This document shows, piece by piece, positions 1-64,000 of a stretch of DNA of 64,000 bases (within the stretch, counting starts at the first letter, position 1; each line of letters begins with the position of its first letter). Under the pieces are notes generated by a model. It was not told where the DNA came from. It was given only the letters and a program-made list of their open reading frames with translations, and ran no database searches. Origin of the DNA: Planctomycetota bacterium (lineage in GTDB: Bacteria; Planctomycetota; Planctomycetia; JALXBF01). The DNA lies in the NCBI GenBank assembly GCA_026991575.1, contig JALXBF010000069.1, positions 1 through 64,000 of the forward strand, given 5' to 3'. The translations under genes and the position numbers were made by a program.

Positions 1-246
1 GGCGTGTCCGCGGGGAGGCGCAGCTTTCACTGCGCGTGGTCTGGGACTGAGTCCGTAGGCAGCGCCCGCGGGCCCGCAGGCACCGGCCATTCCTGTCGTG
101 GACGTGGCCAGGGAGCGGTGCAGAGAGCAGCCCTAGGTAAGCCGAGAAATTTGTGGGGCAGACGGAGCCTTGCGCAGGCATCCGCAAGTGGTCCCGGGAC
201 CAATCGGTGAGCGCCGCGAGCGCAAACCAAGTGATGGCGAGCTAGC

Positions 247-1422
247 ATGGACTTAGGGCGAACGATAGCAGCGGTAGTATTCTTCCTTAGTTTCGTAACA
301 CTGGGCTACTCGTTCCTAGGATACCCGTTGCTGATGGCACTATTGGCATGGCTGAGGCCTCGGCCATGGGCGAGGGACGAGTCGATCGAGCCCAGGGTTT
401 CTGTGTTGGTATGTGCCCACAACGAGGAGGGGACAATCGGAGCGCGTATCGAGAACCTCTTATCCCAGGACTACCCACTCGAAAAGCTCCAGATCTTGGT
501 TGGATCCGACGGGTCAACTGATAGCACTGAATCGATCATCCGATCGTACGTGGGGCCCAACGTGACGGCTATCTGCAGGGCGCGCCAACGCGGCAAGTCC
601 CTTCTCCTGAACGAGCTTGCCGCGGTTGCGAGCGGTGAAATCCTGGTGTTTACAGACGCTAATACGAGGTTCGATTCGCACGCGATACGTAGGCTGGTTC
701 GGCACTTCGCTGATCCTGCCATCGGGTACGTGTCTGGCTATCAGGGTTACAGCGATACAGGATCGAGTGTCGGCCGCGCAGAAAGTCTGTACACGCGCTA
801 CGAGAACAGGCTCGCGGCGTGGGAGAGTGTTGTGTCAAGCCGCGTAGGCGCCGACGGCGCAATATTCGCCCTCAGGAAGGAGTTGTTTTGCCAGTTAGCT
901 GCGGACGATATCAACGATCTCGTTCTGCCGCTCGCAGCGGTGTTGGAGGGCTACCGCGGCGTCCATGACACCGAGGCACGAGCGTGGGAGACCACGACGG
1001 GCGACTTCGGAGCGGAGTTCTGGCGGCGAGTGCGTATCGCGAACCGTGGCTGGCGTGCTGTGTGGCGGATGAGAGCAGCGCTAGACCCGAGGCGCACGGG
1101 CATGTTCGCCCTCCAGTTGGCGTCACACCGTTTGCTACGGTGGCTGGGGGCCTACTTTGCAGTGGTGATGTTCATCGCAAACACCGCCCTGCTCGCGGGG
1201 CCACCGGTGTGGTGGGTTCCGTGGGTCGGTCAAGGTGTCTTCTACCTGGCGGCAGGACTGGCAGCGGTGCTTCCCCCCCTGCGCAGGCTTGCGCCATTCC
1301 GGCTGCCATACTACGTTTGCCTGATGTATCTGGGAGCGGCGGTCGGGGTGGCAACAGCTATGTGCGGGGTGCGGGTTGCAACGTGGCGACCGGTCCGAAC
1401 CGGGCCGGTCCCGCACGGGTGA
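247..1422 (+). CDS. Glycosyltransferase family 2 (membrane-anchored, CESA-like)
   Basis: N-terminal TM helix, 'VSVLVCAHNEE', 'SDGSTD', 'FTDAN' DxD, 'DDL', 'RRVRI' (QxxRW-like) and C-terminal TM helices. Confidence 0.9.
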   Translation: MDLGRTIAAVVFFLSFVTLGYSFLGYPLLMALLAWLRPRPWARDESIEPRVSVLVCAHNEEGTIGARIENLLSQDYPLEKLQILVGSDGSTDSTESIIRSYVGPNVTAICRARQRGKSLLLNELAAVASGEILVFTDANTRFDSHAIRRLVRHFADPAIGYVSGYQGYSDTGSSVGRAESLYTRYENRLAAWESVVSSRVGADGAIFALRKELFCQLAADDINDLVLPLAAVLEGYRGVHDTEARAWETTTGDFGAEFWRRVRIANRGWRAVWRMRAALDPRRTGMFALQLASHRLLRWLGAYFAVVMFIANTALLAGPPVWWVPWVGQGVFYLAAGLAAVLPPLRRLAPFRLPYYVCLMYLGAAVGVATAMCGVRVATWRPVRTGPVPHG

Positions 1423-1973
1423 CGGACGTGGAACGGTCGCCGGGGCGAGGAACGAGCGCTTGCTCGAAGAGGCGCCGAAGCAGCCCGGCCGGACTGGACA
1501 CTTGTGCTGCCGCGATCCGACGACGATGTGGGACAGCTAGGTTGCCCCGGCGGTTGCTGGACTAACCGCGAAGGAACGCGAATCCCTTGCAGAAGTGCGC
1601 AAAGCTATCCGGTGTCGGACGGATCCGTGTGCTAGGGCTTTGAGAGGGTCTGGGAGAAGAATGAGCGCTCGGGACAATTGAGGTGCCAGGCGGCAGCGAC
1701 GAGCGCCTTCTTCCTAGTCCTGCCTCTGCCCTGGTGGCTCAGCCGGAGGGGAACGATCGCAGCTCGTCGGGCCGTCTCGGTAAGACCAGGTGGGCGGCAA
1801 GAGATTGGGAAAAGTGGGGCGAGTGGCCACCGGCGCGAAGGCAGGTGAGCGTATTCCTGGTCCCTTTCAGTTGCTCGATCCGGCCGTGGGTGGTGCCCTC
1901 GTGCTGTGTCCTTCCAATTGCTGTGACCGCCTTCGGTTATCAGCGATTCTGGTTTCACGCCACGTGATTCCAT

Positions 1974-1989
1974 TGGCGCAGTCAATGCT
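1974..1989 (+). promoter_or_regulatory. Possible sigma-54 (-24/-12) promoter
   Basis: TGGCGC-AGTCA-ATGCT fits the TGGCAC-N5-TTGC spacing, ~100 nt upstream of the next CDS. Short motif, so a chance match is possible. Confidence 0.25.
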
Positions 1990-2080
1990 TCCTGCACCAA
2001 CTGGATAGGTGTGACTGCCCGTCCAAGCATGGAGCGGGACCTAGTGCGGCCTGCAAAGCAGGTGCCGCGACGCGAGCCCG

Positions 2081-3736
2081 ATGAGAACGTCTTCCAAATA
2101 CGGCATGACCCGCGCAATGGCCTTTGCACTGCGACATCTTGGGCTAGCGCTTTGCCTCGCCGCAGCAGTTACCATCCGCTTGGCTCTGTTTTCTGGGTTT
2201 CAGGGACATGATGATCGGAACTATCTGTACTATGCGCTGATGTTCGCGCGCACGGGTGAACCAGACAGAGCATACCTAACCCCTTGGGCAGGTCGCATTG
2301 GAGCATGGCTGCCTCTCGCTGCTGCATTGACAGTTGGCGATGGCTTTACGCTCAGTTGGTATTCGCTGTGCTGCTCGGTCGTAAACGTCATCATTGCATA
2401 CGCGCTTGGTTGGCACCTCGCTCGCCGTCGCGCTGTAGCAGTCGCCGCAGCACTTCTTGTGGCCTGCTATCCGCTCGACGTAATATTTGGGACGGCTCCC
2501 TACGTGGATGTGCCCCATGGCCTGTGGTGTACTGCCTCCTTGTTGTTGCTATGGTTATCGTTCGCCAGGCGCAAAACCTGCCTGGCGGTAGGCGCGGGAC
2601 TAAGCGCTGGGATCGCATGGCTCCACAAGGAAACGGCAGTGTTGCTCATTCCAGCAGCCTTCGTGCTTTGGTGGAAAATGGGACGGCAGGTGCGGCTAGG
2701 CCTCGCCGCGTGCGCCGCGGGAATGGCGGTCGTCGCTGCTGAAGGTGCTTTTTGGGCAAGCTACGGGGAGAGCCCGCTACACCGTTTCGAGACGATCTTG
2801 ACAGAGAGCGTGGCTGACCGGGACCCCGGGGGGAAAGCCCCGGCCATCGTGCGGGCGTGGATCCTTGGCCGTGGCGTGCGCCCGGTACCTCGCATCGTTG
2901 AGCCGTTCGTCATGGTTGTGACGCACCATGAGTTTGCTGTGCACTTCCTGGTCGGACTGGTGGGCCTTGTCTGGGGGTGCCGGCACCAATGCGGGCTCAC
3001 ATCGTCGCTAGCCGTCAGTGCGCTTGCCCTGGTGCTGACCGTTGCGTACCTGCCGGTCTTCCCGCCGTGGCCTCTCCTTTGCATGCCCCGGTACTACACA
3101 GTTGTCACTCCGATAGCGTGTGCATTCGCGGCGGCGTGGATGTACCGGATGGGCGTGCGGTGGCGGTGGGCGCTTGTTGCTGGGTGTGTCGCTGTCGCTA
3201 TGCTGTGCCTTGGCGTCGACGGCAGCCGCTACAAGTTGGCGAGCGAGAAGGGACTTCTTCAGATGGTGCGGCGGTATCCGAGCGTGGCGTTTTATGCACA
3301 TCCGCAGACGGTCTGGCGGGTGGCGGTGATCAACGGACTTGCCCTTCCGCCTAACCTCGGGGTTCACTCGCTGACAAGTAGCCGGCACGCGAACTCGTAT
3401 GTCACGGCGACGAACGCGTGGCCAAGCCTACCAAAGCTCGACGACACAGACGACCAGGCGTTGGAGCATGCCGTCGTATGCGTAGCGGGCAAGCGCAAGT
3501 TGAGGCGGATACTGAAGAAAGATCCGACGCTTAGAGTAGTCGCTGACATAGACCGTCCACTCCCGTTGATCGGACGCGCATTGAGGGAGGGTTGGGTACA
3601 CCCGTGGCTGAGGGACGCAGTGATGGAGCGTCTACGTGCAAGCGCCGGCGGGTCCCTCTTTCTGCTCCGACGGACGCCGCAGGCAGAACCAGCTCACTCG
3701 CAGTCGGCTGCAGCAGGAGATCCGGCCGGTGGCTAG
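2081..3736 (+). CDS. ArnT/PMT-like (GT39/GT-C) integral membrane glycosyltransferase; the true start may be a few codons downstream
   Basis: Many TM segments, first-loop 'GHDDRNY', 'YVDVP', 'LHKETA' and 'PRYY', typical of the PMT_2/ArnT family. Confidence 0.75.
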   Translation: MRTSSKYGMTRAMAFALRHLGLALCLAAAVTIRLALFSGFQGHDDRNYLYYALMFARTGEPDRAYLTPWAGRIGAWLPLAAALTVGDGFTLSWYSLCCSVVNVIIAYALGWHLARRRAVAVAAALLVACYPLDVIFGTAPYVDVPHGLWCTASLLLLWLSFARRKTCLAVGAGLSAGIAWLHKETAVLLIPAAFVLWWKMGRQVRLGLAACAAGMAVVAAEGAFWASYGESPLHRFETILTESVADRDPGGKAPAIVRAWILGRGVRPVPRIVEPFVMVVTHHEFAVHFLVGLVGLVWGCRHQCGLTSSLAVSALALVLTVAYLPVFPPWPLLCMPRYYTVVTPIACAFAAAWMYRMGVRWRWALVAGCVAVAMLCLGVDGSRYKLASEKGLLQMVRRYPSVAFYAHPQTVWRVAVINGLALPPNLGVHSLTSSRHANSYVTATNAWPSLPKLDDTDDQALEHAVVCVAGKRKLRRILKKDPTLRVVADIDRPLPLIGRALREGWVHPWLRDAVMERLRASAGGSLFLLRRTPQAEPAHSQSAAAGDPAGG

Positions 3737-4679
3737 AGAGGGGGGGCTGCACGAGCGGAAGCCTAGCTGGGGTGCGGCCGGCGGTATCCTGAAAGCGCGC
3801 GGGCGCGCGCATGCCGCGCGAAACAGGCCAGCGAAGTGCCCTCTGTGCACTGTCCGCCATGGTCAATACGGCTCTAGCGACCGGGGCCTGATGGATTCGG
3901 ACGGGATCCCTTGACACTGGGTGAGGTCTGGGCAGTGGGGGATGGGGTGTTGTCCTCCGCCGTCGCTACGGGACGCGCCTCACAGGGTTAAGGGGCGCCG
4001 TCGGCGATGCGCGAATGGAAGTTCATGCAACGACGCTGGTACTCGCTGTTGTGTGAGGTCGAGGGAGCGAGCGACGTTAGCAGCCTGCTGCAGCAGGCTT
4101 GGTTACGTCGGTGCTCAGGATCCCTGAGGTGGGACCTGGCGTGCGCGAACGCAGCGGCGGAGAGGCGCGGCGGTTACCCTGGAGCGAATCGCATCGTTAG
4201 GCTGGCGACGCAGGGTTCCAGCCAGAAGCATCCGGACGAACCGTGGGAGGGGCGCCGTTGTCGGATGGAGCCGAGGGCACTAGCCGCAAAGCTGGCCGCC
4301 CGGTGCGGCAGGCAGCGTTGCCGAGGCCGATGGCGATAGCCCAGGACTGAACTCCCTGGACGGGGAAACGCCTCGTTCGAGTCGTGCTGGATCGTTTGTG
4401 GCACGGCCGGCGATAGCAACGGTATCGCGGTACCTCCCCAACTGCGTATTCCTCCGGCATGCACGGAACGGGTGTGAGGTGAAGCCCGGGTCGAACGCCG
4501 GCGCCGTAGATCACGTCCGGCGCCTCGACGTAACCGTTCACGGGGCGCAGACGGGTGGCGCGGGGCCAGGAACGAGGTGAGGTTGAGCGGCGTGGGTAGT
4601 GCTTGATGGGTATTGGTAGATATAGAGGTAGTCAGTGGCGTCAGGTGGCAGGTTCGGGAAGAAGCCGGGGAGGCTGTCT

Positions 4680-5200
4680 TCCTTGGCGATAGGCAAGCAG
4701 TGCTTCCGTGAGGAAGGTTCGGATACAGCGGCCAATTTGTCGGCACGTCTCGGCGATGCTCAGCAGCCGTTCTGTGCAGCGAGCACCAGATTCGGTGTCG
4801 TTACCGAAGCTGATCTTCTGGTAGCTTGGCCAGCCCGGAACGGGGGAAGTGCGAATGTTGCGGATGAGAGCGAACTGTGCCCAGACGCGATAGTGGCTCG
4901 GTGGTCACGGTCGACGAGTCCGAAAGCTTGGCACCGACGAGCATGTGAGGCCTTCCCGTCCGGACATGCGAATCGGCAGTTCCTCAGGATGCAACGTCGC
5001 CGCAAAGTTGGGGAACTCTTGCCATTGCTCCAGGGGCAATTGGAGCACCGGCGTCGGAACAACCAGCGGATTCACTTCATGCTGAACAACGCCGCGTTCC
5101 ACGAGTCGCAGCCCTTGCACGAGTGCGTCCCGAAAAAGACTGACTGATTGATGCGTTGGTTCCTAGAGTTGTCCCGAGGTGACTCGAAGCGGTTGGAGGG
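4680..5200 (+). mobile_element. Degenerate IS630-family transposase remnant (pseudogene); boundaries approximate
   Basis: Translation gives 'VADESELCPDAIVARW' (first DDE Asp region) and 'RIHFMLNNAAFHES' (cf. IHLILDNAxxHKS). After a stop and frameshift comes 'FL..CPEV' (cf. FLPxYCPELNPIE). Confidence 0.6.
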
Positions 5201-5297
5201 GACCTAGCAGACCCCTTCCGTAGCAGCCATTGCCCCGCATAGTGTGCGGTTTCGCACTTTTGGATTCGATTGGTTACTGTAGCCGTGTGCCCTTCTG

Positions 5298-6677
5298 ATG
5301 ATGATTTCTGACTCGTTACCGATCACGGGTGCTGAGCGAGTGGTGCTGCACGGTCGAGCCCTGCTGGACGAGGGCGACGGGGAAGTCCAGTCAGCTAGTT
5401 CTCGCGGGGTTGGCTTGCGAGGAGAGAGTGTTTCCTTTCGCGTAGTCTCGATGAGCTGCTCGTTTCCAAGCAGGGTGACGCCAATCCCCGGGACGTTCGT
5501 GGCGGAGCGCATCAGTGCCGTCAACAGGTGGACTCGGGCGGCGTGCACAGTGATAGCGCCGACGCCGTATTTCCCACCCATTAACATCCACCGTAGATGG
5601 TATATACACGCCATCCAACCTGTGCGTGACTGCGTAAAGGGTGTATGTGTCATAAGGCCGCGGTTCTTGCACATTCCGCGAGTAGGCATCATCCACCAAG
5701 CACGCGCGATCGCTCAAGCCGCGGCTCCGCTGGTTGCTGGCCTCGCGCGGACGGGGCTGCCCTGTATCCTGGACGCACATTTCGTGTACCCAACGGGCGC
5801 GGCGGCAGCAAGGCTTGCCCGGCGCTATGGGCTGCCGCTGGTCATTACCGGACGAGGAGAAGACATAATCGAGATGGTAGAACATCCCCTGCTGCGACGG
5901 GAAATCACGACGGCACTTTGTACAGCGGACGCAGCTATAGCTGTAAGCCACGATATCGGCTACCGAATGCGCAGGTTGGTCGGGGAGCGTGTGCCGGTCT
6001 ACGTCATTCCTAATGGTGTCGATACAGCCCGGTTCGCCCCGCGCGATCCGAGGATGGCGCGGTGCCAGCTGGGCTTGCCTCAGGGTGGTCGGCTAGTTGT
6101 TACAGTTGGATATCGTATTGCTCTCAAGGGGCACGATATCGTGATCCGTGCACTGGCGCGGCTGGTGCGTGCGGGGCAAGACGTTGCTCTCTGTATCGTA
6201 GGCGGCCAGGCTAGCTGGGAGCCAGACACGCTGCCGTTGCTGGAGCGCGTTGCTCGGGAGGAGGGCGTGCGTGAACGTGTCATTTTCGCCGGGGCACAGC
6301 CTCCGGAGGCACTGCCTCTGTGGTACGGCGCGGGCGATGTGTTCTGCCTGGCAACTCGCCGCGAAGGCTGCCCTAACGTCGTGCTGGAAGCATTGGCGTG
6401 CGGCCGCCCTGTGGTTGCAACCGCGGTGGGCGAGATTCCGCGCCTGGTGCAAGATGGGGTAAACGGCTTCGTGGTGCCCGAACGATCGGTGGAAGCGTTC
6501 GCAGCCGCTCTCGAGAGGGCACTACAACAAAGGTGGTCCGCCCAGGAGGTGCGCAGTACGATCGTCGCACGCACGTGGCGGTCGGTCGCACTCGAGGTTG
6601 AGAGTGTTTTCCTCGACGTTCTGCGTCGGCGCGGCCGGCGGTTGAATGGGAAGCCTGCTGGCGCTACGGAGATATAA
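5298..6677 (+). CDS. Glycosyltransferase family 4 (TuaC/WlbH-like); the true start is probably further downstream
   Basis: 'DAHFVYPTG', 'IPNGVD', 'KGHD' and 'EGCPNVVLEALACGRPVVAT' (EX7E motif). Confidence 0.9.
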   Translation: MMISDSLPITGAERVVLHGRALLDEGDGEVQSASSRGVGLRGESVSFRVVSMSCSFPSRVTPIPGTFVAERISAVNRWTRAACTVIAPTPYFPPINIHRRWYIHAIQPVRDCVKGVCVIRPRFLHIPRVGIIHQARAIAQAAAPLVAGLARTGLPCILDAHFVYPTGAAAARLARRYGLPLVITGRGEDIIEMVEHPLLRREITTALCTADAAIAVSHDIGYRMRRLVGERVPVYVIPNGVDTARFAPRDPRMARCQLGLPQGGRLVVTVGYRIALKGHDIVIRALARLVRAGQDVALCIVGGQASWEPDTLPLLERVAREEGVRERVIFAGAQPPEALPLWYGAGDVFCLATRREGCPNVVLEALACGRPVVATAVGEIPRLVQDGVNGFVVPERSVEAFAAALERALQQRWSAQEVRSTIVARTWRSVALEVESVFLDVLRRRGRRLNGKPAGATEI

Positions 6678-6807
6678 CGCTCAAGAGGGAGTGGCTTCAC
6701 CTCGAGAAGACGGCACGCAGCAAAGTAGTGGCGCGAGCCAGGTAGCGGACTGTGACGTTTCACACCGTCGCATCCCGGGTTGGCAGGTAGCGGGACCGGA
6801 AAGGACA

Positions 6808-9015
6808 ATGGCCGAGCAGGTTTTTCTCCAAAAGAGGCTGTTGGGGGGCAGCACCGTCCGGGTTATTCGGGTGCCGCAGCCGAGTGTGGATGAGTGCGAT
6901 GTCCTAATCCGTGTGCGGTTTTCTCTGATTAGCACTGGAACAGAATTAGCCGCGGCACGAAGGGGAGCAGCAGAGGCCATTGCTGCACGCATTCGGGACC
7001 AGACCCAGCGAGCGGAGGCGCTGCGCTTGGTCCGGCGCATGGGAATCAGGGGTACACTGGGCGTTGTGCGCGAGAAACTGCTGGCTCGTGACCCGACAGG
7101 ATATTCTGGCTGCGGTACTGTTGTAGCGGTTGGCTCACGCGTGGACGGCGTAGCGGTAGGGGATCTGGTCGCGTACGCTGGAAGCCCCCATGCGAGCACG
7201 GTGCGTGCGGGCAAGAATCTCGTGGTGCGGGTTCCACCCGGAGTGCAGCCGGATGATGCCGCAGCAGTGGCGGTAGGCGCCATTGCATTGCACGCGGTAC
7301 GCCGTGCAGAGATCCAAGTGGGCGATGTGGTTGCTGTGTTCGGGCTGGGTCTGGTAGGGCAGTTGGTTGCTCAGATAGCGCGTGCGGCCGGTGCGTACGT
7401 GCTAGGCATCGACCCGCTGCCCGAGCGGCGGAGCCTCGCTCAGAAGCTCGGTGCTTCCGCCGTCAGCCCGCCCCATGCAGTGCACCCGTTACAGAGCACA
7501 AATCTACCGACCAAAGCCGTCGACAAGGCGATTGTATGCGCCGCAGGCGGGGGCAGCGACATCTATGCCAAAGCAGCTGCTATCCTCCGGGACCGTGGCA
7601 CCATCGTGGCTGTTGGTGCCGTTCCGCTGGAACTGCCTCGAGAGCTCTTCTACTACAAGGAGATAGACCTCCGCCTCTCTCGCTCCTACGGCCCGGGCCG
7701 GTACGACCCGTCCTATGAGCAGCACGGGATTTCCTACCCCCGAGGGTACATACGCTGGACCGAGCGCGAGAACATGGCCGAATTCCTTCGGCTTGTGGCT
7801 ACCGGAAAGGTCCAAGTTCGCCCGCTCGTTGCGCGAACCTTCAAAGTATCCGAGGCCGCAGCCGCATATGAGTTCCTGCAGCGGGCCACACCTAGACCGG
7901 TGGCCGTCCTGCTCGACTTTATGGACGCCGAAGCACATTCGCGGCACAGCTCTGGCCCGCGTCTGGACGGGTCGATCTCGCAGCGTGCGGAGACCGGACG
8001 TATATGCGTTGGTATCGTCGGGGCATCCCATATCGTACGACGTATCCACCTGCCGAATATGGCCCGGCACCCCCGTGTGACGGTACGCAAGCTCTTGTCC
8101 ACTACCCCCGAAGCCTATGCGCAGCTAATAGGGAGGCTTACGCAGGGCGTGGAATTGATATCAGACGCACGCGAGCTGCTCGAGGATCGAGACATTAACG
8201 TGATACTAGTAGCCAACCGAGATAAGCAACACGCTGGCTGGGTCCTGCGGGCTGTTGAACATGGCAAACACGTCTACTGTGAGAAGCCCATCGCGACCAG
8301 CTGCGAGGAGTGCTTGCGACTACTGAGCGCGCTCGAATCGAGCACCGTCAAATGCACGGTTGGGTTCAACCGACGATGTGCGCCGTTGGCCCAGGAAGCT
8401 GTGCGCCGGTTCCAAGAGGCGGCCGATCGACCACTGCTGGTCGAGTACGTGGTGTGCACAGGCGGGCTGGCGCGAGACCGTTGGATCTTTGACCCCCGGT
8501 GGGGAGCGGGACCGATCGTCGGAGAAGCGTGCCATTTCATCGATTTTGCGCGCTGGGTATTCGACGCTAATCCTGTGGTCGTGAGCGGGACGCGGCTAGG
8601 CGAGCCAGTACCCGACCACCTCGTGCAGGACCTTTTCGTACAGCTGCACTTTCCAGAGGGCCGGTCCGCCACCATCAGATATTGCAGCGAGAGCCCAGGC
8701 GATTTTGCGAAAGAGAGGGTCGTGTTGCGCGGGGAAAGGACCGTTGTGGAGATCCGCGACTTCGAGTCCCTCAGAGTGTTGGCTCCAGAGAGACTCGAGA
8801 AGACGCTGCGAGTCCAGGACAAGGGTCACGGAGCGTTCCTGGCTGCATTCGTCGACGCGGTGGCTGGGTCGGGTCCGTTAGTGTGCAACTGGGAGGACGG
8901 GCTTTGGGCAAGCGTGCTAGCGCTACTGGCATTGCGCTCCGCAAGACTCGGGTACCCGATCGGTGTTCCAGGAGACTTGCGCGGGGCGATCGAGCAGGTG
9001 CACCGGTTGTCGTAG
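6808..9015 (+). CDS. Bi-domain oxidoreductase (MDR/Zn-ADH-like + Gfo/Idh/MocA), typical of polysaccharide loci
   Basis: 'SLISTGTE', 'GLGLVGQL', 'SRSYGPGRYD', 'RWTERENM'; second domain has 'CEKP', 'VGFNRR', 'GEACHFID'. ATG 6808 follows AAGGA; the ORF track starts at 6646. Confidence 0.9.
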   Translation: MAEQVFLQKRLLGGSTVRVIRVPQPSVDECDVLIRVRFSLISTGTELAAARRGAAEAIAARIRDQTQRAEALRLVRRMGIRGTLGVVREKLLARDPTGYSGCGTVVAVGSRVDGVAVGDLVAYAGSPHASTVRAGKNLVVRVPPGVQPDDAAAVAVGAIALHAVRRAEIQVGDVVAVFGLGLVGQLVAQIARAAGAYVLGIDPLPERRSLAQKLGASAVSPPHAVHPLQSTNLPTKAVDKAIVCAAGGGSDIYAKAAAILRDRGTIVAVGAVPLELPRELFYYKEIDLRLSRSYGPGRYDPSYEQHGISYPRGYIRWTERENMAEFLRLVATGKVQVRPLVARTFKVSEAAAAYEFLQRATPRPVAVLLDFMDAEAHSRHSSGPRLDGSISQRAETGRICVGIVGASHIVRRIHLPNMARHPRVTVRKLLSTTPEAYAQLIGRLTQGVELISDARELLEDRDINVILVANRDKQHAGWVLRAVEHGKHVYCEKPIATSCEECLRLLSALESSTVKCTVGFNRRCAPLAQEAVRRFQEAADRPLLVEYVVCTGGLARDRWIFDPRWGAGPIVGEACHFIDFARWVFDANPVVVSGTRLGEPVPDHLVQDLFVQLHFPEGRSATIRYCSESPGDFAKERVVLRGERTVVEIRDFESLRVLAPERLEKTLRVQDKGHGAFLAAFVDAVAGSGPLVCNWEDGLWASVLALLALRSARLGYPIGVPGDLRGAIEQVHRLS

Positions 9016-9088
9016 TGTTGCAGGGACGCGCAAGAGGTCTGCCGGGAAAGGGGGATGTACGAGCCGGACATGGTAAAGAGGTGCAAGC

Positions 9089-9871
9089 ATGTCCTTAGCT
9101 AGGTACGCCGCCAAGTACAGAATTTATGGGCACCGATATGAACGCGACCGGTACGCCGCACCGCACATGCAGGCCTATCAAAAGACTCGGTCAGACACCA
9201 TTATCACATCCATCCAGCGGCTCGGTCATCAGAATGGAGCTCGGCGGATAGTGGAGGTCGGATGTGGAACAGGGATCGTGCTGCGCGATCTAGCGGCCGC
9301 CTTCCCGGATTGGGAGATCATCGGTATCGACGCCTCACGCACAATGCTGGATCAAGCGCGGCGGCGAACAGCAGCGCTGCCTAATGTGCGGCTCGTGGTC
9401 GGCTCTGCCGACGCCGTGCCTCTGCCGGACAGCTCGGTGGATGCGATTGTGGCTGTGCGATTCATGCATCTATTCCGGCCTTCAGGGCGGAAGCGGCTGG
9501 TGGGGGAATTCCGCCGTCTTCTGCGGGACGGGGGGATGCTACTGCTCGAGTTCTACAATCGGCCGGTTCACATGCTGAGGTATATTCTTCTAATGCTTTG
9601 CATGAGGAGGCCGCCTAGCACCTACCAGCACCATTATCCAACGCGACGGGAGATCGTGTCGTTGCTCGGGGGAGAAGTCCGGTTCGTACCGGTGAGGGCC
9701 GCGGGATCGCGTCTGTGGCACGCCCTGGGTGGCGATAAGGGCGTGCAGATGTGGCTCGAGACTTGTCGGACCGTGCCCGGTGGCTGGCTATTCGTAGACG
9801 AGTATATTGCTGTGTCCGGACAACATAATGGCTCGGGAGAGGCTGGCACAGCTCGGCCGACCGTTCGCTAA
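9089..9871 (+). CDS. Class I SAM-dependent methyltransferase
   Basis: 'IVEVGCGTG', 'GIDASRTML', 'PLPDSSVDAI' and 'LRDGGMLLL'. Confidence 0.88.
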   Translation: MSLARYAAKYRIYGHRYERDRYAAPHMQAYQKTRSDTIITSIQRLGHQNGARRIVEVGCGTGIVLRDLAAAFPDWEIIGIDASRTMLDQARRRTAALPNVRLVVGSADAVPLPDSSVDAIVAVRFMHLFRPSGRKRLVGEFRRLLRDGGMLLLEFYNRPVHMLRYILLMLCMRRPPSTYQHHYPTRREIVSLLGGEVRFVPVRAAGSRLWHALGGDKGVQMWLETCRTVPGGWLFVDEYIAVSGQHNGSGEAGTARPTVR

Positions 9872-10814
9872 GCCGTGTTTGGAGCGGTGGCTTAAGTTTG
9901 CGGATGTGGCGCGGCGCCGGGATGTGCGCACAGCGCTGGAGGAGTTGCGGCGCGCCGAACGGGTACGGCTGGTCAGTTGCGACCGGAACGTGGTGGCGGC
10001 TACGAGATCGCGCGAAGAGCCGCGTCTGACGTACCTTAAGGTCCGGCTGAAAGACGGCACATTGCCTATAGAGCGAGAGTACGTGGCATGCTTGACACTG
10101 AAGCATGCCTTGTATCCGCTACGAGCCGTGGCAGAGCGGTGGGCGGTATCGGTGAATCCTCCACTCGTCGCGACCGAGCAAGCGGGGACGTCGAGCCTGA
10201 GCCGGCTCCTGTACGCGGCACTTTGTCTGAGATTCGAGAGCCGTGCGGTGCTCGTCTTCTCGAGGCTGGCGCAGGTTCTTGCGGCGATGCACCGTACGGG
10301 GCCTGGGACTGGACCAGAAGCCCATGTGCGCGTGGAAGGTATGCTATACCACCTCCCTCGGCGCTACCGGACCGCGGTGACCCATTCCCTTGGTGCGCTG
10401 TACGGTAACGGTGCACAGATGCGGGCGTACATCCATGGAAACCTCGGCTGGCGGAACATCCGGCTTTCCGGTGCTCGACCGGTCCTGATTGACTTTGAAA
10501 ATGCGGGCATCGGTCATCCGTACCACGACGTCGGCCAGATTCTAGGCCAGCTCGTGCTCGCTAGCTTCCACCCTATGGGCAGTCCCAAGATGGTGTACCG
10601 CTTGAGCGAAACCTTTGCGAATAGCTACCTCGCGGCTGGAGGCTACTCGAGGAATATCGACCAGTGGTGGGAACTACTCGGATGCGTCTGGGCATGTCTC
10701 CTTGTTGGCTCCCAACTCAGACGGTCGGAGCAGCTGACCATTGGGGGGGCACCCATCCACTGCCGCAGGGTTCTGAGCATCCTATACCAGCGTCTGTGCC
10801 GCTTGCTGTCCTGA
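9828..10814 (+). CDS. Aminoglycoside phosphotransferase/choline-kinase-like protein
   Basis: 'LAAMH', 'HGNLGWRNI' and 'LIDFE...GHPYHDVG'; overlaps the end of the upstream methyltransferase. Confidence 0.65.
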   Translation: MARERLAQLGRPFAKPCLERWLKFADVARRRDVRTALEELRRAERVRLVSCDRNVVAATRSREEPRLTYLKVRLKDGTLPIEREYVACLTLKHALYPLRAVAERWAVSVNPPLVATEQAGTSSLSRLLYAALCLRFESRAVLVFSRLAQVLAAMHRTGPGTGPEAHVRVEGMLYHLPRRYRTAVTHSLGALYGNGAQMRAYIHGNLGWRNIRLSGARPVLIDFENAGIGHPYHDVGQILGQLVLASFHPMGSPKMVYRLSETFANSYLAAGGYSRNIDQWWELLGCVWACLLVGSQLRRSEQLTIGGAPIHCRRVLSILYQRLCRLLS

Positions 10815-11026
10815 AAAGTCCCTTGCTGCGCGGAACCGTCGCGTATCCGCCTTTTCGGCTTGGCTGTGACGTTACCGCTGGCTGGCACGGACAACGAACG
10901 GTTTCGGTGGAAGATAGACAAGAGGCAATGGGCTGCTCCAACGGCTGAAACCCAGGCTGGCACCGTCTGGCGGACACCCCGTGGCACGTAGGACCTTGTC
11001 CCACACTCCTGACTGATACTGAAATA

Positions 11027-12550
11027 ATGGCCATTCGTGCTGTGGCCAGTTCCGATGATCTGTCGCCGGACACTCGTCCACCGCGACGGGCTGCCGTACG
11101 GGGACGAGCGAAGTCGGCGCTATATTGGAGCGTCGCCTCGCGCTACGCCACACGCTGTCTTCGGCTAGTGGCTACGGTTATCCTGGCGCGACTGCTGCTG
11201 CCAGAGGACTTCGGCGTGATGGCGATGGCCTGGGCGTTCCTGGCGTTCGTCGCAAACTTTGGAAAGTTGGGGCTCCCTGCGCACATTGTCCGGTTGCCCA
11301 CACTCGATCGAGCGACCCTGAGCACCATATTCTGGATCAATCTGCTCCTTGGTGCTGTCCTAGGAGTCGTGACGCTGCTCTCGGCACCCTTCGCCGTGCT
11401 GTTCTACAGGGATCCGGAGGTCGGCTACGTAGTGGCTACGCTGTCTATTATCGCGTTCAGCATCGGCGTTACGCCGGTGCCGGCGGGGCTGCTGCGACGC
11501 GACATGAGATTTGGGCAGCTGGCCATAGTGGAGGTAGGGCAGGCTCTTGCCGAGGTCGCGTTTTCCATTACGCTGGCTCTGCTGCATTTCGGTGTCTGGG
11601 CGCTCGTTTTCGGGTCGATCGCAGGTCGAGCCGCTAGGGTGATCCTGTTGTACGCGTGCGCCCCTTTTCGGCCAGGGTTGACCTGGCGGTGGGAATGTGC
11701 CCGTGAGGCATTCCAGTTTGGCGGCGGGATGCTGGGAACGTCACTTGCCGCGGTACTCGCTAGAAATGCCGATAACGCCATCATCGGCGCAGCGCTTGGG
11801 TCCCACGGACTTGGCCTGTACTCTTTTTCAAATCGCGTAATGCGTCTGCCGGGCGAGGATCTTGTGGGCGCAGTGGTGCGCGTGTTGGTACCGCGTCTGG
11901 CAGCAGCTAAGACGGACGCCGAGATGGCGTCACTTGTGCGCCGTGCCGTGGGCGCATCCTTGGCAGTGGTGGGACCAGCCTTCATCGGGTTGGCAGTGAC
12001 CGCGCCTTGGTTGGTGCCGCTCGTGTTCGGGGAAAAGTGGAGCGACGCGGTCCTCGTACTTCAGCTTCTGGCGCCGGTAGCAATCCTGCAATCATCCCTC
12101 CGGATCCCTCTGCAGGTATACATAGTTAAGGGAAGGACCGGGTTGCTATTCGCGTGGACTGCGTTTTACACAGCGGTCTGCCTTGTAGTCGTAGCATGCG
12201 GTCTGCCGTTCGGCTTGCATGGGGTCGCGACGGGACTACTAGTGGCCCACGTGCTGTTGGTGTACCCTTGGGTTGGCCTGCCCAAGCGGGCGCTTCGCAC
12301 GCTACAGGTTGGCAAACTGCTCGCGGACATAGCCACTCACGGGGCGGTGGGGAGCGTTGCGTGGGTCGTTGGCATGGCTGTTGTTGCTGTTCTGCACAGC
12401 TGCACTGCGCCTGGGGTCGCACACGTCGCAGGGGGCATGTCGGTGCTTGTCACGTTTGCCGCTCTGTACAGCCTTCTGAGGCCAATAGGAGTGACAGAGA
12501 TCCTAGCGTTGCTGGGAGCAGGCACAGGTGCGAGCCGGCGGAGGGAATAA
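11027..12550 (+). CDS. wzx: Wzx-type polysaccharide flippase (Polysacc_synt_3, WzxC-like)
   Basis: 'ILARLLLPEDFG', 'STIFW', 'ADNAIIG', 'LGLYS', 'FGEKW' and ~12 TM segments. Confidence 0.9.
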   Translation: MAIRAVASSDDLSPDTRPPRRAAVRGRAKSALYWSVASRYATRCLRLVATVILARLLLPEDFGVMAMAWAFLAFVANFGKLGLPAHIVRLPTLDRATLSTIFWINLLLGAVLGVVTLLSAPFAVLFYRDPEVGYVVATLSIIAFSIGVTPVPAGLLRRDMRFGQLAIVEVGQALAEVAFSITLALLHFGVWALVFGSIAGRAARVILLYACAPFRPGLTWRWECAREAFQFGGGMLGTSLAAVLARNADNAIIGAALGSHGLGLYSFSNRVMRLPGEDLVGAVVRVLVPRLAAAKTDAEMASLVRRAVGASLAVVGPAFIGLAVTAPWLVPLVFGEKWSDAVLVLQLLAPVAILQSSLRIPLQVYIVKGRTGLLFAWTAFYTAVCLVVVACGLPFGLHGVATGLLVAHVLLVYPWVGLPKRALRTLQVGKLLADIATHGAVGSVAWVVGMAVVAVLHSCTAPGVAHVAGGMSVLVTFAALYSLLRPIGVTEILALLGAGTGASRRRE

Positions 12551-13342
12551 GATAATTCTCCTGTGGGCAGGGGCGTGGCCCCAATGGAAGCCAGTCCCAG
12601 CTATCGGGAGGGACAGGACGGGGCTTGGGCACGCTGCGTTCGCGGTGTCTGCCAGCTTTTTCGGCGATGCTGTCCGCTGCGGACTGTGCGGTTCAGCGCG
12701 GTGATGGCGGCGGAGAATAGCTGCGGACCCGACGCGGTGAGAGGGGGGAAGGGGATGCGCCAGGAGCGTTGTTGCGAGGAGGGCATGCGAGCAAGGGGGG
12801 AACGGGGCGGGGGCCGTCGTTGCCGAAAGCGTTGGCCGTTAGAGTCGCGGCAGGAGTTGCGGTACGAGTTCGGAAAGCTCCGTGGGTAACTTGGGATGTG
12901 CTACCACAAGGAGTGACTCTAGTTGCCAGGTCCGGGAGACGAACGCCGATGCCTTGCAGGGCGTGGGAACCTCCGCGGTGGGGTCCCACTGACTTGTGGG
13001 GCGCGTCCGAAGCGAGACGAGGCGTCGCGTTACACGGCAGCATCCTTGGTTGCTCGATGTTATCAGGTTCCTTCAGCATCGGGAGGTAGCCTGTGGGTCA
13101 CCCAGGCCGTGGCGGACACCTGAAGGCACGTACGGCGGGACGGGAGCTGGCGGGTGCTGGAAGCGGCCCTGGGGGTATGGCTACAGGGATGCTGCGGACG
13201 TGTAAAGCGGGAGGCCCGGTGAGTGAGCGGGATGCAGGTTACCCCTGAGCATTCGGGCGCGCGGGTGAGTAGGTGTTCCCTTGTTGGGGAGCCGGCTGTC
13301 TTGTCCACTACTTATTAGTAGAGAGGGAATAGCGGTCCCACG

Positions 13343-14380
13343 ATGAAGATCCTACTGACCACCGGACCCGGCCTGTGGCACGAACCACGCGGTTACATTG
13401 TGGTAGTCGACATGTCGTCGGGTCGGGTGCTCGATTGCTTAGAATGGTTTCACACCGTGCACGAGGTCTCCCACAAAGGCGTAGCAGGAGCGTGGCGTGA
13501 TCGCGGCTGCGTGTACGCGGTGACGGAGAGCGAGGTCCTGAAGGTTGATTTGGCCCCTTTGCGCGTGGCGGCATGTGCGACGTATCGGTGGGCGAATGAT
13601 CTGCACCACGTATGCCTCGCGCATGGCGCCCTGTGGGTGTGCAATTCCGGGCTGGAATGCGTCGATGAGCTGCATCCGGGCACGCTGCGCCCTAAGAGGA
13701 CATGGAACCTAATGGAGTCCCATGGGCGGTCGCTGAAGGCTTTTACCCGGGTAACACTGACTGCTATACGGCGGAGTTGGCGTCGTGCCACAGGAGAACG
13801 AAACTACTACCCCCATCTCAGGCCGTGCGGAAGGGTACCGTACTACAGAAAGATGTTGTATCCTCGCCGGTTCCTAAATTGCGCCCAGAAACAAGGTGAC
13901 TTCCGGCGGGCTGATTTACGACCACATGTGCTTCATCCTAACCACTGCTATCCATACAACGGCGATGTACTCGTTACGGTGTTCGGCACGGGCGAGGTCG
14001 TGGGCTTGCGGTCTGGAACGGTAGTTGCCCGATGTCTGGGCAGGCCGCACGACGGTGTCGTGGCGGAGGAATCGCTGTACGTGACAGACTGTAGTGCAAA
14101 TGTCATTCGGGCCGTGCCCTTACGTGGCCGGCGCACGAGCGGGCAACGCGTATGGCAGATAACCAGTCGAATGGCGGAGGGATTCCTGAGAGGGCTAATT
14201 GTGTCGGAGGACCACTTCTGGGTAGGACTGAGCGCGCGGAGGGGCGCACCTGACCATCTGCAGATGGCTAGAGTCATCCAGGTGGACCGGAGAACGGGGC
14301 GCTGGGTTCGCGAGTGGCGGCTCCCGCGTAAGTACGGGACAGCGGTATTCTCGCTGATAGACGTGTCCGACGTGTACTAA
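13343..14380 (+). CDS. Hypothetical beta-propeller protein (DUF4915/TIGR03032-like)
   Basis: 'NDLHH', 'HPNH', 'PHDG' and 'FLRGL...WVGLS' repeats; purine-rich RBS upstream. Confidence 0.6.
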   Translation: MKILLTTGPGLWHEPRGYIVVVDMSSGRVLDCLEWFHTVHEVSHKGVAGAWRDRGCVYAVTESEVLKVDLAPLRVAACATYRWANDLHHVCLAHGALWVCNSGLECVDELHPGTLRPKRTWNLMESHGRSLKAFTRVTLTAIRRSWRRATGERNYYPHLRPCGRVPYYRKMLYPRRFLNCAQKQGDFRRADLRPHVLHPNHCYPYNGDVLVTVFGTGEVVGLRSGTVVARCLGRPHDGVVAEESLYVTDCSANVIRAVPLRGRRTSGQRVWQITSRMAEGFLRGLIVSEDHFWVGLSARRGAPDHLQMARVIQVDRRTGRWVREWRLPRKYGTAVFSLIDVSDVY

Positions 14381-14439
14381 GTGACGGTGTTGGCTGGTGA
14401 GGCGTCCAGATGCGGGTCTGCCATAGAGAACGGGCTAGG

Positions 14440-15370
14440 AATGCGTTTCAGGGACCTTGAGGGCGTGCAAAGCTGTCTGCCGCCGAAGGGCAATGCGCGA
14501 ACGGACCTCGCAGGGCCGGTTTGGCATCGGTCCTTCCTAAGGGAGGTGTCGAGGGGCGGTTCCAACCGTCGGCAAACTGAGTACCCATTGGGTGGGCATC
14601 GGCCCCCAAGAGCGGGGCCGGCGCTGGGGGCGTGCGCTTGGCTGCTGGGGATCTGGACGGGCATCCGGCGTCGCATGCGCTGAGGGTAGTAGTGGCAGAC
14701 CCTGGCCGCCCGTTGATGAGGTAGCCAACAGGGACAGAACCCGAGAGTGATTGAGGCGGTGGGCTAAGGTTCCAGTGTTTGCGGCGTTGCGCATGTTGCT
14801 GCTGGCGTTGTACGCGGAGCGTAGTTGGGCGCGGCTGCGTCGACGTGGGATCGTCCGTAGCGTGTTGCCGGCGCGATTGGGATGCTTGGGCGGCGCGGCT
14901 AACCCGACGGACCGTGGGGAAGAGGGGACGAAGATGTCCGTGGCGGTGGACAGGTCAGGTTTGGTGTCGGGTCTGCGTCTAAGTAACGCAAGCATACCGG
15001 ACTCGAGGTTGTGATCCGATTCCACCTCATTGGGCGATGCGTTGCCGGAGTTAGCCGGCCCCTCGTTGAGGTGTCGGCCGGGCGCAGTAGCCGGCCTGGG
15101 CTGATCCCGAGAGAGCCGTACGGTTGGGACCGTGGACGTGTGGAAGAAACCGGATGGCGGTTCATGCCACACTTCGCTAGGCCGTCCGCGGCCGCCCTCT
15201 GCGTGCCAAGAGAGGTCGTCGGCTAGCACCCACTTCCGAACGGGTCGCGGCGGGGCCGAAGTCTTTCCTGCGACTGTGCGGGTGTTGGGCCGGTAATCGG
15301 CGCTGCAATCTAGCGCATGTTGCCCGTGGTACAGGCCGTATCTGCTACGCGACTTCCCAATAGGTCGCTC
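14440..15370 (+). mobile_element. Degenerate IS5-family transposase remnant (pseudogene); boundaries approximate
   Basis: Fragments in several frames: 'YPLGGHRP..WTGI', 'RRWAKVPVF', 'NPTDRGEEGTKMSVAVDRSG...LSNASIPDSRL' (cf. NPTDRGKxGTKxHxxVDxxG...ANxHDS) and 'SFLRLCGCW...ICYA*' ending at 15363. Confidence 0.75.
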
Positions 15371-15647
15371 GGCACGGTCGCTCTCAGTCACGCTTGACAG
15401 GGGATGGCACGATGTGGCTGACTCGTCCGTTGATAGTGTCCTGATTGTGGCTAAAGTCAGGTGGCCCGGTATCCCAGATCCGTTCGGTGAGACTCAGTAG
15501 GCCATCCATGAACTCAACGCATCTGCTCGCACTGCTGGATGACCGGTATGTCTGATCGGAGATGGAAACGCCGAAAAGAGTCTACGGTACAGTGTCCGGC
15601 CCTTTCGTGGCGGCCGGGCGGAAGGGGGCTCGCACCGGGAAGGGTAG

Positions 15648-16586
15648 TTGCTACGCAGGCGTGAGGACGCTTCGCTGGGTGCGCGTTCACGGTGCGAACG
15701 CGGTGCCTCTGTGTGTTTGGCGATGCCGCGATCTTCTACCACGAGAGCTGGCGCGCGGGAGGCGGACTCGGTGGCTTGCGCTGCAGGTGATTGCCGAAGG
15801 CCTGATGGTCGAACCGGTGGCCAGGGTGGCGCCAGGCCGGGGCCGGGTCGAGGGCGCTGGAAGGCGCGGCGCTGGGTCCTGTGGTTACCGAGAAGCTGGG
15901 TTCAGTGGCTACGCAAGAGGTACTACGTGTGGCAGATCCATCGCGGTAAGTTCGACGCCGATGAGCCAGCGTATCACGTCCTCACCCACTTAATCGGGCC
16001 CGGCGATGTGGTTGTCGACGTCGGCGCAAACGTCGGCCGCTACACCATCCAGATGGCAAGGCTTGTTGGACCAAGTGGCCACGTCATCGCTATCGAGCCA
16101 GTACCAGAAACCGCCGAAGTGCTGCTGGCCAACGTCCGCAGCGCTGACCTTCATCAGGTTACCATCGTGCAGGCAGCAGTCTCCGACCGCATCGCTGTAG
16201 CGCAGCTTCGAATACCAATTCAGGATACCGGCTTTGCGGCACACTATTTCGCCCACCTCGTTGATGTCGAAGACCAGCCAAGCCACGAGGTGATCCCGGT
16301 GCTGTGCTGCACCGTCGACAGCCTCGTTGGGAAGCTTCCGGTGAAGCTGGTCAAGATTGACGTTGAAAAACACGAAGACCGGGCCTTGCATGGCATGAGC
16401 CGTACCCTCTCCGACACACGTCCATTTGTCGTGATCGAGCCAAGCGAGCGGAACACGTATGAGCTCTTCAAAGCGTTCGACTATGACGGCCGCTGCCTGG
16501 CCGGGTCCCAAGACTGGCTCTTCTGGCCGCGCGAACAGTCGTCGCTAGCCTCTGAGGCTTTGGCTCGCCTGGGTATCGGTTCGTAG
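15648..16586 (+). CDS. FkbM-family methyltransferase; start uncertain (15723 or later)
   Basis: 'VVVDVGANVGRYT', 'IAIEPVP', 'AAVSD', 'VKIDVEKHE' and 'RPFVVIE'. Confidence 0.88.
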   Translation: MLRRREDASLGARSRCERGASVCLAMPRSSTTRAGAREADSVACAAGDCRRPDGRTGGQGGARPGPGRGRWKARRWVLWLPRSWVQWLRKRYYVWQIHRGKFDADEPAYHVLTHLIGPGDVVVDVGANVGRYTIQMARLVGPSGHVIAIEPVPETAEVLLANVRSADLHQVTIVQAAVSDRIAVAQLRIPIQDTGFAAHYFAHLVDVEDQPSHEVIPVLCCTVDSLVGKLPVKLVKIDVEKHEDRALHGMSRTLSDTRPFVVIEPSERNTYELFKAFDYDGRCLAGSQDWLFWPREQSSLASEALARLGIGS

Positions 16587-16813
16587 CCGGCGCCACACGA
16601 CCGGTGCTTGCAGATGGCGCGCGGTGCTCCGGCACACACTGCCCCGCTGGCGCCGAGCGGCGCTCAGGGCAAGCGCATAGCGATAACACGGCTCCGCATG
16701 CCTGTGCCGTGTGCACGCGACAAGAGGGCGCGACCGGAACGCTGACACGTTTCATACTCTGGAGCGGGTTCCCATCTAAAAAAAGAAGACGCTGATCTGC
16801 GGGCCTTCCTGCG

Positions 16814-19800
16814 ATGACGCTCCGCTTTGCCGAATTGACGGGCGATCGTAGTCCATTGCACGTCGACCGCCAGTACGCGCAGCGCGCGGCGTACGGACGA
16901 CCGGTCGTCCACGGCATGCGCGTCGTCCACGAGATGCTCGCCGTACTTGCGGCACACGTGTGCTCACGTCACCACCAAACCGCTCAGCAAAGCCGCCACG
17001 ACCTGCTACAGCCGACGACACCGCCAGGTGCCCCGACGCCCGGGAACAGTTCAGAGGACGCCGGCAAACGACATGTGTCCGCGCCTGGGCGTCCAGTGAT
17101 GACGGCAACCGGGGCAATCACCGTCGAATTCCGCAACCCCGTGTTCCCCGGCGACCGGCTACGCATCAGCTGGTCCCGGACCGGTTCGGCCACCGCTGCT
17201 GGAGGACCGTCCGCGCCGGCTACCGGCGCTACGGCCACACCCAACGTACACACCCATGGCAGGGAAGCGGTCCAGAACATGGGGCAGGCATCAGGTGCGT
17301 CGGAACTTCTCGACCAAAGCGACAACAACAGCTTGGGGCAAGCCAGTAACCGCACATGCCCCATCCACGACGACTTGTCCGCGTATACCTTACGTGGTGT
17401 CGCTGAGACAGAACGAGGTATCGCGGCGGTTGTCGAACTAAGTGTTCCTTACGATACCGAACTGGCCCGGAGGGCAGCCTCGGCGAGAGAAGCTCTCCGC
17501 CCCGTCTACGTGACGCTGGCTGAGCCAGCGGCTGATCCCCAGGGAGCAGAGCAATCGGCCACGTTTAACGACGGTGCGCCAAGCGTCCATCCTCCCGAAG
17601 AGGTCAACCGCCTTGACATCGACGACATCCTACTCGATGAGCCAGTCAGGGGCACCTACACGTATCCGGGCACCTCGGCCGCTGACTTAAGACCCGAATT
17701 GCTAACACTCCTGCGGCTCCTTGGACTGTGTAGCTACCTGGTTGGCATGAAGCTGCCGGGCCAACAAGCGCTCTTCGTCAAGGCTCAACTTGAATGGCAC
17801 GCGCTGCAGCACAACCCGCTAGAGGTTCCACTCCACTACGAACTTACGCCAACGCACGTTGATCGAAAGCTTAGACTGGTCGATTGCGCGCTCCTGGTGC
17901 GCACTGCCGACGGTGAGCAGGTAGCCACAGGAAGGCTGCGCAGCTACGTGCGATTCACGCCGGCGGTCCCGAACGTGGCAGCCGTTGTGGGGTATGCGCG
18001 TGATCTGTCCAACGCGCTGAGCGGCAAAGTTGCGCTTGTCTGCGGCGCAAGTCGGGGGCTCGGGGCTGAGATTACCGCGACCCTCGCGCTGGCCGGCGCC
18101 ACGGTGTACGGCACCTATCGATCGAGCAGCGAAGATGCGAAGTCTCTGGCCTCGGCTATCACCCAGCGCGGCGGAAGAGTAGAGCTGCTACAGGGCGACG
18201 TCGGTGATTCGCGGTGGCTCAACGACGTTGTCGAAGGAATCGTCCACAAACACGGGCGTCTGGATCTGCTCGTCCTCAACGCCTGTGGTCAACCGAAGAT
18301 CGGCGCCACCGGCGATGCGTTCCACGACTACCTGACGCGGAACCTCCAGCTCGTCTCCGTGCCGTTGGAGACCGCTTTGCCGGCCTTGCGGCATAGCCGC
18401 GGTGCGGTTTGTCTGGTCTCGTCCAGCTTTGTTGCGCAAGCACCGCGCGGCCTGGAAGCGTATGTGGCTCTAAAGAAGACTGCCGAAGAGCTCATCCGAG
18501 CCCAGGCTTCGGCTGCGCCAGAGGTCTTCTTCCAGATCGCCCGTCCTCCGAAGCTTCAGACCCGCTGGAACGATTCCCCCGCTGGCGTCGTCGGCGCGAT
18601 TCCTTCCTGGTGTGCGGCCGTCGCCATAGTGCAGGGGCTCGCAGCGCAGGCTGACCACCGCGAAGCACCGCGCGACAACGTCCTTGTGCTCGAGCAGTTC
18701 CCGTTGCTCGAGCCGCGGGACGAAGCGGGCTCACGTAGGACAGTATCCCTGGCGATTGCGGCCACGTTCACTGCCGAACCGCTTGGCGAAGAGCTCAAAC
18801 GCTGGGCCCGCCGATTGGCTTGGCAGTTGGACGCGCGTTTCGCTGGTTACAACCAGGTGGTCCAGGAGTTGATCAGCCCGGTTGGTCTGTTCGCCGCCAA
18901 TCGCGACGGTTTGAACGTCGCTCTGGTACGCGTCCGGGATTGGCTGCGGGAACTGTCCGAAGAGGTAGGCAGTGACGCGCAACGATTGCAGGCTCACCTG
19001 GACGACGTAGGCAACCAGATCGTCCAGGCACTGGAGCAGTACGCGGCGGCGGGACGAGCCCCGCTACTGCTTATCGTTGCCCCGTCTGACCTTCCAAAGG
19101 CCACCCCGGCTGACGAACCGATAGCCCGATGGGAGCGAGAACTGATCGCGTGCGCGGAGAAGCTCCGCGCGGTGCACGTCCTTGACGCCAGGCAGTGGCA
19201 CAGCGTATACGGACTGGACACCGCGGATGCAGCTGCCTACTACGACCGCAATCGAGACCGAATTGGACACATCCCGTTCACGCCGTCGTACTACGCGTTC
19301 CTGGCGACGCTGATTGTCCGGCGTGCTTATCGGCTGCTAACGCCTCCGCGCAAGACGATCGTCGTCGATTGCGACAACACGCTCTGGGACGGGGTCGTCG
19401 GAGAAGTTGGCCCGCAGGGTGTGCGATTCGACGAGCACCATCTTGCTCTGCAGCGCAAGCTCGCGCGCCTGGCGGAGTCAGGCGTACTCGTGTGCCTGTG
19501 TAGCAAGAACCAAGAAGACGACGTCTGGGCCGTGTTCGCTCAGCGTGCGAACGAGATGCCGTTACGTCGCGAGCACATCGTCGCGGCTGCCATTAACTGG
19601 ATGCCCAAGTCGCAGAACATCACCGAGCTCGCGCGTAGCCTGAACCTCGGACGCGACAGCTTTGCGTTCCTCGACGACAACCCGGTCGAGTGCGCAGAGG
19701 TGCGCGCAAACTGTCCGGATGTGCTCACGGTCCAATGGCCGCGCGAGCCCGAGCAGGCCCTGAAGCTGCTCAACCACTTCTGGGAGCTCGACCCGCTGGC

Positions 19801-22800
19801 GGCCACAGCGGAGGACCGCAAGCGGACGGAGATGTACCGGCAGGAATTCCAGCGCCAGCAACTGAAGGCGCAAGCGAAAGATTTCGCCGATTTCCTCCGG
19901 TCTCTCGAACTCAAACTGGACTTCCGCCCGTTGAACCGCGAGGATTTGCCGCGCGCCTCGCAACTGACACTACGCACCAACCAGTTCAACTTCACCACAA
20001 TCCGCCGTAGCGAGGCTGAACTCTGGGAGCTCGTCGCCGAGCATGGGTACCGGTGCTGGACAGTACGCGTATCGGACCGGTTCGGGGACTATGGAATCGT
20101 CGGCCTTGTCGTTACCAAGCCGATCAGCGACGCGAGCGACCAACGTGTGCTTGAAGTAGACACGTTCCTGCTGAGCTGTCGCGTGCTCGGTCGTGGCGTC
20201 GAACATAAGATCGTAGCGTTCCTAGCGGAGCAGGCGCTGGCGCTCGGGGCTGAGTACCTAAGATTCCACATTCGCTACACGAAGAAGAACGTCCCGGCGA
20301 GACGGTTCCTGCAGTCGATCGTACCAGCGGAGTGCCTCGAGACCGGCGACGACCACATGTCTTGCATCCTGGAGGCTCGCCGCTACGTTGACCTCAGCTA
20401 CGATCCAGAGCGGCACGCGTGCGAGTCAGAAACGGCCGACGCTCGCTCTGGGACCGACAACCGCGGAAGCGGGGAAGATGGCGGTGCCGAAGACGTCGTG
20501 ACCTGGACGCGTGAGCGTGAACGGCAGATTCTTCGGACCGCTTTCGAGTGGGCTGATCTCGGGAGGGCGAACAGCTCCGGGCAAACCGCCGTCGCCCAGC
20601 AACAACACGAGCCGGCCCCCGCGGGCGCTGCCACGACCGGCGAGGTCCGCCACGTTGTCCTTGATGCGTTTGCCCGGCAACTGGGGATGCCGGCCGAGCA
20701 GGTCGCGCGCGTTGATCGATTGGACCAGCTGGGGTGTGACTCGTTCAAGATCGTCGAGATCACCGTTGCTTTGCTTGAGCGATACCCGCAGCTGCCTGCC
20801 ACGCTGCTGTTCGAGCATCAGACGGTATCGGAGATAGTCCGGGCAATTGAGTCGCACTCTGCCGGCAGTAGTAGCCGCCAGCCGTCTGCTCCTCTGGCTG
20901 CGGCGCGACCGAGGGCTCGTACCGTCAGCGACATTGCCGTGGTCGGTCTGGCATTGCGTTGCGCCGGGGCGAATAGCACTGAGGAGCTCTGGCAGCTGCT
21001 TCGCAGGAAGGGGAGCGCCGTGCGGGAGGTGCCTACCGACCGGCGCCATTTCCTCGGGGTGCTGAGGGATTCGCGGAAGCACTGGGCCGGCCTGCTCGAT
21101 GATCCGGACCGGTTCGATGCCACGTTCTTTGGTATCGCGCCACGCGAAGCCGTCATGCTCGATCCCCAGTTGCGTCTGCTGCTGGAAGTCTCATGGGAAG
21201 CGCTGGAGCAGGCAGGATGGACCGACGGCACAGAGATCGCCAACACTGGCGTGTTCGTGGGGGTCATGTACGGAGACTACGTCTTCGCAGCTAACCAGTG
21301 GGCCGAATCGCAGGCGTACCCGTACCGCTGCTGGGAAGGGTTCAGCATTGCCAACCGCCTGTCCCAGATTCTGGGATTCCACGGCCCCAGTGTCGCGGTC
21401 GACACGGCCTGCTCCTCTTCGGGAACGGCGCTTTACATGGCGTGCCGTGCGCTGCGAGCCGGGGACTGCAAAGCCGCCGTCGTCGGCGGTGTGAACCTGA
21501 TCCTTGATCCCAACCGTTTCAGCCAGCTGGGACGCCTCGGTATCTTGTCCCCCGATGGTCGCTGCCGGCCGTTTGGAGAAGAGGCGAACGGAACGGTACT
21601 GGGCGAAGGAGCCGTCGCGCTTGTACTGATGCCGGTTGATGAGGCTGTTAAGCAGGGTTGCACCATACTGGGTGTGATCAAGGGGGTGGGCATCAGCCAC
21701 GGCACCGGCACAGTCGGTTTCACGGCTCCTAACCCGACAGCGCAGGCGATTGCGATTCGCGAAGCGATTAGAGCGGCGGGAATCGATCCGAGAACCATTT
21801 CGTTTGTCGAAACGCACGGCACCGGAACAGCATTGGGTGACCCGATTGAGACACGAGGACTGCAGCTGGCGTACGAGGATCGCTCACTGTGGTGCGACGA
21901 GGAGCTGGCCGACGCCGCGCCCCTGCGGCTCGGTGCGATCAAGCCGAACGTCGGCCACCTGGAGGCCGGTGCCGCGTTAATCGGTGTAGCCAAGGTTCTC
22001 TTGCAGTTTCAACACCAAGAGCTCGCTCCCACGATCACCTCGGAGCGGCCAAATCCTCAGGTTCCCTGGGACCGTACCCGATTTGTTGTTCAACGTGACC
22101 GCGCCCCGTGGGAGCGGCCTCGCCTGCGGTGCAAGGATGGAACGGTGCGAGAGTTCCCACGCCGGGCCGGAGTCAGCTCGTTCGGCGTTGGCGGTGCGAA
22201 CGTGCACGTTGTGCTGGAGGAACCGCCGAGTGTGGCTCTCGAACAGCCGACGCACGACGAGCCGGACCGGACGTGGCACGTCCTGGCTCTTTCGGCACGT
22301 AGCCCCGAGGCCCTTCGTGCCTATGCCGGCAAGGTTGCTGAGTTCCTCCGCCGTACGACCGACGACCAGATGGCCAACGTTTGTTACTCGTTGGCCGTCG
22401 GTCGAAGAGCGTTCGAGTACCGGCTCGCGCTGCCCTGTCGTTCGGCTGACGACGCACGTCGAACTCTGGCTGCCTTTGCAGAAAGTGGTGAGCTCCGAGC
22501 AGGCCACACAGGACGCACCGCCGGACAACGCCCGCGGGTGGCGTTCCTGTTCACCGGGCAGGGAGCCCAGTACGTCTCGATGGGCAAGGGACTGTACCGA
22601 TCGAACCCAGTGTTTCGGCGCGCACTGGACCGATACTTCGCGCTGGTCAACGAACACCTTGATCGTCCGCTACAGGAGGTTGTGTTCGGCGAGGATGACG
22701 AGCTTCTCAAGCAGACGCGATACACCCAGCCGGCGCTCTTCTGCGTGCAGCTTGCCCTGGCCGATCTGTGGCGAGGCTGGGGGGTTGTGCCTGACATCGT

Positions 22801-25800
22801 GTGCGGGCATAGTGTCGGTGAGATTGCCGCGATGGTGGTCGCCGGTGGTTTGAGCCCCGCGGACGGTGCCCGACTGGCTGCAATTCGAGGCCGTCTGATG
22901 GGTGAGCTTCCGGCAGGGGGGACAATGGCCGTGGTGGCGGCACCCGAAGCGGTCGTCCGTGGAGTGCTCGCATCAGGAACATGCATCGCCGCGGTAAACG
23001 GTCCACGGCAGACGGTTATCGCCGGACCGGTAGAAGCTGTCGACCAAACCGTGCGCCAGCTGGAAGCCTCCGGCCACAAAGTGACCAGGCTCCCGGTGTC
23101 GCACGCGTTTCACTCGTCGCTGATGAAACCGATCTTGGGACCGTTCCGCGAGGCGATTCGGGATATCCGATTCCATGCTCCAAAGCTGACCTTCGTCAGC
23201 ACTGTGACTGGGGCTGTCGCCTCAGAGGAACTTACCGATGCCCAGTACTGGGTGGACCAGATCCGGCGGCCTGTACGCTATGCGGATGCCGCGCGCACGA
23301 TCCTTGAGATGGCCGACGTCTGTTTGGAGATCGGTCCACATCCGGTCCTGGTCGGACTCGCACAGACACTGCCGGAAGCGTCCGGCAAGACCTTTGCTTC
23401 TAGCTTGAGGCGTCAGCGCGACGACGAGGCGGTCGTGGCCGACGCGGTTGCCGCCCTGTTCGCGGCAGGCATGCCCATCGACTGGCGCGGCTGGGACGAG
23501 GGGCGAGCACGGCAACGCGTGCAAGTGCCGAGCTATCCGTTCCAGCGAAAGCGGTACTGGATCGGTGCGGTCCCCACGGTCTCGTGCTCCGCGGCTGAGG
23601 AGAGCACCGAACAAACCATAGAACTGGAGACGTACCGACTCGATTGGATCCAAAAGCAACTTGATCCCGGACAGAATCCAGCACAGGTCCTGGTTGTTGG
23701 GACCGGGCAGGAAGCCACGAAGGCTCTCGCCGCCTTCGATTCGGCCGGGATTCCGTGTGCGCACGCGTCCTCGCTACGTGAGGCCGATGGCTCCGAAGCT
23801 GAGCGCTGCCTTGTGCTTGATTTCCGGGCATTGGATAGTGACCTTTCGCCCCAGAGTTTCCCGCAGTTCCTGGCCCGTCTGGCCACAGAACTGTGTGACC
23901 TGCAGCGCCGTTGGAAGGGCCGCAACCACAGTTACTGGCTGCTGACCAAGAATGCAGTCTGCGTCGGGTCGGAGCGTCTGGATCCATGTCACAGTGCCTT
24001 GTGGGGCTTCATGCGTTCAGCAATGCTTGAGTTGCACGACGTGGCCCTCGGCGTGGCGGACGTCTGCGCCGACGGCTGGACCGAGGTGGCAACCGCTCTT
24101 GCCTCGGCCGGTGACGAAGACCAGCTGGCGTTCCGCAATGGCGACGTGTACGCTGTCCGTCTGAGACGCTTTGAGCTGCCGGACAATGCGCAGCAGCCCG
24201 ACGTCGATCCGAACGCCATTTACCTTATTACCGGTGGTACCGGATGGCTGGGTGGTGCGATCGCAATTGAGCTGGCCAGGCTTGGGGCGCGGAAGATATG
24301 GCTCGTCAGCCGCCGCGGATTGGTCTCCGAAGGCGTTCTCGAAGAGCTACGGCGGCTCGGGGTCGCCAGCGAAGATGTGCGTGTCGTACGAGCTGACGTA
24401 GCATGTCCCGACGCGGTGCGTCGACTAGCCGATGAGATCCGTTCCGCTGGGGCCCGGCTCGGCGGCATTGTTCATGCGGCCGGCGTTGATCGGCCCACGT
24501 CGCTCAGCAGGCTCCAGGCGGACGATGTGGCGGCCGTCTGGGCGGGCAAGGCAACTGGTGCATGGCAGATTGCTGAGCTTGCGCGCGAGTTCCGGCCAGA
24601 CTTCGTTTGTTTCTTCTCCTCGCTGGCGGCGGCCGTGGGGGCTGCCCGTCGCTCCCACTATGCGGCAGCCAACGCCTTCCTGGACGGTCTCGCCTGTCAG
24701 CTGCACAGCGAAGGCATTCGGGCCACGTCGCTGGCATGGGGGCCGTGGGTTGGTGGTGGCATGGCTGACGCTGGGACGCTGAAGGAGTTTGCACGCATAG
24801 GTAACCTGGCGATTGGCCGGGACGAGGGAACTGGGCTGTTTAGCAAAGTGATCGCGCAGACGACCGTGCCCGCTCACATCGTGGCCGCACGCATTGACTG
24901 GGCACGCTTCGCGCCGGCCTACGAGCTGGTCAGAACTCGTCCGATCATCGAGCTCCTGCGGCCGGGCCCGGTTGCTTCCGGTCAGCGGACCGCGTTTGAC
25001 CGCAGCGCCGTCGAGCGAATCGTGCGCGAGGAATTCGCCCGCGCCCTCGGCTACAACAACGCCGACGCGATCCGTCGAGACGCGGAACTGCTCGCGCTCG
25101 GACTCGATTCGCTCCTCGCCGTGGACATCCTCACGCGGCTTCGCAAGCGATTGCCTCTGCCAGCGGGATTGTCGCTGTTCGACTATCGGACGCTGCACGA
25201 CGTGGTTGACGCGATTGCCGCGTACGCAGTGTGTACGGAAGCGGCGCCTGCGGGTGCGCCGCCTCAGTCCAATGCCGAAGTGCTCGACATCCTTCGCCGT
25301 GCCGCGGCCGAGACCCTTGGACTCGATGTCGAGGCGGTCGCGACGGACCGGCCGCTCAGTGCCCTTGGCATGGACTCGCTGATGGTTGCGGACTTCCTGA
25401 CCCGCGTGCGCAAAGCCACAGGCCGGTCCCTGTCGTCGTTTGCTCTTGACCGGGACACACTGAGTGAACTGGCGGAACAACTGTCCGCGGATGGTGAGAA
25501 GAGCCGCTCGACCGGCCGACCCGCAACACCATCGGGACGAGCCGTCCGGTACCGGCCGGAACTGGAGCCGGCCATCTACTCGTTCTGCCGGGAAGCATGG
25601 CCCGATCGGGCTCCTGAGCTGATCCCCGCGCGCTGGCGTTGGATGTTCGTGCAGTCGGCGCAGCGCCTGGGTATCGATCCCGCGGTGTGGCTTTATGTTG
25701 AAGATGGCCGGGTGCTGGGCCACAACGGAGCCATCCCCGTGCGTCTCCAGGTCGGTGACCGCGAGGTCACCACAGCCTGGTTTGTCGACACGATGGTCCT

Positions 25801-26659
25801 GGAGGAGGCTCGGGACAGAGCCGTCGGTAGCGCGGTCATGCTGGCATCGGTCGCGGACTGGCCGTTTAGCCTTTCGCTGGGTCAGACGCCGTACATGCGT
25901 GAGATTCTTCGTCGGCTGGGCTGGAAAGACGTTTGTCCGCTGAACACGTATGTGTACGTGCTTCGTCCGATGGCGTTGGGCAGAGCGAAGGTGACCACAC
26001 CGATCGTCGGAACACTGGCCGGAGCAGCGCTGGCGTTGAAACAGTGGTGGCACGGGCACCCGGTAGCGAACGGACATTCGCGGGCTTTTCGCGTTGAAGA
26101 GGTGGCCTCCTACGGTCCGGAACAGGACGAGTTGTGGCAGCGCGTCCGGGCGCACTTCCCGGTTGCTGTCGTCCGTGACCGATCGTTTATGCAGTGGAAG
26201 TACGTGGAGCAGCCGGGCCAGGAGTTCATCCGCTTGCACCTGTGGGACGGGGCTCGTTTAGCTGGGACGGCGGTCCTGCTTGTGCGGAGACCGGACCGCG
26301 TCTACCGATATCGCCGAGCGTTCTTGGTTGACTTGCTTGTCGATCCGGATGATGAGGTGGCCGTCGGTGCGCTGCTATCCGCAGTCATTGCGCGGGCTCG
26401 CCAGACCGGCTCGGCGCTCCTGACGTGTTACCTCACCTGTCCGCGGCTGGAAACCTGCCTTGTGCGTGCGGGATTCTGGCGCCGTGAGCCCCAGCGATAC
26501 CTGCTTGTGCGTCCGGACCGGGCAGAGGTTGACGTCCGTCTGCTCCTTGACGGCAGGCAGTGGCTGCTGACCATGGGCGATTCGGATATCGATCGGCCGT
26601 CGTGGACAGATGAAGAGCTGGATCCCTCCACGGCCCGGTCCACAGCGGTCGGCCTGTAG
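16814..26659 (+). CDS. Single-module type I PKS, 3281 aa: MaoC-like hotdog - SDR - FkbH - ACP - KS - AT - KR - ACP - ACP - GNAT
   Basis: MaoC 'FAELTGDRSPLH..VVHGM'; SDR 'GASRGLG', 'YVALK' (~18020-18640); FkbH 'DCDNTLW', 'DDNPVE', 'RTNQFN', 'SCRVLGRGVE' (~18740-20400); ACP 'GCDS' (~20740); KS 'DTACSSS', 'HGTGT', 'GHLE'; AT 'GHSVG', 'HAFH'; KR 'GGTGWLG', 'YAAAN'; ACPs 'GLDS', 'GMDS'; C-terminal GNAT-like domain (~25540-26610). Confidence 0.93.
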   Translation: MTLRFAELTGDRSPLHVDRQYAQRAAYGRPVVHGMRVVHEMLAVLAAHVCSRHHQTAQQSRHDLLQPTTPPGAPTPGNSSEDAGKRHVSAPGRPVMTATGAITVEFRNPVFPGDRLRISWSRTGSATAAGGPSAPATGATATPNVHTHGREAVQNMGQASGASELLDQSDNNSLGQASNRTCPIHDDLSAYTLRGVAETERGIAAVVELSVPYDTELARRAASAREALRPVYVTLAEPAADPQGAEQSATFNDGAPSVHPPEEVNRLDIDDILLDEPVRGTYTYPGTSAADLRPELLTLLRLLGLCSYLVGMKLPGQQALFVKAQLEWHALQHNPLEVPLHYELTPTHVDRKLRLVDCALLVRTADGEQVATGRLRSYVRFTPAVPNVAAVVGYARDLSNALSGKVALVCGASRGLGAEITATLALAGATVYGTYRSSSEDAKSLASAITQRGGRVELLQGDVGDSRWLNDVVEGIVHKHGRLDLLVLNACGQPKIGATGDAFHDYLTRNLQLVSVPLETALPALRHSRGAVCLVSSSFVAQAPRGLEAYVALKKTAEELIRAQASAAPEVFFQIARPPKLQTRWNDSPAGVVGAIPSWCAAVAIVQGLAAQADHREAPRDNVLVLEQFPLLEPRDEAGSRRTVSLAIAATFTAEPLGEELKRWARRLAWQLDARFAGYNQVVQELISPVGLFAANRDGLNVALVRVRDWLRELSEEVGSDAQRLQAHLDDVGNQIVQALEQYAAAGRAPLLLIVAPSDLPKATPADEPIARWERELIACAEKLRAVHVLDARQWHSVYGLDTADAAAYYDRNRDRIGHIPFTPSYYAFLATLIVRRAYRLLTPPRKTIVVDCDNTLWDGVVGEVGPQGVRFDEHHLALQRKLARLAESGVLVCLCSKNQEDDVWAVFAQRANEMPLRREHIVAAAINWMPKSQNITELARSLNLGRDSFAFLDDNPVECAEVRANCPDVLTVQWPREPEQALKLLNHFWELDPLAATAEDRKRTEMYRQEFQRQQLKAQAKDFADFLRSLELKLDFRPLNREDLPRASQLTLRTNQFNFTTIRRSEAELWELVAEHGYRCWTVRVSDRFGDYGIVGLVVTKPISDASDQRVLEVDTFLLSCRVLGRGVEHKIVAFLAEQALALGAEYLRFHIRYTKKNVPARRFLQSIVPAECLETGDDHMSCILEARRYVDLSYDPERHACESETADARSGTDNRGSGEDGGAEDVVTWTRERERQILRTAFEWADLGRANSSGQTAVAQQQHEPAPAGAATTGEVRHVVLDAFARQLGMPAEQVARVDRLDQLGCDSFKIVEITVALLERYPQLPATLLFEHQTVSEIVRAIESHSAGSSSRQPSAPLAAARPRARTVSDIAVVGLALRCAGANSTEELWQLLRRKGSAVREVPTDRRHFLGVLRDSRKHWAGLLDDPDRFDATFFGIAPREAVMLDPQLRLLLEVSWEALEQAGWTDGTEIANTGVFVGVMYGDYVFAANQWAESQAYPYRCWEGFSIANRLSQILGFHGPSVAVDTACSSSGTALYMACRALRAGDCKAAVVGGVNLILDPNRFSQLGRLGILSPDGRCRPFGEEANGTVLGEGAVALVLMPVDEAVKQGCTILGVIKGVGISHGTGTVGFTAPNPTAQAIAIREAIRAAGIDPRTISFVETHGTGTALGDPIETRGLQLAYEDRSLWCDEELADAAPLRLGAIKPNVGHLEAGAALIGVAKVLLQFQHQELAPTITSERPNPQVPWDRTRFVVQRDRAPWERPRLRCKDGTVREFPRRAGVSSFGVGGANVHVVLEEPPSVALEQPTHDEPDRTWHVLALSARSPEALRAYAGKVAEFLRRTTDDQMANVCYSLAVGRRAFEYRLALPCRSADDARRTLAAFAESGELRAGHTGRTAGQRPRVAFLFTGQGAQYVSMGKGLYRSNPVFRRALDRYFALVNEHLDRPLQEVVFGEDDELLKQTRYTQPALFCVQLALADLWRGWGVVPDIVCGHSVGEIAAMVVAGGLSPADGARLAAIRGRLMGELPAGGTMAVVAAPEAVVRGVLASGTCIAAVNGPRQTVIAGPVEAVDQTVRQLEASGHKVTRLPVSHAFHSSLMKPILGPFREAIRDIRFHAPKLTFVSTVTGAVASEELTDAQYWVDQIRRPVRYADAARTILEMADVCLEIGPHPVLVGLAQTLPEASGKTFASSLRRQRDDEAVVADAVAALFAAGMPIDWRGWDEGRARQRVQVPSYPFQRKRYWIGAVPTVSCSAAEESTEQTIELETYRLDWIQKQLDPGQNPAQVLVVGTGQEATKALAAFDSAGIPCAHASSLREADGSEAERCLVLDFRALDSDLSPQSFPQFLARLATELCDLQRRWKGRNHSYWLLTKNAVCVGSERLDPCHSALWGFMRSAMLELHDVALGVADVCADGWTEVATALASAGDEDQLAFRNGDVYAVRLRRFELPDNAQQPDVDPNAIYLITGGTGWLGGAIAIELARLGARKIWLVSRRGLVSEGVLEELRRLGVASEDVRVVRADVACPDAVRRLADEIRSAGARLGGIVHAAGVDRPTSLSRLQADDVAAVWAGKATGAWQIAELAREFRPDFVCFFSSLAAAVGAARRSHYAAANAFLDGLACQLHSEGIRATSLAWGPWVGGGMADAGTLKEFARIGNLAIGRDEGTGLFSKVIAQTTVPAHIVAARIDWARFAPAYELVRTRPIIELLRPGPVASGQRTAFDRSAVERIVREEFARALGYNNADAIRRDAELLALGLDSLLAVDILTRLRKRLPLPAGLSLFDYRTLHDVVDAIAAYAVCTEAAPAGAPPQSNAEVLDILRRAAAETLGLDVEAVATDRPLSALGMDSLMVADFLTRVRKATGRSLSSFALDRDTLSELAEQLSADGEKSRSTGRPATPSGRAVRYRPELEPAIYSFCREAWPDRAPELIPARWRWMFVQSAQRLGIDPAVWLYVEDGRVLGHNGAIPVRLQVGDREVTTAWFVDTMVLEEARDRAVGSAVMLASVADWPFSLSLGQTPYMREILRRLGWKDVCPLNTYVYVLRPMALGRAKVTTPIVGTLAGAALALKQWWHGHPVANGHSRAFRVEEVASYGPEQDELWQRVRAHFPVAVVRDRSFMQWKYVEQPGQEFIRLHLWDGARLAGTAVLLVRRPDRVYRYRRAFLVDLLVDPDDEVAVGALLSAVIARARQTGSALLTCYLTCPRLETCLVRAGFWRREPQRYLLVRPDRAEVDVRLLLDGRQWLLTMGDSDIDRPSWTDEELDPSTARSTAVGL

Positions 26660-26696
26660 TACCTAGGTACGTAGAGGGACACCACACGTCACCACG

Positions 26697-28532
26697 ATGT
26701 GCGGGATTGCGGGGCAAGTTGGGGTTGGCGTTGAGAAGGCCGCGGTAGAGCGGATGCTGACTTGCATCGTGCACCGCGGGCCGGACGACCAGGGGGTGTT
26801 CGCCGATGAAGGGATTGCCTTCGGCATCCGGCGGCTGAGCATCATCGACATTGAGGGCGGTAAACAGCCCGTTTCCAACGAGGACGGATCCATTCACGTG
26901 GTCCTCAACGGAGAAATCTACAACTACGTCGAACTCCGTCAGGAACTGCTCCGCCGTGGTCACCAATTCCGCTCCCAGGGCGATACCGAGGTCATCGCTC
27001 ATCTGTACGAAGAATACGGTGACCGCTTCGTCGATCACCTCAACGGCATGTTCGCCATTGCCCTGTGGGATAGCCGCAACCGCCGGTTGCTGCTTGTTCG
27101 TGACCGGCTAGGCAAGAAACCCGTGTACTGGTGCTACCAGGATGGCAGGTTGTGGTTCGGATCCGAGCTCAAGTGCCTGCGGGCCGTCGATGCCCCGGTG
27201 GGACAGACGGATCTCACGTCAGTGTACCACTACCTGGTCCTGGGGTACATGCCGCACCCGCACACGGTGTACACAAACGTCCGCCAACTGCCTCCAGGGG
27301 GGATGCTGGAGTACCGCGACGGGCATGTGCGGGTGGATCGGTACTGGGAGTTCCGAGCCAGCGTCCGTCAGTGGGACGAACGGGAGGCGGCGGAGCACTT
27401 GCGTGACCTGTTAACGGATGCGGTCCGCATACGGTTGCGCAGCGACGTTCCGTTGGGGGCCTTCCTGAGCGGTGGTCTGGACTCCAGCATCGTCGTTGCG
27501 CTCATGGCACAACTCAGTCCAGCGCCGGTGAAGACGTTCCACATCCGGTTCAGCGACGATCCGGCCCCGGAGCACGAGTATGCGCAGGCGGTGGCCGACC
27601 AATATGGGACTGAGCACCACGTACTGACGGTCACGCCGGAAAAGATGGACGTGCTGGACCGTATCCTGGACATGTACGACGAACCGTTCGGTGACTCGTC
27701 CGCCGTCCCTACTTGGTACGTGTCCGGGCTGACGAAGCAGTACGTCACGGTAGCACTTGCCGGTGACGGGGGCGACGAAAGCTTCGCCGGGTACAACCGC
27801 TACCGCGTTGCACTGCAGCGCCGCCGCCTTCGGCGGTGGATTGGGCCGGCGTGCCGGTTGCTTGGACCAGCTGTCTGGCATCTCACCCCGCACAGCTTCC
27901 CCGGCCGACGGATGATCCGTGCCCTCGGGATGGATGGATATCGCGAATTTGCTTCGGGTATGCCGGAACTTGAGACGCGTTGGCTATTGGGCCCGGCGCT
28001 TCGACCGGCTGTGAACGGCACGACGACATGGGAGGTGGTCCGGCGCGATATCGAAGCGGGGGATCCTACAGACCCACTGTCGCCCTTTACTGCGTTCGAC
28101 ACCAGGCGCTATCTGCCAGACGACATCCTGGTGAAGGTCGATCGCGCCAGCATGTCGCATGCCCTGGAGGTGCGTGCGCCGCTGCTGGACTACCGCGTGG
28201 TGGAATTTGCGGCGACATTGCCCGCAGAGCTGAAGCTCGACAATCGAGGGGGCAAGCGGCTCCTGAAGATTGCTTTCGGTGACATGTTGCCGGAAAAGGT
28301 GCTGGAGCCCCGGAAGCGCGGCTTTTCCGCGCCGCTGCGGGAATGGCTTGCGGGCGAGCTGGCGCCGATGATCGAATCGGATGTGCTCAACGGCATTCTG
28401 GTACGGGAGCGGCTCATCGATCGCGATGCTGTGCAAGTCCTCGTCGACGAGCACCGCCGTGGCCGCCGCGACCATCGGAGGATGCTGTGGCGCTTGCTGG
28501 TCCTTGCGCGCTGGCTGCGGAGGTTCGGGTGA
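26697..28532 (+). CDS. asnB: Asparagine synthase (glutamine-hydrolysing)-like amidotransferase
   Basis: N-terminal 'MCGIAG', 'HRGPDD', 'NGEIYN', 'RDRLGKKP', 'LSGGLDSS', 'GDGGDE' and 'KVDRASM..LEVRAP'. Confidence 0.95.
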   Translation: MCGIAGQVGVGVEKAAVERMLTCIVHRGPDDQGVFADEGIAFGIRRLSIIDIEGGKQPVSNEDGSIHVVLNGEIYNYVELRQELLRRGHQFRSQGDTEVIAHLYEEYGDRFVDHLNGMFAIALWDSRNRRLLLVRDRLGKKPVYWCYQDGRLWFGSELKCLRAVDAPVGQTDLTSVYHYLVLGYMPHPHTVYTNVRQLPPGGMLEYRDGHVRVDRYWEFRASVRQWDEREAAEHLRDLLTDAVRIRLRSDVPLGAFLSGGLDSSIVVALMAQLSPAPVKTFHIRFSDDPAPEHEYAQAVADQYGTEHHVLTVTPEKMDVLDRILDMYDEPFGDSSAVPTWYVSGLTKQYVTVALAGDGGDESFAGYNRYRVALQRRRLRRWIGPACRLLGPAVWHLTPHSFPGRRMIRALGMDGYREFASGMPELETRWLLGPALRPAVNGTTTWEVVRRDIEAGDPTDPLSPFTAFDTRRYLPDDILVKVDRASMSHALEVRAPLLDYRVVEFAATLPAELKLDNRGGKRLLKIAFGDMLPEKVLEPRKRGFSAPLREWLAGELAPMIESDVLNGILVRERLIDRDAVQVLVDEHRRGRRDHRRMLWRLLVLARWLRRFG

Positions 28533-28641
28533 GCAGAGCGGCGATCCGCTGTCCCAGCACGAATCCGTGGCCTGCGGTACCTCTATCCGTCACGTCTGAC
28601 CGGCAGGATTAGATAATCCGCCTGCGTCCATGTAGAAAGAA

Positions 28642-29982
28642 ATGCGAATCCTGTTCATCTCCAAGTGGCATGTCCTCCCGGCGGATACCGGGGGGAAGAT
28701 TCGGACATGTCAGGTGCTGAAGGGGCTGGCACGGCGGCACGAAGTGCATCTGGTGTATAACACGGTCGGCAGACCGAATGCCAGAGGTCGCTGGGAAGGT
28801 AGGGCTCTCAGCGGCCATGGGTGCTCCTTCGGGCGCGACGCAGGCGGGCCTGGTGATGTACCCTCCGATAGTGGGTTCCTGGATGGCGTGCGCTGTCATG
28901 CGGTGCCGACCACGACGCCCGCGCAGCGTGACTGGCGGTACTGGCTAGCCCTGGGACGTAACTTCGTTCACCCGGCTCCTTTTAACGCCCACAAGGATCG
29001 CGATCCGGCCCTGATACGAGCGGTCAGCGAACTGTGCCACCGCCTGCAGCCGGACGTCGTCATCTGCGACTTCGTCCAAACGGCACTCAACTGCAACGGG
29101 ATCCACCACTGGCCCAGCGTGCTGTTCCAACACAACGTCGAGGCGGAAGTCTTCTGGCGACAGGCGCGGCGCGCCCCGAAAGGAACGTGGCGTGCACTGT
29201 TTGCCCTGCAGGCGCAGAAGATGCTCCGCTTCGAACGCGACATGGTCCGGCGGTTTGACGTGGTGGTGGCGATCTCCGAGCGAGACAAGGTTCTTTTCGA
29301 ACAGCTCTACGGCTGCCGGAATGTGTTCGTCATCGATACGGCCGTCGATGTCGAACGATACGCTGACGTTCGGCCGGATCGACGTTCAAGACGCGTGCTC
29401 TTCATCGGCGGGCTTGACTGGATCCCGAACCCTCATGGCGTTACTCACTTCTGCCGGCGCATCTGGCCTTTGATTCGCGCCGAAGTCCCGGACGCGACGT
29501 TCGAAATCGTCGGTCGCAATCCCGGACCGGACCTTGCCGAGGTCGTCTCCGGCATACCGGGTGTCACTTTGGTGGGCACGGTACCCGATACCCGGCCATA
29601 CCTGGCGCGGGCCGCCGTTTGCGTCGTGCCGCTGTACATGGGTGGGGGTACGCGGATGAAGATCTACGAGTATATGGCCCCCGGGCTTCCCGTTGTATCG
29701 ACTTCGCTGGGCTGCGAGGGGCTGCCGGTGCGCCATGGCGAGCACCTGCTGGTAGCCGATTCGGACGAGGCGTTTGCCCGCGCTGTCGTTCGGCTGCTGA
29801 GCGATCCGGAGTACGCACAGCGGATCGGGCAGCAGGCCGCCAGCTTCGTCCGACAGAATTTCGCAGCCGACGTCGCGGCCGTCCAGTTCGAAGGCCACCT
29901 ACGCCAGGCGATCCGGTTGTTCCGCGCAAGACGAACCGCGGAGAATAACCGTTCTGTGAAGGGGGCCAGCGCGAGGGCATAG
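28642..29982 (+). CDS. Glycosyltransferase family 4 (PEP-CTERM/EPS-associated type)
   Basis: 'PADTGGKIRT', 'QHNVE', 'GLDWIPN' and 'GGGTRMKIYEYMAPGLPVVSTSLGCEG'. Confidence 0.9.
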   Translation: MRILFISKWHVLPADTGGKIRTCQVLKGLARRHEVHLVYNTVGRPNARGRWEGRALSGHGCSFGRDAGGPGDVPSDSGFLDGVRCHAVPTTTPAQRDWRYWLALGRNFVHPAPFNAHKDRDPALIRAVSELCHRLQPDVVICDFVQTALNCNGIHHWPSVLFQHNVEAEVFWRQARRAPKGTWRALFALQAQKMLRFERDMVRRFDVVVAISERDKVLFEQLYGCRNVFVIDTAVDVERYADVRPDRRSRRVLFIGGLDWIPNPHGVTHFCRRIWPLIRAEVPDATFEIVGRNPGPDLAEVVSGIPGVTLVGTVPDTRPYLARAAVCVVPLYMGGGTRMKIYEYMAPGLPVVSTSLGCEGLPVRHGEHLLVADSDEAFARAVVRLLSDPEYAQRIGQQAASFVRQNFAADVAAVQFEGHLRQAIRLFRARRTAENNRSVKGASARA

Positions 29983-30065
29983 GGCTACGTAGATATTGCC
30001 AGGCGACCAAACTCAGCGATCGCATCCGGTGTGCTGCACCAGCGAGCCACCTGGTCTAGACCAAC

Positions 30066-31298
30066 TTGAGCAGGACCATCTCGTCCGTTGTAGGGTCGGC
30101 GAGAAGACTGATCTGGACGGTCGGCCGGACAAGATTGCAGCCGATTGAGACGATCGGACGCGCTGATCCACGGGCACGCTGCGTTCGGTTCTTCGCGACG
30201 ATCGGGTTCGTGGACACGAATAAATCACCTGCTGTGAGCGAGCGCGGCCAAGTCGTCTATCTGATCGTTACGGTCGACACTGAAGAAGAAGGGCTTTGGG
30301 GGGGAAGCTACCCGGTCGACGGCGGCACCGTGCGCAACGTCCTCGAAGGAGTTCCACGGTTTCAGGAGCTGTGCGATCGGTACGGAATCCGGCCCGTGTA
30401 CCTGATCGACACTCCGGTGGCGACGGATCGTGAAGCGGCCAGTCTGTTGCGATCACTCCAGGACGAAGGGCGATGTGAAGTCGGCGCGCACCTGCATCCG
30501 TGGTGTACGGAACCTCACATCGACTACAGGTTCCCTCGCGATTCGTACATGATGAACCTACCAGTCGAGGTGCAGCGGGCGAAGCTTCGGACACTGACGC
30601 AGCAGATCGAAGAGTCCGTCGGCCACCGTCCCGTTTCGTTCCGCGCCGGCCGCTACGGGCTGGACCGGCACGGAGCCGCGATTCTGCATGAACTGGGCTA
30701 TGCGATTGATTCGAGCGTCGTTCCGTACACGCGTCACACGGCTGAGGGCGGACCGGATTTTAGTTCTGCTCCACTCGCGCCCTTTCACGTCGATACCGAC
30801 TCGGCGGATCCGACAGGTGCTCTCGTCCCGACCGACGGCGATGACGGACTGCTGGAAGTGCCCGTGGCCGCGGGCTACACGAGAACTCCCTTTGAGTGGC
30901 GGCACAGGCTGCGCGACAGGCTGGAACGCTCATTCCTGCGGAAGCTCAAGGCTGTCGGCGTTATCGATCGGCTCGGCATCGCGCGCCGGGTCAAATTCTC
31001 CCCGGAGCAGGCTAGCTGTTCGGACATGCGAGCGCTGGTGGACTGCTACCTCAAGTTGGGCTTGCCTTGCATGGTGATGATGATGCACTCCAGCTCGCTT
31101 GCCGCAGGCTACTCACCGTATGCCTCTGATCGAGCTGCTCTGGAGCGGTTTTACGCGCGACTAGAAGATGCGTTTGCCTACGCCCTGGAACGTGGCTTGC
31201 AGCCGGTGACTTTCCGCGAGTTCCACGCCGCCTTCGTAAGCCAGGGGACCGTTCCTAAGGAGCAAGCTGGCGCCGGTAGCCTGCCCAGCGCTCGGTGA
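30066..31298 (+). CDS. Polysaccharide deacetylase (WalW-like, NodB fold); the true start is probably ~30234
   Basis: 'VTVDTEEE', 'EVGAHLHPW', 'SFRAGRYG', 'DSSV' and 'HSSSL..GYSPY'. Confidence 0.85.
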   Translation: MSRTISSVVGSARRLIWTVGRTRLQPIETIGRADPRARCVRFFATIGFVDTNKSPAVSERGQVVYLIVTVDTEEEGLWGGSYPVDGGTVRNVLEGVPRFQELCDRYGIRPVYLIDTPVATDREAASLLRSLQDEGRCEVGAHLHPWCTEPHIDYRFPRDSYMMNLPVEVQRAKLRTLTQQIEESVGHRPVSFRAGRYGLDRHGAAILHELGYAIDSSVVPYTRHTAEGGPDFSSAPLAPFHVDTDSADPTGALVPTDGDDGLLEVPVAAGYTRTPFEWRHRLRDRLERSFLRKLKAVGVIDRLGIARRVKFSPEQASCSDMRALVDCYLKLGLPCMVMMMHSSSLAAGYSPYASDRAALERFYARLEDAFAYALERGLQPVTFREFHAAFVSQGTVPKEQAGAGSLPSAR

Positions 31299-31574
31299 CG
31301 CATCGGCCTGGGCCCGATGCCGCGGTCGTACGTTAGTCGTTGTCGCTCGCGACAACTGGCGCAAGGACCTGGCCGTGGGAGCACGGTGGGAACGTGCCTC
31401 AGGAATTCCCGAGCTGTTATCCCGGGGCCCGATCTTCAGCGTGGCTTGGGCTGCGAGGACCAAGGTTGACCCGTTCCCACGTTAAGGAACGAGGTCGAAT
31501 CTGAACTGACAATCGTCGCCCAGTGATGTTCTGCAGCACCTAACCCGACCGAGCTTGCGCCCGAACATGGGGTC

Positions 31575-33071
31575 ATGAGTGTAACTATCTGCGACCTGTT
31601 CCGCTGGTCGGCCCGGTCTCATCCCGGGGATCCGTGCATCTGGTACAAAGGGCGTACGTACACATATGCCCAGCTGTGGAACCAGAGTGTGGCGATCGCT
31701 GGCTGGCTACGTCAACAGGGTCTCCGGGCCGGAGACCGGGTCCTGATCTACGGTAAGAATTCGCCGGAGTACGCAGCGGCATATTTCGGTACATTATTAG
31801 CGGGCGGGATCGCTGTCCTCTGCGGACCGGCCTTTTGCCAGCGTGATCTACGCGAGATCGTTCGCGATAGCCACCCCCGCGCTGGCATTGGCTGCGGTTC
31901 ATTTTTTCAAACGCTCCAGCGCTGCGGCGCGCTTCCGGCAGGTATCCCAACACTGTCGTTCTGCGAGCCAGACGGCGACGGGACCGTGTCATCGCTGCAT
32001 GCGCAGGCGCGCGGGCTAGGAGATAACTGCCCTGAACCAGAGCCGTCGGATTTCGCCCATATCATCTACGGCACTGACAGCGCTGGAAGGTGGCGCGGCG
32101 CAACCTTTCGCCACTGCCATGTCACCCACGCCGTCCGTACGCTGCTGACCACGATCGAATTGGACGACGCAGTGCGGGCCGCCGTGACTCTGCCGTTCCA
32201 CGAGTCGCCGGGGTTGCTCGGGCTGGTGCTGTTGACCGCAGTCGGAGCAGAAATCGTCCTTGCCAACTCAACCCCATTGCCAACCCACGACGATGTGGAC
32301 ATGCTGTGGTTGCGTTCGGCTGCTGTGCCCGAGGTCATCGATAACGCCGGATCAGACCTGCCCGAGCAGTTGATCTGTTGGGGGCCCAGCGACACCGACG
32401 TGCACGGTCCCCTGCGGGAACTGGGGGTGCAAACCGCCGCCTTCCACTGGCACCACACGGTGGCTGGCCCGATCCTGAGGATCCTGTCGTTTGACGGGGA
32501 TGCTGTGGGCAAACCAGTCGATGGCATCCACGCACAGGTGCAGAGCAAATGTTCCTGCGGTCATGGTGACTGTCCTGGTGAGCTCGTTGTCTCGGGCGAT
32601 TCCGTGATGGCAGGGTACTGGGACCGCATTCAGGCAGCAGCTGTGGACGGTGAGCAGGAACCTGTCGGCACCGGCGACCTGGCCATCAGGGAATCTGAAG
32701 ACCGAATTCGCCTCCTGGGCAGAGCCGACCGATCGTTCTACGTGGAGGGCCGACGCGTCCACCCTGCGGAGATCGAAAGAGTGCTGGTGCAGCTCACAGG
32801 AGTGCGCCATGCTGTGGTTGTGCCACTAACGTCGAGCAGCGGCGCTAACACCGCTGGAGCGGTTGTGGTGCTAGCCTCCGCTGCCGCTACAAGCAAGCAG
32901 GAGATCCTGGAGTACTGTGCTCAGCAGCTCCCGGAACACAAGCGACCGGTTCGGTTGGTTGTAGCCGATCGTATACCGACCAACGGTGACGGCTCGCCTG
33001 ACACACGAGCCATACGAGCGCTACTTCTGAATGAGGCCGCATCCGGTAGGTCTTCCGTGAGTCAGGCTTGA
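31575..33071 (+). CDS. Class I adenylate-forming (AMP-binding) family protein with degenerate core motifs
   Basis: 'TYAQL', 'GDRV', 'GELVVSG..VMAGYW', 'TGDL', 'GRAD' and 'VHPAEIE'. The P-loop and terminal Lys motifs are altered. Confidence 0.8.
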   Translation: MSVTICDLFRWSARSHPGDPCIWYKGRTYTYAQLWNQSVAIAGWLRQQGLRAGDRVLIYGKNSPEYAAAYFGTLLAGGIAVLCGPAFCQRDLREIVRDSHPRAGIGCGSFFQTLQRCGALPAGIPTLSFCEPDGDGTVSSLHAQARGLGDNCPEPEPSDFAHIIYGTDSAGRWRGATFRHCHVTHAVRTLLTTIELDDAVRAAVTLPFHESPGLLGLVLLTAVGAEIVLANSTPLPTHDDVDMLWLRSAAVPEVIDNAGSDLPEQLICWGPSDTDVHGPLRELGVQTAAFHWHHTVAGPILRILSFDGDAVGKPVDGIHAQVQSKCSCGHGDCPGELVVSGDSVMAGYWDRIQAAAVDGEQEPVGTGDLAIRESEDRIRLLGRADRSFYVEGRRVHPAEIERVLVQLTGVRHAVVVPLTSSSGANTAGAVVVLASAAATSKQEILEYCAQQLPEHKRPVRLVVADRIPTNGDGSPDTRAIRALLLNEAASGRSSVSQA

Positions 33072-33263
33072 CCAGGGGCTGAGGCGTGTCGATCAAACGC
33101 TGGTTGAGACGCTGTGCGGTTCGGACTGTGCATCGCAGATGCGCGGATGCGGCGAAGCCTGCGGTCGGCTTCCAGACCGGGTTCCGCGCCGCGAATGGAA
33201 TGGCTAGTTTAGACCGTCGGCCACATGGAAGTGGGGGCAATCGATAACCATCGGCCGTAGTCA

Positions 33264-34349
33264 ATGCCCCGATCCGATCCGATGCTGCAGACGTCGGTAT
33301 CGACAGAAATTGTCCGTTCGGTAGATGTCATTCGGACTGCGCTGCCCAAGAACGGGGCGGGCACTGAGTCGCGCCGAGCAGTGCCAACGTCATGGCGTCC
33401 GGAATGGCTAACGGTGCTCGCAGACGGCCTTGGCCATGAACCGTATGCTGTGCGAGCTGTCGTCCCCTCTGGTACCGCCGTGGGCTGGCTCCTATTGGCA
33501 AGGGTGCGCCATCCACTGTTTGGTCACGCCCTAGTTTCGCTGCCGTATGTCAGCAGCGCGGGGCCGCAGGCGGAGGATGCTGTGGTTCAGGGGCAATTGC
33601 TCGACGAGGCCGTTCGGCTCGCGGAGGAGCTGGACGTTGACCACGTCCAGATTCGCATGGAGTCGCCGCTGGAGCACGAAGCGTTCACGGCGGTCCGGCG
33701 TGACAAGGTGATGATGCGCAGGGCACTACCGCCTTCAGTCGAGGAGCTGTGGAAGGAACTGAAGCCCAAAGTCCGCAACCAGGTCCGGAAAGGCGAACGG
33801 TCACAGCTAACAGTGCACTGGGGCCGGGACGAACTGCTCGCAGACTTCTACCGCGTCTTTGCTCGCAATATGCGCGACCTCGGCACGCCCGTGTACCCGA
33901 GGCGGCTCTTCGCCGCGATGCTAAGACACTTCGGCGATCGGTGCGAGATCTGCGTGGTCCGCGGCCCAGAAGGGACTCCGTACGCCGCAGCCATCCTGGT
34001 CCACGGTGACGGGTCCACTGAGGTGCCCAGCGCCAGTTCGCTGCGCGAGTACAACTCCACCTGCGCGAACATGCTGATGTACTGGCACCTGCTCAAACGC
34101 ACCATCGAACGCGGACAACGACAATTCGAGTTCGGACGCTCCACCGTTGACAGCGGCCCGTACCGGTTCAAGAAGCAGTGGGGGGCACAGCCGACGCAGC
34201 TTTACTGGTACTACCACGTCCGCCGCGGTGATCCGACGGCTGTCCGACCGGACAGCGAACACTATGCGTGGAAGGTGCGGATGTGGCAGAAGCTGCCGCT
34301 GTGGCTGGCGAATACGCTCGGCCCTTGGCTCGCCCGCGGCATTCCGTAA
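33264..34349 (+). CDS. FemAB-like GNAT protein (XrtA/PEP-CTERM EPS-associated type)
   Basis: 'LVSLPY', 'RNQVRKG', 'NMRDLGTPVY', 'NMLMYW' and 'FEFGRST..SGPYRFKKQWGA'. Confidence 0.9.
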   Translation: MPRSDPMLQTSVSTEIVRSVDVIRTALPKNGAGTESRRAVPTSWRPEWLTVLADGLGHEPYAVRAVVPSGTAVGWLLLARVRHPLFGHALVSLPYVSSAGPQAEDAVVQGQLLDEAVRLAEELDVDHVQIRMESPLEHEAFTAVRRDKVMMRRALPPSVEELWKELKPKVRNQVRKGERSQLTVHWGRDELLADFYRVFARNMRDLGTPVYPRRLFAAMLRHFGDRCEICVVRGPEGTPYAAAILVHGDGSTEVPSASSLREYNSTCANMLMYWHLLKRTIERGQRQFEFGRSTVDSGPYRFKKQWGAQPTQLYWYYHVRRGDPTAVRPDSEHYAWKVRMWQKLPLWLANTLGPWLARGIP

Positions 34350-34372
34350 GCTCAGAACCCTGACCGAGACCC

Positions 34373-35587
34373 GTGACGACGTTTCTCACAGCGCTGTTCT
34401 GGACCAGCGTCGCGTTGGTCGCGTACCACCTGGTTGGCTACGTAGCGGTGCTGCGCCTGGTCAGCGCCTTGCGCGGTCGCCGTGACCTGAGGCGCCCGCA
34501 GAACACCGCCGACTGGCCCACTGTCTCGCTGATCATCCCGGCACACAACGAAGCAGGGGTAATCGCCGACACGCTGCGCTCGGTTGCCGGGCTTGACTAT
34601 CCGCCCGACCGCCTCGAGGTCATCGTGGTCGATGACGGTAGCACGGACGGCACCGCTGAGCGGGCGCGGCAGGCGTGTGACGGAAAGCGGCTGCGCGTGC
34701 TGGAGGTCCGCCCGAGGCAGGGAAAGCCGAACGCTCTTGCCGAAGGTAGCCGGGTTGCCCGCGGCGACGTGCTCTGCTTCATGGATGCGAACGTCACGCC
34801 GAAGGCGGACTCGCTGCGTGCCCTTGTAGCTGCCCTGTCGAGCGATCGCATCGGTGCCGCCTCAGCGTTTGTGCACTTGAGAAATGAAGGAACTGACCTG
34901 CACATCGGGGAGAGCATCTACTACGGGGTGGAACACAGGCTGCATGGCCTGGAAACTCGTACAGGCAGTGCGCTGAGCGTAGACGGCAGCATGTACGTCG
35001 TCCGCCGCAGCCTGTACCAGCCATTGCCAAAGGACACGATCCTGGACGATTTCGTCACCAGCATGAATGTGGTCCGTCAGGGAAAGGACGTCGTTTTTGT
35101 ACCGGGAGCGACGGCAAGCGAGGCAGGCACGGAGAGCCTTGCGGATGAGTGGAAGCGGAAGAAACGGCTCGCGGCTGGATCGTTCCAGAGCCTGTGGCGC
35201 AGGGCGTTCCCCCCGCTGTCTCGGCCGGTGTTGCTCTGGCAGTTTGTGTCTCATAAGCTGCTGCGCTGGTTGCTCCCGTGGCTGCTCGTGGTGATCGTGG
35301 TGACGGGCTTTGCCCTGCGCGATAGGTCGCCCGTCTACTGGTTGGCGAGCCTGCTGATCGTGGCAGCGGCGGCTCTGGGGCTGGCTGGCGTACTGATCCG
35401 GCCCTTGCGACGTGTGCCCCCGTTCGGCCTGTTGGCTTATGCATTGGTCAGCCTGACCGCGTTCGCACTCGGACCGCTGCTGGCGTTCCGGCAGGGGGTG
35501 CTGTGGGAGAAAGCATCGCGAGCAGGCGTTGACGAGAAACGCTCGGCCGCAACGCTAACACCGGAAGCACATGTCTCCGTGGAGTAG
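34373..35587 (+). CDS. Glycosyltransferase family 2, paralog of 247..1422
   Basis: 'IIPAHNEA', 'DDGSTDGT', 'FMDAN', 'ILDDF' and 'SHKLLRW'. Confidence 0.9.
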   Translation: MTTFLTALFWTSVALVAYHLVGYVAVLRLVSALRGRRDLRRPQNTADWPTVSLIIPAHNEAGVIADTLRSVAGLDYPPDRLEVIVVDDGSTDGTAERARQACDGKRLRVLEVRPRQGKPNALAEGSRVARGDVLCFMDANVTPKADSLRALVAALSSDRIGAASAFVHLRNEGTDLHIGESIYYGVEHRLHGLETRTGSALSVDGSMYVVRRSLYQPLPKDTILDDFVTSMNVVRQGKDVVFVPGATASEAGTESLADEWKRKKRLAAGSFQSLWRRAFPPLSRPVLLWQFVSHKLLRWLLPWLLVVIVVTGFALRDRSPVYWLASLLIVAAAALGLAGVLIRPLRRVPPFGLLAYALVSLTAFALGPLLAFRQGVLWEKASRAGVDEKRSAATLTPEAHVSVE

Positions 35588-36025
35588 CCGATCACGGGTC
35601 CAATCGCTGGTCGGATCGATCAGGCCAGCACCGCGCTAGTGCCCACAACCACAGGTCGTTTCTTCGGACGGCGCGGCAAACATCGAGCAGGATGTGATCC
35701 CGCTTCCCGCCGAATCGGGCGTGCGTATCTAGACCGTCGGATAGTCTCGATAAGCCGTAATCCTGTCCGGTGCAGCATCCCGATGGGCCGTTCGACCGGC
35801 CGCATGACCCGGCTCGGAAACGCTGCGGGCCCACAATTGTCTGGAAGGGTGGGATGCTGGAGCTGAGCTGAACTCGCCTCGGACGGGCCAGAGCGAACAG
35901 CCTGCGACGGCGACAGGGGGCCGGAGGGACGGGGCCGGCGAACGTCCGTCGAAGCAACCAATCCGGTCGGCGTGGAGGATGTCCCTCGCGGCGCCGGATT
36001 GGTAACGACATCTACGCTGCGTTGG

Positions 36026-36056
36026 CCCGCTGGTCGCGCCACCAGCGGGTTTTTTT
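36026..36056 (+). terminator. Rho-independent terminator
   Basis: CCCGCTGGT-cgcgcc-ACCAGCGGG, a perfect 9-bp stem followed by T7. Confidence 0.8.
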
Positions 36057-36189
36057 GTGCGCGCCCGCGCCACCGACGGATTAGCTTTCTGCGCTCCGCG
36101 CCCCCCCGCGAGCGGCGGTGGGGCACCGCTGCGGGGTGGCGAAGAAATCTTTTTTGGTTGAGGGTGCCGCGGCGCTATCCATCAACCTT

Positions 36190-36220
36190 GCGGGAGGGGG
36201 GCATAAAGCCCCCCTCCCGC
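36190..36220. repeat. Perfect 13-bp inverted repeat (REP-like hairpin)
   Basis: GCGGGAGGGGGGC-ataaa-GCCCCCCTCCCGC; a related copy lies in inverted orientation at 36403-36420. Confidence 0.7.
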
Positions 36221-36995
36221 GGATCAAGGCAGGCTGACCGTTTCCTTCGGCAATTCCGGCGGCAGCGCCGGCGCTACTTGTGGTCGCCTGCTATCGTGGC
36301 GTGGAGTTCTGAACCACCGCCCATCGGAACACCTGGGCGCCGGTTGGTTCCGCCCCCCGTCGGAGAGCCGTTCAGCACGCCAGCACCTGTGAACTCACAC
36401 CTGGGGCCTTTATGCCGCCCTGGCGCCAGTTGGTTGAGTACCGCCGCGGTGCCGCGTGGCGCTTTCTTTCTCCGTCGCACTCCAAACACCCCGACGCTGC
36501 GGAACCTGGCCGCGACGTCCGCGGGGTGGGCTCCCGCACTCTCGGCCACGAACCCGACCACGGCCCTAGCATGGCCCGTGGATTGTCTTAGAACATCCCC
36601 TGGACAATGCGTGCGTTCGGTAGGTCAAGGACGTGCACCTCCCGTCGGTTTGGAAGGATCCGCTCTACACCGAGACGCGATGCGGCTACATCCAGTGCTT
36701 CGACAGGCCCAAGTGCCGTGCCAGGATCGTAGGTGAGGGGCCTCTGCCGTATCCGACGCGCATCCTTGATCCCCTTCTTGCAGGGGGCGACCGGGGTCCA
36801 TGACGCGCGGGGCGCAATGGCTGTAGTTCTGCGGGTCTCTGGTTACTGGTTCTGGCGTTGTCCCTTCGGAGGCCGGTAGCGGGGACCATGTTGTGTCACG
36901 GGTTGGCATGGGCGAGCAACGTTCCGTAGTGCGGGCGTCGCTTCGCCGCGGTTGCGCGCTGCCGCATCGACGGACAGGGCTTGGGAGGTTAGCCG

Positions 36996-39900
36996 ATGCT
37001 GACTGGAACGCTCGCGACCGCACTTGCGGCCTTCTGCATCGGTCAGACGCCTCTACCGGTGGGCACGCCTGCGTACGCCGTCCCGGTGGACAGCGGTCAC
37101 GTCGACGTGGCGCTTGCTGAAACAGGCCTGTTGAGGTTCGCGAGTTCGCACAGCATCAGGCCGAACGCATTCTTTCCCACTGGTGGTGTGATTGTCGCTC
37201 ACGCGCCTTGGGATGACCGCGTCGTGCTGCTGGACGACGACGTGGGCGTGATGGTCGCTGACGAACGGGGGGTCCGAGGGCCAGTCATACCGGTCTACGG
37301 GGGGCGCGGCTTGTCGGCCACGCGCGACCCTGACGAGTTCCTCGTGGTGTGCGAAAAGTCGGTAATCCGTGTCCGACTGCGGCCGGAGCGCAGCGATGTG
37401 GTCTACACGCTTCCGGTGGCCTCCGCGGGCATCGAGGCGCCGCTGGTCGGGGCCGCGGACGGAGCGCACGGAGTTGTAGTGGCCAGTGCCGAGGGCCAAC
37501 TGGCGTGCGTGTCAGTCCGGGTGGACAAGCACCGGCTGCAGGCGAAAGTGTTGAGCCGCACCAACGTTGGCGCTGCGATCCGGGCTCTGGCGCCGCTGTC
37601 GGCCACGACCGGAGTGCTGGCAACGGACAAAGGGCTGCTTGGATATCGTGTCGAATCGAGCGGCCAGCAACTCGCTACCGTACGGTTGACCAATGCCCCA
37701 GCCAGACGCTTGCAGCACTCCTCACACGCACTGTTCTGGGCCACGGACGGCGGCTGGTTTGTGGCCGATCGGGAGCGCGTTACCCAGGCGATCCGCAGCG
37801 GGGTAGCCCTCAGCAACGTGCAGCCCCTGGCCGATGTAGCGGCGTCCGACAGCCTGGTGCTGCACGGTCGTTTGGCTGCGACTTGGAACGACAGCGGCCA
37901 GGTGCATCTGTGGAACGCGACGGCATTGGGGTTGGAACCTACGGGGCGACTTACGCTCATATCTCATCCTTCCCACGTTGTCTTCGTTCCAGCCGGCATC
38001 GTTTGCGCCGCGGGTCGGGAGGTCTGGTTCACTAGCCGCAGCAGTATCCGGCGTCATCAGTGCGAGGGACAGGTAATCGCGCTGTTGTCGGATGGGACAT
38101 CGGTCTGGGTCGTTCACAAGGGCGGCATCGAGCGCTGGAGCGCGATGGACGGGGAGACTGCGGTCAAACGTTCCTGGCAGGGGTCCCGTCCGACGGCGGC
38201 CGTGCTGGCAGGCCGCCACGTGCTTGTGGCGGTCGACGGGAAGCTGAAGTGGCTAGATGGCGCCTCGCTTCAGTCTGTCCACGAAGCAACACCCCCGGGA
38301 AGGTTGCTCGGTCTAGTCCCCGCCAAAGAGTTCGCCGGAGCGCTACTGGATGGAGCCAACAGTGGTCAGGCCGGCTGGCGCCTGGCCGTGTACACGGGCG
38401 ACGGGCCCGACGTCCAGACCATTCTGGACTTGTCGGAACTAAAGCTCCATACCTTGAACGCCGGTTTGCCTAGACGTCTTGGCTTGTGGGCTGGCAGATG
38501 GTGGCTTCTGGACGGGGCCGGGACGCTTTGGCTTCGTGACGGTGGCGGCCGTTGGGAGCGCGTCGATGGCGGAGTGCGCGATGCTGCGCCGTTCAGCGAC
38601 GGGGAATTGCTACTGGCGAAGGCCCGCTATGGGGTGCGCGCGCTCAGGCTAAGGAACGACGTACCGGCGTTGGCGGCTGGCTGGAGCCAAATGTGGCTGG
38701 GGCCGGTCCAGTTGAGCTGCGACGGCAACACCATTTGGGCCTACCAGCCGGGCTACGTCTGGAGGGTCGTGTTGCACCGCGGTAAACCGAAGACTGTTTT
38801 CGAAGTACCCGAACTTGCAAAAATCCGAGGCCCGATCCGCGTCCTAGACGGCGATGTGGACGTGACTTCTGTCCGCTACGCGGTCGACCGGGGCTATGCC
38901 GAACCGCTGCGGCTGATCGAGGGAGATGCCGAAAGGACGGAACACGTTGCGCCCGGTACCGTGCTCGTCGATCGGAAGCGCGGTGTGGTGCGGTTCTCCG
39001 ATGGTATCAGCGGTTCGGTGCAGGAGGTAGGCTTTTGCTACCTGCCTCATCCGGGAAATTGCTTTGCTATCTACCGTGATCGATACCTAGTGGTCGGCGG
39101 TGGTGAAGGACGCAATCTGGAATGTTGGGACATCAGCCAGCCCAAGCGACCCAAACACTTGTGGCGAATCCAGCCGGCAGTTGGCCCGCCGGTTGCGCTC
39201 GCAACCGAGGGCGATAGGCTGTTCGTCGCAGCGAACATCTGGGGCACGGGGCTCTATGTGTATGACCTTTCGGATCTCACAACCCCCTGTCGGCTCGGCC
39301 AGTGTACCGAACTTGGCGAGCGGATTTCATCGATGGTCCTCCGCGGCAAGCATGCTTTTGTCCTCTCGTACCGGCCCGACCCAGCAGTGATCGCTGTGGA
39401 TGTCTCGGACCCGAAATCGCTACGCGTTATCCGGCGGCTGCGTATTGGGGGGGCCAGCATAATGGCCGGGTCGGAATCTTTCCTGTGTGTCGTCGCAGGC
39501 AAAGGTGCCACTAGCCGACTGGTGCTGGTCGACGCCCGGCAACCACGTGCCATGTCAATATCGGACGAAGAGCCGCTAGGATTTGACCCCCATTGGGTCG
39601 CCGCGGAGGGCGAACTGATCGCCGTATCCGGAAGCGAACGTGTGGACAACAAACGGTTCGGCGTTGTGGCCGTGTTTCGCCGCGAGGGTGGGATGCTGCG
39701 CCCGCTGTATCGGTGGCGTGAGAACCCGCCCGGGTGGCTTGTGCGCACGGTCGTCGCGCTCGCAGAAGACGCCCTCTACGTCGGCTATATGAGCCCGTCG
39801 CTAACAGTGTTGCGCACCTATCGTGTGTCGAGCGCGAAGCCGACCGCGGTCTCGGAATACACCGTGGGACCAGGGCTAGACGGCGCGTGCGAAGTAGGCC

Positions 39901-41058
39901 ACATGCTACCACATCGCGATCGGCTCTTCGTTGCGGTGCCCCAAACTGCCGTGCGAGTCTTCGATATTACGGATCGGCTGCGTCCTCGGCTAGCTTTCCG
40001 CGTGCCAGCAGCCGAAGGCTGGGGCGGTCACGTGGAAGTCGCTAATGGTGGTGGCGTATCTCGACGACGAGGGAGGACCACATTTTGCTATCACGGCGAT
40101 CGATGTGTCCAGGCCACAGCGACCGTGGCTCGTGGCGCGCACCATTCCAAACGGCACCCTCAGACCTTGCCATCCACTGGTATTGGGGAACAAGCTGTTG
40201 GTGCTGAGCAACGGTGGGCCGCTGGCCGTACTGAGGCTGCAGGATCCGTTTCGGCCCAAACTGGCCGGCCGGCTCAGCCTCGGGGGATCGGGGCCCGCCG
40301 GCGCTCGTGGCATCGTGCCGTATGACCAAGACCGTGTGCTGGTCGCTCCACTGTACTGGAACGGCCAATGGGCTCTGGTAGACGTTTCCAACGCGGCACA
40401 GCCGAAGGTCATAGCCCGCGTGAGCGGGCGCCGGGGAGGAGGACATGGCACGGTGGGCGTGGCTTCCTGGCAGCGGTACGTCTTCTGGTTCGGTATGCCC
40501 GAGATGGCCAAGGATGCGGAGCGGGCCAATGGCTTCCGAGCGTATGATCTCAGCAATCCCTCCGCACCGAAGGAGCTCGGCCACTGGTTCCTGTACAACG
40601 TGGCCAGCAACGGCGAGGTTGCCCAGCGCGACGGATACCTCTTCCTCTGGATAGATCGGATCGGCGTCTGGGGATCGCCCGGCTGGTGGGCCGGCCGCAA
40701 GTCGAACGGCAGGTTGCTGGTCTTCGATGTGCGCGATCCGACATCGCCGAAGCTGGTGGCCGACTACCCGGCACCGGCGATGACCGGCGTACTGGCAGAC
40801 ATGTGCATTCAGGGCAGCTATCTGTACCTGCTTTCCTACATGGAATGGCGGCTGATGATCCTGGACATTTCGCGACCCGAGTCACCGGTTGAGGTCGCCA
40901 ACTGGCAACGACCGAACGACGAGTTCTGGTATCCAGGTGGCATCGATCTGGCTGGGCCATACGCCTACGTGACTGGAGCAGACACGCTAAGCGTACTCAG
41001 CGTGCCCCAGCCACCGCAGGCGCCTCACCGCCGCATCCGCGTAGAACCGGCTCACTGA
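36996..41058 (+). pseudogene. Large secreted LVIVD-repeat beta-propeller protein split by a 1-nt frameshift at ~40050 (ORFs 36996..40325 and 40045..41058)
   Basis: Signal peptide plus repeats 'WDISQPKRP', 'YDLSD', 'VDVSDPKS', 'FDITD', 'IDVSRP', 'YDLSNPSAP', 'FDVRDPTSP', 'LDISRPESP'. Deleting one G at 40050/51 fuses the frames. Confidence 0.75.
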
Positions 41059-41668
41059 AGAGCTATCCCCAGAATGGTTTGTCCTGGATGCCCTTGCCAA
41101 GAGAAGCTGCGGCGAGCCTCGCGAGAATGCCGATTGATGAGAATTGCCTGCGTCGGGCAGGGGGCTGTTAAGCGAGCATCCTTCCGACGCAGGGAGGAGG
41201 CGCATCGCCACATCCCATCGCTGTTCGGAATCAGTTGTCGCGTCGATCACCGCGACCATGCAGTCGCTCAGCGATGAGCCGCGGTGCGCTCCGGGTCGGC
41301 CAGCTCGGCCAGCCACATCGCTGAAGTGGAGCTTTAACTCGAGGTCGTAGCAGGATGCGTACGCGATGCAACAGGAGTGCGATTCCGGCGACCGATGAGC
41401 TTGCCAACAGGAGCAGGCCACATGAGTGGTTGAAGCGCTCGGCGGTGGCAGCGTCACGGGTGTTTTTCCCGTGCCTTGAGCTGCTGCTGGTGGCCTTCTA
41501 AAGCGAGGGAGCGATGGCGCATGGCGGGCTGGATGGCCAGGGCGCGCCGCAATGGCTGAGCAGGGGCGTCGAGGACCGCCTGCCCGTAGGCGCCTCCTGA
41601 CGAAACGGCAGACACGCCCGGCGGCCAACAGAACACCGGCCAAGACCACAGTCCCGGCCGGTGTCCGA

Positions 41669-41763
41669 TATCGCACGATGTGGGGTGGAACACCAGGTTG
41701 CCAGCCGCCATCCCACAATGTGTATCCCACGATGTGGGGTACAACGCCAGGTCGTCAGCCGCC
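41669..41763. repeat. 41-nt imperfect direct repeat, two copies, period 54
   Basis: 41669-41709 and 41723-41763 match at 35/41; a partial third core ATCCCACAATGTG lies between them. Confidence 0.8.
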
Positions 41764-44478
41764 GTCATAGACGCGCGTGCTCTCTTCCTCCAGCACAGAC
41801 ACTCCGAACGGCCCTGACTCAACGCGCACACGCAGCCGCTTGTCGCCGGGTGTTACTCCGCGCATCCGGATGTAAAAGGCCGCGTTGGCCTTAGGAGCAA
41901 TAGCAGGCAGGGAGTCGAATATAATCTGCCCTTCGTCAATTCGGAACCCCGCCGGTGCCTCGGCGGCGACGAACTCCATTCCTTCAGGTACTTCAATCAC
42001 AAGCCTTACGCCTGCGATCGGTTTGGTTCCCTGATTCACTAGCCGCACCTCATAGGTGGTTTCCGCGCCGACCTCGACCGGGTCGTCCGTGTCGACCACC
42101 TCCAGCAACAGGGCCGGCACGGCGACGATCGTGACGCAGTGCTCGGCGGCGGCGTTCAGCCCCCCTGCGGCTGTAACCACGGCTCGATTGCAATGCTCCC
42201 CGGGCCGGACGGCGAGGCACGCGACGGTGACGGTACGGGCACCACCCGGTTCGATGACGCCGAGTTGCCAGGTCAGCGTGCGGGTGCTTGCATCCCAGCG
42301 CACCGTTTCTGGCGTTGCGGCCAAGCGAAGCCCTTCAGGCAGCGTGTCCCGCAGAACAACATTCCGCGCGGGTGCTGTGCCGGTGTTGCGGACGGTGATC
42401 CGGAACGCAACGCTGCTACCCAGGTACCGGCGATCCGGGCCGGTCTTCGTGATCGCAAGCGACGCTTGCGTGACCAGCACGGTTGCCTCGGCGCTTGCTT
42501 TCAGACCGCCGTCGGCGTGCGCGGTGACGCGATTCGTGAAGCGGCCCGCTCGTGTGGCAACGGCCTCCAGGGGGATGTCGCGTGTTTCGCCCGGTCCAAG
42601 ATCACCCACGTCATACTCAAGATCCGTTCCAGCCGGATGCTGTAGCGCTTCGGGCATGACGTCGCGAATGACAACGTTTCGCGCCGTCCCTGTGCCCGGA
42701 TTGGACACCGTGATCAAGAACCGGATCGTCTCGCCCACTTCCACCTGCTTCGGTGCGACCTTGACGATGGCAAGTTTCGGCTGAGTGACTCGCGTACGGC
42801 GGGCGACCTGGGCTGCGACCACGACGCGAGCCGCCACGCCGACGTCGCCTTCCTCAGCGGGCACAAACGTCACCTCCACCCGCCGGCTGGCGCCAGCCTC
42901 CAGCGTACCCACGTCCCAGACGAGTAGCTTGCCCTGCTGCCGTGCCTGAGGAGTTGCTTCGATTTGCCGGGCGTTTCCAAAGACGCGGGCAATGAGTTGG
43001 ATCCCCGACACGGTCGCGTCGCTCTGGTTTGTGACCGTCAGTGTGTACTTACATGGTTGGCCCAGGTAGAGCTCCTCGGGCCCGGCAATGTCGACGGTGA
43101 CAGCCGAGTCGATCCGCTGCGGCGCCTGACGAAGCACATCCGGTGCCAGGTCCGGCTCGGACCGATCCGGCAACGCGCCCCCGCCCGGCCGATCGGCACC
43201 GGTAGGCGGGCTGGCGTTCTGCGCGGTAATGCCTGCGGCAGCGGTGCCGCCCGTGGAAGGCTCTGCCCTGTGACCGATCTCTTGCGACCCAGGCTGAGGC
43301 GGCGTCTGTCCAGAACCAGCAGGCAGAGTGTCGGGACCTTCTGAAGCCGATGCCGCGGGTTCCGCATCATCTCTGTTGACGACGGATGGCAGCGCCTCCT
43401 CCGTGGGGGGCTGCGAAGGAGGACCTGGTGCCTGTTCCGGGGCCGGTGAGCCGGTCATATCTGGGGGCGACGGTTCACCGGGAGTGACCGGTCCAAATGG
43501 GTCAGTGCGGTCCAGTTCGGTTGGTGCTTCTGCCCCCGCAGGAACCACGCCACTGGCCGATTCGGAAGGCAGTCCGCTTTGTTGATCCTCACTTGGCGAC
43601 GCAACGGGGGCCTGGGGGGCAGGCACGTCGTCGGACGGGGGGAGCTCCTGTTGTGGTGCGGGCTGAGGCATAGCTGTGGACGGCTCTCCGCCAGGAAATC
43701 CGCCTTCCGGTTGTGGTTCGCCAGGTTCTGTCTCGAGCGGCATTTGCACGCCGTCGGACGGTTCACGGAGCGGCAGCTCCTGGTCCGCGGGGGCAGCGGA
43801 CGGTTCGACCATCGAACCAGGGGGGGCTTGCTGGAACGCTGCTCCAGCGGGCAGTTCTGGTGCTGGGTCTGCAGGTTCAGCGGCCGGGGTTGCCTGAGTG
43901 AACTCGGCCGGCTGCGCCGTGCCCGCAGGAAGCTCGGGCAACTGCGGCACCTGAGTTGAGCCGTTCGTGTCGGCCGGTTCCTGAGCAACCGGCGGAGTAG
44001 CGCTCGGATCGCTCGGCTCGAAGACGAACTGCTGGCCGGGTGGGGCCGTCGGCGTAGAGTCCGACTGCGGGGGTTCCACCGGAGCAGGCGACACGGACGG
44101 TGTCACAGCCTGGCCGGCCGGTTGCCCTGCCTGCGGAAGGTCGACGGGAGGTGCCTGCGGATCGGGCACCGTTGCGTTTTCCTGGGCAAATTCAACCGGT
44201 TGCTCTGGCTCTTGGGGGCTGACTGCCGGAGAGGAAGGCTCTGGTGCCTCTTCGACCACGGTTGGCGGCGCGACCTCGGCAAGTTCGGAGCTGATGGTAT
44301 CGTTGCGAAAAGCTAATGATAAGCCGATGCCGAGGCCGATACAGGCAAGCGAGGCTACGAGCGCAGCGCCGAGCCAGAAGCGGGGTCGCGTCCGGAAGGT
44401 CTCAGCCAGAGTCGTGAGCTTCGTGGTCAGCGGGTGCTCGCGAACGCTCGTGATCCACGACATCGGGTTCCATCCCAT
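41755..44478 (-). CDS. DUF11-repeat membrane-anchored protein (OmcB-like of the PVC superphylum) with a long Pro/Ala/Glu-rich stalk
   Basis: N-terminal TM, ~380-aa low-complexity linker, repeated 'ITVSNPGTGTARNVVIRD', 'ITVRNTGTAPARNVVLRD' and 'DTDDPVEVG..TYEVRLVNQG'. Confidence 0.85.
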   Translation of the reverse strand: MGWNPMSWITSVREHPLTTKLTTLAETFRTRPRFWLGAALVASLACIGLGIGLSLAFRNDTISSELAEVAPPTVVEEAPEPSSPAVSPQEPEQPVEFAQENATVPDPQAPPVDLPQAGQPAGQAVTPSVSPAPVEPPQSDSTPTAPPGQQFVFEPSDPSATPPVAQEPADTNGSTQVPQLPELPAGTAQPAEFTQATPAAEPADPAPELPAGAAFQQAPPGSMVEPSAAPADQELPLREPSDGVQMPLETEPGEPQPEGGFPGGEPSTAMPQPAPQQELPPSDDVPAPQAPVASPSEDQQSGLPSESASGVVPAGAEAPTELDRTDPFGPVTPGEPSPPDMTGSPAPEQAPGPPSQPPTEEALPSVVNRDDAEPAASASEGPDTLPAGSGQTPPQPGSQEIGHRAEPSTGGTAAAGITAQNASPPTGADRPGGGALPDRSEPDLAPDVLRQAPQRIDSAVTVDIAGPEELYLGQPCKYTLTVTNQSDATVSGIQLIARVFGNARQIEATPQARQQGKLLVWDVGTLEAGASRRVEVTFVPAEEGDVGVAARVVVAAQVARRTRVTQPKLAIVKVAPKQVEVGETIRFLITVSNPGTGTARNVVIRDVMPEALQHPAGTDLEYDVGDLGPGETRDIPLEAVATRAGRFTNRVTAHADGGLKASAEATVLVTQASLAITKTGPDRRYLGSSVAFRITVRNTGTAPARNVVLRDTLPEGLRLAATPETVRWDASTRTLTWQLGVIEPGGARTVTVACLAVRPGEHCNRAVVTAAGGLNAAAEHCVTIVAVPALLLEVVDTDDPVEVGAETTYEVRLVNQGTKPIAGVRLVIEVPEGMEFVAAEAPAGFRIDEGQIIFDSLPAIAPKANAAFYIRMRGVTPGDKRLRVRVESGPFGVSVLEEESTRVYDGG

Positions 44479-44627
44479 GGGCTGGTCTCCATCACGCGCA
44501 CGTCAACCCCTCCGCGTATGCTCTAGCAAAAGGCGGCCCGTACGAAAAGGGCAATTCCACCGTCTGGTCCGCCAAGCCCACGAACCGCCACTGTTCGCGG
44601 CGCCAGTCCCAGCCACCGGGCTGCGTG

Positions 44628-47135
44628 CTAGTGCTCGGGCCGGCGCCCTCCGTGCTTCCACGTCTCGACCTGGAGAGGCTGCCCCGGGATGATGCGCACG
44701 GTAACCGCGCCGTGCATGCCGGTGACATAGTGCCATGGCCCGAACCGACGGCGATCGATTGACCGCCCCAGCCCCCGGACTTCCCTGCTGACAATGACGA
44801 CTGCCGGATCGAGCTTCTCGAAGAGCTCGGGCGGGTTCGCGCGGCGACTGCCATGGTGTGGGCTGAGCAGTAGATCGACCCGTCCGACGTTGCGGGCGAG
44901 CAGGTCCGCCAGGCCCCACCTTTCGATATCGCCTGTCAGCAGCAGCCTGCGGCCCGCGTAGCCCACCTCTAGCACAAGGCTACTTTCGTTGTCGGTTGCA
45001 TAGTGCACCCCCCGGGGAGGGTGTAGCACGCGGAGCTGGACGCCGTCCACCCAGTGATACCGGTCGCCGGCCCCAACGGGGCGCAGCCGAGCCCCGGAAC
45101 GCTTCGCTGCCTGCAGGACTGCCGTGGCGACAGGCTGCGAGGATTCGGCGAATGCGGCTGTATGCCACAGCTCGGCGACCGGGACCGATTCGAGCAAGTC
45201 GGGAATGCCGTTCATGTGGTCGACATCTGCGTGGCTGACCACCAACAGGTCCAGCTGCTCGATCCCTTCCACCTGCAGCGCACGCCGCACGATCCAGGCG
45301 ACGCGTTCTCCGCCGTCCAGTGAGCCCGCGTCATACAGGAACGCCCGCCGGCCGTACCGCACCAGGACGGCCAGGCCATGGCGCACGTTGAGCACCGTCA
45401 CACGCAGCTCGCCCGCATCCAGCCGCCACGGACGAGCCAACCAGAGGGCGGCGACGACGAATCCCAGCAAGGCTGCCAGCATTGCGGCAACCGTGGCACG
45501 GATTGCAGCGCTCGTACATGGCAACGACCGCTCGGACGTGCTTTCCACGGCCCAGGCAGCCGCCGCGATCGCGGCCGTGATTGCCCAGGCTGTGATCGAG
45601 GCAAGCAGGGTTGGTGGCCGGGCGGGCAACACCGCGTCACAACGTTCCACGGCATCCAGGATGAGCGTTGCCAGGAGGTGCACAAAAGGCTCCAGGCAGG
45701 GCAGGGCAGCGACGGGCGCGACCGCATGGAGCAGTCCGGTTACGATCAACGCTGCGGCCGCCGGCAACAGCAAAGGCGTTAGCAAGATGCCAGCTACCGG
45801 TAGCGGATAGCCCCGCGCAGCAAGCACCGGCAGCGTAATGATGCCCACGGCGGCGGAGACAATCCAGCCACGGACCAGGCTGCGTACCAGCCCGCGCGCC
45901 GCGAGGAACAGCTGTGAACGGCCGAGTTCGGAGAGGGGGTTGTCGCTATGCCAAAGCGGGGCGGTCACGCGCAGCAGAGGCGGTGCCAGCCAGATAAGCG
46001 TCGCAACGGACGCGAAAGAAAGCACGAATCCCAGTGACCCGAGGTCGTCCGGGTAGACCAACAGTACCCCCAGTGCTGCCAGAGCGAGGGTGTTCAACCG
46101 ATCGGGTGGTCGCTGAGCCCAGAAACTGCCCAGATAGACAGCCAGCATAATCAGCGCGCGGACCGTGGCCGGTCGCGCTCCGGCCTGTAGCGTGAACAGC
46201 GCCGCCGCAACCAGAACCAGCAGCGATCCGGTCCGCGGCCCGATCCCTAGCAGCCTCAGCGGGAACCACGCAGCCGCAGCGACGATGCCCAGGTGCAAGC
46301 CGGAGACCGCCAGCAGATGGACGACGCCCGCTTCACGGAACGCACGCTGGGCTTCGGCCGGCAACTGAGCGGTTTCTCCTGTCACGAGCGCAGCGACCAG
46401 CGCAGCCGTACGCGGCGGCAGCCGGCGACGAAACCGCTCGGTGGCCCGAGCGGCGAACCGAGCGGGCAGGTACCACCACCATCGGCTGCTGCGACCGACC
46501 TTCCGGATGAGTTCCACGCTGGGGCACCAGACCGTGCCGATGGTACCACGCCGCAGTGCACGACATGCGGTGCAGGGTAGCCCTGGATTCCCCGCGTGGA
46601 CCGGCGCGGAGAGGCTCCCCTTCAAGTGCACGCGATCACCGGGAAGGATTGGCAAGCGGCCTGCTGGAACGTACAGCGTTACCGACCCGTCCAGCGACGC
46701 TTTGCCAACGTCAGACAGCAGCATCAGCTCCGTCAACGTCACCTGAGCCAGTTGGTCGGGGCCAGGGACAGTATGCCCATGCACGCGTCGCGGCCGGTAG
46801 ACCGGCCCGCGCGCGACGGTGGCGACCATTTCGACGAGAAGTTCTCCTGAGGGGGGATAAACCGGTGCAGTCTGGACCGTTGCCTCCACCGCACTCCGCC
46901 GGCAGATGCCGACGATCGCCCACGCTACGATGACGGCGACGGTTGACAGCCCGCGAGTGTAAGGCAGGGTGCAGGCGATGACCAGGCAGAGGCCAAGCGT
47001 TGACCAGGGGCGTAGCACACCGGCTGTTTCCGGCGGCAAATGATAGCCGACCACGTAGCCGATGACAGCCACCAGCCACGGCCAACGGCAATGGAGCCCG
47101 ACCGAATTGGTGCCGCTCCGGAGATGACCGTTCAC
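44628..47135 (-). CDS. comEC: ComEC/Rec2 DNA uptake competence protein
   Basis: 'GVVHLLAVSGLH', 'RALIM', 'GFVLSF' and a metallo-beta-lactamase domain with 'SHADVDHMNG', 'LLTGDIE', 'PHHGS'. Confidence 0.92.
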   Translation of the reverse strand: MNGHLRSGTNSVGLHCRWPWLVAVIGYVVGYHLPPETAGVLRPWSTLGLCLVIACTLPYTRGLSTVAVIVAWAIVGICRRSAVEATVQTAPVYPPSGELLVEMVATVARGPVYRPRRVHGHTVPGPDQLAQVTLTELMLLSDVGKASLDGSVTLYVPAGRLPILPGDRVHLKGSLSAPVHAGNPGLPCTACRALRRGTIGTVWCPSVELIRKVGRSSRWWWYLPARFAARATERFRRRLPPRTAALVAALVTGETAQLPAEAQRAFREAGVVHLLAVSGLHLGIVAAAAWFPLRLLGIGPRTGSLLVLVAAALFTLQAGARPATVRALIMLAVYLGSFWAQRPPDRLNTLALAALGVLLVYPDDLGSLGFVLSFASVATLIWLAPPLLRVTAPLWHSDNPLSELGRSQLFLAARGLVRSLVRGWIVSAAVGIITLPVLAARGYPLPVAGILLTPLLLPAAAALIVTGLLHAVAPVAALPCLEPFVHLLATLILDAVERCDAVLPARPPTLLASITAWAITAAIAAAAWAVESTSERSLPCTSAAIRATVAAMLAALLGFVVAALWLARPWRLDAGELRVTVLNVRHGLAVLVRYGRRAFLYDAGSLDGGERVAWIVRRALQVEGIEQLDLLVVSHADVDHMNGIPDLLESVPVAELWHTAAFAESSQPVATAVLQAAKRSGARLRPVGAGDRYHWVDGVQLRVLHPPRGVHYATDNESSLVLEVGYAGRRLLLTGDIERWGLADLLARNVGRVDLLLSPHHGSRRANPPELFEKLDPAVVIVSREVRGLGRSIDRRRFGPWHYVTGMHGAVTVRIIPGQPLQVETWKHGGRRPEH

Positions 47136-47590
47136 TGTTCCCGCCCAACTTTTCGCTTACGCCATTGGCATGCTAGCGCCCGCCGGCTCGGTCGGCAAGC
47201 GCCTGGCTTGCGGCACCAGCACCGCAGCTCCGCGCCGGCACTGCTTGAGCACCGCCGGCCACCGTTTCGCAGAAACCCGCTGTACAGGCCCATCTGCGGC
47301 GGCGGGGGGGAATCGCTTTGCTTGCAGGTGTAGCTCCATTGCCCGGGCCACGCATCCGGAGCGTCGCTAACCGGGCGCCAGCGAGCCCGCCAGACGAGCC
47401 TGATCGGAGGGGGTGGCGGTGGGTGGATCGTCTTCGGCGTGCGGTGACCTGTGTCCGGACGTGCCCGACCTGGGCGGCACGCGGGTTAGCGGACGGGCGG
47501 GGCAAGTGGGGTAGGTGGGGAGCGGCAGGACCTGGGCTCTAAGATTAACCGGCTCTGGTCGGTCGTGACCGTAGCAGCGAAGGCAGGGCG

Positions 47591-48619
47591 ATGACGGTTC
47601 AACCAGGCAAAGTACGCGTTGGCATACTGGGCGGTTCCGGCTACACGGGCCGGGAATTGTTGCGCTTGCTGGCGCGCCACCCACATGCAACGATCACCGT
47701 GGTCACGTCGCGGCAATACGTCGGCAAAGCGATCGCAGAGCTACATCCGTCGCTGAGGGGGCTGTACGACTTGTCCTTCCAGGCCAATGACGTCGCTGCG
47801 GTGGTGGACGGATGCGATCTGGTCTTCTCCGCACTTCCGCACTCGCAGAGCATGACCGTGGTGGGCAAGCTGCTGGACGCGGGCCTGCGGGTCATCGACC
47901 TGAGTGCGGACTACCGGTTGAAGGACCCGAATCTGTACGCGGAGTGGTACGCGCTGAGTCACCAGGATACCGGCCACCTGGAGGAGGCCGTCTACGGGTT
48001 GCCGGAGTTGTTTTCCGACGCGATATCGCGTGCCCGCCTGGTGGCTAATCCCGGCTGTTACGCCACGGCCGCCATCCTGGGCCTTGCTCCGCTGGTCTCG
48101 GGAAGGCTTATTGAACTGGATGACGTGGTCATCGATGCCAAGAGCGGCGTCAGTGGGGCCGGCCGTTCCCCCCGCCCTGCCTTCCACTTTCCCGACTGCG
48201 TCGAGAACATGTGGGCGTACCATCCCGGGACCCACCGGCACACGCCCGAGATCCAGGAGGTGCTTAGCTATGTTGCCGGTGAGCCGGTGCGGGTTTTCTT
48301 CACGCCCCACGTGGTTGCCATCGAACGGGGCATCCATGCGACGATCTACGCGCGGCTGCGGACCCACGAGTCGACCGACGATCTCTACGAGCTCTTCGCT
48401 ACCTTCTACGCTCAGGCGCCGTTCGTGCGGCTGACACGCGACCTGCCCCAGGTGAAGAGCACCACGGGCACGAACTTCTGTGACATCGGTATCCGCCGCG
48501 TGGGCGATCGCGTCGTGGTCTGCAGCGTGCTGGATAATCTATTGAAAGGAGCTTCCGGGACGGCCGTCCAGAACTTTAACCTCATGTTGGGTATCGATCA
48601 GACAACGGCCCTTTGGTAG
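47591..48619 (+). CDS. argC: N-acetyl-gamma-glutamyl-phosphate reductase
   Basis: 'GGSGYTGREL', 'DLSADYR', 'YGLPE', 'ANPGCYAT', 'SGVSGAGR', 'HRHTPEI' and 'DNLLKGASG'. Confidence 0.97.
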   Translation: MTVQPGKVRVGILGGSGYTGRELLRLLARHPHATITVVTSRQYVGKAIAELHPSLRGLYDLSFQANDVAAVVDGCDLVFSALPHSQSMTVVGKLLDAGLRVIDLSADYRLKDPNLYAEWYALSHQDTGHLEEAVYGLPELFSDAISRARLVANPGCYATAAILGLAPLVSGRLIELDDVVIDAKSGVSGAGRSPRPAFHFPDCVENMWAYHPGTHRHTPEIQEVLSYVAGEPVRVFFTPHVVAIERGIHATIYARLRTHESTDDLYELFATFYAQAPFVRLTRDLPQVKSTTGTNFCDIGIRRVGDRVVVCSVLDNLLKGASGTAVQNFNLMLGIDQTTALW

Positions 48620-48664
48620 CGGTCACCGCGCCTGCCCGGCGCGCCAAGCCGAGGCACGTTCTCC

Positions 48665-49555
48665 ATGAGAGGAAGCCTGCGCATCCTGGCACTGATTGCG
48701 ATCGGTGTGCTCCTGGTGACCGGTGTTCTCCTGATCGGCTACCTCGCGTGGCGTGCCCGCCACGAAGTGCCGATGCCACCGCCGGTCGCGGCCTTGGAGG
48801 GGCAGGAGCAACCGGACCCGTTCCCTGAGCTCCGCAACTGGCCACTCGAGCGGCTGAAGCCGATCCCCACCGAGATGGTGCTCGTGCCGGCCGGCCAGTT
48901 CCTGTTCGGGCCGAACAACGAACCGCGCACCCTGCCTGCGTTCTACATCGACAAGTACGAGCTAACCCAGTGGCAGTACGCCGTCTTCCTGGAGTACATC
49001 CGGCGCACGAACGACCACAGCAAGTGCCATCCAGACGAGCCCCCGGACAAGGACCACACCCCGCTCGGCTGGGGCCAGCCGTCGATCACCGACAAGCGGT
49101 TCCCGGTTGTCGGTCTCGATTACTGGGATGTGTACGCGTATGCGTCCTGGGCTGGCCGGAGGTTGCCCACCGAAGAGGAATGGGAAAAGGCCGCGCGTGG
49201 CACAGACGGCCGGCTCTACCCGTGGGGCAACGAATGGGACCCTTCACGGTGCAACTGGGGGCCAGGCCCCGGACTACCACGCACGCTCGTCCCGGTGGAT
49301 TCGATGCCTGAGGGGCAGAGTCCCTACGGCTGTTTCCACATGCTGGGCAACGCGGCGGAATGGACCGATACGGTTGCCGATCCGGTACGCGGCATCCGGG
49401 TAGGCAAAGGATACTGTTGGATGCTAGGCCACCTGAAGCCGTACGTGACCACCTACCGGATGCTCGGGGCTACCGAATTGCGTGACCTTGGCAGCGGCTT
49501 GCGCTGCGCGATGGACGCGACCGATGCTGAATCAGCCCGCGCGCCGAAGCGCTAA
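48665..49555 (+). CDS. FGE-sulfatase (SUMF1/EgtB/PvdO-family) domain protein, membrane-anchored
   Basis: N-terminal TM, 'FYIDKYELT', 'RLPTEEEWEKAARG', 'YPWGN' and 'SPYG...MLGNAAEW'. Confidence 0.9.
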   Translation: MRGSLRILALIAIGVLLVTGVLLIGYLAWRARHEVPMPPPVAALEGQEQPDPFPELRNWPLERLKPIPTEMVLVPAGQFLFGPNNEPRTLPAFYIDKYELTQWQYAVFLEYIRRTNDHSKCHPDEPPDKDHTPLGWGQPSITDKRFPVVGLDYWDVYAYASWAGRRLPTEEEWEKAARGTDGRLYPWGNEWDPSRCNWGPGPGLPRTLVPVDSMPEGQSPYGCFHMLGNAAEWTDTVADPVRGIRVGKGYCWMLGHLKPYVTTYRMLGATELRDLGSGLRCAMDATDAESARAPKR

Positions 49556-50799
49556 CGGATCGGCTCCCCCTGCAGCGTGTTACCCATCTGCACCGCTTCC
49601 TGCGGCCATTGCGGACTGACCATCGGCGCCGTCGGCCGGCTTGGCGGCCGCGTGAACCGCCCCAGCGACGCCTTCACGCCTTGCTTGATTCGCTGCCACA
49701 GCGACGGCCGGCGACCGCCGAGAGGAACGATCCGTGGGGTGGGGCGATGCACGTGACCGGGCGCGACCTGCGGCACACTGTAAGGACTCATCGGAACCGC
49801 GCCTGGCGCGGTCGGGGCAGCAGGCAGCGGCTGCACATGGCCGTGCTGATGCGAGTGGCGATGCGTCGTTGGCCCGGGAACGGGAGGCGGCGGCGGGGTA
49901 GCCAGTGACGGATACGGCTGTCGCTTGCGGCAAGTTTCACATTGGGCTTGTGGGTACTGCGGCAGGCCGCGTGGCCGCGGCTGCGGCTGGACGACACGTG
50001 GAGGCCAGGGCCTGGCAGCCGGCGGCTGTGGCCGGAACTGGTGGAAAAAGTGCTTGAAGCGGTGCCATAGGCTGACGCGGGGCCGCGGTGCCGGATACGC
50101 AGCCGACCACGAGCCGTTGTGCTGATGCGTATGCGGCACAACAGCGTTCGGCGCCGCAGGCGCCGGTACCGCCGCCGTCGTGTCCGTGACGACGGGCGCT
50201 TGAGACGGCTGCGGCCAAACCGTCCCGGGTACCGGCTGGTGCTGATGCCGGCGGCGGGGGCGCCCCAGGAACCTGTCGAACAGACCTACAGGCTGCACTG
50301 CCTGGACGGTGTGGTCGGACCTGCCTTCTGAGGCGGTTCTTGCTGCACCCGGCTCAGACGCTGCCGGCAGGCCGTTCCGAAAAGCAGCGTAGGCGGCGTC
50401 AAGCTCTTCGCGGATTGCCAGCGCCTGCTCATGCTGATTTGCCGCGATCGCATCCTGCAAGGCAACCGAGAGAGTACGAAGTGCGTGGTCGGAGAAGCCC
50501 AGCTCGATGAACGCTCGGGCCACCTCGCGGTGCAGCAGGAGTTGCTCCGGGGTCAGAGCGGGCGTTGCGTCGTCCAGCAGCTGATGCAGGGGCTTCAGCG
50601 CAGCCTCCCCCTGTCCCAACGCTAGCCCCTGACGCACCTGTTCCATGGCGCGCACGACGGCAGCCGAATAGGGCAGGGTGCGGAGCGTTTCCGGAACGCG
50701 GCTCTGTTGCGCGGGCGTGGCGACAGGCAGAGCGGACACGGCCCAACCGAAGGCCGTGCCGGTGGCGATGAGCTTCAGCATCCAACGGCGGTTCGTCAT
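49552..50799 (-). CDS. Hypothetical secreted protein with a helical N-domain and a Pro/His/Gln-rich tail
   Basis: GGAG upstream of ATG, 'RR' plus hydrophobic signal peptide, 415-aa ORF. Confidence 0.65.
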   Translation of the reverse strand: MTNRRWMLKLIATGTAFGWAVSALPVATPAQQSRVPETLRTLPYSAAVVRAMEQVRQGLALGQGEAALKPLHQLLDDATPALTPEQLLLHREVARAFIELGFSDHALRTLSVALQDAIAANQHEQALAIREELDAAYAAFRNGLPAASEPGAARTASEGRSDHTVQAVQPVGLFDRFLGRPRRRHQHQPVPGTVWPQPSQAPVVTDTTAAVPAPAAPNAVVPHTHQHNGSWSAAYPAPRPRVSLWHRFKHFFHQFRPQPPAARPWPPRVVQPQPRPRGLPQYPQAQCETCRKRQPYPSLATPPPPPVPGPTTHRHSHQHGHVQPLPAAPTAPGAVPMSPYSVPQVAPGHVHRPTPRIVPLGGRRPSLWQRIKQGVKASLGRFTRPPSRPTAPMVSPQWPQEAVQMGNTLQGEPIR

Positions 50800-50971
50800 G
50801 GAAGGAGAACTCCTGGCCTCAGTCCGGCAGCGCAGGGCGGTCGCGTCCTGCCGTTGTTATCGACCTGGCGGCCAGAAAAACTTCAGCCCGCCGATCTGCG
50901 GCCACAGGGCTCAGCGACATGACCGCGCAGCATTCCCTCTGCGGCCAGCACCTGGTTAGCAGAAAGGACGC

Positions 50972-51000
50972 TTGACGTCCAGGGCAGATGCTACTAAGCT
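50972..51000 (+). promoter_or_regulatory. Sigma-70-type promoter with no downstream + strand gene
   Basis: TTGACG - 17 nt - TAAGCT. Confidence 0.55.
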
Positions 51001-51054
51001 ATTAGTCGGGAGGGGCGAGTGCAGGCACAAGGGGTGGCGCGCGGTCCAGCGCCG

Positions 51055-51093
51055 GCCGCGGCCGGTGGCAACACTGGCCGCGGCTTGTTTTCT
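51055..51093 (+). terminator. Rho-independent terminator
   Basis: 13-bp stem GCCGCGGCCGGTG/CACTGGCCGCGGC (one G-U), GCAA loop, then TTGTTTTCT. Confidence 0.65.
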
Positions 51094-51124
51094 GCGCACG
51101 ATTGCCCCAGCCTTCCGCGTGCTC

Positions 51125-52582
51125 TCAACTGAGGATCTCGTGTAGGACGTGCCCGTGAACGTCGGTCAGCCGACGGTCCAGTCCGTTGTGGTAGTAGGTC
51201 AGACGGCGGTGATCCAGTCCGAGCAGGTGCAGCACCGTGGCGTAGAGGTCCCAGACCGTTGTGACCTTCTCCACGGCCCTACGACCAAACTCGTCCGTGG
51301 CGCCGTAACTAACACCCCCCTTGATGCCCGCGCCCATGAGCCAGATCGTAAAGCCGTCAGGGTTATGGTCGCGCCCCTTGGTCCCCTGTTGGTGCGTGGG
51401 CATGCGGCCGAACTCCGTGGTCCACAGCACGACGGTCTCGTCCAGCAGTCCGCGGAGCTTTAGGTCGGTGAGCAGGGCAGCAGTTGGCTGGTCAAGGATT
51501 GGGCAGTGACGCTCGTAATCGGATTTCAACGTCTTGTGTGCGTCCCAGTTCAGCAAGCCGTCGACGCCCGAAGCCCGCGATGCGCAGTAGAGCGTCACGT
51601 AGCGGACGCCGCGCTCCAGCAGGCGCCGCGCCAGCAGGCAATTCCGCGCATAGGCCGCCTTCAGGCGGTTCGGGTCCTCGGTGCCGTACATGCGATGGAC
51701 CCACTCAGGCTCGGCGGACAGATCGGTCACTTCCGGTGCGGACAGCTGCATGCGCGCGGCCAGTTCGTACGCGGCGATCCGTGCGGCGAGCGCTTCGTCC
51801 GCTGGCCGCCGCTGCTGGTACCGGTCGTTCAGCAAGCTGAGCAATTGCCGGGTTGCCCGCTCCTCGTCCGGCCCGATGCCGGGGGGGCGGGTCAAGTTGC
51901 GGATGGGCCGATGCGCGGCCAGCACGATCCCTTGATGCCGTGCCGGCAGGAAGCCTGCGGACCAGTTGGCCTTGCCGTTAGGCGGCTCGCCACGGATGTC
52001 GGGGATGGCCACGTAGGTGGGTAGATTCTTGTTCTCACTGCCCAGTGCGTAACTGACCCACGCCCCGGCGCTGGGGAATCCCTCAGCCGTCTGTCCGGTG
52101 TTCATGAACACGCACGCCGGACCGTGTGTGTTGCTGCGGCTCGTCATCGAATGGATGAACGCTATCTCGTCGACATGCTGACTGAGGTGCGGTAGCATCG
52201 AGCTGATCCACTTGCCCGACTCGCCCACCTGCTTGAACGGCCAGGGCGGAGCCATAAGGTTCCCATTCTTGCCCTGAAAGGAGACAAACTGTCCCGCTCC
52301 GGGCAACGGCTCGCCAGCGCGGCGAAACAGCTCCGGTTTGTAGTCCCAAAGGTCGACGTGCGAAACGCCGCCGGGGCAGAAGATCTGTAGCACTCTTTTT
52401 GCCTTCGGCGCAAAGTGCGGTACGTCGCGTCGCCGGGACCGAGTTGCTGCGTCGGTGTCACGGCCGAGGAGATCGATCAGGCTGATGCCAATCAACCCAT
52501 GGAGCATACTATCGAGGAAGCCGCGCCGGGTGAGAAGCCCGGCCAGGGATGTTGCCGAGGGCGAGGTTGCGGCGTGCGTCAT
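51125..52582 (-). CDS. DUF1501 domain protein (Tat-exported, sulfatase-like)
   Basis: 'TRRGFL', 'HFAPKAKRV', 'GGVSHVDLWDYKP', 'WDAH', 'EFGRMP' and 'GRDHN'. ATG 52582 lies just after the DUF1553 stop. Confidence 0.93.
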   Translation of the reverse strand: MTHAATSPSATSLAGLLTRRGFLDSMLHGLIGISLIDLLGRDTDAATRSRRRDVPHFAPKAKRVLQIFCPGGVSHVDLWDYKPELFRRAGEPLPGAGQFVSFQGKNGNLMAPPWPFKQVGESGKWISSMLPHLSQHVDEIAFIHSMTSRSNTHGPACVFMNTGQTAEGFPSAGAWVSYALGSENKNLPTYVAIPDIRGEPPNGKANWSAGFLPARHQGIVLAAHRPIRNLTRPPGIGPDEERATRQLLSLLNDRYQQRRPADEALAARIAAYELAARMQLSAPEVTDLSAEPEWVHRMYGTEDPNRLKAAYARNCLLARRLLERGVRYVTLYCASRASGVDGLLNWDAHKTLKSDYERHCPILDQPTAALLTDLKLRGLLDETVVLWTTEFGRMPTHQQGTKGRDHNPDGFTIWLMGAGIKGGVSYGATDEFGRRAVEKVTTVWDLYATVLHLLGLDHRRLTYYHNGLDRRLTDVHGHVLHEILS

Positions 52583-52589
52583 CGCCTGG

Positions 52590-55436
52590 CTACTCCAGAT
52601 ACAGGAACTCGTTGCTGTTAAACAGGGCACGGCACACGGCGCGCAGCCCAAACCGACGGGCAACCGCCAGCGCCGCCCGACGTTCCCGATCGTCCGGGGG
52701 CCGCTGGTACAGCAGCACGAACGCACGCTCCACCTGAGCGGTCAGGTCCGTACCTACCTCACGCTCAATCCGCCGCGTCATGAGCTCGGCCATGTCCAGC
52801 ACGAACGAGTGATTCAGCAGCGTCAGCGCCTGCAGCGGACTGGTCGTCTCGGGCCGCCGTGGCGCGGCGAAAGCCGGATCGGGACAATCGAAGTCGCTGA
52901 GCAGGTCCACCCAGGCAGCCCGAGCATTCTGGTGGTACACGGCCCGTCGGTACGTCTCCGGGCCGACCCGATCTAACGGTTCGTACGTCGCCACGTTATC
53001 CTCCAGATACCGGTACAGCCGAAAACCCGGCCCGCCCATGCGACGGTCCAGTACCCCGGCAGCATCAAGCATCGAGTCGCGAATCTCTTCGCCGGTCAAC
53101 CGCCGCGGGGGGTAGCGCCACAGCAGACGCGTGCCGGCATCGATCCGTAGCGCGTCCGGCCGAGCGACCGACTGCTGGCGATACGTGGCCGAAAGGACGA
53201 TCATCCGATGCAGCGGCTTCAGCCGCCACCGGTAACGCAGCAGCTCGGTGGCCAGATAATCGAGCAGCTCGGGGTGAGACGGTAAGCTGCCCATCTGGCC
53301 GAAATCGCTCGGCGTCGCGACGATTCCCTGGCCAAAGTGGTAATGCCAGATACGGTTGGCCAGCACGCGAAGCGTGAGGGAGTTGGAGTCGGAAGCAATC
53401 CACTGCGCTAGCGCCAGTCGCCGCGTGGCTTCCGGGGCATCCGCCGGCAGCTCGTACCGCCCGACCGTCCTTTCCAGCACGCGGATACTCCGCGGCACCA
53501 CGACCTTGCCTCTGCGCTGCGGGTCCCCCCCGAGGAAAACGTGGAACGGTCCGGGCGCAGCCGTCATGCGACCGACCCAGTAGACGGGCAACGGAGGCAC
53601 GGTTCGGATCTTCGCTTCAATGGCTGCTAGTTCGGCTGCGAGCTCACTTAGCCGCTCCCGTTCTTCGTCAGTCAGCCCGGCCTGCAGCAGGCGATGACGA
53701 CGGTGAGCGGCGGTGACCGGCTTGCGATCGTAGCTGTCAGCCACCGTCTGCCAGCGGCGTCCGTCCATGGAGACTTCGATGCGGTACTCGCAGATGAACC
53801 GAGTATAACCGTGTGTCGGCGGTAGCTCCCTGGGCCGATCGCTGGAGAAGACGACGCGGCCGATGACCGCCGGACGAGCAAGCGTGATCGTCAGCGTGGG
53901 ACCGGCAGCAATCCAGCGGGTTCCGAAGTCGCCGTCGATGGCCCGTTCGGCCGAGTAGGCGTCGGCAAAGTCACGTGCGATCCGGCTTGCTCCGTCAGCA
54001 CGTGCTCCCTTGCTCAGAAGTGCCACGTTCTCCGGCTTCGGCCTTACCGTCCAAACCTCAAACTCGTCGATCCGGAAGTCGGTGCGGCTTTCCGGTGCGT
54101 CGTCCCGACCGAACACGACCAGGCGCACGTAGCGCGCCGCCACGGGCTGGAACGACTCCTCCGTCCGGTAGCGGCTGACCGGGGGCCGTTGCCAGCGTTC
54201 TTCCAGACGGTGACGCTGCGCCTCGGCCCGGCGAATCGCACGCTGCCGAATCTCGTCCCGCTCCCGCAGCAGTGCCGCTCGACGGGCCTGCAGCGGTGCC
54301 AGCAGCTGCTGCCGCCGGGCACGCTGCGCCGCAGTGGCTAGCTCCCGGTCTCCATGCCGAACGCCGGCAAACGTAGCGTACCACGAGTAGTAATCCTCCT
54401 GGGTGATCGGATCAAACTTGTGATCGTGGCAGCGAGCACAGCCCATGGTGATGCCCAGGAACGCCTCGGCCGTTGCCCGGATGATCTCGTCCAGCGTGTT
54501 CGCTCGGATGATCGCCGCTTGCACCGGATCCTGGTTGCCCACGTTGTCGTACGGACCACACACGAGAAAAGCGGTGCCAACGGCAACGTCCGGGTTATCA
54601 CTGTCAAGCACATCACCTGCCAGCTGCTCGATGATGAACCGGTTGAACGGCTTGTCTCGATTGAACGAGCGGATGACGTAGTCGCGATAGGGCCAGAGAT
54701 TGTTGATGAGTACGTTGCGTTCAAAACCGTTGCTTTCACCGAAACGGGCCACATCAAGCCAGTGCCTGCCCCACTGCTCGCCATAAGCGGGCGAAGCCAG
54801 CAACCGGTCGACGACGCGTTCGTAGGCTGCCGGGTGGTCGTCGTTCAGGAAGGTGAGAAGCAGTTCCTCGTGTGGCGGAAGCCCGGTCAGGTCGTAGCAG
54901 ACGCGACGCAGCCAGGTGCGGCGATCCGTCGGCGGGCTGGGAGTCAGACCGGCCTGCTGCAGCCGCACGTACACAAAACGGTCGATCGGGTTGTGCTGCC
55001 AGTGTTCGGGAGCACCGGGCGTGTCCGGAGGGGAAACCCGTCGTAACGGACGGTATGCCCACCAGTCAGAACCAGCACCTTTGGGACGTAGCACAACGTC
55101 CTCGGGCCAGTGTGCACCGGCGGCGATCCAGCGGCGCAGCGTCTCGATCTGCTCGGGGGTCAGCGGAGGCCCGGCCTTTGGCATCTCCACCCGACCGTCC
55201 GGCCCTGGGGCCACCAGCCGCAGCAGCTTGCTAGCCTCTGGGGCTCCGGGGCGGACCAGCCCGCGGGCTCTGAGGTCTGCTGCCGTGTTAAGCGATAGCC
55301 CGCCTTTGCGCTGCTTGGCATTGTGACAGATCAAACAGCGGCCTTCAAAAATCGGGGCCACATCGCGCCGAAACTCGACCGAGGGCCCGGCAAGCAAGAA
55401 GGCAGTCAGGATGATCGAGCACAGTTCCGCGGTCAC
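52590..55436 (-). CDS. Planctomycete cytochrome c (PSCyt1) + DUF1549 + discoidin-like insert + DUF1553 protein
   Basis: 'CLICH', 'NPIDRF', 'DLTGLPP', 'YGEQWGRHWLD', 'CARCHDHKFDP', 'PSHPELLD' and 'QALTLLN'. Confidence 0.93.
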   Translation of the reverse strand: MTAELCSIILTAFLLAGPSVEFRRDVAPIFEGRCLICHNAKQRKGGLSLNTAADLRARGLVRPGAPEASKLLRLVAPGPDGRVEMPKAGPPLTPEQIETLRRWIAAGAHWPEDVVLRPKGAGSDWWAYRPLRRVSPPDTPGAPEHWQHNPIDRFVYVRLQQAGLTPSPPTDRRTWLRRVCYDLTGLPPHEELLLTFLNDDHPAAYERVVDRLLASPAYGEQWGRHWLDVARFGESNGFERNVLINNLWPYRDYVIRSFNRDKPFNRFIIEQLAGDVLDSDNPDVAVGTAFLVCGPYDNVGNQDPVQAAIIRANTLDEIIRATAEAFLGITMGCARCHDHKFDPITQEDYYSWYATFAGVRHGDRELATAAQRARRQQLLAPLQARRAALLRERDEIRQRAIRRAEAQRHRLEERWQRPPVSRYRTEESFQPVAARYVRLVVFGRDDAPESRTDFRIDEFEVWTVRPKPENVALLSKGARADGASRIARDFADAYSAERAIDGDFGTRWIAAGPTLTITLARPAVIGRVVFSSDRPRELPPTHGYTRFICEYRIEVSMDGRRWQTVADSYDRKPVTAAHRRHRLLQAGLTDEERERLSELAAELAAIEAKIRTVPPLPVYWVGRMTAAPGPFHVFLGGDPQRRGKVVVPRSIRVLERTVGRYELPADAPEATRRLALAQWIASDSNSLTLRVLANRIWHYHFGQGIVATPSDFGQMGSLPSHPELLDYLATELLRYRWRLKPLHRMIVLSATYRQQSVARPDALRIDAGTRLLWRYPPRRLTGEEIRDSMLDAAGVLDRRMGGPGFRLYRYLEDNVATYEPLDRVGPETYRRAVYHQNARAAWVDLLSDFDCPDPAFAAPRRPETTSPLQALTLLNHSFVLDMAELMTRRIEREVGTDLTAQVERAFVLLYQRPPDDRERRAALAVARRFGLRAVCRALFNSNEFLYLE

Positions 55437-55917
55437 GACCAGGCCTCACCACTGGCTGCCATCACAGATCAACAAGATCAACATATGCGGATCCTGCAAG
55501 TAGGCTACCACCGCGGTCGGCGAAAGAAAAGACGTGCGCGTCAGCTCGAATCCAAGACATGCCCCGACTCGTTCTTCCGATTCGGTCGTTCACCCCACTG
55601 TGGAAGGGTCGACACAACCGACAGAGCCGTACGCCCGATCATCACGGCCGGCCGAGGAGCGGTTTCGCGCGATCGAGACGGCCACGGGTCGCGGGGCTGC
55701 CGTGAAGGGCGACGATCGCAGATGGTGGATGCGCATCTGTAGTCGGTCGGCCGTGCCCGCCATCGGGGGGGGCGAGCCGCGACAGCCGGAACCCGCGAAG
55801 CGGGCCGCTTCGGGCTTTCGGCCGTAGCCACGTAGAATCGAGTGAGCTTCGGATGCGGCAGCACGAGCGGCCGCACGCACGCACCGGCCGGCTCGCCGAC
55901 GGCCGCTTCGTGGTTGC

Positions 55918-58900
55918 GTGTCTATGGCAACGCCCGCGATGAGACTCACCGCCGCAGCTATCACGTGCTTCCTCGCCTGTTGCCCGCCGCTCCGGGCACA
56001 AGTTACGCTCGATCCGGATACGGTCCCGGTGCCCCAGCAGACGGCGCGCATGATGCACGTCCCGCCGGGCTGGCGTGTGGAAGTGTTTGCTGCCGAGCCG
56101 ACGGTTGTGAACCCGCTGGCGATCGATTTCGACCAGGAAGGTCGAGCATACGTGCTGGAAGCACGTCAGTACCCACAGAAGGCCCCCGAGAACAAGGCCG
56201 GTGCGGACCGCATCCTCGTGCTCGAGGACACGGACGGTGATCATCGAGCAGACCGCGTCCGCGTCTTCGCCGACGGCCTGAATCTGGCCTCTGGGCTGGC
56301 GGTCGGTTACGGGGGCGTCTTCGTGGGCCAGGCGCCGGAGCTGCTGTTCCTGGCCGATAGCGACGGAGACCTCCGTGCCGATCGCCGTCAGGTGCTTCTA
56401 ACCGGCTGGGCCTACGAGGATACGCACGAGACGCTAAACAGTCTGACATGGGGCCCGGACGGTTGGCTGTACGGCACGCACGGTATCATGCACCATTCGG
56501 AAGTGGCCGGCTACCGGTTCAACGCAGCCGTCTGGCGATATCACCCACGAACGAAGCGGTTTGAACTGGTTGCCGAAGGCACGAACAACCCCTGGGGCCT
56601 GGACTACCTGCCCAACGGTGACTGGGTCATCAGCACCTCCGTGATCCCGCACCTGTACGCCATCGTGCCCGGTGGCTTCCACCGCCACGGTCTGGTTCGC
56701 TGGTGGTCGAACCCATACGCTTACGGAGAGGTCCCCCCCATCGTTGATCATCGCCATTTCCCGCCCAACATGGCTGGCTGGGACCTGGTGCTGAAAACCG
56801 ACAGCGCGACAGTGCCCGAGCCGGTTTCCGACGAGCGTGATCCGGTGCGCGCCTACGGAGGTGGCCACGCACACAGTGGTCTGGCGCTGAGCCACGGCAC
56901 GCCCGTGCCTGCCGCTTACCGGAACGCTGCCCTTATCGGCAACCTGCATGGCAATCGCATCAACGCCGACGTCATCCGGCCTTACCGCTCGCTGTACGTG
57001 GCCAGCCATCGCAAGGACTTCCTCACGTGCGACGACCCGTACTTCCGCCCAGTCCACCTGCGCTGGGGGCCCGACGGCTCCCTCTACGTGCTCGACTGGT
57101 ACGATCGCCAGATCTGCCACAACACGGACGAGGCGGTGTGGGACAAGCGGCTCGGTCGCATCTACAAGGTCATCCCCCCTGAACGCCCGGCCACGGAACG
57201 TGACGCTTCCATCGAACAGCTGCTGGTGAGCGAGTATGTCTGGCACTGGCGGCTGGCCCTGAGGTTGATTGCAGAGCGGCGGGCGTCGGTGCCACGAAGC
57301 ACACTCGTGCGCATGCTCGATACCGCTGCGGAGCCGATGGCGTTGCGAGCATTGTGGGCGCTACATCTGTCCGGTGGACTAACCGAAGCGGATCTGCGAC
57401 GGCTGCTGGCGGATCCGCGCAGTGAGCTCCGCCGATGGGCGGTTCGACTGCTCAGCGAGCCACAGTATCGGGGCCGCGTGGATGAGTTTGCCGACGAGCT
57501 ACTGCGACTGGCCGCCCGGGAGCCGTCGCCGCGGGTTCGCCTGGAGCTTGCCTCAGCCGCCACGCGGTGGGCTGCGTGGGGGGGACGCGAAGCTCTGCTA
57601 CACGAGTTGATGCTCCACGATGAGGATGCCGATGACCCGGCCATCCCCGCTCTAATCTGGACGGCATACGAATCCGATCTTGAACACCACGCGGCCCGCC
57701 GGGCCGGGTGGTTGGCCAAGCACAGTGATCGGGCTGTCATCCAGCGCCACGTGCTGCCTTGGTTCCTGCGCCGGCTGGCAGAGGACGGAACCGACTCGGC
57801 ATTGAGGCTGGCTCTGGACACGTTGGCGCAAGTGCGCTCGGCGGACGCGGCACGGTACACGCTGCGTGAGTTCGCACGCGGGCTGAGCAGGCCGTCAGAG
57901 AAGCTGGCGACCGAGTGGGCACGTGTCCGTTCTGCGCTGGAACCGTTGCTTGCGCGACCGGCGGACCGGCTTCTGCTGGCGCGGGTAGGTGCGCTCTTCG
58001 CGGACCCCTGTGCGGTCAGCATGCTCATCGCGGCGATGCACGAGGCCAATCGCCCGCCAGCGGAACGGTTGGCTGCCGTTGAGGTGCTGGGACGAACGCC
58101 GGTGGAGCAGGCGCGCGAAGCGCTGGTGTCTGCAGTCCTGGACAGCAAGCTCCTACTAAGCGTGCGCAGGGCGGCCGTACAGGCGATGAAGCGGGGCATG
58201 ACCCGGGCCCAGGCAGCTGAGCTCGTGCGGCACTGGCATCGTGTTCCCCCCGAACTCCAGCATGAGGTGTTGCTGCTTTTGGCCACGTCGCGGCTCGGGG
58301 CAGAGCAGCTGATTGCGGGCATGGAACGCGGATGGGTGCCGCGGGACGACGTGCCCGAGGGGGCTGTGCGGCGGATCCTGATGGTTGCTGACAGAGCGCT
58401 GGTCGAGCGGTTGCGCACGGTCTGGGGCAACCTTCAGGCGATGACCGTGCCGGAGGCCCGGCGGGAGATCGCTCGCCTGGGCCCTGCGCTGGCGACGCTA
58501 CCCGGGAACCGCCACCGAGGCAAGCGGCTGTTCAGCACGCACTGTGCCGGCTGCCACCGGTTCCGCGGAGAAGGCCATGCCGTCGGCCCGGACCTGGAGG
58601 GCGCCCAGCTGAACGACCCATTCTACCTTTTGTATAACATCGCCGATCCAAACCGCGTCGTCGGCGCCGCTTACTACACCGTGCGGGTCATGGACCGGCA
58701 GGGACGAGTGCACCAGGGACTGCTGGTCCGCCGCGACGGCAGCGGGCTGGAACTGAAGGCCGAACAGGGTCAGACGCTGCGGTTCAGCCGGGACGAAGTG
58801 GAAGAGGTGCGCGTCTTACAAGAATCGCTGATGCCAGCAGACATCGCGAGCCGGTTCACGGCCCAGCAGTTCGCCGACCTGGTCGCCTACCTGATGGGCG

Positions 58901-59406
58901 ACCTTCGCTTGACGGCAGGTTACCGCTACGGGCCACTCGTTGCTGACCGGCCGCTTGAGAGCACATTGCCGGTGGACGGTAGGTTGAACCCGCTAAGCTA
59001 TGACCCGGAGGGATGGCAGCCGTTTCGGATCGGCCCGGCAGGGAAGGTCATCTTCTCCATGGTGGGGCTGGATCGGAACCGGCGACCACCTGAGGCTGCA
59101 TACTACGTGTACGTACGGGTGTACAGTCCGACGGCACGGGACGTGACCATGTGGCTGGACGCCCGTAAGGCGGCGCGGGTGTGGGTCAACGGCAACGAAG
59201 TGTTCACGGGACGGAAGCTGACGGTACCCGTGCGGTTTTCGATCACGCTGCGGCGGGGCGAGAATGAACTGCTCATCAAGCTGGCCAACATCGTGCGCGA
59301 TCCGAACGCCCCGGCGGCAGCGGGTGAGTGTTCGTTTGCGGCCTGGTTGGTCGACCCAGAGCATGAGCTGGCGCTGATCAGCCCGGACGGCGACCGCATC
59401 CAGTGA
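55918..59406 (+). CDS. PVC-type membrane-bound dehydrogenase with HEAT repeats and a heme-binding CxxCH domain
   Basis: 'FAAEP.VVNP', 'LEDTDGD', 'WGPDGWLYG', 'NPWG', 'GPDGSLYVLDWYD', 'CAGCH..VGPDL' and 'SLMP'. Confidence 0.92.
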   Translation: MSMATPAMRLTAAAITCFLACCPPLRAQVTLDPDTVPVPQQTARMMHVPPGWRVEVFAAEPTVVNPLAIDFDQEGRAYVLEARQYPQKAPENKAGADRILVLEDTDGDHRADRVRVFADGLNLASGLAVGYGGVFVGQAPELLFLADSDGDLRADRRQVLLTGWAYEDTHETLNSLTWGPDGWLYGTHGIMHHSEVAGYRFNAAVWRYHPRTKRFELVAEGTNNPWGLDYLPNGDWVISTSVIPHLYAIVPGGFHRHGLVRWWSNPYAYGEVPPIVDHRHFPPNMAGWDLVLKTDSATVPEPVSDERDPVRAYGGGHAHSGLALSHGTPVPAAYRNAALIGNLHGNRINADVIRPYRSLYVASHRKDFLTCDDPYFRPVHLRWGPDGSLYVLDWYDRQICHNTDEAVWDKRLGRIYKVIPPERPATERDASIEQLLVSEYVWHWRLALRLIAERRASVPRSTLVRMLDTAAEPMALRALWALHLSGGLTEADLRRLLADPRSELRRWAVRLLSEPQYRGRVDEFADELLRLAAREPSPRVRLELASAATRWAAWGGREALLHELMLHDEDADDPAIPALIWTAYESDLEHHAARRAGWLAKHSDRAVIQRHVLPWFLRRLAEDGTDSALRLALDTLAQVRSADAARYTLREFARGLSRPSEKLATEWARVRSALEPLLARPADRLLLARVGALFADPCAVSMLIAAMHEANRPPAERLAAVEVLGRTPVEQAREALVSAVLDSKLLLSVRRAAVQAMKRGMTRAQAAELVRHWHRVPPELQHEVLLLLATSRLGAEQLIAGMERGWVPRDDVPEGAVRRILMVADRALVERLRTVWGNLQAMTVPEARREIARLGPALATLPGNRHRGKRLFSTHCAGCHRFRGEGHAVGPDLEGAQLNDPFYLLYNIADPNRVVGAAYYTVRVMDRQGRVHQGLLVRRDGSGLELKAEQGQTLRFSRDEVEEVRVLQESLMPADIASRFTAQQFADLVAYLMGDLRLTAGYRYGPLVADRPLESTLPVDGRLNPLSYDPEGWQPFRIGPAGKVIFSMVGLDRNRRPPEAAYYVYVRVYSPTARDVTMWLDARKAARVWVNGNEVFTGRKLTVPVRFSITLRRGENELLIKLANIVRDPNAPAAAGECSFAAWLVDPEHELALISPDGDRIQ

Positions 59407-59445
59407 CCTCTGATCGCATCCGGCGCCGCTTGACGGGCGTGCCCC

Positions 59446-60297
59446 TCAGACAAACTCGACCTGGATTCGTTCCGGTATGATCTCCGCAGCGGCAGCTTCG
59501 TCCAACAACCGCTGTACCGCTTCGCGCCCGCGCGGTCCATAGTCGACCGTCCATTCGTTGACGTATCGGCTCACAAAGTCCTCAGCACGGGCCCGGTCCA
59601 GGTCACGGGCATACTGAAGCGCGTACTCTAGAGCTTCATCCTTGTGCTCAAGTGCGTACAGGATACTGCGGCGCACGTCATCCGTGATTGCTTTCATGAG
59701 TTCCGGCCCAAGATCGCGGCGAACGACATTGCCGCCCAACGGCAACGGGAGGCCGGTCGTCTCGTACCACCACTGACCCAGGTCCACCACCGGGTGCAGG
59801 CCTAAGTCCCCGTAGGTCAGCTGACCCTCGTGAATGATCAGCCCAGCATCGACCTTACCGGCAGCAACGATGGGCAGAATCTGGTCGAACGGATAGACCT
59901 CGTAGGCGAACGACGCTCTTAGCATCAGCTTTAGCGTCAGAAACGCGGTGGTCATCGTGCCGGGCACGGCAATCGTTTTCTCATGCAGATCGGCCGGTCG
60001 CAGCGGTTGGCGGGCAACAACCAGCGGCCCATAACGATCGCCCATGCTGCAGCCGCAGGACATCAGGGCATACTTGTCTGCCACGTAGGCGAACGCATGG
60101 ATGCTGATGGCCGAGACTTCCAGCTCACCGCGTTCTGCGCGGCGGTTCAGCGACTCAATGTCCTCCAGGATGTGGCGGTAGCGTCGATTGCCCGTGTCGA
60201 TGCGTTCGTGCGTCAGCGCGTAGAACATGAACGCATCGTCCGAATCGGGGCTGTGACCGACACGTAGCAGGATCGTAGTGTCGTTGTTGGCTGCCAT
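59446..60297 (-). CDS. mqnD: 1,4-dihydroxy-6-naphthoate synthase (futalosine menaquinone pathway)
   Basis: 'GHSPDSDDAFMFY', 'DIESLN', 'TTAFL', 'IIHEGQLTY', 'LPLPLGGN' and 'YVNEWT'. Confidence 0.92.
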   Translation of the reverse strand: MAANNDTTILLRVGHSPDSDDAFMFYALTHERIDTGNRRYRHILEDIESLNRRAERGELEVSAISIHAFAYVADKYALMSCGCSMGDRYGPLVVARQPLRPADLHEKTIAVPGTMTTAFLTLKLMLRASFAYEVYPFDQILPIVAAGKVDAGLIIHEGQLTYGDLGLHPVVDLGQWWYETTGLPLPLGGNVVRRDLGPELMKAITDDVRRSILYALEHKDEALEYALQYARDLDRARAEDFVSRYVNEWTVDYGPRGREAVQRLLDEAAAAEIIPERIQVEFV

Positions 60298-60310
60298 GGT
60301 GAGGCAATTC

Positions 60311-61087
60311 CTAGCGACTTGGTGGCGGGCGCCGCGGCCGGCGTGGCGGACGGGCCGGTCGGCTGGCCGGCCGGCGAGTACTGGCCGGCTTCTGCTGCGC
60401 GGTCTTGCTCTTGCCGCCGCTGCCGATCACATACACCTTCTGCTGCTGACCGGCGGGCACGAACGGTTCGATTGGCTCCTCTTCAACCGGCTTGCCCAGG
60501 ATGACGGCAACGACCAGCGTCAGCAGCGTGACGGTCAGCGCGATGGTAAGCGGCAGTTGGAGCTCGCGTACGGTGTCGGCTGCCGCAAACCAGCTCAACG
60601 CGCCGCCGAGCAGGCTGGCAGCAAGTCCCGGCAGGAGGTAGAAACGCCGATCCTTGTCAAGCACGGAGTCCACGACGATACACAGGCCGGCGAAAGCGAT
60701 CACCGCCGCTAGCGCCGCAAGATAACGACGCCACGTCCCGCCAGGCCGCGCCAGACCGAGAAATTCCTCTCGTGTGATGATTCCGTCCCCGTCCAGGTCC
60801 ATGCTCCGCAGCCAGTCGCCGAATTGCTCGAGCCGGGGGTCGTCCGACGTGAAGTCCTCGTCCAGCTCGATCTTGCCGTTCTGATTGGTGTCGAGCAGTC
60901 GGAAGTTGGTGTCATTGCGTTCCAGCTCAACAGCGGGCGCCGCTGCGGTGCCGCCTGGGCTGCTTGACGCCGTCGAAGCGGGCGCCTGCGCAGGCGACGC
61001 CTGCTGAGCCTCACCGGCCAGCGGCAGGCAGCAGACTAGCATCAAGGCCACCAGCGCGGTGCCCGGTCTCCGGTCAAATGCCATCAT
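60311..61087 (-). CDS. EF-hand-containing membrane protein; start approximate
   Basis: Signal peptide, EF loops 'DTNQNGKIELDE' and 'DLDGDGIITREE', three TM helices and a basic tail. Confidence 0.75.
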   Translation of the reverse strand: MMAFDRRPGTALVALMLVCCLPLAGEAQQASPAQAPASTASSSPGGTAAAPAVELERNDTNFRLLDTNQNGKIELDEDFTSDDPRLEQFGDWLRSMDLDGDGIITREEFLGLARPGGTWRRYLAALAAVIAFAGLCIVVDSVLDKDRRFYLLPGLAASLLGGALSWFAAADTVRELQLPLTIALTVTLLTLVVAVILGKPVEEEPIEPFVPAGQQQKVYVIGSGGKSKTAQQKPASTRRPASRPARPPRRPRRPPPSR

Positions 61088-61138
61088 CTGCTCCGTTGAC
61101 AGGGCCTGCAGCAACGAACTCGTCTTGATTCTACCGGC

Positions 61139-61954
61139 TCAGCCAGAATGCCTCAGGATCTTCCGGGCAATCGCAACCATCTGGTCGTGAATCAGCCCGT
61201 TGGTTGCCAGCAGATCCGGTTCGTAGAGGTCGAACACGGTGCCGTCCAGCTTTGTCACACGACCACCGGCTTCCTGCACGAGCAGCACGCCGGCAGCACA
61301 ATCCCACGCGTGCAAGTGAGTCGCATAGAAGCCGTCAAAACGACCGGCCGCCACATAAGCCAGATCCAGAGCAGCCGATCCCAGACGCCGCACCGCGTGA
61401 CTTGCCTCACAGAAGGCGGCGAAAAGCTCCAACAGTTCGGGGCGCCGTCGCGGCCGGGGCGGGAACCCTGTCACCAGCAGCGCCGCAGACAGCTCATGGA
61501 CCGCGCTGACGTGGATCTGCTCACCGTTCAGCCACGCGCCTTGCTCGCGGGCAGCATAGTACAACTCGTCGGTTGCCGGCGCGTAGATGACACCGACTTC
61601 GACATCCGTGCCGACCGTTGCCGCGATGGAGACGGCAAAGAGATCGAGGCCGTGCAAGTAGTTGGCTGTGCCGTCCAGGGGGTCGACCACCCAGCGCACC
61701 GTTGCCGGGCCCGTTGCCCCTGCCTCAGCATCGCCGGCCGCGGCGCCTTCCTCACCAAGGAACGCATGCTCGGGGAACTGCTCAAGGAGAAAGCGGCGGA
61801 TGGCCTCTTCCGCTTCGACGTCCGCCTTGGTGACCACGTCGCCTGGAGCCTTCTGCCGAGCCTTCACTCGGCCGCGGTAGCGCAGCAGGACGTCGCCGCC
61901 GACCCGTGCGGCATCCAGCGCAGCCTGAAGCAACTTGGACCGTTCAATCGTCAC
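61139..61954 (-). CDS. suhB: Inositol monophosphatase family protein
   Basis: 'VTKAD', 'GEE', 'WVVDPLDGTANY', 'RRLGSAALDL' and 'WDCAAG'. Confidence 0.9.
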   Translation of the reverse strand: MTIERSKLLQAALDAARVGGDVLLRYRGRVKARQKAPGDVVTKADVEAEEAIRRFLLEQFPEHAFLGEEGAAAGDAEAGATGPATVRWVVDPLDGTANYLHGLDLFAVSIAATVGTDVEVGVIYAPATDELYYAAREQGAWLNGEQIHVSAVHELSAALLVTGFPPRPRRRPELLELFAAFCEASHAVRRLGSAALDLAYVAAGRFDGFYATHLHAWDCAAGVLLVQEAGGRVTKLDGTVFDLYEPDLLATNGLIHDQMVAIARKILRHSG

Positions 61955-62283
61955 AGATGCCTTTCCCGTTGGGTTGTGCCGGTGCTGCCACTCTCGCGAC
62001 AGGTTGCGCTACGCCGGGCCACGGCCGCAAACAGGGCACCCGCTCTGGTCGCGATCCGGACGAGAGAGTCAGTGGGACCAAGCGGGGCGCGACGGTTCAT
62101 TCTCAGAGGATGTCGACGAGCTGTCCAGTCATGCTGCCGCCGGGTCGTTTGCCGGCGGTGAATTCCATGCGCGATCTCCTCAATTACCCTCGGCAGATCG
62201 TGTCACAAACAGGCCATCGGCCGAGCGTGCGGACTCTGGCAAAGGATCGGGGGATGACAGCTGCTTGGTCGTCGCCGGGGTGC

Positions 62284-63528
62284 TTAGCCCCCCAGGACCT
62301 CTCGTCCCTTGCCCTGTTGGATCAGCGGAACGTAGGTTTCCAATTCTTCCAGCGTGCCCTCGTCGGTCAGGTCCACCACACGGCCCGTCTCCGCCGACAT
62401 GTATGCGGCCATGGTCAGACGCACGATCTCGAGCCCGTAGTGCCAGTCCAGCATCGGCCTGCCGCCGGTGACGAACGCTCGATAGGCGTCCTCATTCTCA
62501 TCGGTGTACCCGTACAGGTCTGCTTCGTTGGGTTGAACTGCCAGGAGCCCTCGGGATGCTGTGGACTTCTCCAGCGCAGCTTCCGCGTCGGCAACGGCAT
62601 CGGCGGCTGCATCGCCGATGAAGACCTCCAGCGGCGACTTCAACGTGTTCATCTCAAACGCGTATCCTGGCCCAATGCCCTCCAGGCCGAGCTTCAGTCC
62701 CTGCTTCTCGTACATCCAGCTGTTCATGAACTGGCCCTTGACAAGCTGCCCCGTCTCCGGATTCTGAAATGTGACGACCCCAGTCGCGTAGTCCTCGGCC
62801 GGGGTCTTGGAGTAGTCCACGCCGAAGCGGTCCAGCAGCTCCTGGCGCCAGCGGGGCTGTCCCCATTTCAGCAGCGCGACGTCGGCCGAGACGCGAACCG
62901 GCCGCAGGAAGTCGACCGGTTTGCCGACGGGCGTCAGGGCGTACCAGGCGACCGCAAGGCAGTGGCAACCCATGTCGCTCAGCACGCCGCCGCCCTGCAG
63001 CGTCGGATCCCAGAACCAGCCGTTGTGCGGTCCAGCGTGCTCTTCGCTGGAGCGGGCTAGCACGGGCGGGCCCATCTGCTCCATGACCTTGCGCAACTGG
63101 AACCGCGTGGCCTTGATGGTCTTCATGTGCAGTTGGTTCTCGAAGTAGGCATGCGGGATCCCGGTCGATTCGATCAGATCGACCAGCCGGCGGGCTTCGC
63201 GCAGGTTCCGGGCCAGTGGCTTCTCACAGATGACCCCCTTCAGCGTGGCTCCTTGTTTGACGGCTTCCACAATCTGCTCAACGGTCTCGACACGCACGAA
63301 ATTGGGTGAGAAGATGCAGACGACATCAACGTTCTTGACCAGTTCGATGACCGAGTCGTAGATGACCGGATCGCCAAGCCGGTGCTCGCGAGCGAATTGA
63401 GCGGCTTTTTCCGGCCGGCTGCGCGACACGAGGCCCGCGATCTCGATGCCACGCACCTGAGTCAACGCGCGCATGTGAAAGAGCGTGACGAAGCCGCCGC
63501 CGATGATGCCGTAGCGCAGTGTGCTCAT
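62284..63528 (-). CDS. Gfo/Idh/MocA family oxidoreductase
   Basis: 'YGIIGGG', 'CEKPLARN' and 'GGGVLSDMGCH'. Confidence 0.9.
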   Translation of the reverse strand: MSTLRYGIIGGGFVTLFHMRALTQVRGIEIAGLVSRSRPEKAAQFAREHRLGDPVIYDSVIELVKNVDVVCIFSPNFVRVETVEQIVEAVKQGATLKGVICEKPLARNLREARRLVDLIESTGIPHAYFENQLHMKTIKATRFQLRKVMEQMGPPVLARSSEEHAGPHNGWFWDPTLQGGGVLSDMGCHCLAVAWYALTPVGKPVDFLRPVRVSADVALLKWGQPRWRQELLDRFGVDYSKTPAEDYATGVVTFQNPETGQLVKGQFMNSWMYEKQGLKLGLEGIGPGYAFEMNTLKSPLEVFIGDAAADAVADAEAALEKSTASRGLLAVQPNEADLYGYTDENEDAYRAFVTGGRPMLDWHYGLEIVRLTMAAYMSAETGRVVDLTDEGTLEELETYVPLIQQGKGREVLGG

Positions 63529-64000
63529 GATTCACTCCGGTAGTGCTCGATCACCGTGCTCACGGATCGCTTCCACCGCTGCACCAGTGCCGCAATCCGT
63601 TCCCGCTCACCGGACGGTCGGAACGTGCGGGCAACTCGGGACCAGCCCCGCACCGCTTCCGGATCGGTAAACACCCCGGCGCCCAGACCGGCCAGCATGG
63701 CGGCCCCCAGCGCGGTGCACTCGGTGTACTGGCTACGTTCCACAGGCAACTCAAGCAGGTCGGCTTGCAGTTGCAGCAGCAGGTCGCTGCGGGCTGCGCC
63801 TCCGTCGGCACGGAGCGACTTCAGCGGCTCGCCCGTATCATGAGCGATCGCTTCGGCCAGATCGTACACCTGAAGCGCAATCGATTCGATCGCCGCGCGG
63901 GCCAGCTCGGCAGCACCGGTTGCCCGCGTCAGGCCAAAGATCGTGCCCTGAGCTTCCGGAGCCCAGTACGGCGCACCGAGCCCGACCAGAGCAGGCACAA
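63525..64000 (-). CDS. glpK: Glycerol kinase (FGGY family), C-terminal part; truncated by the window edge
   Basis: 'PALVGLGAPYW', 'GLTR', 'RAAIESIA', 'LRADGG', 'QLQAD' and 'TALGAA'. Confidence 0.85.
   Translation of the reverse strand, partial: VPALVGLGAPYWAPEAQGTIFGLTRATGAAELARAAIESIALQVYDLAEAIAHDTGEPLKSLRADGGAARSDLLLQLQADLLELPVERSQYTECTALGAAMLAGLGAGVFTDPEAVRGWSRVARTFRPSGERERIAALVQRWKRSVSTVIEHYRSES

Follow-up and report, generated by a model that had tools for sequence, protein, structure and literature searches.

A single-module polyketide synthase with a terminal tandem GNAT domain in a Planctomycetota glycan locus, a candidate enzyme for glycan acylation

Introduction

In the synthesis of Nod factors, the GT2 synthase NodC acts together with the CE4 deacetylase NodB and the N-acyltransferase NodA, which is fed by the acyl carrier protein (ACP) and ketosynthase (KS) pair NodF/NodE, and sulfation is carried out by NodH and NodPQ. 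N-Myristoyltransferase is a tandem-GNAT enzyme that moves an acyl group from a thioester to an amine. Among polyketide pathways, the dehydratase-reductase-FkbH-ACP loading modules of BryA and FR901464 are said to yield lactyl starters. A table in PMC7901079 gives FkbH loading as the reaction of 1,3-bisphosphoglycerate (1,3-bpg) and ACP to D-lactate-ACP, and PMC4979870 describes FkbH-like proteins which, with an ACP, carry glycerate. The account in PMC3908369 places the type I polyketide synthase (PKS) genes of RkpA and WcbR amid genes for the biosynthesis and export of rhizobial (rkp) and Burkholderia (wcb) capsules, so a PKS within a glycan locus has precedent. In Vibrio cholerae O1, as reported in PMC3441752, tetronate acylates the amino groups of perosamine in the O antigen. 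We found no description in the literature of a PKS in a glycan locus that adds a small hydroxy-acyl group to a surface sugar chain.

Here we describe a PKS gene in a stretch of 64,000 nucleotides of Planctomycetota DNA (the window), in which a first-pass annotation had proposed that the PKS decorates the cell surface.

Results

Organization of the locus

All genes that the annotation had named between 15648 and 35587 were found in place on the forward strand by open reading frame (ORF), Pfam and NCBIfam analysis. These are the co-oriented genes for FkbM, PKS, AsnB, GT4, deacetylase-like protein, AMP-ligase, FemAB and GT2, with Wzx and additional glycosyltransferases (GTs) upstream:

247..1422, +, membrane GT2, synthase-like, "GT2a" (PF00535, 1.3e-20; 3 hydrophobic segments; RLLRW motif)
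2081..3736, +, GT-C type (PMT_2-like) membrane glycosyltransferase (PF13231, 29.1 bits against a cut-off of 26.1; 7 hydrophobic segments)
5298..6677, +, GT4 glycosyltransferase, "GT4a" (PF13692, 7.4e-34; PF00534, 4.7e-32)
6646..9015, +, fusion of ADH_zinc_N and GFO/IDH/MocA domains, candidate sugar oxidoreductase (PF01408, 2.4e-20; PF00107, 8e-14)
9089..9871, +, SAM methyltransferase (PF13649, 3.7e-23)
9807..10814, +, APH-like kinase, paired with the SAM methyltransferase (PF01636, 7.4e-7)
11027..12550, +, Wzx/MOP flippase (PF13440, 7.7e-72; 10 hydrophobic segments)
15648..16586, +, FkbM-family methyltransferase (PF05050, 57.8 bits, 2e-15; TIGR01444, 91.9 bits against a cut-off of 37.7)
16814..26659, +, PKS of 3281 aa (KS 9.9e-73, AT 5.3e-64, KR 2.4e-51, three PP-binding stretches)
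26697..28532, +, AsnB-type glutamine amidotransferase (PF00733, 6.4e-100)
28642..29982, +, GT4 glycosyltransferase, stp1-like, "GT4b" (PF13692, 8.4e-28)
30066..31298, +, CE4-fold polysaccharide-deacetylase-like protein (from fold and names of homologues)
31575..33071, +, AMP-forming acyl/aminoacyl ligase (PF00501, 1.7e-34)
33264..34349, +, FemAB-family protein, XrtA/PEP-CTERM-associated type (TIGR03019, 326.7 bits against a cut-off of 260.35)
34373..35587, +, membrane GT2, synthase-like, "GT2b", last gene of the run (PF00535, 2.9e-26; PF13641, 6.8e-23; 4 hydrophobic segments; HKLLRW)

The gap between the PKS stop and AsnB was remeasured as the 37 nt originally given, and 227 nt separate FkbM from the PKS. 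Several assignments are accompanied by weaker matches: Wzx scored 196.5 bits with NF007773 (cut-off 273), the oxidoreductase weakly matched UDP-GlcNAc 3-dehydrogenase (NF040723, 3.8e-8), and the best NCBIfam match of GT2b was PgaC_IcaA (1.6e-23, far under the cut-off of that model). Membership of a Nod-factor system was considered and rejected, based on NodC model TIGR04242 scores of 52.6 bits for GT2b and 30.4 bits for GT2a against a cut-off of 550. Nor was there a NodA-like protein; the acyltransferase of the window is a GNAT. As the annotation had noted, Pfam and NCBIfam searches of the window revealed no small-molecule exporter or regulator; there was no ABC exporter, Wzx being present, nor any aminotransferase that would form a dedicated amino sugar.

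Domain architecture of the PKS

The PKS is a single module with the following domains, in order:

16814..18013, +, MaoC-type hotdog dehydratase, aa 1-400 (PF01575, 52.2 bits, two stretches)
18026..18733, +, classical short-chain dehydrogenase/reductase (SDR) of keto-reducing type, aa 405-640 (PF00106)
19349..20323, +, FkbH (glyceryl-ACP loading), aa 846-1170 (TIGR01686, 322.1 bits against a cut-off of 146.65)
20654..20851, +, loading ACP, aa 1281-1346 (PF00550, 1.2e-10; LGCDSF)
20930..22039, +, KS, aa 1373-1742 (PF00109, 9.9e-73; PF02801, 2.1e-30)
22544..23425, +, acyltransferase (AT), aa 1911-2204 (PF00698, 5.3e-64)
24215..24748, +, ketoreductase (KR), aa 2468-2645 (PF08659, 2.4e-51)
25016..25480, +, two tandem ACPs, about aa 2735-2889 (PF00550, two stretches, 82.6 bits; LGLDSL and LGMDSL)
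25571..26656, +, tandem GNAT, aa 2920-3281, proposed off-loading N-acyltransferase (PF13527, 27.2 bits against a cut-off of 25)

The hotdog domain is divided by a low-complexity insert, and LTGDRSPLH is readable in its translation. The closest solved structures to the SDR are other SDRs, glucose 1-dehydrogenase and FabG 3-oxoacyl-ACP reductases (E 1.6e-17 to 1e-12). In addition to its score, the FkbH domain has the HAD motif DxDxT, a cysteine in its C-terminal half and an ACP directly downstream. Its DCDNT and SCRVLGRG motifs, with D7, D9, T11 and C277, were invariant across our alignment (A1), and it is the only FkbH match of the genome. Features of a modular type I (cis-AT) PKS are also present, including the KS cysteine and two histidines (DTACSSS, HGTGT and NVGHLEAG), the AT GHSxG motif (GHSVGE), a KR and the ACP serines. 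The AT also has the motif HAFH, which we take to indicate malonyl specificity. No thioesterase, reductase or condensation release domain was observed among the Pfam and NCBIfam matches of the PKS, the lack of a thioesterase being as first annotated.

The C-terminal domain

The transfer of the polyketide had been attributed to a GNAT of the PKS. Two GNAT-like Pfam matches are present in the protein, and they differ in what they represent: that at aa 1065-1166 falls within FkbH (TIGR01686, aa 846-1169) and is part of it, and the other, which forms the last 362 aa, is a separate domain to which the proposed role can attach. PF13527 was detected in 22 of 23 aligned relatives, GNAT matches to each of its halves were obtained in profile searches of the PDB, and an R-x-x-G-x-G motif is conserved in the first half. 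The AF2 model of the domain (pLDDT 89.7) was most similar in Foldseek searches to N-myristoyltransferases (E 6e-14, TM 0.55-0.58). Like those enzymes, the domain as modelled may use a pantetheine-bound acyl thioester to form an amide, although the resemblance is one of fold only, at about 12% identity, and acceptor, chain length and context differ. Enzymes with GNAT and N-myristoyltransferase-like folds have other acceptors as well, among them proteins, amino acids and polyamines, and the fold match is moderate.

Stand-alone relatives of the C-terminal domain sit in amino-sugar and glycan loci. In two of these (L154 and L167), genes for an Fe-ADH, AMP-ligase, LuxE, LuxC and SDR are followed by a GNAT-like gene, whose product is 40-44% identical to the PKS domain, and then by GT2 or FemAB. 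Another locus without a PKS (L223) has a 4,6-dehydratase, two DegT aminotransferases, Wzx, FkbH, a 75-aa ORF, a GNAT-like gene and MaoC. The FkbH, 75-aa ORF, GNAT-like and MaoC genes are separate there, whereas in the window such parts are fused in one protein of 3281 aa with a KS-AT-KR module inserted, and the acyl group predicted for the fused protein is therefore C5 rather than C3.

Conservation and genomic context of the PKS family

Among the best 120 homologues (40-59% identity), FkbH was retained in 120, KS and SDR in 118 each, AT in 115, KR and hotdog in 114 each and the C-terminal domain in 107. As judged from these sequences, single-module PKSs of the FkbH-KS-AT-KR-tandem GNAT type are a conserved family, the full collinear architecture being common to the homologues. 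Titles of the family records are from four phyla: Planctomycetota, Acidobacteriota (Vicinamibacterales, Luteitalea), Nitrospirales and Desulfobacterales.

When loci of at least 15 kb were searched by tblastn with the glycan genes of the window, relatives were found in 7/7 family loci and in 5/42 other FkbH loci, which indicates that the arrangement of PKS and glycan genes exceeds chance. GT or other glycan genes were present at eight of nine family loci in genome records (flank of at least 1 kb) and near 24/33 PKS-fused loci in metagenome records (21/29 after removal of near-identical copies). Over both record types, about 29 of the 38 non-redundant loci of the family are accompanied by glycan genes, and the outcome that was to count against the proposal, homologous PKSs lying mostly outside glycan loci, was thus not observed. 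In nine of the 33 metagenome loci (8/29 non-redundant) no recognisable glycan gene was nearby, some flanks being short; the neighbours in L151 are an acyl-CoA dehydrogenase, an AMP-ligase and a GDSL lipase.

The neighbours of family PKSs include GT2/GT4, UDP-glucose dehydrogenase, Wzx/Wzy, sulfation and deacetylase genes, and among the genes of family loci are membrane GT2 synthase-like genes in pairs, a CE4-like deacetylase, a sulfotransferase and CysD/CysNC. GT2a homologues adjoin the PKS in seven loci (L063, L064, L065, L069, L184, L186, L194), GT4a relatives lie beside family PKSs in many, and the pair of SAM methyltransferase and APH-like kinase recurs in L155 and L202, where it lies downstream of the family PKS. 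The consistent linkage to asnB and femAB that had been anticipated was not observed: AsnB was present in 4/33 metagenome loci and L065, and FemAB in L064 and in two loci without a demonstrated PKS fusion.

The deacetylase-like gene

The deacetylase assignment, at 30066-31298, is based on fold and on homologue names and not on a family model. No Pfam or NCBIfam match, PF01522 included, was obtained at E<=0.001, and a profile search of the PDB gave deacetylases only at E 0.3-0.5. There are 1688 homologues of about 330 aa, some with the source names "polysaccharide deacetylase family protein" or "WalW", and the real start of the ORF is probably near 30246. The AF2 model (pLDDT 89.6) resembled a putative polysaccharide deacetylase (3rxz), ArnD (8t0j) and HP0310 (3qbu), each with probability 1.0 and TM of 0.48-0.65. 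D11, E13, E14, H82 and H84 were invariant in 25 sequences (alignment A3), the Asp and His residues being candidates for a metal site.

In the window, two genes lie between the PKS and this gene. A CE4-like homologue directly adjoins the PKS in eight loci (L065, L066, L067, L069, L169, L184, L186, L194) and is separated from it by one gene in L063, making nine non-redundant loci; in L210, a canonical Polysacc_deac_1 adjoins the PKS. Of the roughly 25 non-redundant loci whose upstream DNA could be read, only 10 had a co-located deacetylase, and these are apparently all of the Planctomycetota subgroup.

Relationship to XrtA/PEP-CTERM systems

FemAB is the one protein of the run to pass an XrtA/PEP-CTERM model among those considered here. 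The best NCBIfam match of AsnB was the XrtA/PEP-CTERM amidotransferase model TIGR03108 (610.4 bits, cut-off 816.9), GT4b scored 187.1 bits with the stp1 GT model TIGR03087 (cut-off 316.65) and the AMP-ligase 122.6 bits with the exosortase A-associated ligase model TIGR03098 (cut-off 592.35). Despite their sub-cut-off scores, these three models were the best or near-best matches of their genes. No exosortase was found in the window; the single match in the genome (230 bits) is on contig C181, and at least three PEP-CTERM matches are on other contigs (C190, C180, C29). In locus L187, an exosortase is 3.5 kb from the GNAT domain.

Discussion

Overall, the interpretation in the first-pass annotation is partly supported. 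We consider it somewhat probable that the PKS adds a short C5 di- or trihydroxy-acyl group, built from a glycerate-derived starter and one malonate, via its GNAT domain to a glycan amine that the deacetylase has exposed. Based on the established chemistry of its family, FkbH would convert the glycolytic C3 compound 1,3-bisphosphoglycerate to glyceryl-S-ACP. The MaoC dehydratase and SDR may then form pyruvoyl-S-ACP by dehydration and lactyl-S-ACP by reduction, and family members without these two domains would retain the glyceryl starter. The AT would select one malonyl unit, with which the KS would condense the starter, and the KR would reduce the 3-keto group. Because of the domain set and motifs, the expected product is 3,4-dihydroxypentanoyl-S-ACP or, from a glyceryl starter, 3,4,5-trihydroxypentanoyl-S-ACP. 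The hotdog and SDR domains could also act on the extended chain instead of the starter, and the exact product is thus uncertain. A 4-hydroxy-acyl thioester could self-lactonise.

With no thioesterase, the tandem GNAT would move the acyl group from the phosphopantetheine arm to an amine, as its fold and context suggest. Co-location points to a hexosamine of the glycan, or of a lipid- or nucleotide-linked precursor, as the most likely acceptor, from which the CE4-like deacetylase would first strip the N-acetyl group. The earlier proposal of deacetylation followed by re-acylation is supported by the CE4-like fold, the deacetylase beside the PKS in about nine loci and the resemblance in fold of the tandem GNAT to acyl-thioester:amine transferases. 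GT2 and GT4 enzymes would assemble the glycan and Wzx would flip it, and FkbM or SAM methyltransferases might, more speculatively, O-methylate acyl hydroxyls or sugars. The uronate amidation that the annotation had given to AsnB is likewise conjectural. The locus product would then be a surface or secreted glycan with a short polyketide-derived acyl group, the PKS acting as a tailoring enzyme. More tentatively, and with doubt prevailing, we hypothesize a multi-phylum class of single-module PKSs in which the tandem GNAT replaces the thioesterase and places C5 polyol acyl groups onto de-N-acetylated hexosamines of a glycan made by paired NodC/PgaC-like membrane synthases, a glycan that is also sulfated and methylated in relatives. 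The product of such a class would be a true polyketide-glycan hybrid with Nod-factor-like logic.

It is unlikely, in our view, that the PKS releases a free small molecule, which could be a signal and would be either a hydroxy-gamma-lactone or an N-acylated amino acid or amine, the glycan genes being independent of this molecule or glycosylating it. By chemical reasoning, such a lactone could leave a PKS without a thioesterase by self-release, GNAT enzymes include N-acyl amino acid synthases, and the nine metagenome loci without recognisable glycan genes fit a product of this kind. However, the tblastn control speaks against chance adjacency, and the linkage persists in records of four phyla while the neighbouring glycan genes vary. 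The lack of an exporter or regulator in the window also argues against a free product, as does the C-terminal domain, which matched no NCBIfam model and hence no N-acyl amino acid synthase model; as a conserved, confidently folded transferase, it speaks against spontaneous release.

We regard as quite improbable a role in which the PKS makes a primer or anchor for glycan building or attachment, its acyl group being an aglycone or linker rather than a side decoration. Such a role has been put forward for the RkpA/WcbR enzymes of capsule loci, the glycan context fits it equally, and the LtaS/sulfatase-type membrane proteins encoded directly after the PKS in L148, L151 and L190 could move a head group. 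A C3 starter with one extension gives a hydrophilic C5 acid, however, and not a membrane anchor; the terminal GNAT and co-located deacetylase point to an amide on an existing sugar, and the stand-alone GNAT relatives adjoin amino-sugar genes. That the GNAT acylates a protein or lipid amine (e.g., an aminolipid, or a secreted or PEP-CTERM protein at its N-terminus) instead of a sugar is very improbable, since, for all that the closest structures are protein N-myristoyltransferases, that the genome encodes an exosortase and PEP-CTERM proteins, that XrtA-associated-type FemAB, AsnB-like and ligase genes are adjacent and that L187 has its exosortase, the exosortase and PEP-CTERM genes of this genome sit on other contigs, the genes that recur nearby encode GTs, UDP-glucose dehydrogenase and deacetylases rather than candidate protein substrates, and the fold match indicates the tandem-GNAT fold only.

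Genome mining files PKS genes as "secondary metabolite" clusters. If the family decorates glycans, many of the clusters predicted as "orphan T1PKS" in Planctomycetota, Acidobacteriota and further environmental phyla would be mis-filed. A PKS that hands its chain to a sugar amine through a tandem GNAT would represent a new off-loading logic, of use in engineering. The surface glycans of these little-studied bacteria would bear unusual polyol-acyl amides, with consequences for hydration, adhesion, phage recognition and the chemistry of sulfated glycans. As a testable handle, the family offers a single protein with a single predicted C5 acyl group, and there are carriers in culture, such as Allorhodopirellula heiligendammensis with homologue P0087.

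Of the known systems, RkpA and WcbR presumably lack both FkbH loading and a terminal GNAT, and they probably make a lipid-type moiety. In the polyketide and tetronate pathways that use FkbH, this domain is followed by an ACP as it is here, with a hotdog domain and SDR preceding it in the window. Those pathways differ from the window PKS, which has a single extension, proposed tandem GNAT release and a glycan locus, and would start no long polyketide. In the tetronate system of V. cholerae O1 (VC0248-VC0252, wbeK-O), as we propose for this locus, dedicated genes build a hydroxy-acyl group that is placed on a sugar amine of a surface glycan, although that pathway is without a PKS and FkbH. The composition of wbeK-O is, we presume, resembled by the Fe-ADH, AMP-ligase, LuxE, LuxC and SDR set of L154 and L167. 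By textbook comparison, Nod factor synthesis and the LpxC/LpxD steps of lipid A would share with our proposal the deacetylation of a GlcNAc-type sugar and its N-acylation from acyl-ACP, whereas, in contrast to Nod factors, the acyl group predicted for the window is short and polar. Glycan N-acylation that depends on a carrier protein is already known, and the PKS form suggested here would be new.

Gene Content of the Window

The glycan-type genes of the window and the gene for the polyketide synthase (PKS) form one co-oriented run on the + strand. An ORF listing with Pfam and NCBIfam searches bore out the gene list and coordinates of the first-pass annotation, as follows.

Genes of the co-oriented run (window coordinates, strand, product)
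247-1422, +, GT2
2081-3736, +, PMT_2-like GT-C
5298-6677, +, GT4
6646-9015, +, ADH_zinc/GFO-IDH-MocA fusion, 789 aa
9089-9871, +, SAM methyltransferase
9807-10814, +, APH-like kinase
11027-12550, +, Wzx flippase
15648-16586, +, FkbM methyltransferase
16814-26659, +, PKS, 3281 aa
26697-28532, +, AsnB
28642-29982, +, GT4
30066-31298, +, ORF without family match (CE4-like)
31575-33071, +, AMP-binding enzyme
33264-34349, +, FemAB
34373-35587, +, GT2

Intergenic gaps are short (FkbM to PKS, 227 nt; PKS to AsnB, 37 nt; FemAB to GT2, 23 nt). Both membrane GT2s carry an (R/K)LLRW motif and resemble synthase-type GT2s; their best NCBIfam match is PgaC/IcaA, with a score far below the cut-off. Two further ORFs, 14537-15391 (-) and 35972-36736 (+), are probably not genes, since they have no family matches and their translations are Arg/Pro-rich.

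Several other features were noted in the window, which is contig C69 in a genome assembly of 191 contigs and 4.96 Mb. The fusion of a zinc-type ADH with a GFO/IDH/MocA oxidoreductase (6646-9015) is unusual; at another locus, a zinc-ADH gene lies beside a GT4 gene near a family PKS (L124 3-941). The arrangement at 9089-10814, a SAM methyltransferase gene and then one for an APH-like kinase, is also found close to family PKSs at two loci from metagenomes (L155 17156-18971 and L202 ~6469-8155); the two may form a conserved tailoring pair for methylation and phosphorylation. Further downstream, a 1109-aa ORF without a family match overlaps a 337-aa LVIVD-repeat ORF in another frame (36996-41058); a frameshift may account for this, or the two may belong to a single long beta-propeller protein. 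These are followed by a DUF11-repeat protein (41755-44478, - strand), and NCBIfam identified a PVC-type haem protein at 55918-59406, which together with the nearest relatives makes membership of the Planctomycetota most likely.

Domain Organization of the PKS

Scanning of the protein in pieces with Pfam and NCBIfam revealed that the PKS consists of one module.

Domains of the PKS (residues, domain)
aa 1-400, MaoC hotdog, two stretches with a low-complexity insert between
aa 405-566, SDR
aa 846-1169, FkbH (TIGR01686, 322 bits vs cut-off 146.65)
aa 1281-1346, ACP
aa 1373-1742, KS
aa 1911-2204, AT
aa 2468-2645, KR
~aa 2735-2889, two ACPs
aa 2920-3281, GNAT-like C-terminal domain

No thioesterase, reductase or condensation domain was found in the PKS by these scans. 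A Pfam GNAT match at aa 1065-1166 was rejected as a second acyltransferase because it lies inside the FkbH model, within the second half of that domain. In translation, the motifs of the KS (DTACSSS, HGTGT, NVGHLEAG), AT (GHSVGE, HAFH) and FkbH (DCDNT, SCRVLGRG) are intact, as are the ACP serines. We take HAFH to indicate a malonyl-specific AT, the FkbH Cys to be the acyl-enzyme site, and a motif in the hotdog to be that of a hydratase. The closest solved relatives of the SDR are carbonyl-reducing SDRs such as FabG, and FabI-type enoyl reductases were not among them. The stereochemical-type motifs of the KR were ambiguous by eye. The hotdog region contains an insert of ~130 aa rich in Pro/Ala/Ser/Gln (window 16960-17400, aa ~50-200), and the SDR starts at aa 405, versus ~aa 270 in homologues.

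A PKS Family Linked to Glycan Loci

A search with PKS residues 1-1350 matched 1040 proteins at E<=0.001. Among the best 120 of these 1040, BLAST of each domain piece identified FkbH in 120, KS and SDR each in 118, AT in 115, KR and hotdog each in 114 and the C-terminal domain in 107, with the domains collinear. Lengths of these 120 cluster at 3000-3300 aa and identities are 40-59%; among the named sources are Allorhodopirellula heiligendammensis, Desulfobacteraceae, Vicinamibacterales and Luteitalea. Of 401 genomes sampled from the window's phylum, 36 had a match to the FkbH part and 95 to the C-terminal part; since nearly all of these matches are stand-alone proteins, the fused PKS is patchily distributed. 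The family is apparently undescribed, judging by open-access text searches: no relevant description of FkbH in a polysaccharide/PKS/glycosyltransferase, Planctomycetes or lactyl context was found in open-access full text.

Comparison of an FkbH alignment (A1) with species-representative genomes yielded 80 loci, of which 12 had a PKS of the same architecture. Pfam searches of the flanks detected glycan genes in 8 of the 9 family loci whose flanks reach at least 1 kb.

Glycan-type neighbors of family PKSs in genome loci (L numbers denote loci in other genome or metagenome records)
L063: sulfotransferase, UDP-glucose dehydrogenase, GT4, GT2, GT2, methyltransferase, CE4-like
L064 (Nitrospirales record): FemAB, CysD, CysNC, GT2-GT2 fusion, carboxyltransferase
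L065: AsnB, methyltransferase, Polysacc_deac_1, GT4, GT2, GT2, CE4-like
L066: GT4, GT4, Wzy_C, CE4-like
L069: CE4-like, methyltransferase, GT4, GT2
L082: Wzy_C, GT4s, heparinase-like, sulfotransferase, MBOAT
L086, L124: GT4

A scan with an alignment of the C-terminal domain (A4) added 80 metagenome loci. Flanks of at least 1 kb were available at 33 PKS-fused loci, and at least one glycan-class gene was present within ~8 kb in 24 of these (GT4 in 17, UDP-glucose dehydrogenase in 9, GT2 in 5, CE4-like in 5, AsnB in 4, Wzx in 3, and others). Removal of near-identical copies by hand left 21/29 metagenome loci, or 29/38 with the genome set; these counts depend on how ORFs were called in GC-rich sequence, on labels assigned by BLAST and on Pfam coverage that was partial, and the relatives are not independent. 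As a control, the GT2, GT4, AsnB, FemAB, Wzx and CE4-like proteins of the window were used in tblastn searches (E<=1e-6, at least 40% coverage) of loci of at least 15 kb, and were matched in 7/7 family loci versus 5/42 other FkbH loci. The first-pass annotation had called for a synteny comparison, and on these data PKS homologues are linked to glycan loci. The consistent linkage to AsnB and FemAB was not borne out, however, as both are occasional rather than constant neighbors. The window PKS belongs to this family, which is widespread and specialised for glycan loci.

It is chemically possible that the PKS instead makes a free lactone or N-acyl amino acid, and the lack of glycan neighbors in 9 of the 33 metagenome loci would fit such a product, but the outcome of the control and the conservation of the transferase domain argue against it. 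Those nine loci mostly have short flanks or unannotatable ORFs, and one (L151) has lipid-type genes instead.

Other observations were made at individual loci. A 4489-aa "eukprot" gene model (P0015) combines the PKS architecture with Pfam domains for GT2, UDP-glucose dehydrogenase, SIS and GATase; probably, a bacterial operon was here annotated in error as a single eukaryotic gene, and the model shows PKS-glycan adjacency independently. In L171 and L198, the PKS is preceded by a PPTase gene. Proteins of 670-730 aa with a Sulfatase (alkaline-phosphatase superfamily) C-terminal domain directly follow the PKS at three loci (L148 3055-5070, L151 4977-7025, L190 7892-10084), in a layout that we take to be like that of LtaS/EptA-type head-group transferases. 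In L064, a family PKS without hotdog-SDR is directly preceded by a carboxyltransferase gene (acyl-CoA carboxylase beta, 7581-9122), which may provide malonyl-CoA locally.

A Candidate CE4-Like Deacetylase

ORF 30066-31298 has 1688 homologues of ~330 aa, some of which are named "polysaccharide deacetylase family protein" or "WalW" by their sources. Its model (pLDDT 89.6) matches putative polysaccharide deacetylases, ArnD and HP0310 (Foldseek prob 1.0, TM 0.48-0.65). The earlier label of deacetylase is therefore correct at the level of the fold, although no curated family model in Pfam or NCBIfam matched the ORF. CE4-like genes adjoin the PKS start in eight loci (L065, L066, L067, L069, L169, L184, L186 and L194) and lie one gene from the PKS in L063, while a canonical Polysacc_deac_1 gene adjoins it in L210. 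Overall, a deacetylase-like partner was found at 10 of ~25 non-redundant family loci with readable upstream DNA.

The Proposed C-Terminal Release Domain

The C-terminal domain was modeled confidently by AlphaFold, with a pLDDT of 89.7. Both of its halves match GNATs in a search against the PDB, and N-myristoyltransferases rank first among its structural matches (Foldseek E 6e-14, TM 0.55-0.58, ~12% identity); theirs is the tandem-GNAT fold that transfers acyl groups from pantetheine thioesters onto amines. Membership of the N-acyl amino acid synthases or FemX was rejected, as the domain has no NCBIfam match and Foldseek places N-myristoyltransferases first. A protein-cluster search with the 362-aa C-terminal part matched only unnamed stand-alone GNAT clusters, and Acetyltransf_9 was detected in 22/23 members of an alignment (A2) that combines ten fused relatives with thirteen stand-alone ones.

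The only pointers to a protein or lipid as the acceptor of the tandem GNAT are its N-myristoyltransferase-like fold and the XrtA-type neighbors, but the genome's single exosortase and three PEP-CTERM matches are on other contigs than the window. In L187 (1999-5314), where a match to the C-terminal domain lies at a contig edge, genes for a TPR protein and for an exosortase (PF09721, 178 bits) follow within 3.5 kb downstream; at no other locus was an exosortase seen adjoining the C-terminal domain.

In L154 (2768-11029) and L167 (318-7429), the C-terminal domain has stand-alone relatives with 40-44% identity, and the gene order is Fe-ADH, AMP-ligase, LuxE, LuxC, SDR, stand-alone tandem GNAT, and then GT2 or FemAB. 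The cassette from Fe-ADH to SDR is a second acyl-supply route to the same type of transferase. The composition of this cassette presumably matches that of the V. cholerae O1 tetronate genes (wbeK-O). According to PMC3441752, VC0248-VC0252 make tetronate, with which the amino groups of perosamine in the O antigen are acylated. L223, from a genome of the window's phylum, is a PKS-less version (GT4, 4,6-dehydratase, DegT, Wzx, radical SAM, FkbH, 75-aa ORF, GNAT-like, MaoC, DegT, epimerase). A C. jejuni flagellar glycosylation locus likewise contains an fkbH-domain gene, cj1302, according to PMC7099621.

Proposed Pathway and Comparison with Known Systems

The following proposal, for whose loading step BryA/FR901464 reportedly provide a precedent, builds on what we observed: the order of the domains, their intact motifs, the conservation of the family, the folds and the genomic surroundings. 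FkbH loads a glycolytic C3 unit onto an ACP, as stated in PMC4979870, and an entry in PMC7901079 lists the reaction as "1,3-bpg + ACP -> D-lactate-ACP". The hotdog and SDR would convert glyceryl-ACP to lactyl-ACP, and PKSs that start after the hotdog-SDR (L064, L175, L198) would keep glyceryl. A single malonyl extension and ketoreduction would then form a C5 dihydroxy- or trihydroxy-acyl-ACP, from which the tandem GNAT would move the C5 acyl group to an amine. The acceptor would most plausibly be a hexosamine de-N-acetylated by the CE4-like enzyme. A role of the product as an anchor or primer, as proposed for RkpA/WcbR in PMC3908369, is possible but a poor fit to a polar C5 acid.

The first-pass interpretation, in which a polyketide acyl group is placed on a deacetylated sugar amine, is partly supported, by the glycan linkage (synteny and control) and the deacetylase fold, but not by constant AsnB/FemAB neighbors. 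On this reading, the PKS would represent a carrier-protein-dependent variant of glycan acylation. Considering the GT2s of the window and the sulfation genes of its relatives, the logic would be like that of NodC, NodB, NodA and NodFE, or of LpxC and LpxD, as a textbook analogy rather than as membership in either system.

Follow-up and report, generated by a model that had tools for sequence, protein, structure and literature searches.

A conserved single-module polyketide synthase ending in a predicted tandem GNAT, encoded in an apparent exosortase-type exopolysaccharide locus of a Planctomycetota bacterium

FkbH domains charge an acyl carrier protein (ACP) with glyceryl taken from 1,3-bisphosphoglycerate and are marked by a HAD-type DxDxT phosphatase motif and a conserved cysteine. 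Loading modules of the DH*-KR*-FkbH-ACP type are proposed to give lactyl-ACP, and the HAFH motif denotes malonyl-specific acyltransferases (ATs). N-acyl amino acid synthases were reportedly tied to PEP-CTERM/exosortase loci by Craig and colleagues in 2011; the enzymes of family TIGR03694 are single-domain and handle long fatty acyl chains. Three further systems bear on the one presented here, the first two as precedents for its proposed logic. In Vibrio cholerae O1, VC0248-VC0252 provide the tetronate with which perosamine is N-acylated (PMC3441752). In the Caulobacter holdfast, sugar amines are the proposed target of two enzymes working one after the other, the deacetylase HfsH and the tandem GNAT HfsK (PMC5362036). 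Finally, GNAT-like domains of polyketide synthases (PKSs) have been described as decarboxylases of loading modules (PMC10006239; PMC7901079).

The window considered here, a stretch of 64,000 nucleotides from a Planctomycetota bacterium (contig JALXBF010000069.1), contains an intact open reading frame at 16814..26659 on the + strand that encodes a protein of 3281 amino acids. An earlier note on this DNA had read in this protein, in order, a MaoC hotdog domain, a short-chain dehydrogenase/reductase (SDR), an FkbH domain, an ACP, a ketosynthase (KS), an AT with HAFH, a ketoreductase (KR), two ACPs and a C-terminal GNAT-like domain. Searches with Pfam and NCBIfam profiles, on the whole protein and on fragments, bore out all of these calls and their order, and the corresponding motifs are intact (Table 1). 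The hallmarks of a cis-AT type I PKS, namely KS Cys-His-His, AT GHSxG, KR Tyr and ACP Ser, are carried by this one polypeptide, and no PS-DH, enoylreductase (ADH_zinc), thioesterase (TE) or condensation family was detected by Pfam at E <= 0.01 in the 3281-residue protein.

Table 1. Features of the PKS gene and of the surrounding polysaccharide locus (positions in the window; residues numbered in the PKS)
Feature	Position	Strand	Basis
GT4 glycosyltransferase, upstream part of the polysaccharide locus	5298..6677	+	Profile match
Wzx/MOP-type flippase	11027..12550	+	PF13440; NF007773
FkbM-family methyltransferase, directly upstream of the PKS	15648..16586	+	TIGR01444, 91.9 bits
PKS: MaoC-type (double) hotdog dehydratase region with low-complexity inserts, catalytic D11/H16	16814..17998	+	PF01575 residues 4-48 plus a second stretch; MaoC_dehydratas 52 bits on N-terminal fragment
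PKS: loader SDR ketoreductase, Gly-rich loop at 411 (G411-x3-G-x-G, sequence reading), Y550-x3-K554	18026..18511	+	PF00106 (adh_short) residues 405-566
PKS: FkbH domain, HAD D852-x-D854-x-T (DCDNT at 852), S-C1122-R (SCR at 1121)	19349..20320	+	TIGR01686 residues 846-1169, 318.2 bits, above curated cutoff 146.65
PKS: loader ACP, Ser1310 in GCDSF	20636..20848	+	One of three PF00550 stretches
PKS: ketosynthase, C1533/H1668/H1715	20930..22039	+	PF00109 + PF02801; residues 1373-1742, E 1e-72 (Pfam)
PKS: cis-acyltransferase, GHSVGE with catalytic S2000, H2097-AFH (sequence reading)	22544..23425	+	PF00698 (Acyl_transf_1) residues 1911-2204, E 5e-64 (Pfam)
PKS: module ketoreductase, Y2616	24215..24748	+	PF08659 residues 2468-2645, E 2e-51 (Pfam)
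PKS: two tandem ACPs, Ser2766 + Ser2855	25016..25480	+	PF00550; GLDSL and GMDSL motifs
PKS: C-terminal tandem GNAT, proposed off-loading N-acyltransferase; last 17 residues disordered	25571..26659	+	AF2 model, Foldseek, VIA-wide
AsnB-type glutamine amidotransferase	26697..28532	+	PF00733; best model TIGR03108 (XrtA/PEP-CTERM amidotransferase), 610 bits, below cutoff 816.9
GT4 glycosyltransferase, stp1-like	28642..29982	+	TIGR03087, 187 bits, below cutoff 316.65
CE4/NodB-fold deacetylase-like protein; ORF opens at 30066, likely start near 30234	30234..31298	+	AF2 model, fold matches
AMP-dependent ligase	31575..33071	+	PF00501; TIGR03098 weak match only
FemAB-family XrtA/PEP-CTERM system-associated protein	33264..34349	+	TIGR03019, 326.7 bits, above cutoff 260.35
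GT2 glycosyltransferase	34373..35587	+	PF00535

The C-terminal domain yielded little to sequence profiles. Acetyltransf_9 reached 27.2 bits on the C-terminal fragment (cutoff 25) and 23.0 bits on the whole protein, a tandem-GNAT profile run against the solved structures of the PDB found nothing below E 0.5, and NCBIfam gave no family at E <= 10. The CE4-like protein encoded downstream fared similarly, its best profile match in the PDB being 3rxz at E 0.054, so that fold searches were needed for both proteins. The last 345 residues of the PKS were modelled by AF2 as a tandem GNAT of two lobes (pLDDT 90.9), in agreement with the GNAT identity suggested earlier for roughly the last 360 residues and adding its tandem character. 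In VIA-wide comparisons with this model, Eis2 and protein N-myristoyltransferase (NMT) scored Z 20.3, the glucosamine N-acetyltransferases Z 16.9-17.7, MshD Z 15.0 and FemX only Z 12; the entries 9mva and 2p6e scored Z 20.3 over 291-294 residues. All top fold matches are acyltransferases, among them amine acyltransferases at Z about 20. An R81-x-x-A-x-G86 loop, whose Arg is residue 3000 of the PKS, follows strand 4 in the N-terminal lobe only, where GNATs have their pyrophosphate/pantetheine loop. Close to the C-terminus stands an invariant acidic motif, G-D-S-D-x-D-R-P. By its modelled fold the domain is a tandem GNAT with predicted transferase activity; likeness of fold is no proof of that activity.

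The protein is no singular case: with its reading frame intact, it belongs to a conserved family whose members are cis-AT type I PKSs of a single module. Among the 119 homologues listed, 85 have all of the MaoC, SDR, FkbH, KS, AT, KR and C-terminal domains; the C-terminal domain is 39-58% identical, extends to the last residue and, in every long homologue listed, forms the extreme C-terminus after two ACPs. Both FkbH motifs (HAD DxDxT and S-C-R) are present in all 86 full-architecture members, and HAFH in 84. The strict MaoC motif occurs 10-37 residues from the start in 45 of these proteins, and in most of the remaining 41 its place is taken by x-D-x-N-P-[LIV]-H; with this motif so near the start, the N-terminus of the 3281-residue protein looks natural. 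One listed protein, from a eukaryote collection, has GT2, UDP-sugar dehydrogenase and GlmS-like parts fused to the PKS.

The GNAT itself was found in 46 species-level genomes, distributed over Planctomycetota, Acidobacteriota, Gammaproteobacteria, Nitrospirota and Desulfobacterales. Among cultivable carriers, Allorhodopirellula heiligendammensis encodes the protein P0100 and Luteitalea the free-standing GNAT P0217. At the order level, two of four genomes have the C-terminal domain. In a phylum-level sample of 401 genomes, with no more than four candidates scored in each, 12 gave a match at E <= 1e-20, and the 11 matches besides the window's own are weak and partial (76-99 bits versus 477); this sample says little beyond rarity.

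In sister loci the same GNAT is free-standing and closes a cassette of Fe-ADH, AMP-ligase, LuxE, LuxC and SDR genes. This cassette is complete in 20 of the 46 loci and an SDR gene lies directly upstream of the GNAT in 24, while each of the 18 PKS-type loci has an ACP directly before the GNAT in the same frame. No carrier protein was detected in the cassette loci, either by regular expression or by a profile built from the PKS ACPs, a profile that also matched stretches inside the FkbH region and was therefore not clean; the free GNATs may thus use acyl-CoA instead of acyl-ACP. Where the GNAT is fused behind the PKS carrier domains, the donor would be acyl-ACP, not acyl-CoA. On a quick tree of the GNATs (L035, L044 and L046 were left out, their aligned piece being shorter than 280 aa), the partner type, PKS or cassette, switched at least two to three times. 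Given these switches and its free-standing occurrence, the GNAT looks like a swappable, portable module for acyl transfer that draws on different suppliers of acyl groups.

The gene appears to lie in an exopolysaccharide locus of the XrtA/PEP-CTERM type, in which the FemAB-family protein scores above its family cutoff and the amidotransferase and the stp1-like glycosyltransferase score below theirs. An exosortase (PF09721, 230 bits) is encoded in the same genome, though on contig C181, outside the window, and the only phosphopantetheinyl transferase found in the genome is of the AcpS type; these points and the scores below cutoff weigh against the reading proposed below. Comparable neighbours occur in PKS-type loci of other phyla: an exosortase within 5 kb of the PKS together with PrsT in L035, a FemAB protein at 379 bits in L029, and an XrtA-type amidotransferase in L022, L024 and L043. 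Over the whole set, a homologue of the AsnB-type amidotransferase is found nearby in 12 of 46 loci, and an FkbM-family methyltransferase near the GNAT in none, so the adjacency of the latter to the PKS is not conserved. The earlier note had presented the PKS as self-contained; that description has to be given up for a gene that appears to sit within an exosortase-type exopolysaccharide locus and for a GNAT that also stands free behind another acyl-supply cassette.

The CE4-fold neighbour is encoded 3.6 kb downstream of the PKS and matches no Pfam family, Polysacc_deac_1 included, and no NCBIfam family. Its AF2 model (pLDDT 79.8) resembles 3qbu (Z 23.4), 3rxz (Z 22.9; Foldseek E 4e-10) and ArnD (Z 19.0) in VIA-wide comparisons. 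CE4-like homologues lie near the GNAT in 10 of the 46 loci. A whole-genome profile search recovered such a gene in one of five PKS-type genomes only, and the idea of an obligate deacetylase/GNAT pair was dropped on that ground.

The kinship between the MaoC-SDR-FkbH-ACP loader and trans-AT loading modules, already suspected earlier, is supported by homology: the loader is 30-38% identical, at 65-82% coverage, to the N-termini of AT-less multi-module PKSs of Stigmatella, Streptomyces and Teredinibacter turnerae. Across the family, the Asp/His motif of MaoC and the Tyr/Lys pair of the SDR are conserved, which speaks for a processed starter. By analogy, a lactyl starter would be preferred to a glyceryl starter, the latter being the other possible outcome.

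From the domains, fold, conservation and gene context observed, we infer the following chemistry and acceptor. FkbH would transfer glyceryl from 1,3-bisphosphoglycerate to the first ACP, and the N-terminal MaoC dehydratase and SDR would convert it into lactyl-ACP, unless glyceryl is used as such. One extension by the KS and the malonyl-specific AT, followed by KR reduction, would leave 3,4-dihydroxypentanoyl-ACP on the tandem ACPs, or 3,4,5-trihydroxypentanoyl-ACP from glyceryl. The pantetheine-bound acyl group would then be accommodated in the N-terminal lobe of the tandem GNAT and passed to a free amine, most likely that of an amino sugar of the polysaccharide or of its precursor; in some loci the CE4-fold deacetylase encoded nearby might be what frees this amine. 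We regard this route, from a lactyl or glyceryl starter through one malonyl unit and ketoreduction to a C5 hydroxyacyl-ACP and by way of the GNAT to an amine on the polysaccharide, as an evenly balanced proposition. The amino-sugar acceptor proposed in the earlier note is in keeping with the polysaccharide locus. Likewise, we hold with equal measures of belief and doubt that the PKS family serves exopolysaccharide pathways of the exosortase (XrtA/PEP-CTERM) type by adding acyl decorations, instead of forming the core of a stand-alone secondary-metabolite cluster.

The tandem GNAT might instead hand the same chain to a peptide stem, an amino acid or the N-terminus of a protein. An amino acid added by the FemAB-type enzyme next door, or else a PEP-CTERM protein, could be the acceptor, and in place of an N-acyl sugar there would be an acylated protein or an N-acyl amino acid. 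The best Foldseek matches of the domain are indeed NMTs (E 8e-14), enzymes whose targets are peptide N-termini, not sugars. The FemAB-family gene of the window is above its cutoff, such a gene abuts the free GNAT in L012, and the reported tie of N-acyl amino acid synthases to PEP-CTERM/exosortase loci points the same way. Yet Eis, MshD and the glucosamine N-acetyltransferases score as high as NMT, FemAB genes are found near the GNAT in only 5 of the 46 loci, and neither TIGR03694, the exosortase-associated N-acyl amino acid synthase family, nor any other NCBIfam family matches the GNAT domain at E <= 10; TIGR03694 has no match in this genome either. Such an acceptor therefore seems unlikely to us.

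A second departure from the proposed route concerns the chain, which could be a longer 1,3-polyol if the module, aided by its tandem ACPs, worked iteratively, or a trihydroxy-C5 acid if the glyceryl starter were kept. The number of cycles is not fixed by anything in the sequence, the module has neither DH nor ER, and the KR is followed by two ACPs, the GxDSx motif being present three times in 47 and four times in 25 of the 86 family members. Against this stand the conserved catalytic residues of the MaoC and SDR domains and the homology of the loader to loaders of non-iterative assembly lines; no positive sign of iteration was found, and we consider this outcome improbable.

The PKS could also make a free small molecule that has nothing to do with the polysaccharide; the GNAT would then have a regulatory role or release the chain by hydrolysis, and the polysaccharide genes would just happen to be adjacent. 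Without a TE in the protein, some other release is needed; the fold is no proof of transferase chemistry, and in two PKS-type loci, L013 and L027, a DltB-like MBOAT is seen instead of the usual exosortase-type markers. However, in several phyla the PKS has polysaccharide genes next to it, its GNAT also turns up in polysaccharide loci devoid of any PKS, the listed fusion protein joins sugar-related parts to the PKS, and the acyltransferase nature of the top fold matches speaks for transfer, so that this explanation appears distinctly unlikely. A decarboxylating or chain-initiating GNAT of the CurA type, a single domain that sits ahead of the first ACP in a loading module at the N-terminus, is scarcely credible for a tandem domain of the Eis/NMT type that follows two ACPs at the extreme C-terminus of every long homologue listed, in proteins with a separate FkbH loader at the N-terminus.

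Returning to transfer onto the polysaccharide, the literature search retrieved no characterised pathway or paper with this architecture, in line with what the earlier note had surmised. Tentatively, and with some doubt prevailing, the tandem GNAT may represent an unrecognised class of PKS chain-release domain, portable behind at least two unrelated suppliers of acyl groups (FkbH-PKSs and Lux-type reductase cassettes), that moves finished polyketides, as polyhydroxyacyl groups, directly from an ACP to amines of exosortase-system exopolysaccharides. If true, GNAT-mediated transfer from ACP to amine would be a new off-loading chemistry beside TE, reductase, condensation-like and KS-like release, and would provide tailor-made N-acyl decorations of polysaccharides across at least five phyla. 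It would also tie assembly-line polyketide synthesis to exopolysaccharide decoration in the exosortase/PEP-CTERM systems of environmental bacteria, of which little is understood. To genome-mining tools such loci would look like orphan type I PKS clusters; seen as tailoring enzymes for polysaccharides, they would have to be counted and prioritised differently. The compact system, with loader, module and transferase in one protein, would then be an attractive tool for placing small hydroxyacyl groups onto amines.

Compared with known systems, the loader shares the order hotdog dehydratase, SDR, FkbH and ACP with the DH*-KR*-FkbH-ACP loading modules of trans-AT PKSs of the bryostatin BryA type. 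These relatives head long trans-AT assembly lines with macrolide-type products, whereas here a single cis-AT module follows the loader within one protein, and the line would end after one extension. The C-terminal domain has the two-lobed fold of Eis, N-myristoyltransferase, MshD and the glucosamine N-acetyltransferases (Z 15-20, 250-297 residues aligned) at a sequence identity of only 7-16%; it is covalently fused behind PKS carriers, so that its donor would be acyl-ACP, not acyl-CoA. The TIGR03694 synthases are also acyltransferases, reportedly linked to PEP-CTERM/exosortase loci. Like the Caulobacter holdfast system, the window pairs a deacetylase-like protein, here of CE4 fold, with a tandem GNAT, the two being encoded 3.6 kb apart; HfsK, however, is FemX-like and free-standing, FemX scores low against the present model, and the CE4 partner is absent from four of the five PKS-type genomes searched. 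The tetronate pathway of V. cholerae O1 employs neither a PKS nor FkbH, and its components (ACP, AMP-ligase, Fe-ADH and LuxC/LuxE-like proteins) are similar to those of the cassette found ahead of the free-standing GNATs. There too, a dedicated gene set within a polysaccharide locus makes a small hydroxy acid that becomes N-linked to an amino sugar.

The polyketide synthase (PKS) is encoded by a single unbroken ORF of 3281 aa combining a loader, one extension module and a C-terminal domain (see table). The uninterrupted frame and the profile matches bear out the ORF and domain order claimed in an earlier note on this DNA, and all the catalytic residues listed there are found in the sequence. 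The protein carries D11/H16 in the MaoC domain, Y550/K554 in the SDR, a HAD D852-x-D854-x-T motif and an S-C-R motif in the FkbH region, the KS triad C1533/H1668/H1715, GHSVGE and HAFH in the AT, Y2616 in the KR and carrier serines at positions 1310, 2766 and 2855. As the same note had held, profile searches at E <= 0.01 returned no PKS-type dehydratase, enoylreductase, thioesterase or condensation family. The N-terminus appears complete, without truncation: family members have their MaoC motif 10-37 residues into the protein. An antisense ORF inside the gene is most likely a high-GC artefact rather than a gene.

Coordinates of the features of the PKS, of its locus and of related loci (window positions unless residues, a locus or a contig are named)
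Feature	Location	Strand	Basis or remark
PKS ORF	16814..26659	+	
MaoC-type hotdog	residues 4-48 and a second stretch	+	profile search
Classical SDR	residues 405-566	+	profile search
FkbH domain	residues 846-1169	+	TIGR01686, 318.2 bits, cutoff 146.65
Carrier domain of loader	between FkbH and KS	+	profile search
KS	residues 1373-1742	+	profile search
AT	residues 1911-2204	+	profile search
KR	residues 2468-2645	+	profile search
Two further carrier domains	between KR and C-terminal domain	+	profile search
Acetyltransf_9, weak match	last 360 residues	+	27.2 bits on fragment, cutoff 25
Antisense ORF inside PKS gene	24425..26239	-	604 aa
Zinc-type alcohol dehydrogenase fused to GFO/IDH/MocA oxidoreductase	6646..9015	+	789 aa, inside polysaccharide locus
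ORF	13343..14380	+	345 aa; no significant Pfam/NCBIfam family, sub-threshold DUF4915 match only
ORF	14537..15391	-	284 aa; no significant Pfam/NCBIfam family
unk410	30066..31298	+	no Pfam or NCBIfam match
ORF	35972..36736	+	254 aa; no significant Pfam/NCBIfam family
ORF	36996..40325	+	1109 aa; no significant Pfam/NCBIfam family
ComEC-like gene	44628..47135	-	
DUF1501 and PSCyt2/PSD1 (DUF1549/DUF1553) gene pair	51125..55436	-	Planctomycetota-typical
DltB-like MBOAT just 3' of PKS	L013:12302-13732, L027:14142-15584 (-)		Desulfobacterales MAG, Nitrospirales MAG
Transposases, IS256-family and IS3-family, directly 3' of PKS	L021:11731-13065, L029:11136-12086 (-)		two Nitrospirales genomes
Exosortase; PPTase (window's own genome)	contig C181, 63456-64211; 91008-91289		~27 kb apart, away from PKS locus
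Full-cassette loci	L002, L003, L005, L006, L008, L010-L012, L014, L017, L018, L023, L025, L028, L030, L032, L036, L040-L042		

The structure of the C-terminal domain was predicted from an alignment of the last 362 residues of the PKS with 51 free-standing homologues, as a check on its earlier assignment as a GNAT. The model is confident (pLDDT 90.9, pTM 0.89) and disordered in its last 17 residues only. Its top Foldseek matches are protein N-myristoyltransferases (NMTs; E 8e-14), and a Foldseek-independent fold search retrieved Eis2 (Z 20.3, 291 residues), yeast NMT (Z 20.3, 294 residues), other Eis-like GNATs (Z 19-20), glucosamine N-acetyltransferases (Z 16.9-17.7), MshD (Z 15.0) and FemX (Z 12.0). 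On the strength of these fold matches the domain is a tandem GNAT by fold, and the earlier assignment is upheld; at the sequence level it matched no solved structure, and no NCBIfam model was matched. Characterised members of this fold use a pantetheine thioester as acyl donor and an amine as acceptor. In GNATs the loop after strand 4 accommodates the pyrophosphate/pantetheine arm; alignment and model place an R-x-x-A-x-G loop there (fragment residues R81...G86), and only in the N-terminal lobe. A G-D-S-D-x-D-R-P motif is invariant near the C-terminus of the aligned domains. The base in NMT and Eis is their own C-terminal carboxylate, and it is speculation that the acidic tail of the PKS domain might serve likewise.

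BLASTP shows that the architecture is shared by a family of proteins: 85 of the 119 listed PKS homologues match all seven segments (MaoC, SDR, FkbH, KS, AT, KR and C-terminal domain), the last at 39-58% identity and ending at the final residue. Most of the remaining 34 are multi-module PKSs of actinomycetes that match in KS/AT/KR only; two are forms shorter at the N-terminus. The few named family members come from Allorhodopirellula heiligendammensis, a Desulfobacteraceae MAG and a Vicinamibacterales MAG. One homologue from a eukaryote collection (P0112, 4489 aa) has GT2, UDP-sugar dehydrogenase and GlmS-like parts fused ahead of the PKS and could be a genuine fusion, contamination or a gene-model artefact. 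A tandem-GNAT profile run against 1.84 billion representatives matched 375 clusters (50% identity level) at E <= 1e-30, the domain being C-terminal in every long protein among the matches listed. One genome per species was scanned with a pattern, which gave 46 loci from Planctomycetota, Acidobacteriota, Gammaproteobacteria, Nitrospirota and Desulfobacterales, counting L046, a chance match of 37 residues. The nearest relative is in a Planctomycetota MAG (L001, 58%), and the PSCyt2/PSD1 and DUF1501 genes flanking the locus likewise point to this phylum. The domain is rare within Planctomycetota: among 401 genomes sampled, with four candidates scored per genome, a strong match occurs in the window's own genome only, and 11 others have weak, partial matches.

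In the window, the PKS is surrounded by GT2 and GT4 glycosyltransferases, a PMT_2-like membrane protein, a Wzx-type flippase, two methyltransferases, an AsnB-type amidotransferase, an AMP-ligase and a FemAB-like protein. The FemAB gene exceeds the curated cutoff of the XrtA/PEP-CTERM-associated model TIGR03019 (326.7 vs 260.35), and the best NCBIfam matches of the amidotransferase (610 vs 816.9) and of the GT4 (187 vs 316.65) are XrtA-system models, both below cutoff. The single exosortase of the genome lies on another contig, as does the sole PPTase found, an AcpS-type frame of 138 aa; no Sfp-type PPTase was detected in the genome. PKS-type loci of other phyla agree with this in gene content: PrsT and an exosortase lie within 5 kb in L035, a FemAB gene (379 bits) occurs in L029, XrtA-type amidotransferases in L022, L024 and L043, a UDP-sugar dehydrogenase also in L022 and L043, and stp-type GT4s in L016. 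The MBOAT context of L013 and L027 is unlike that of the exosortase-type loci; two PaaK-like AMP-ligases accompany the MBOAT in L013. The four window ORFs of 254 to 1109 aa devoid of a significant family stand in or beside the polysaccharide locus. Homologues of the dehydrogenase-oxidoreductase fusion occur near the GNAT in 2/46 loci.

The GNAT is associated with two kinds of upstream machinery. Eighteen of the 46 loci are PKS-type, with an ACP in frame directly before the GNAT. In 20 others a free GNAT closes a conserved Fe-ADH / AMP-ligase / LuxE / LuxC / SDR cassette, situated ~6 kb upstream of the match in most of them and containing a FabG-like SDR. L019 lacks the LuxE match only, and L004, L007 and L009, truncated at contig ends, have the SDR upstream, bringing the loci with an SDR directly before the GNAT to 24/46; L033, L034 and L037 follow neither arrangement. 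The cassette is apparently without a name, conserved in polysaccharide loci, and resembles the tetronate genes of V. cholerae O1. FemAB, AsnB, GT2/GT4, Wzx, UDP-sugar dehydrogenase and unk410 genes are common to both locus types. On a maximum-likelihood tree built by a quick search from 44 GNAT sequences (L035, L044 and L046 left out), partner labels are clustered, with 4 changes against ~14 when shuffled and none of 500 shuffles as low; the partner types do not form single clades, since starred branches imply a minimum of 2-3 switches. The simplest reading is that the GNAT is a portable acyl-transfer unit taking whatever the upstream machinery supplies. No carrier protein turned up in the cassette loci with an ACP profile, so the free GNATs may use acyl-CoA made by the AMP-ligase; whichever the supplier, the donor would be a pantetheine thioester.

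The start of the neighbouring gene unk410 is placed by its homologues probably near 30234, ~56 codons downstream of the annotated one. The ESM Atlas gave a lead, no more, towards clusters of polysaccharide deacetylases (score 0.94). A model built from 10 sequences (pLDDT 79.8) resembles HP0310 (Z 23.4), an M. smegmatis deacetylase (Z 22.9) and ArnD (Z 19.0), with Foldseek E 4e-10 to CE4/NodB-type enzymes, and unk410 is thus predicted to fold like a deacetylase of this type; D15, H86 and H88 are invariant in its alignment. A predicted de-N-acylase adjoining a predicted N-acyltransferase suggests a remove-then-reacylate logic, known for NodB/NodA. The same logic has been proposed for HfsH/HfsK of the Caulobacter holdfast (PMC5362036). 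Homologues of unk410 lie near the GNAT in 10/46 loci, and whole-genome searches found one in 1/5 PKS-type genomes; the coupling is not general and is taken as supportive in this window, but not as a component of the core system.

The loader (residues 1-1350) shares 30-38% identity, over 65-82% of its length, with the N-termini of AT-less multi-module PKSs of Stigmatella, Streptomyces and Teredinibacter turnerae, and for this reason belongs to the type that had been compared with bryostatin. The activation of glycerate by FkbH as loader is supported by the literature (PMC4979870), and in a software table (PMC7901079) the FkbH loading domain stands for the formation of D-lactate-ACP. Conservation of the MaoC Asp/His and SDR Tyr/Lys across the PKS family favours processing of glyceryl, which would be dehydrated to a pyruvoyl enol and reduced to lactyl. 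One malonate extension, the HAFH motif being present in 84/86 family members, and ketoreduction would then leave the tandem ACPs with a C5 acyl chain bearing two or three hydroxyl groups. As the PKS has no thioesterase, the tandem GNAT is the sole candidate for release, and an amine acceptor in a polysaccharide setting would fit both the amine-acylating relatives of its fold and the gene context. Alternatively, the acceptor may be an amino acid or peptide, in keeping with the likeness of the fold to NMT and with the neighbouring FemAB gene; however, the domain does not match the exosortase-associated N-acyl amino acid synthase (TIGR03694), and no member of that family was found in the genome. 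We consider the full mechanistic reading, ending on a polysaccharide amine, an even bet. Every part of the PKS is a member of a known family; their combination, and the tandem GNAT as PKS terminus, appear undescribed. Full-text searches of published papers retrieved none on a single-module PKS that combines an FkbH loader with a terminal GNAT, nor on a PKS within an exosortase polysaccharide locus. The closest chemical precedent for the proposed N-acylation is the tetronate of V. cholerae O1, an N-acyl group on perosamine that a dedicated five-gene set produces (PMC3441752).
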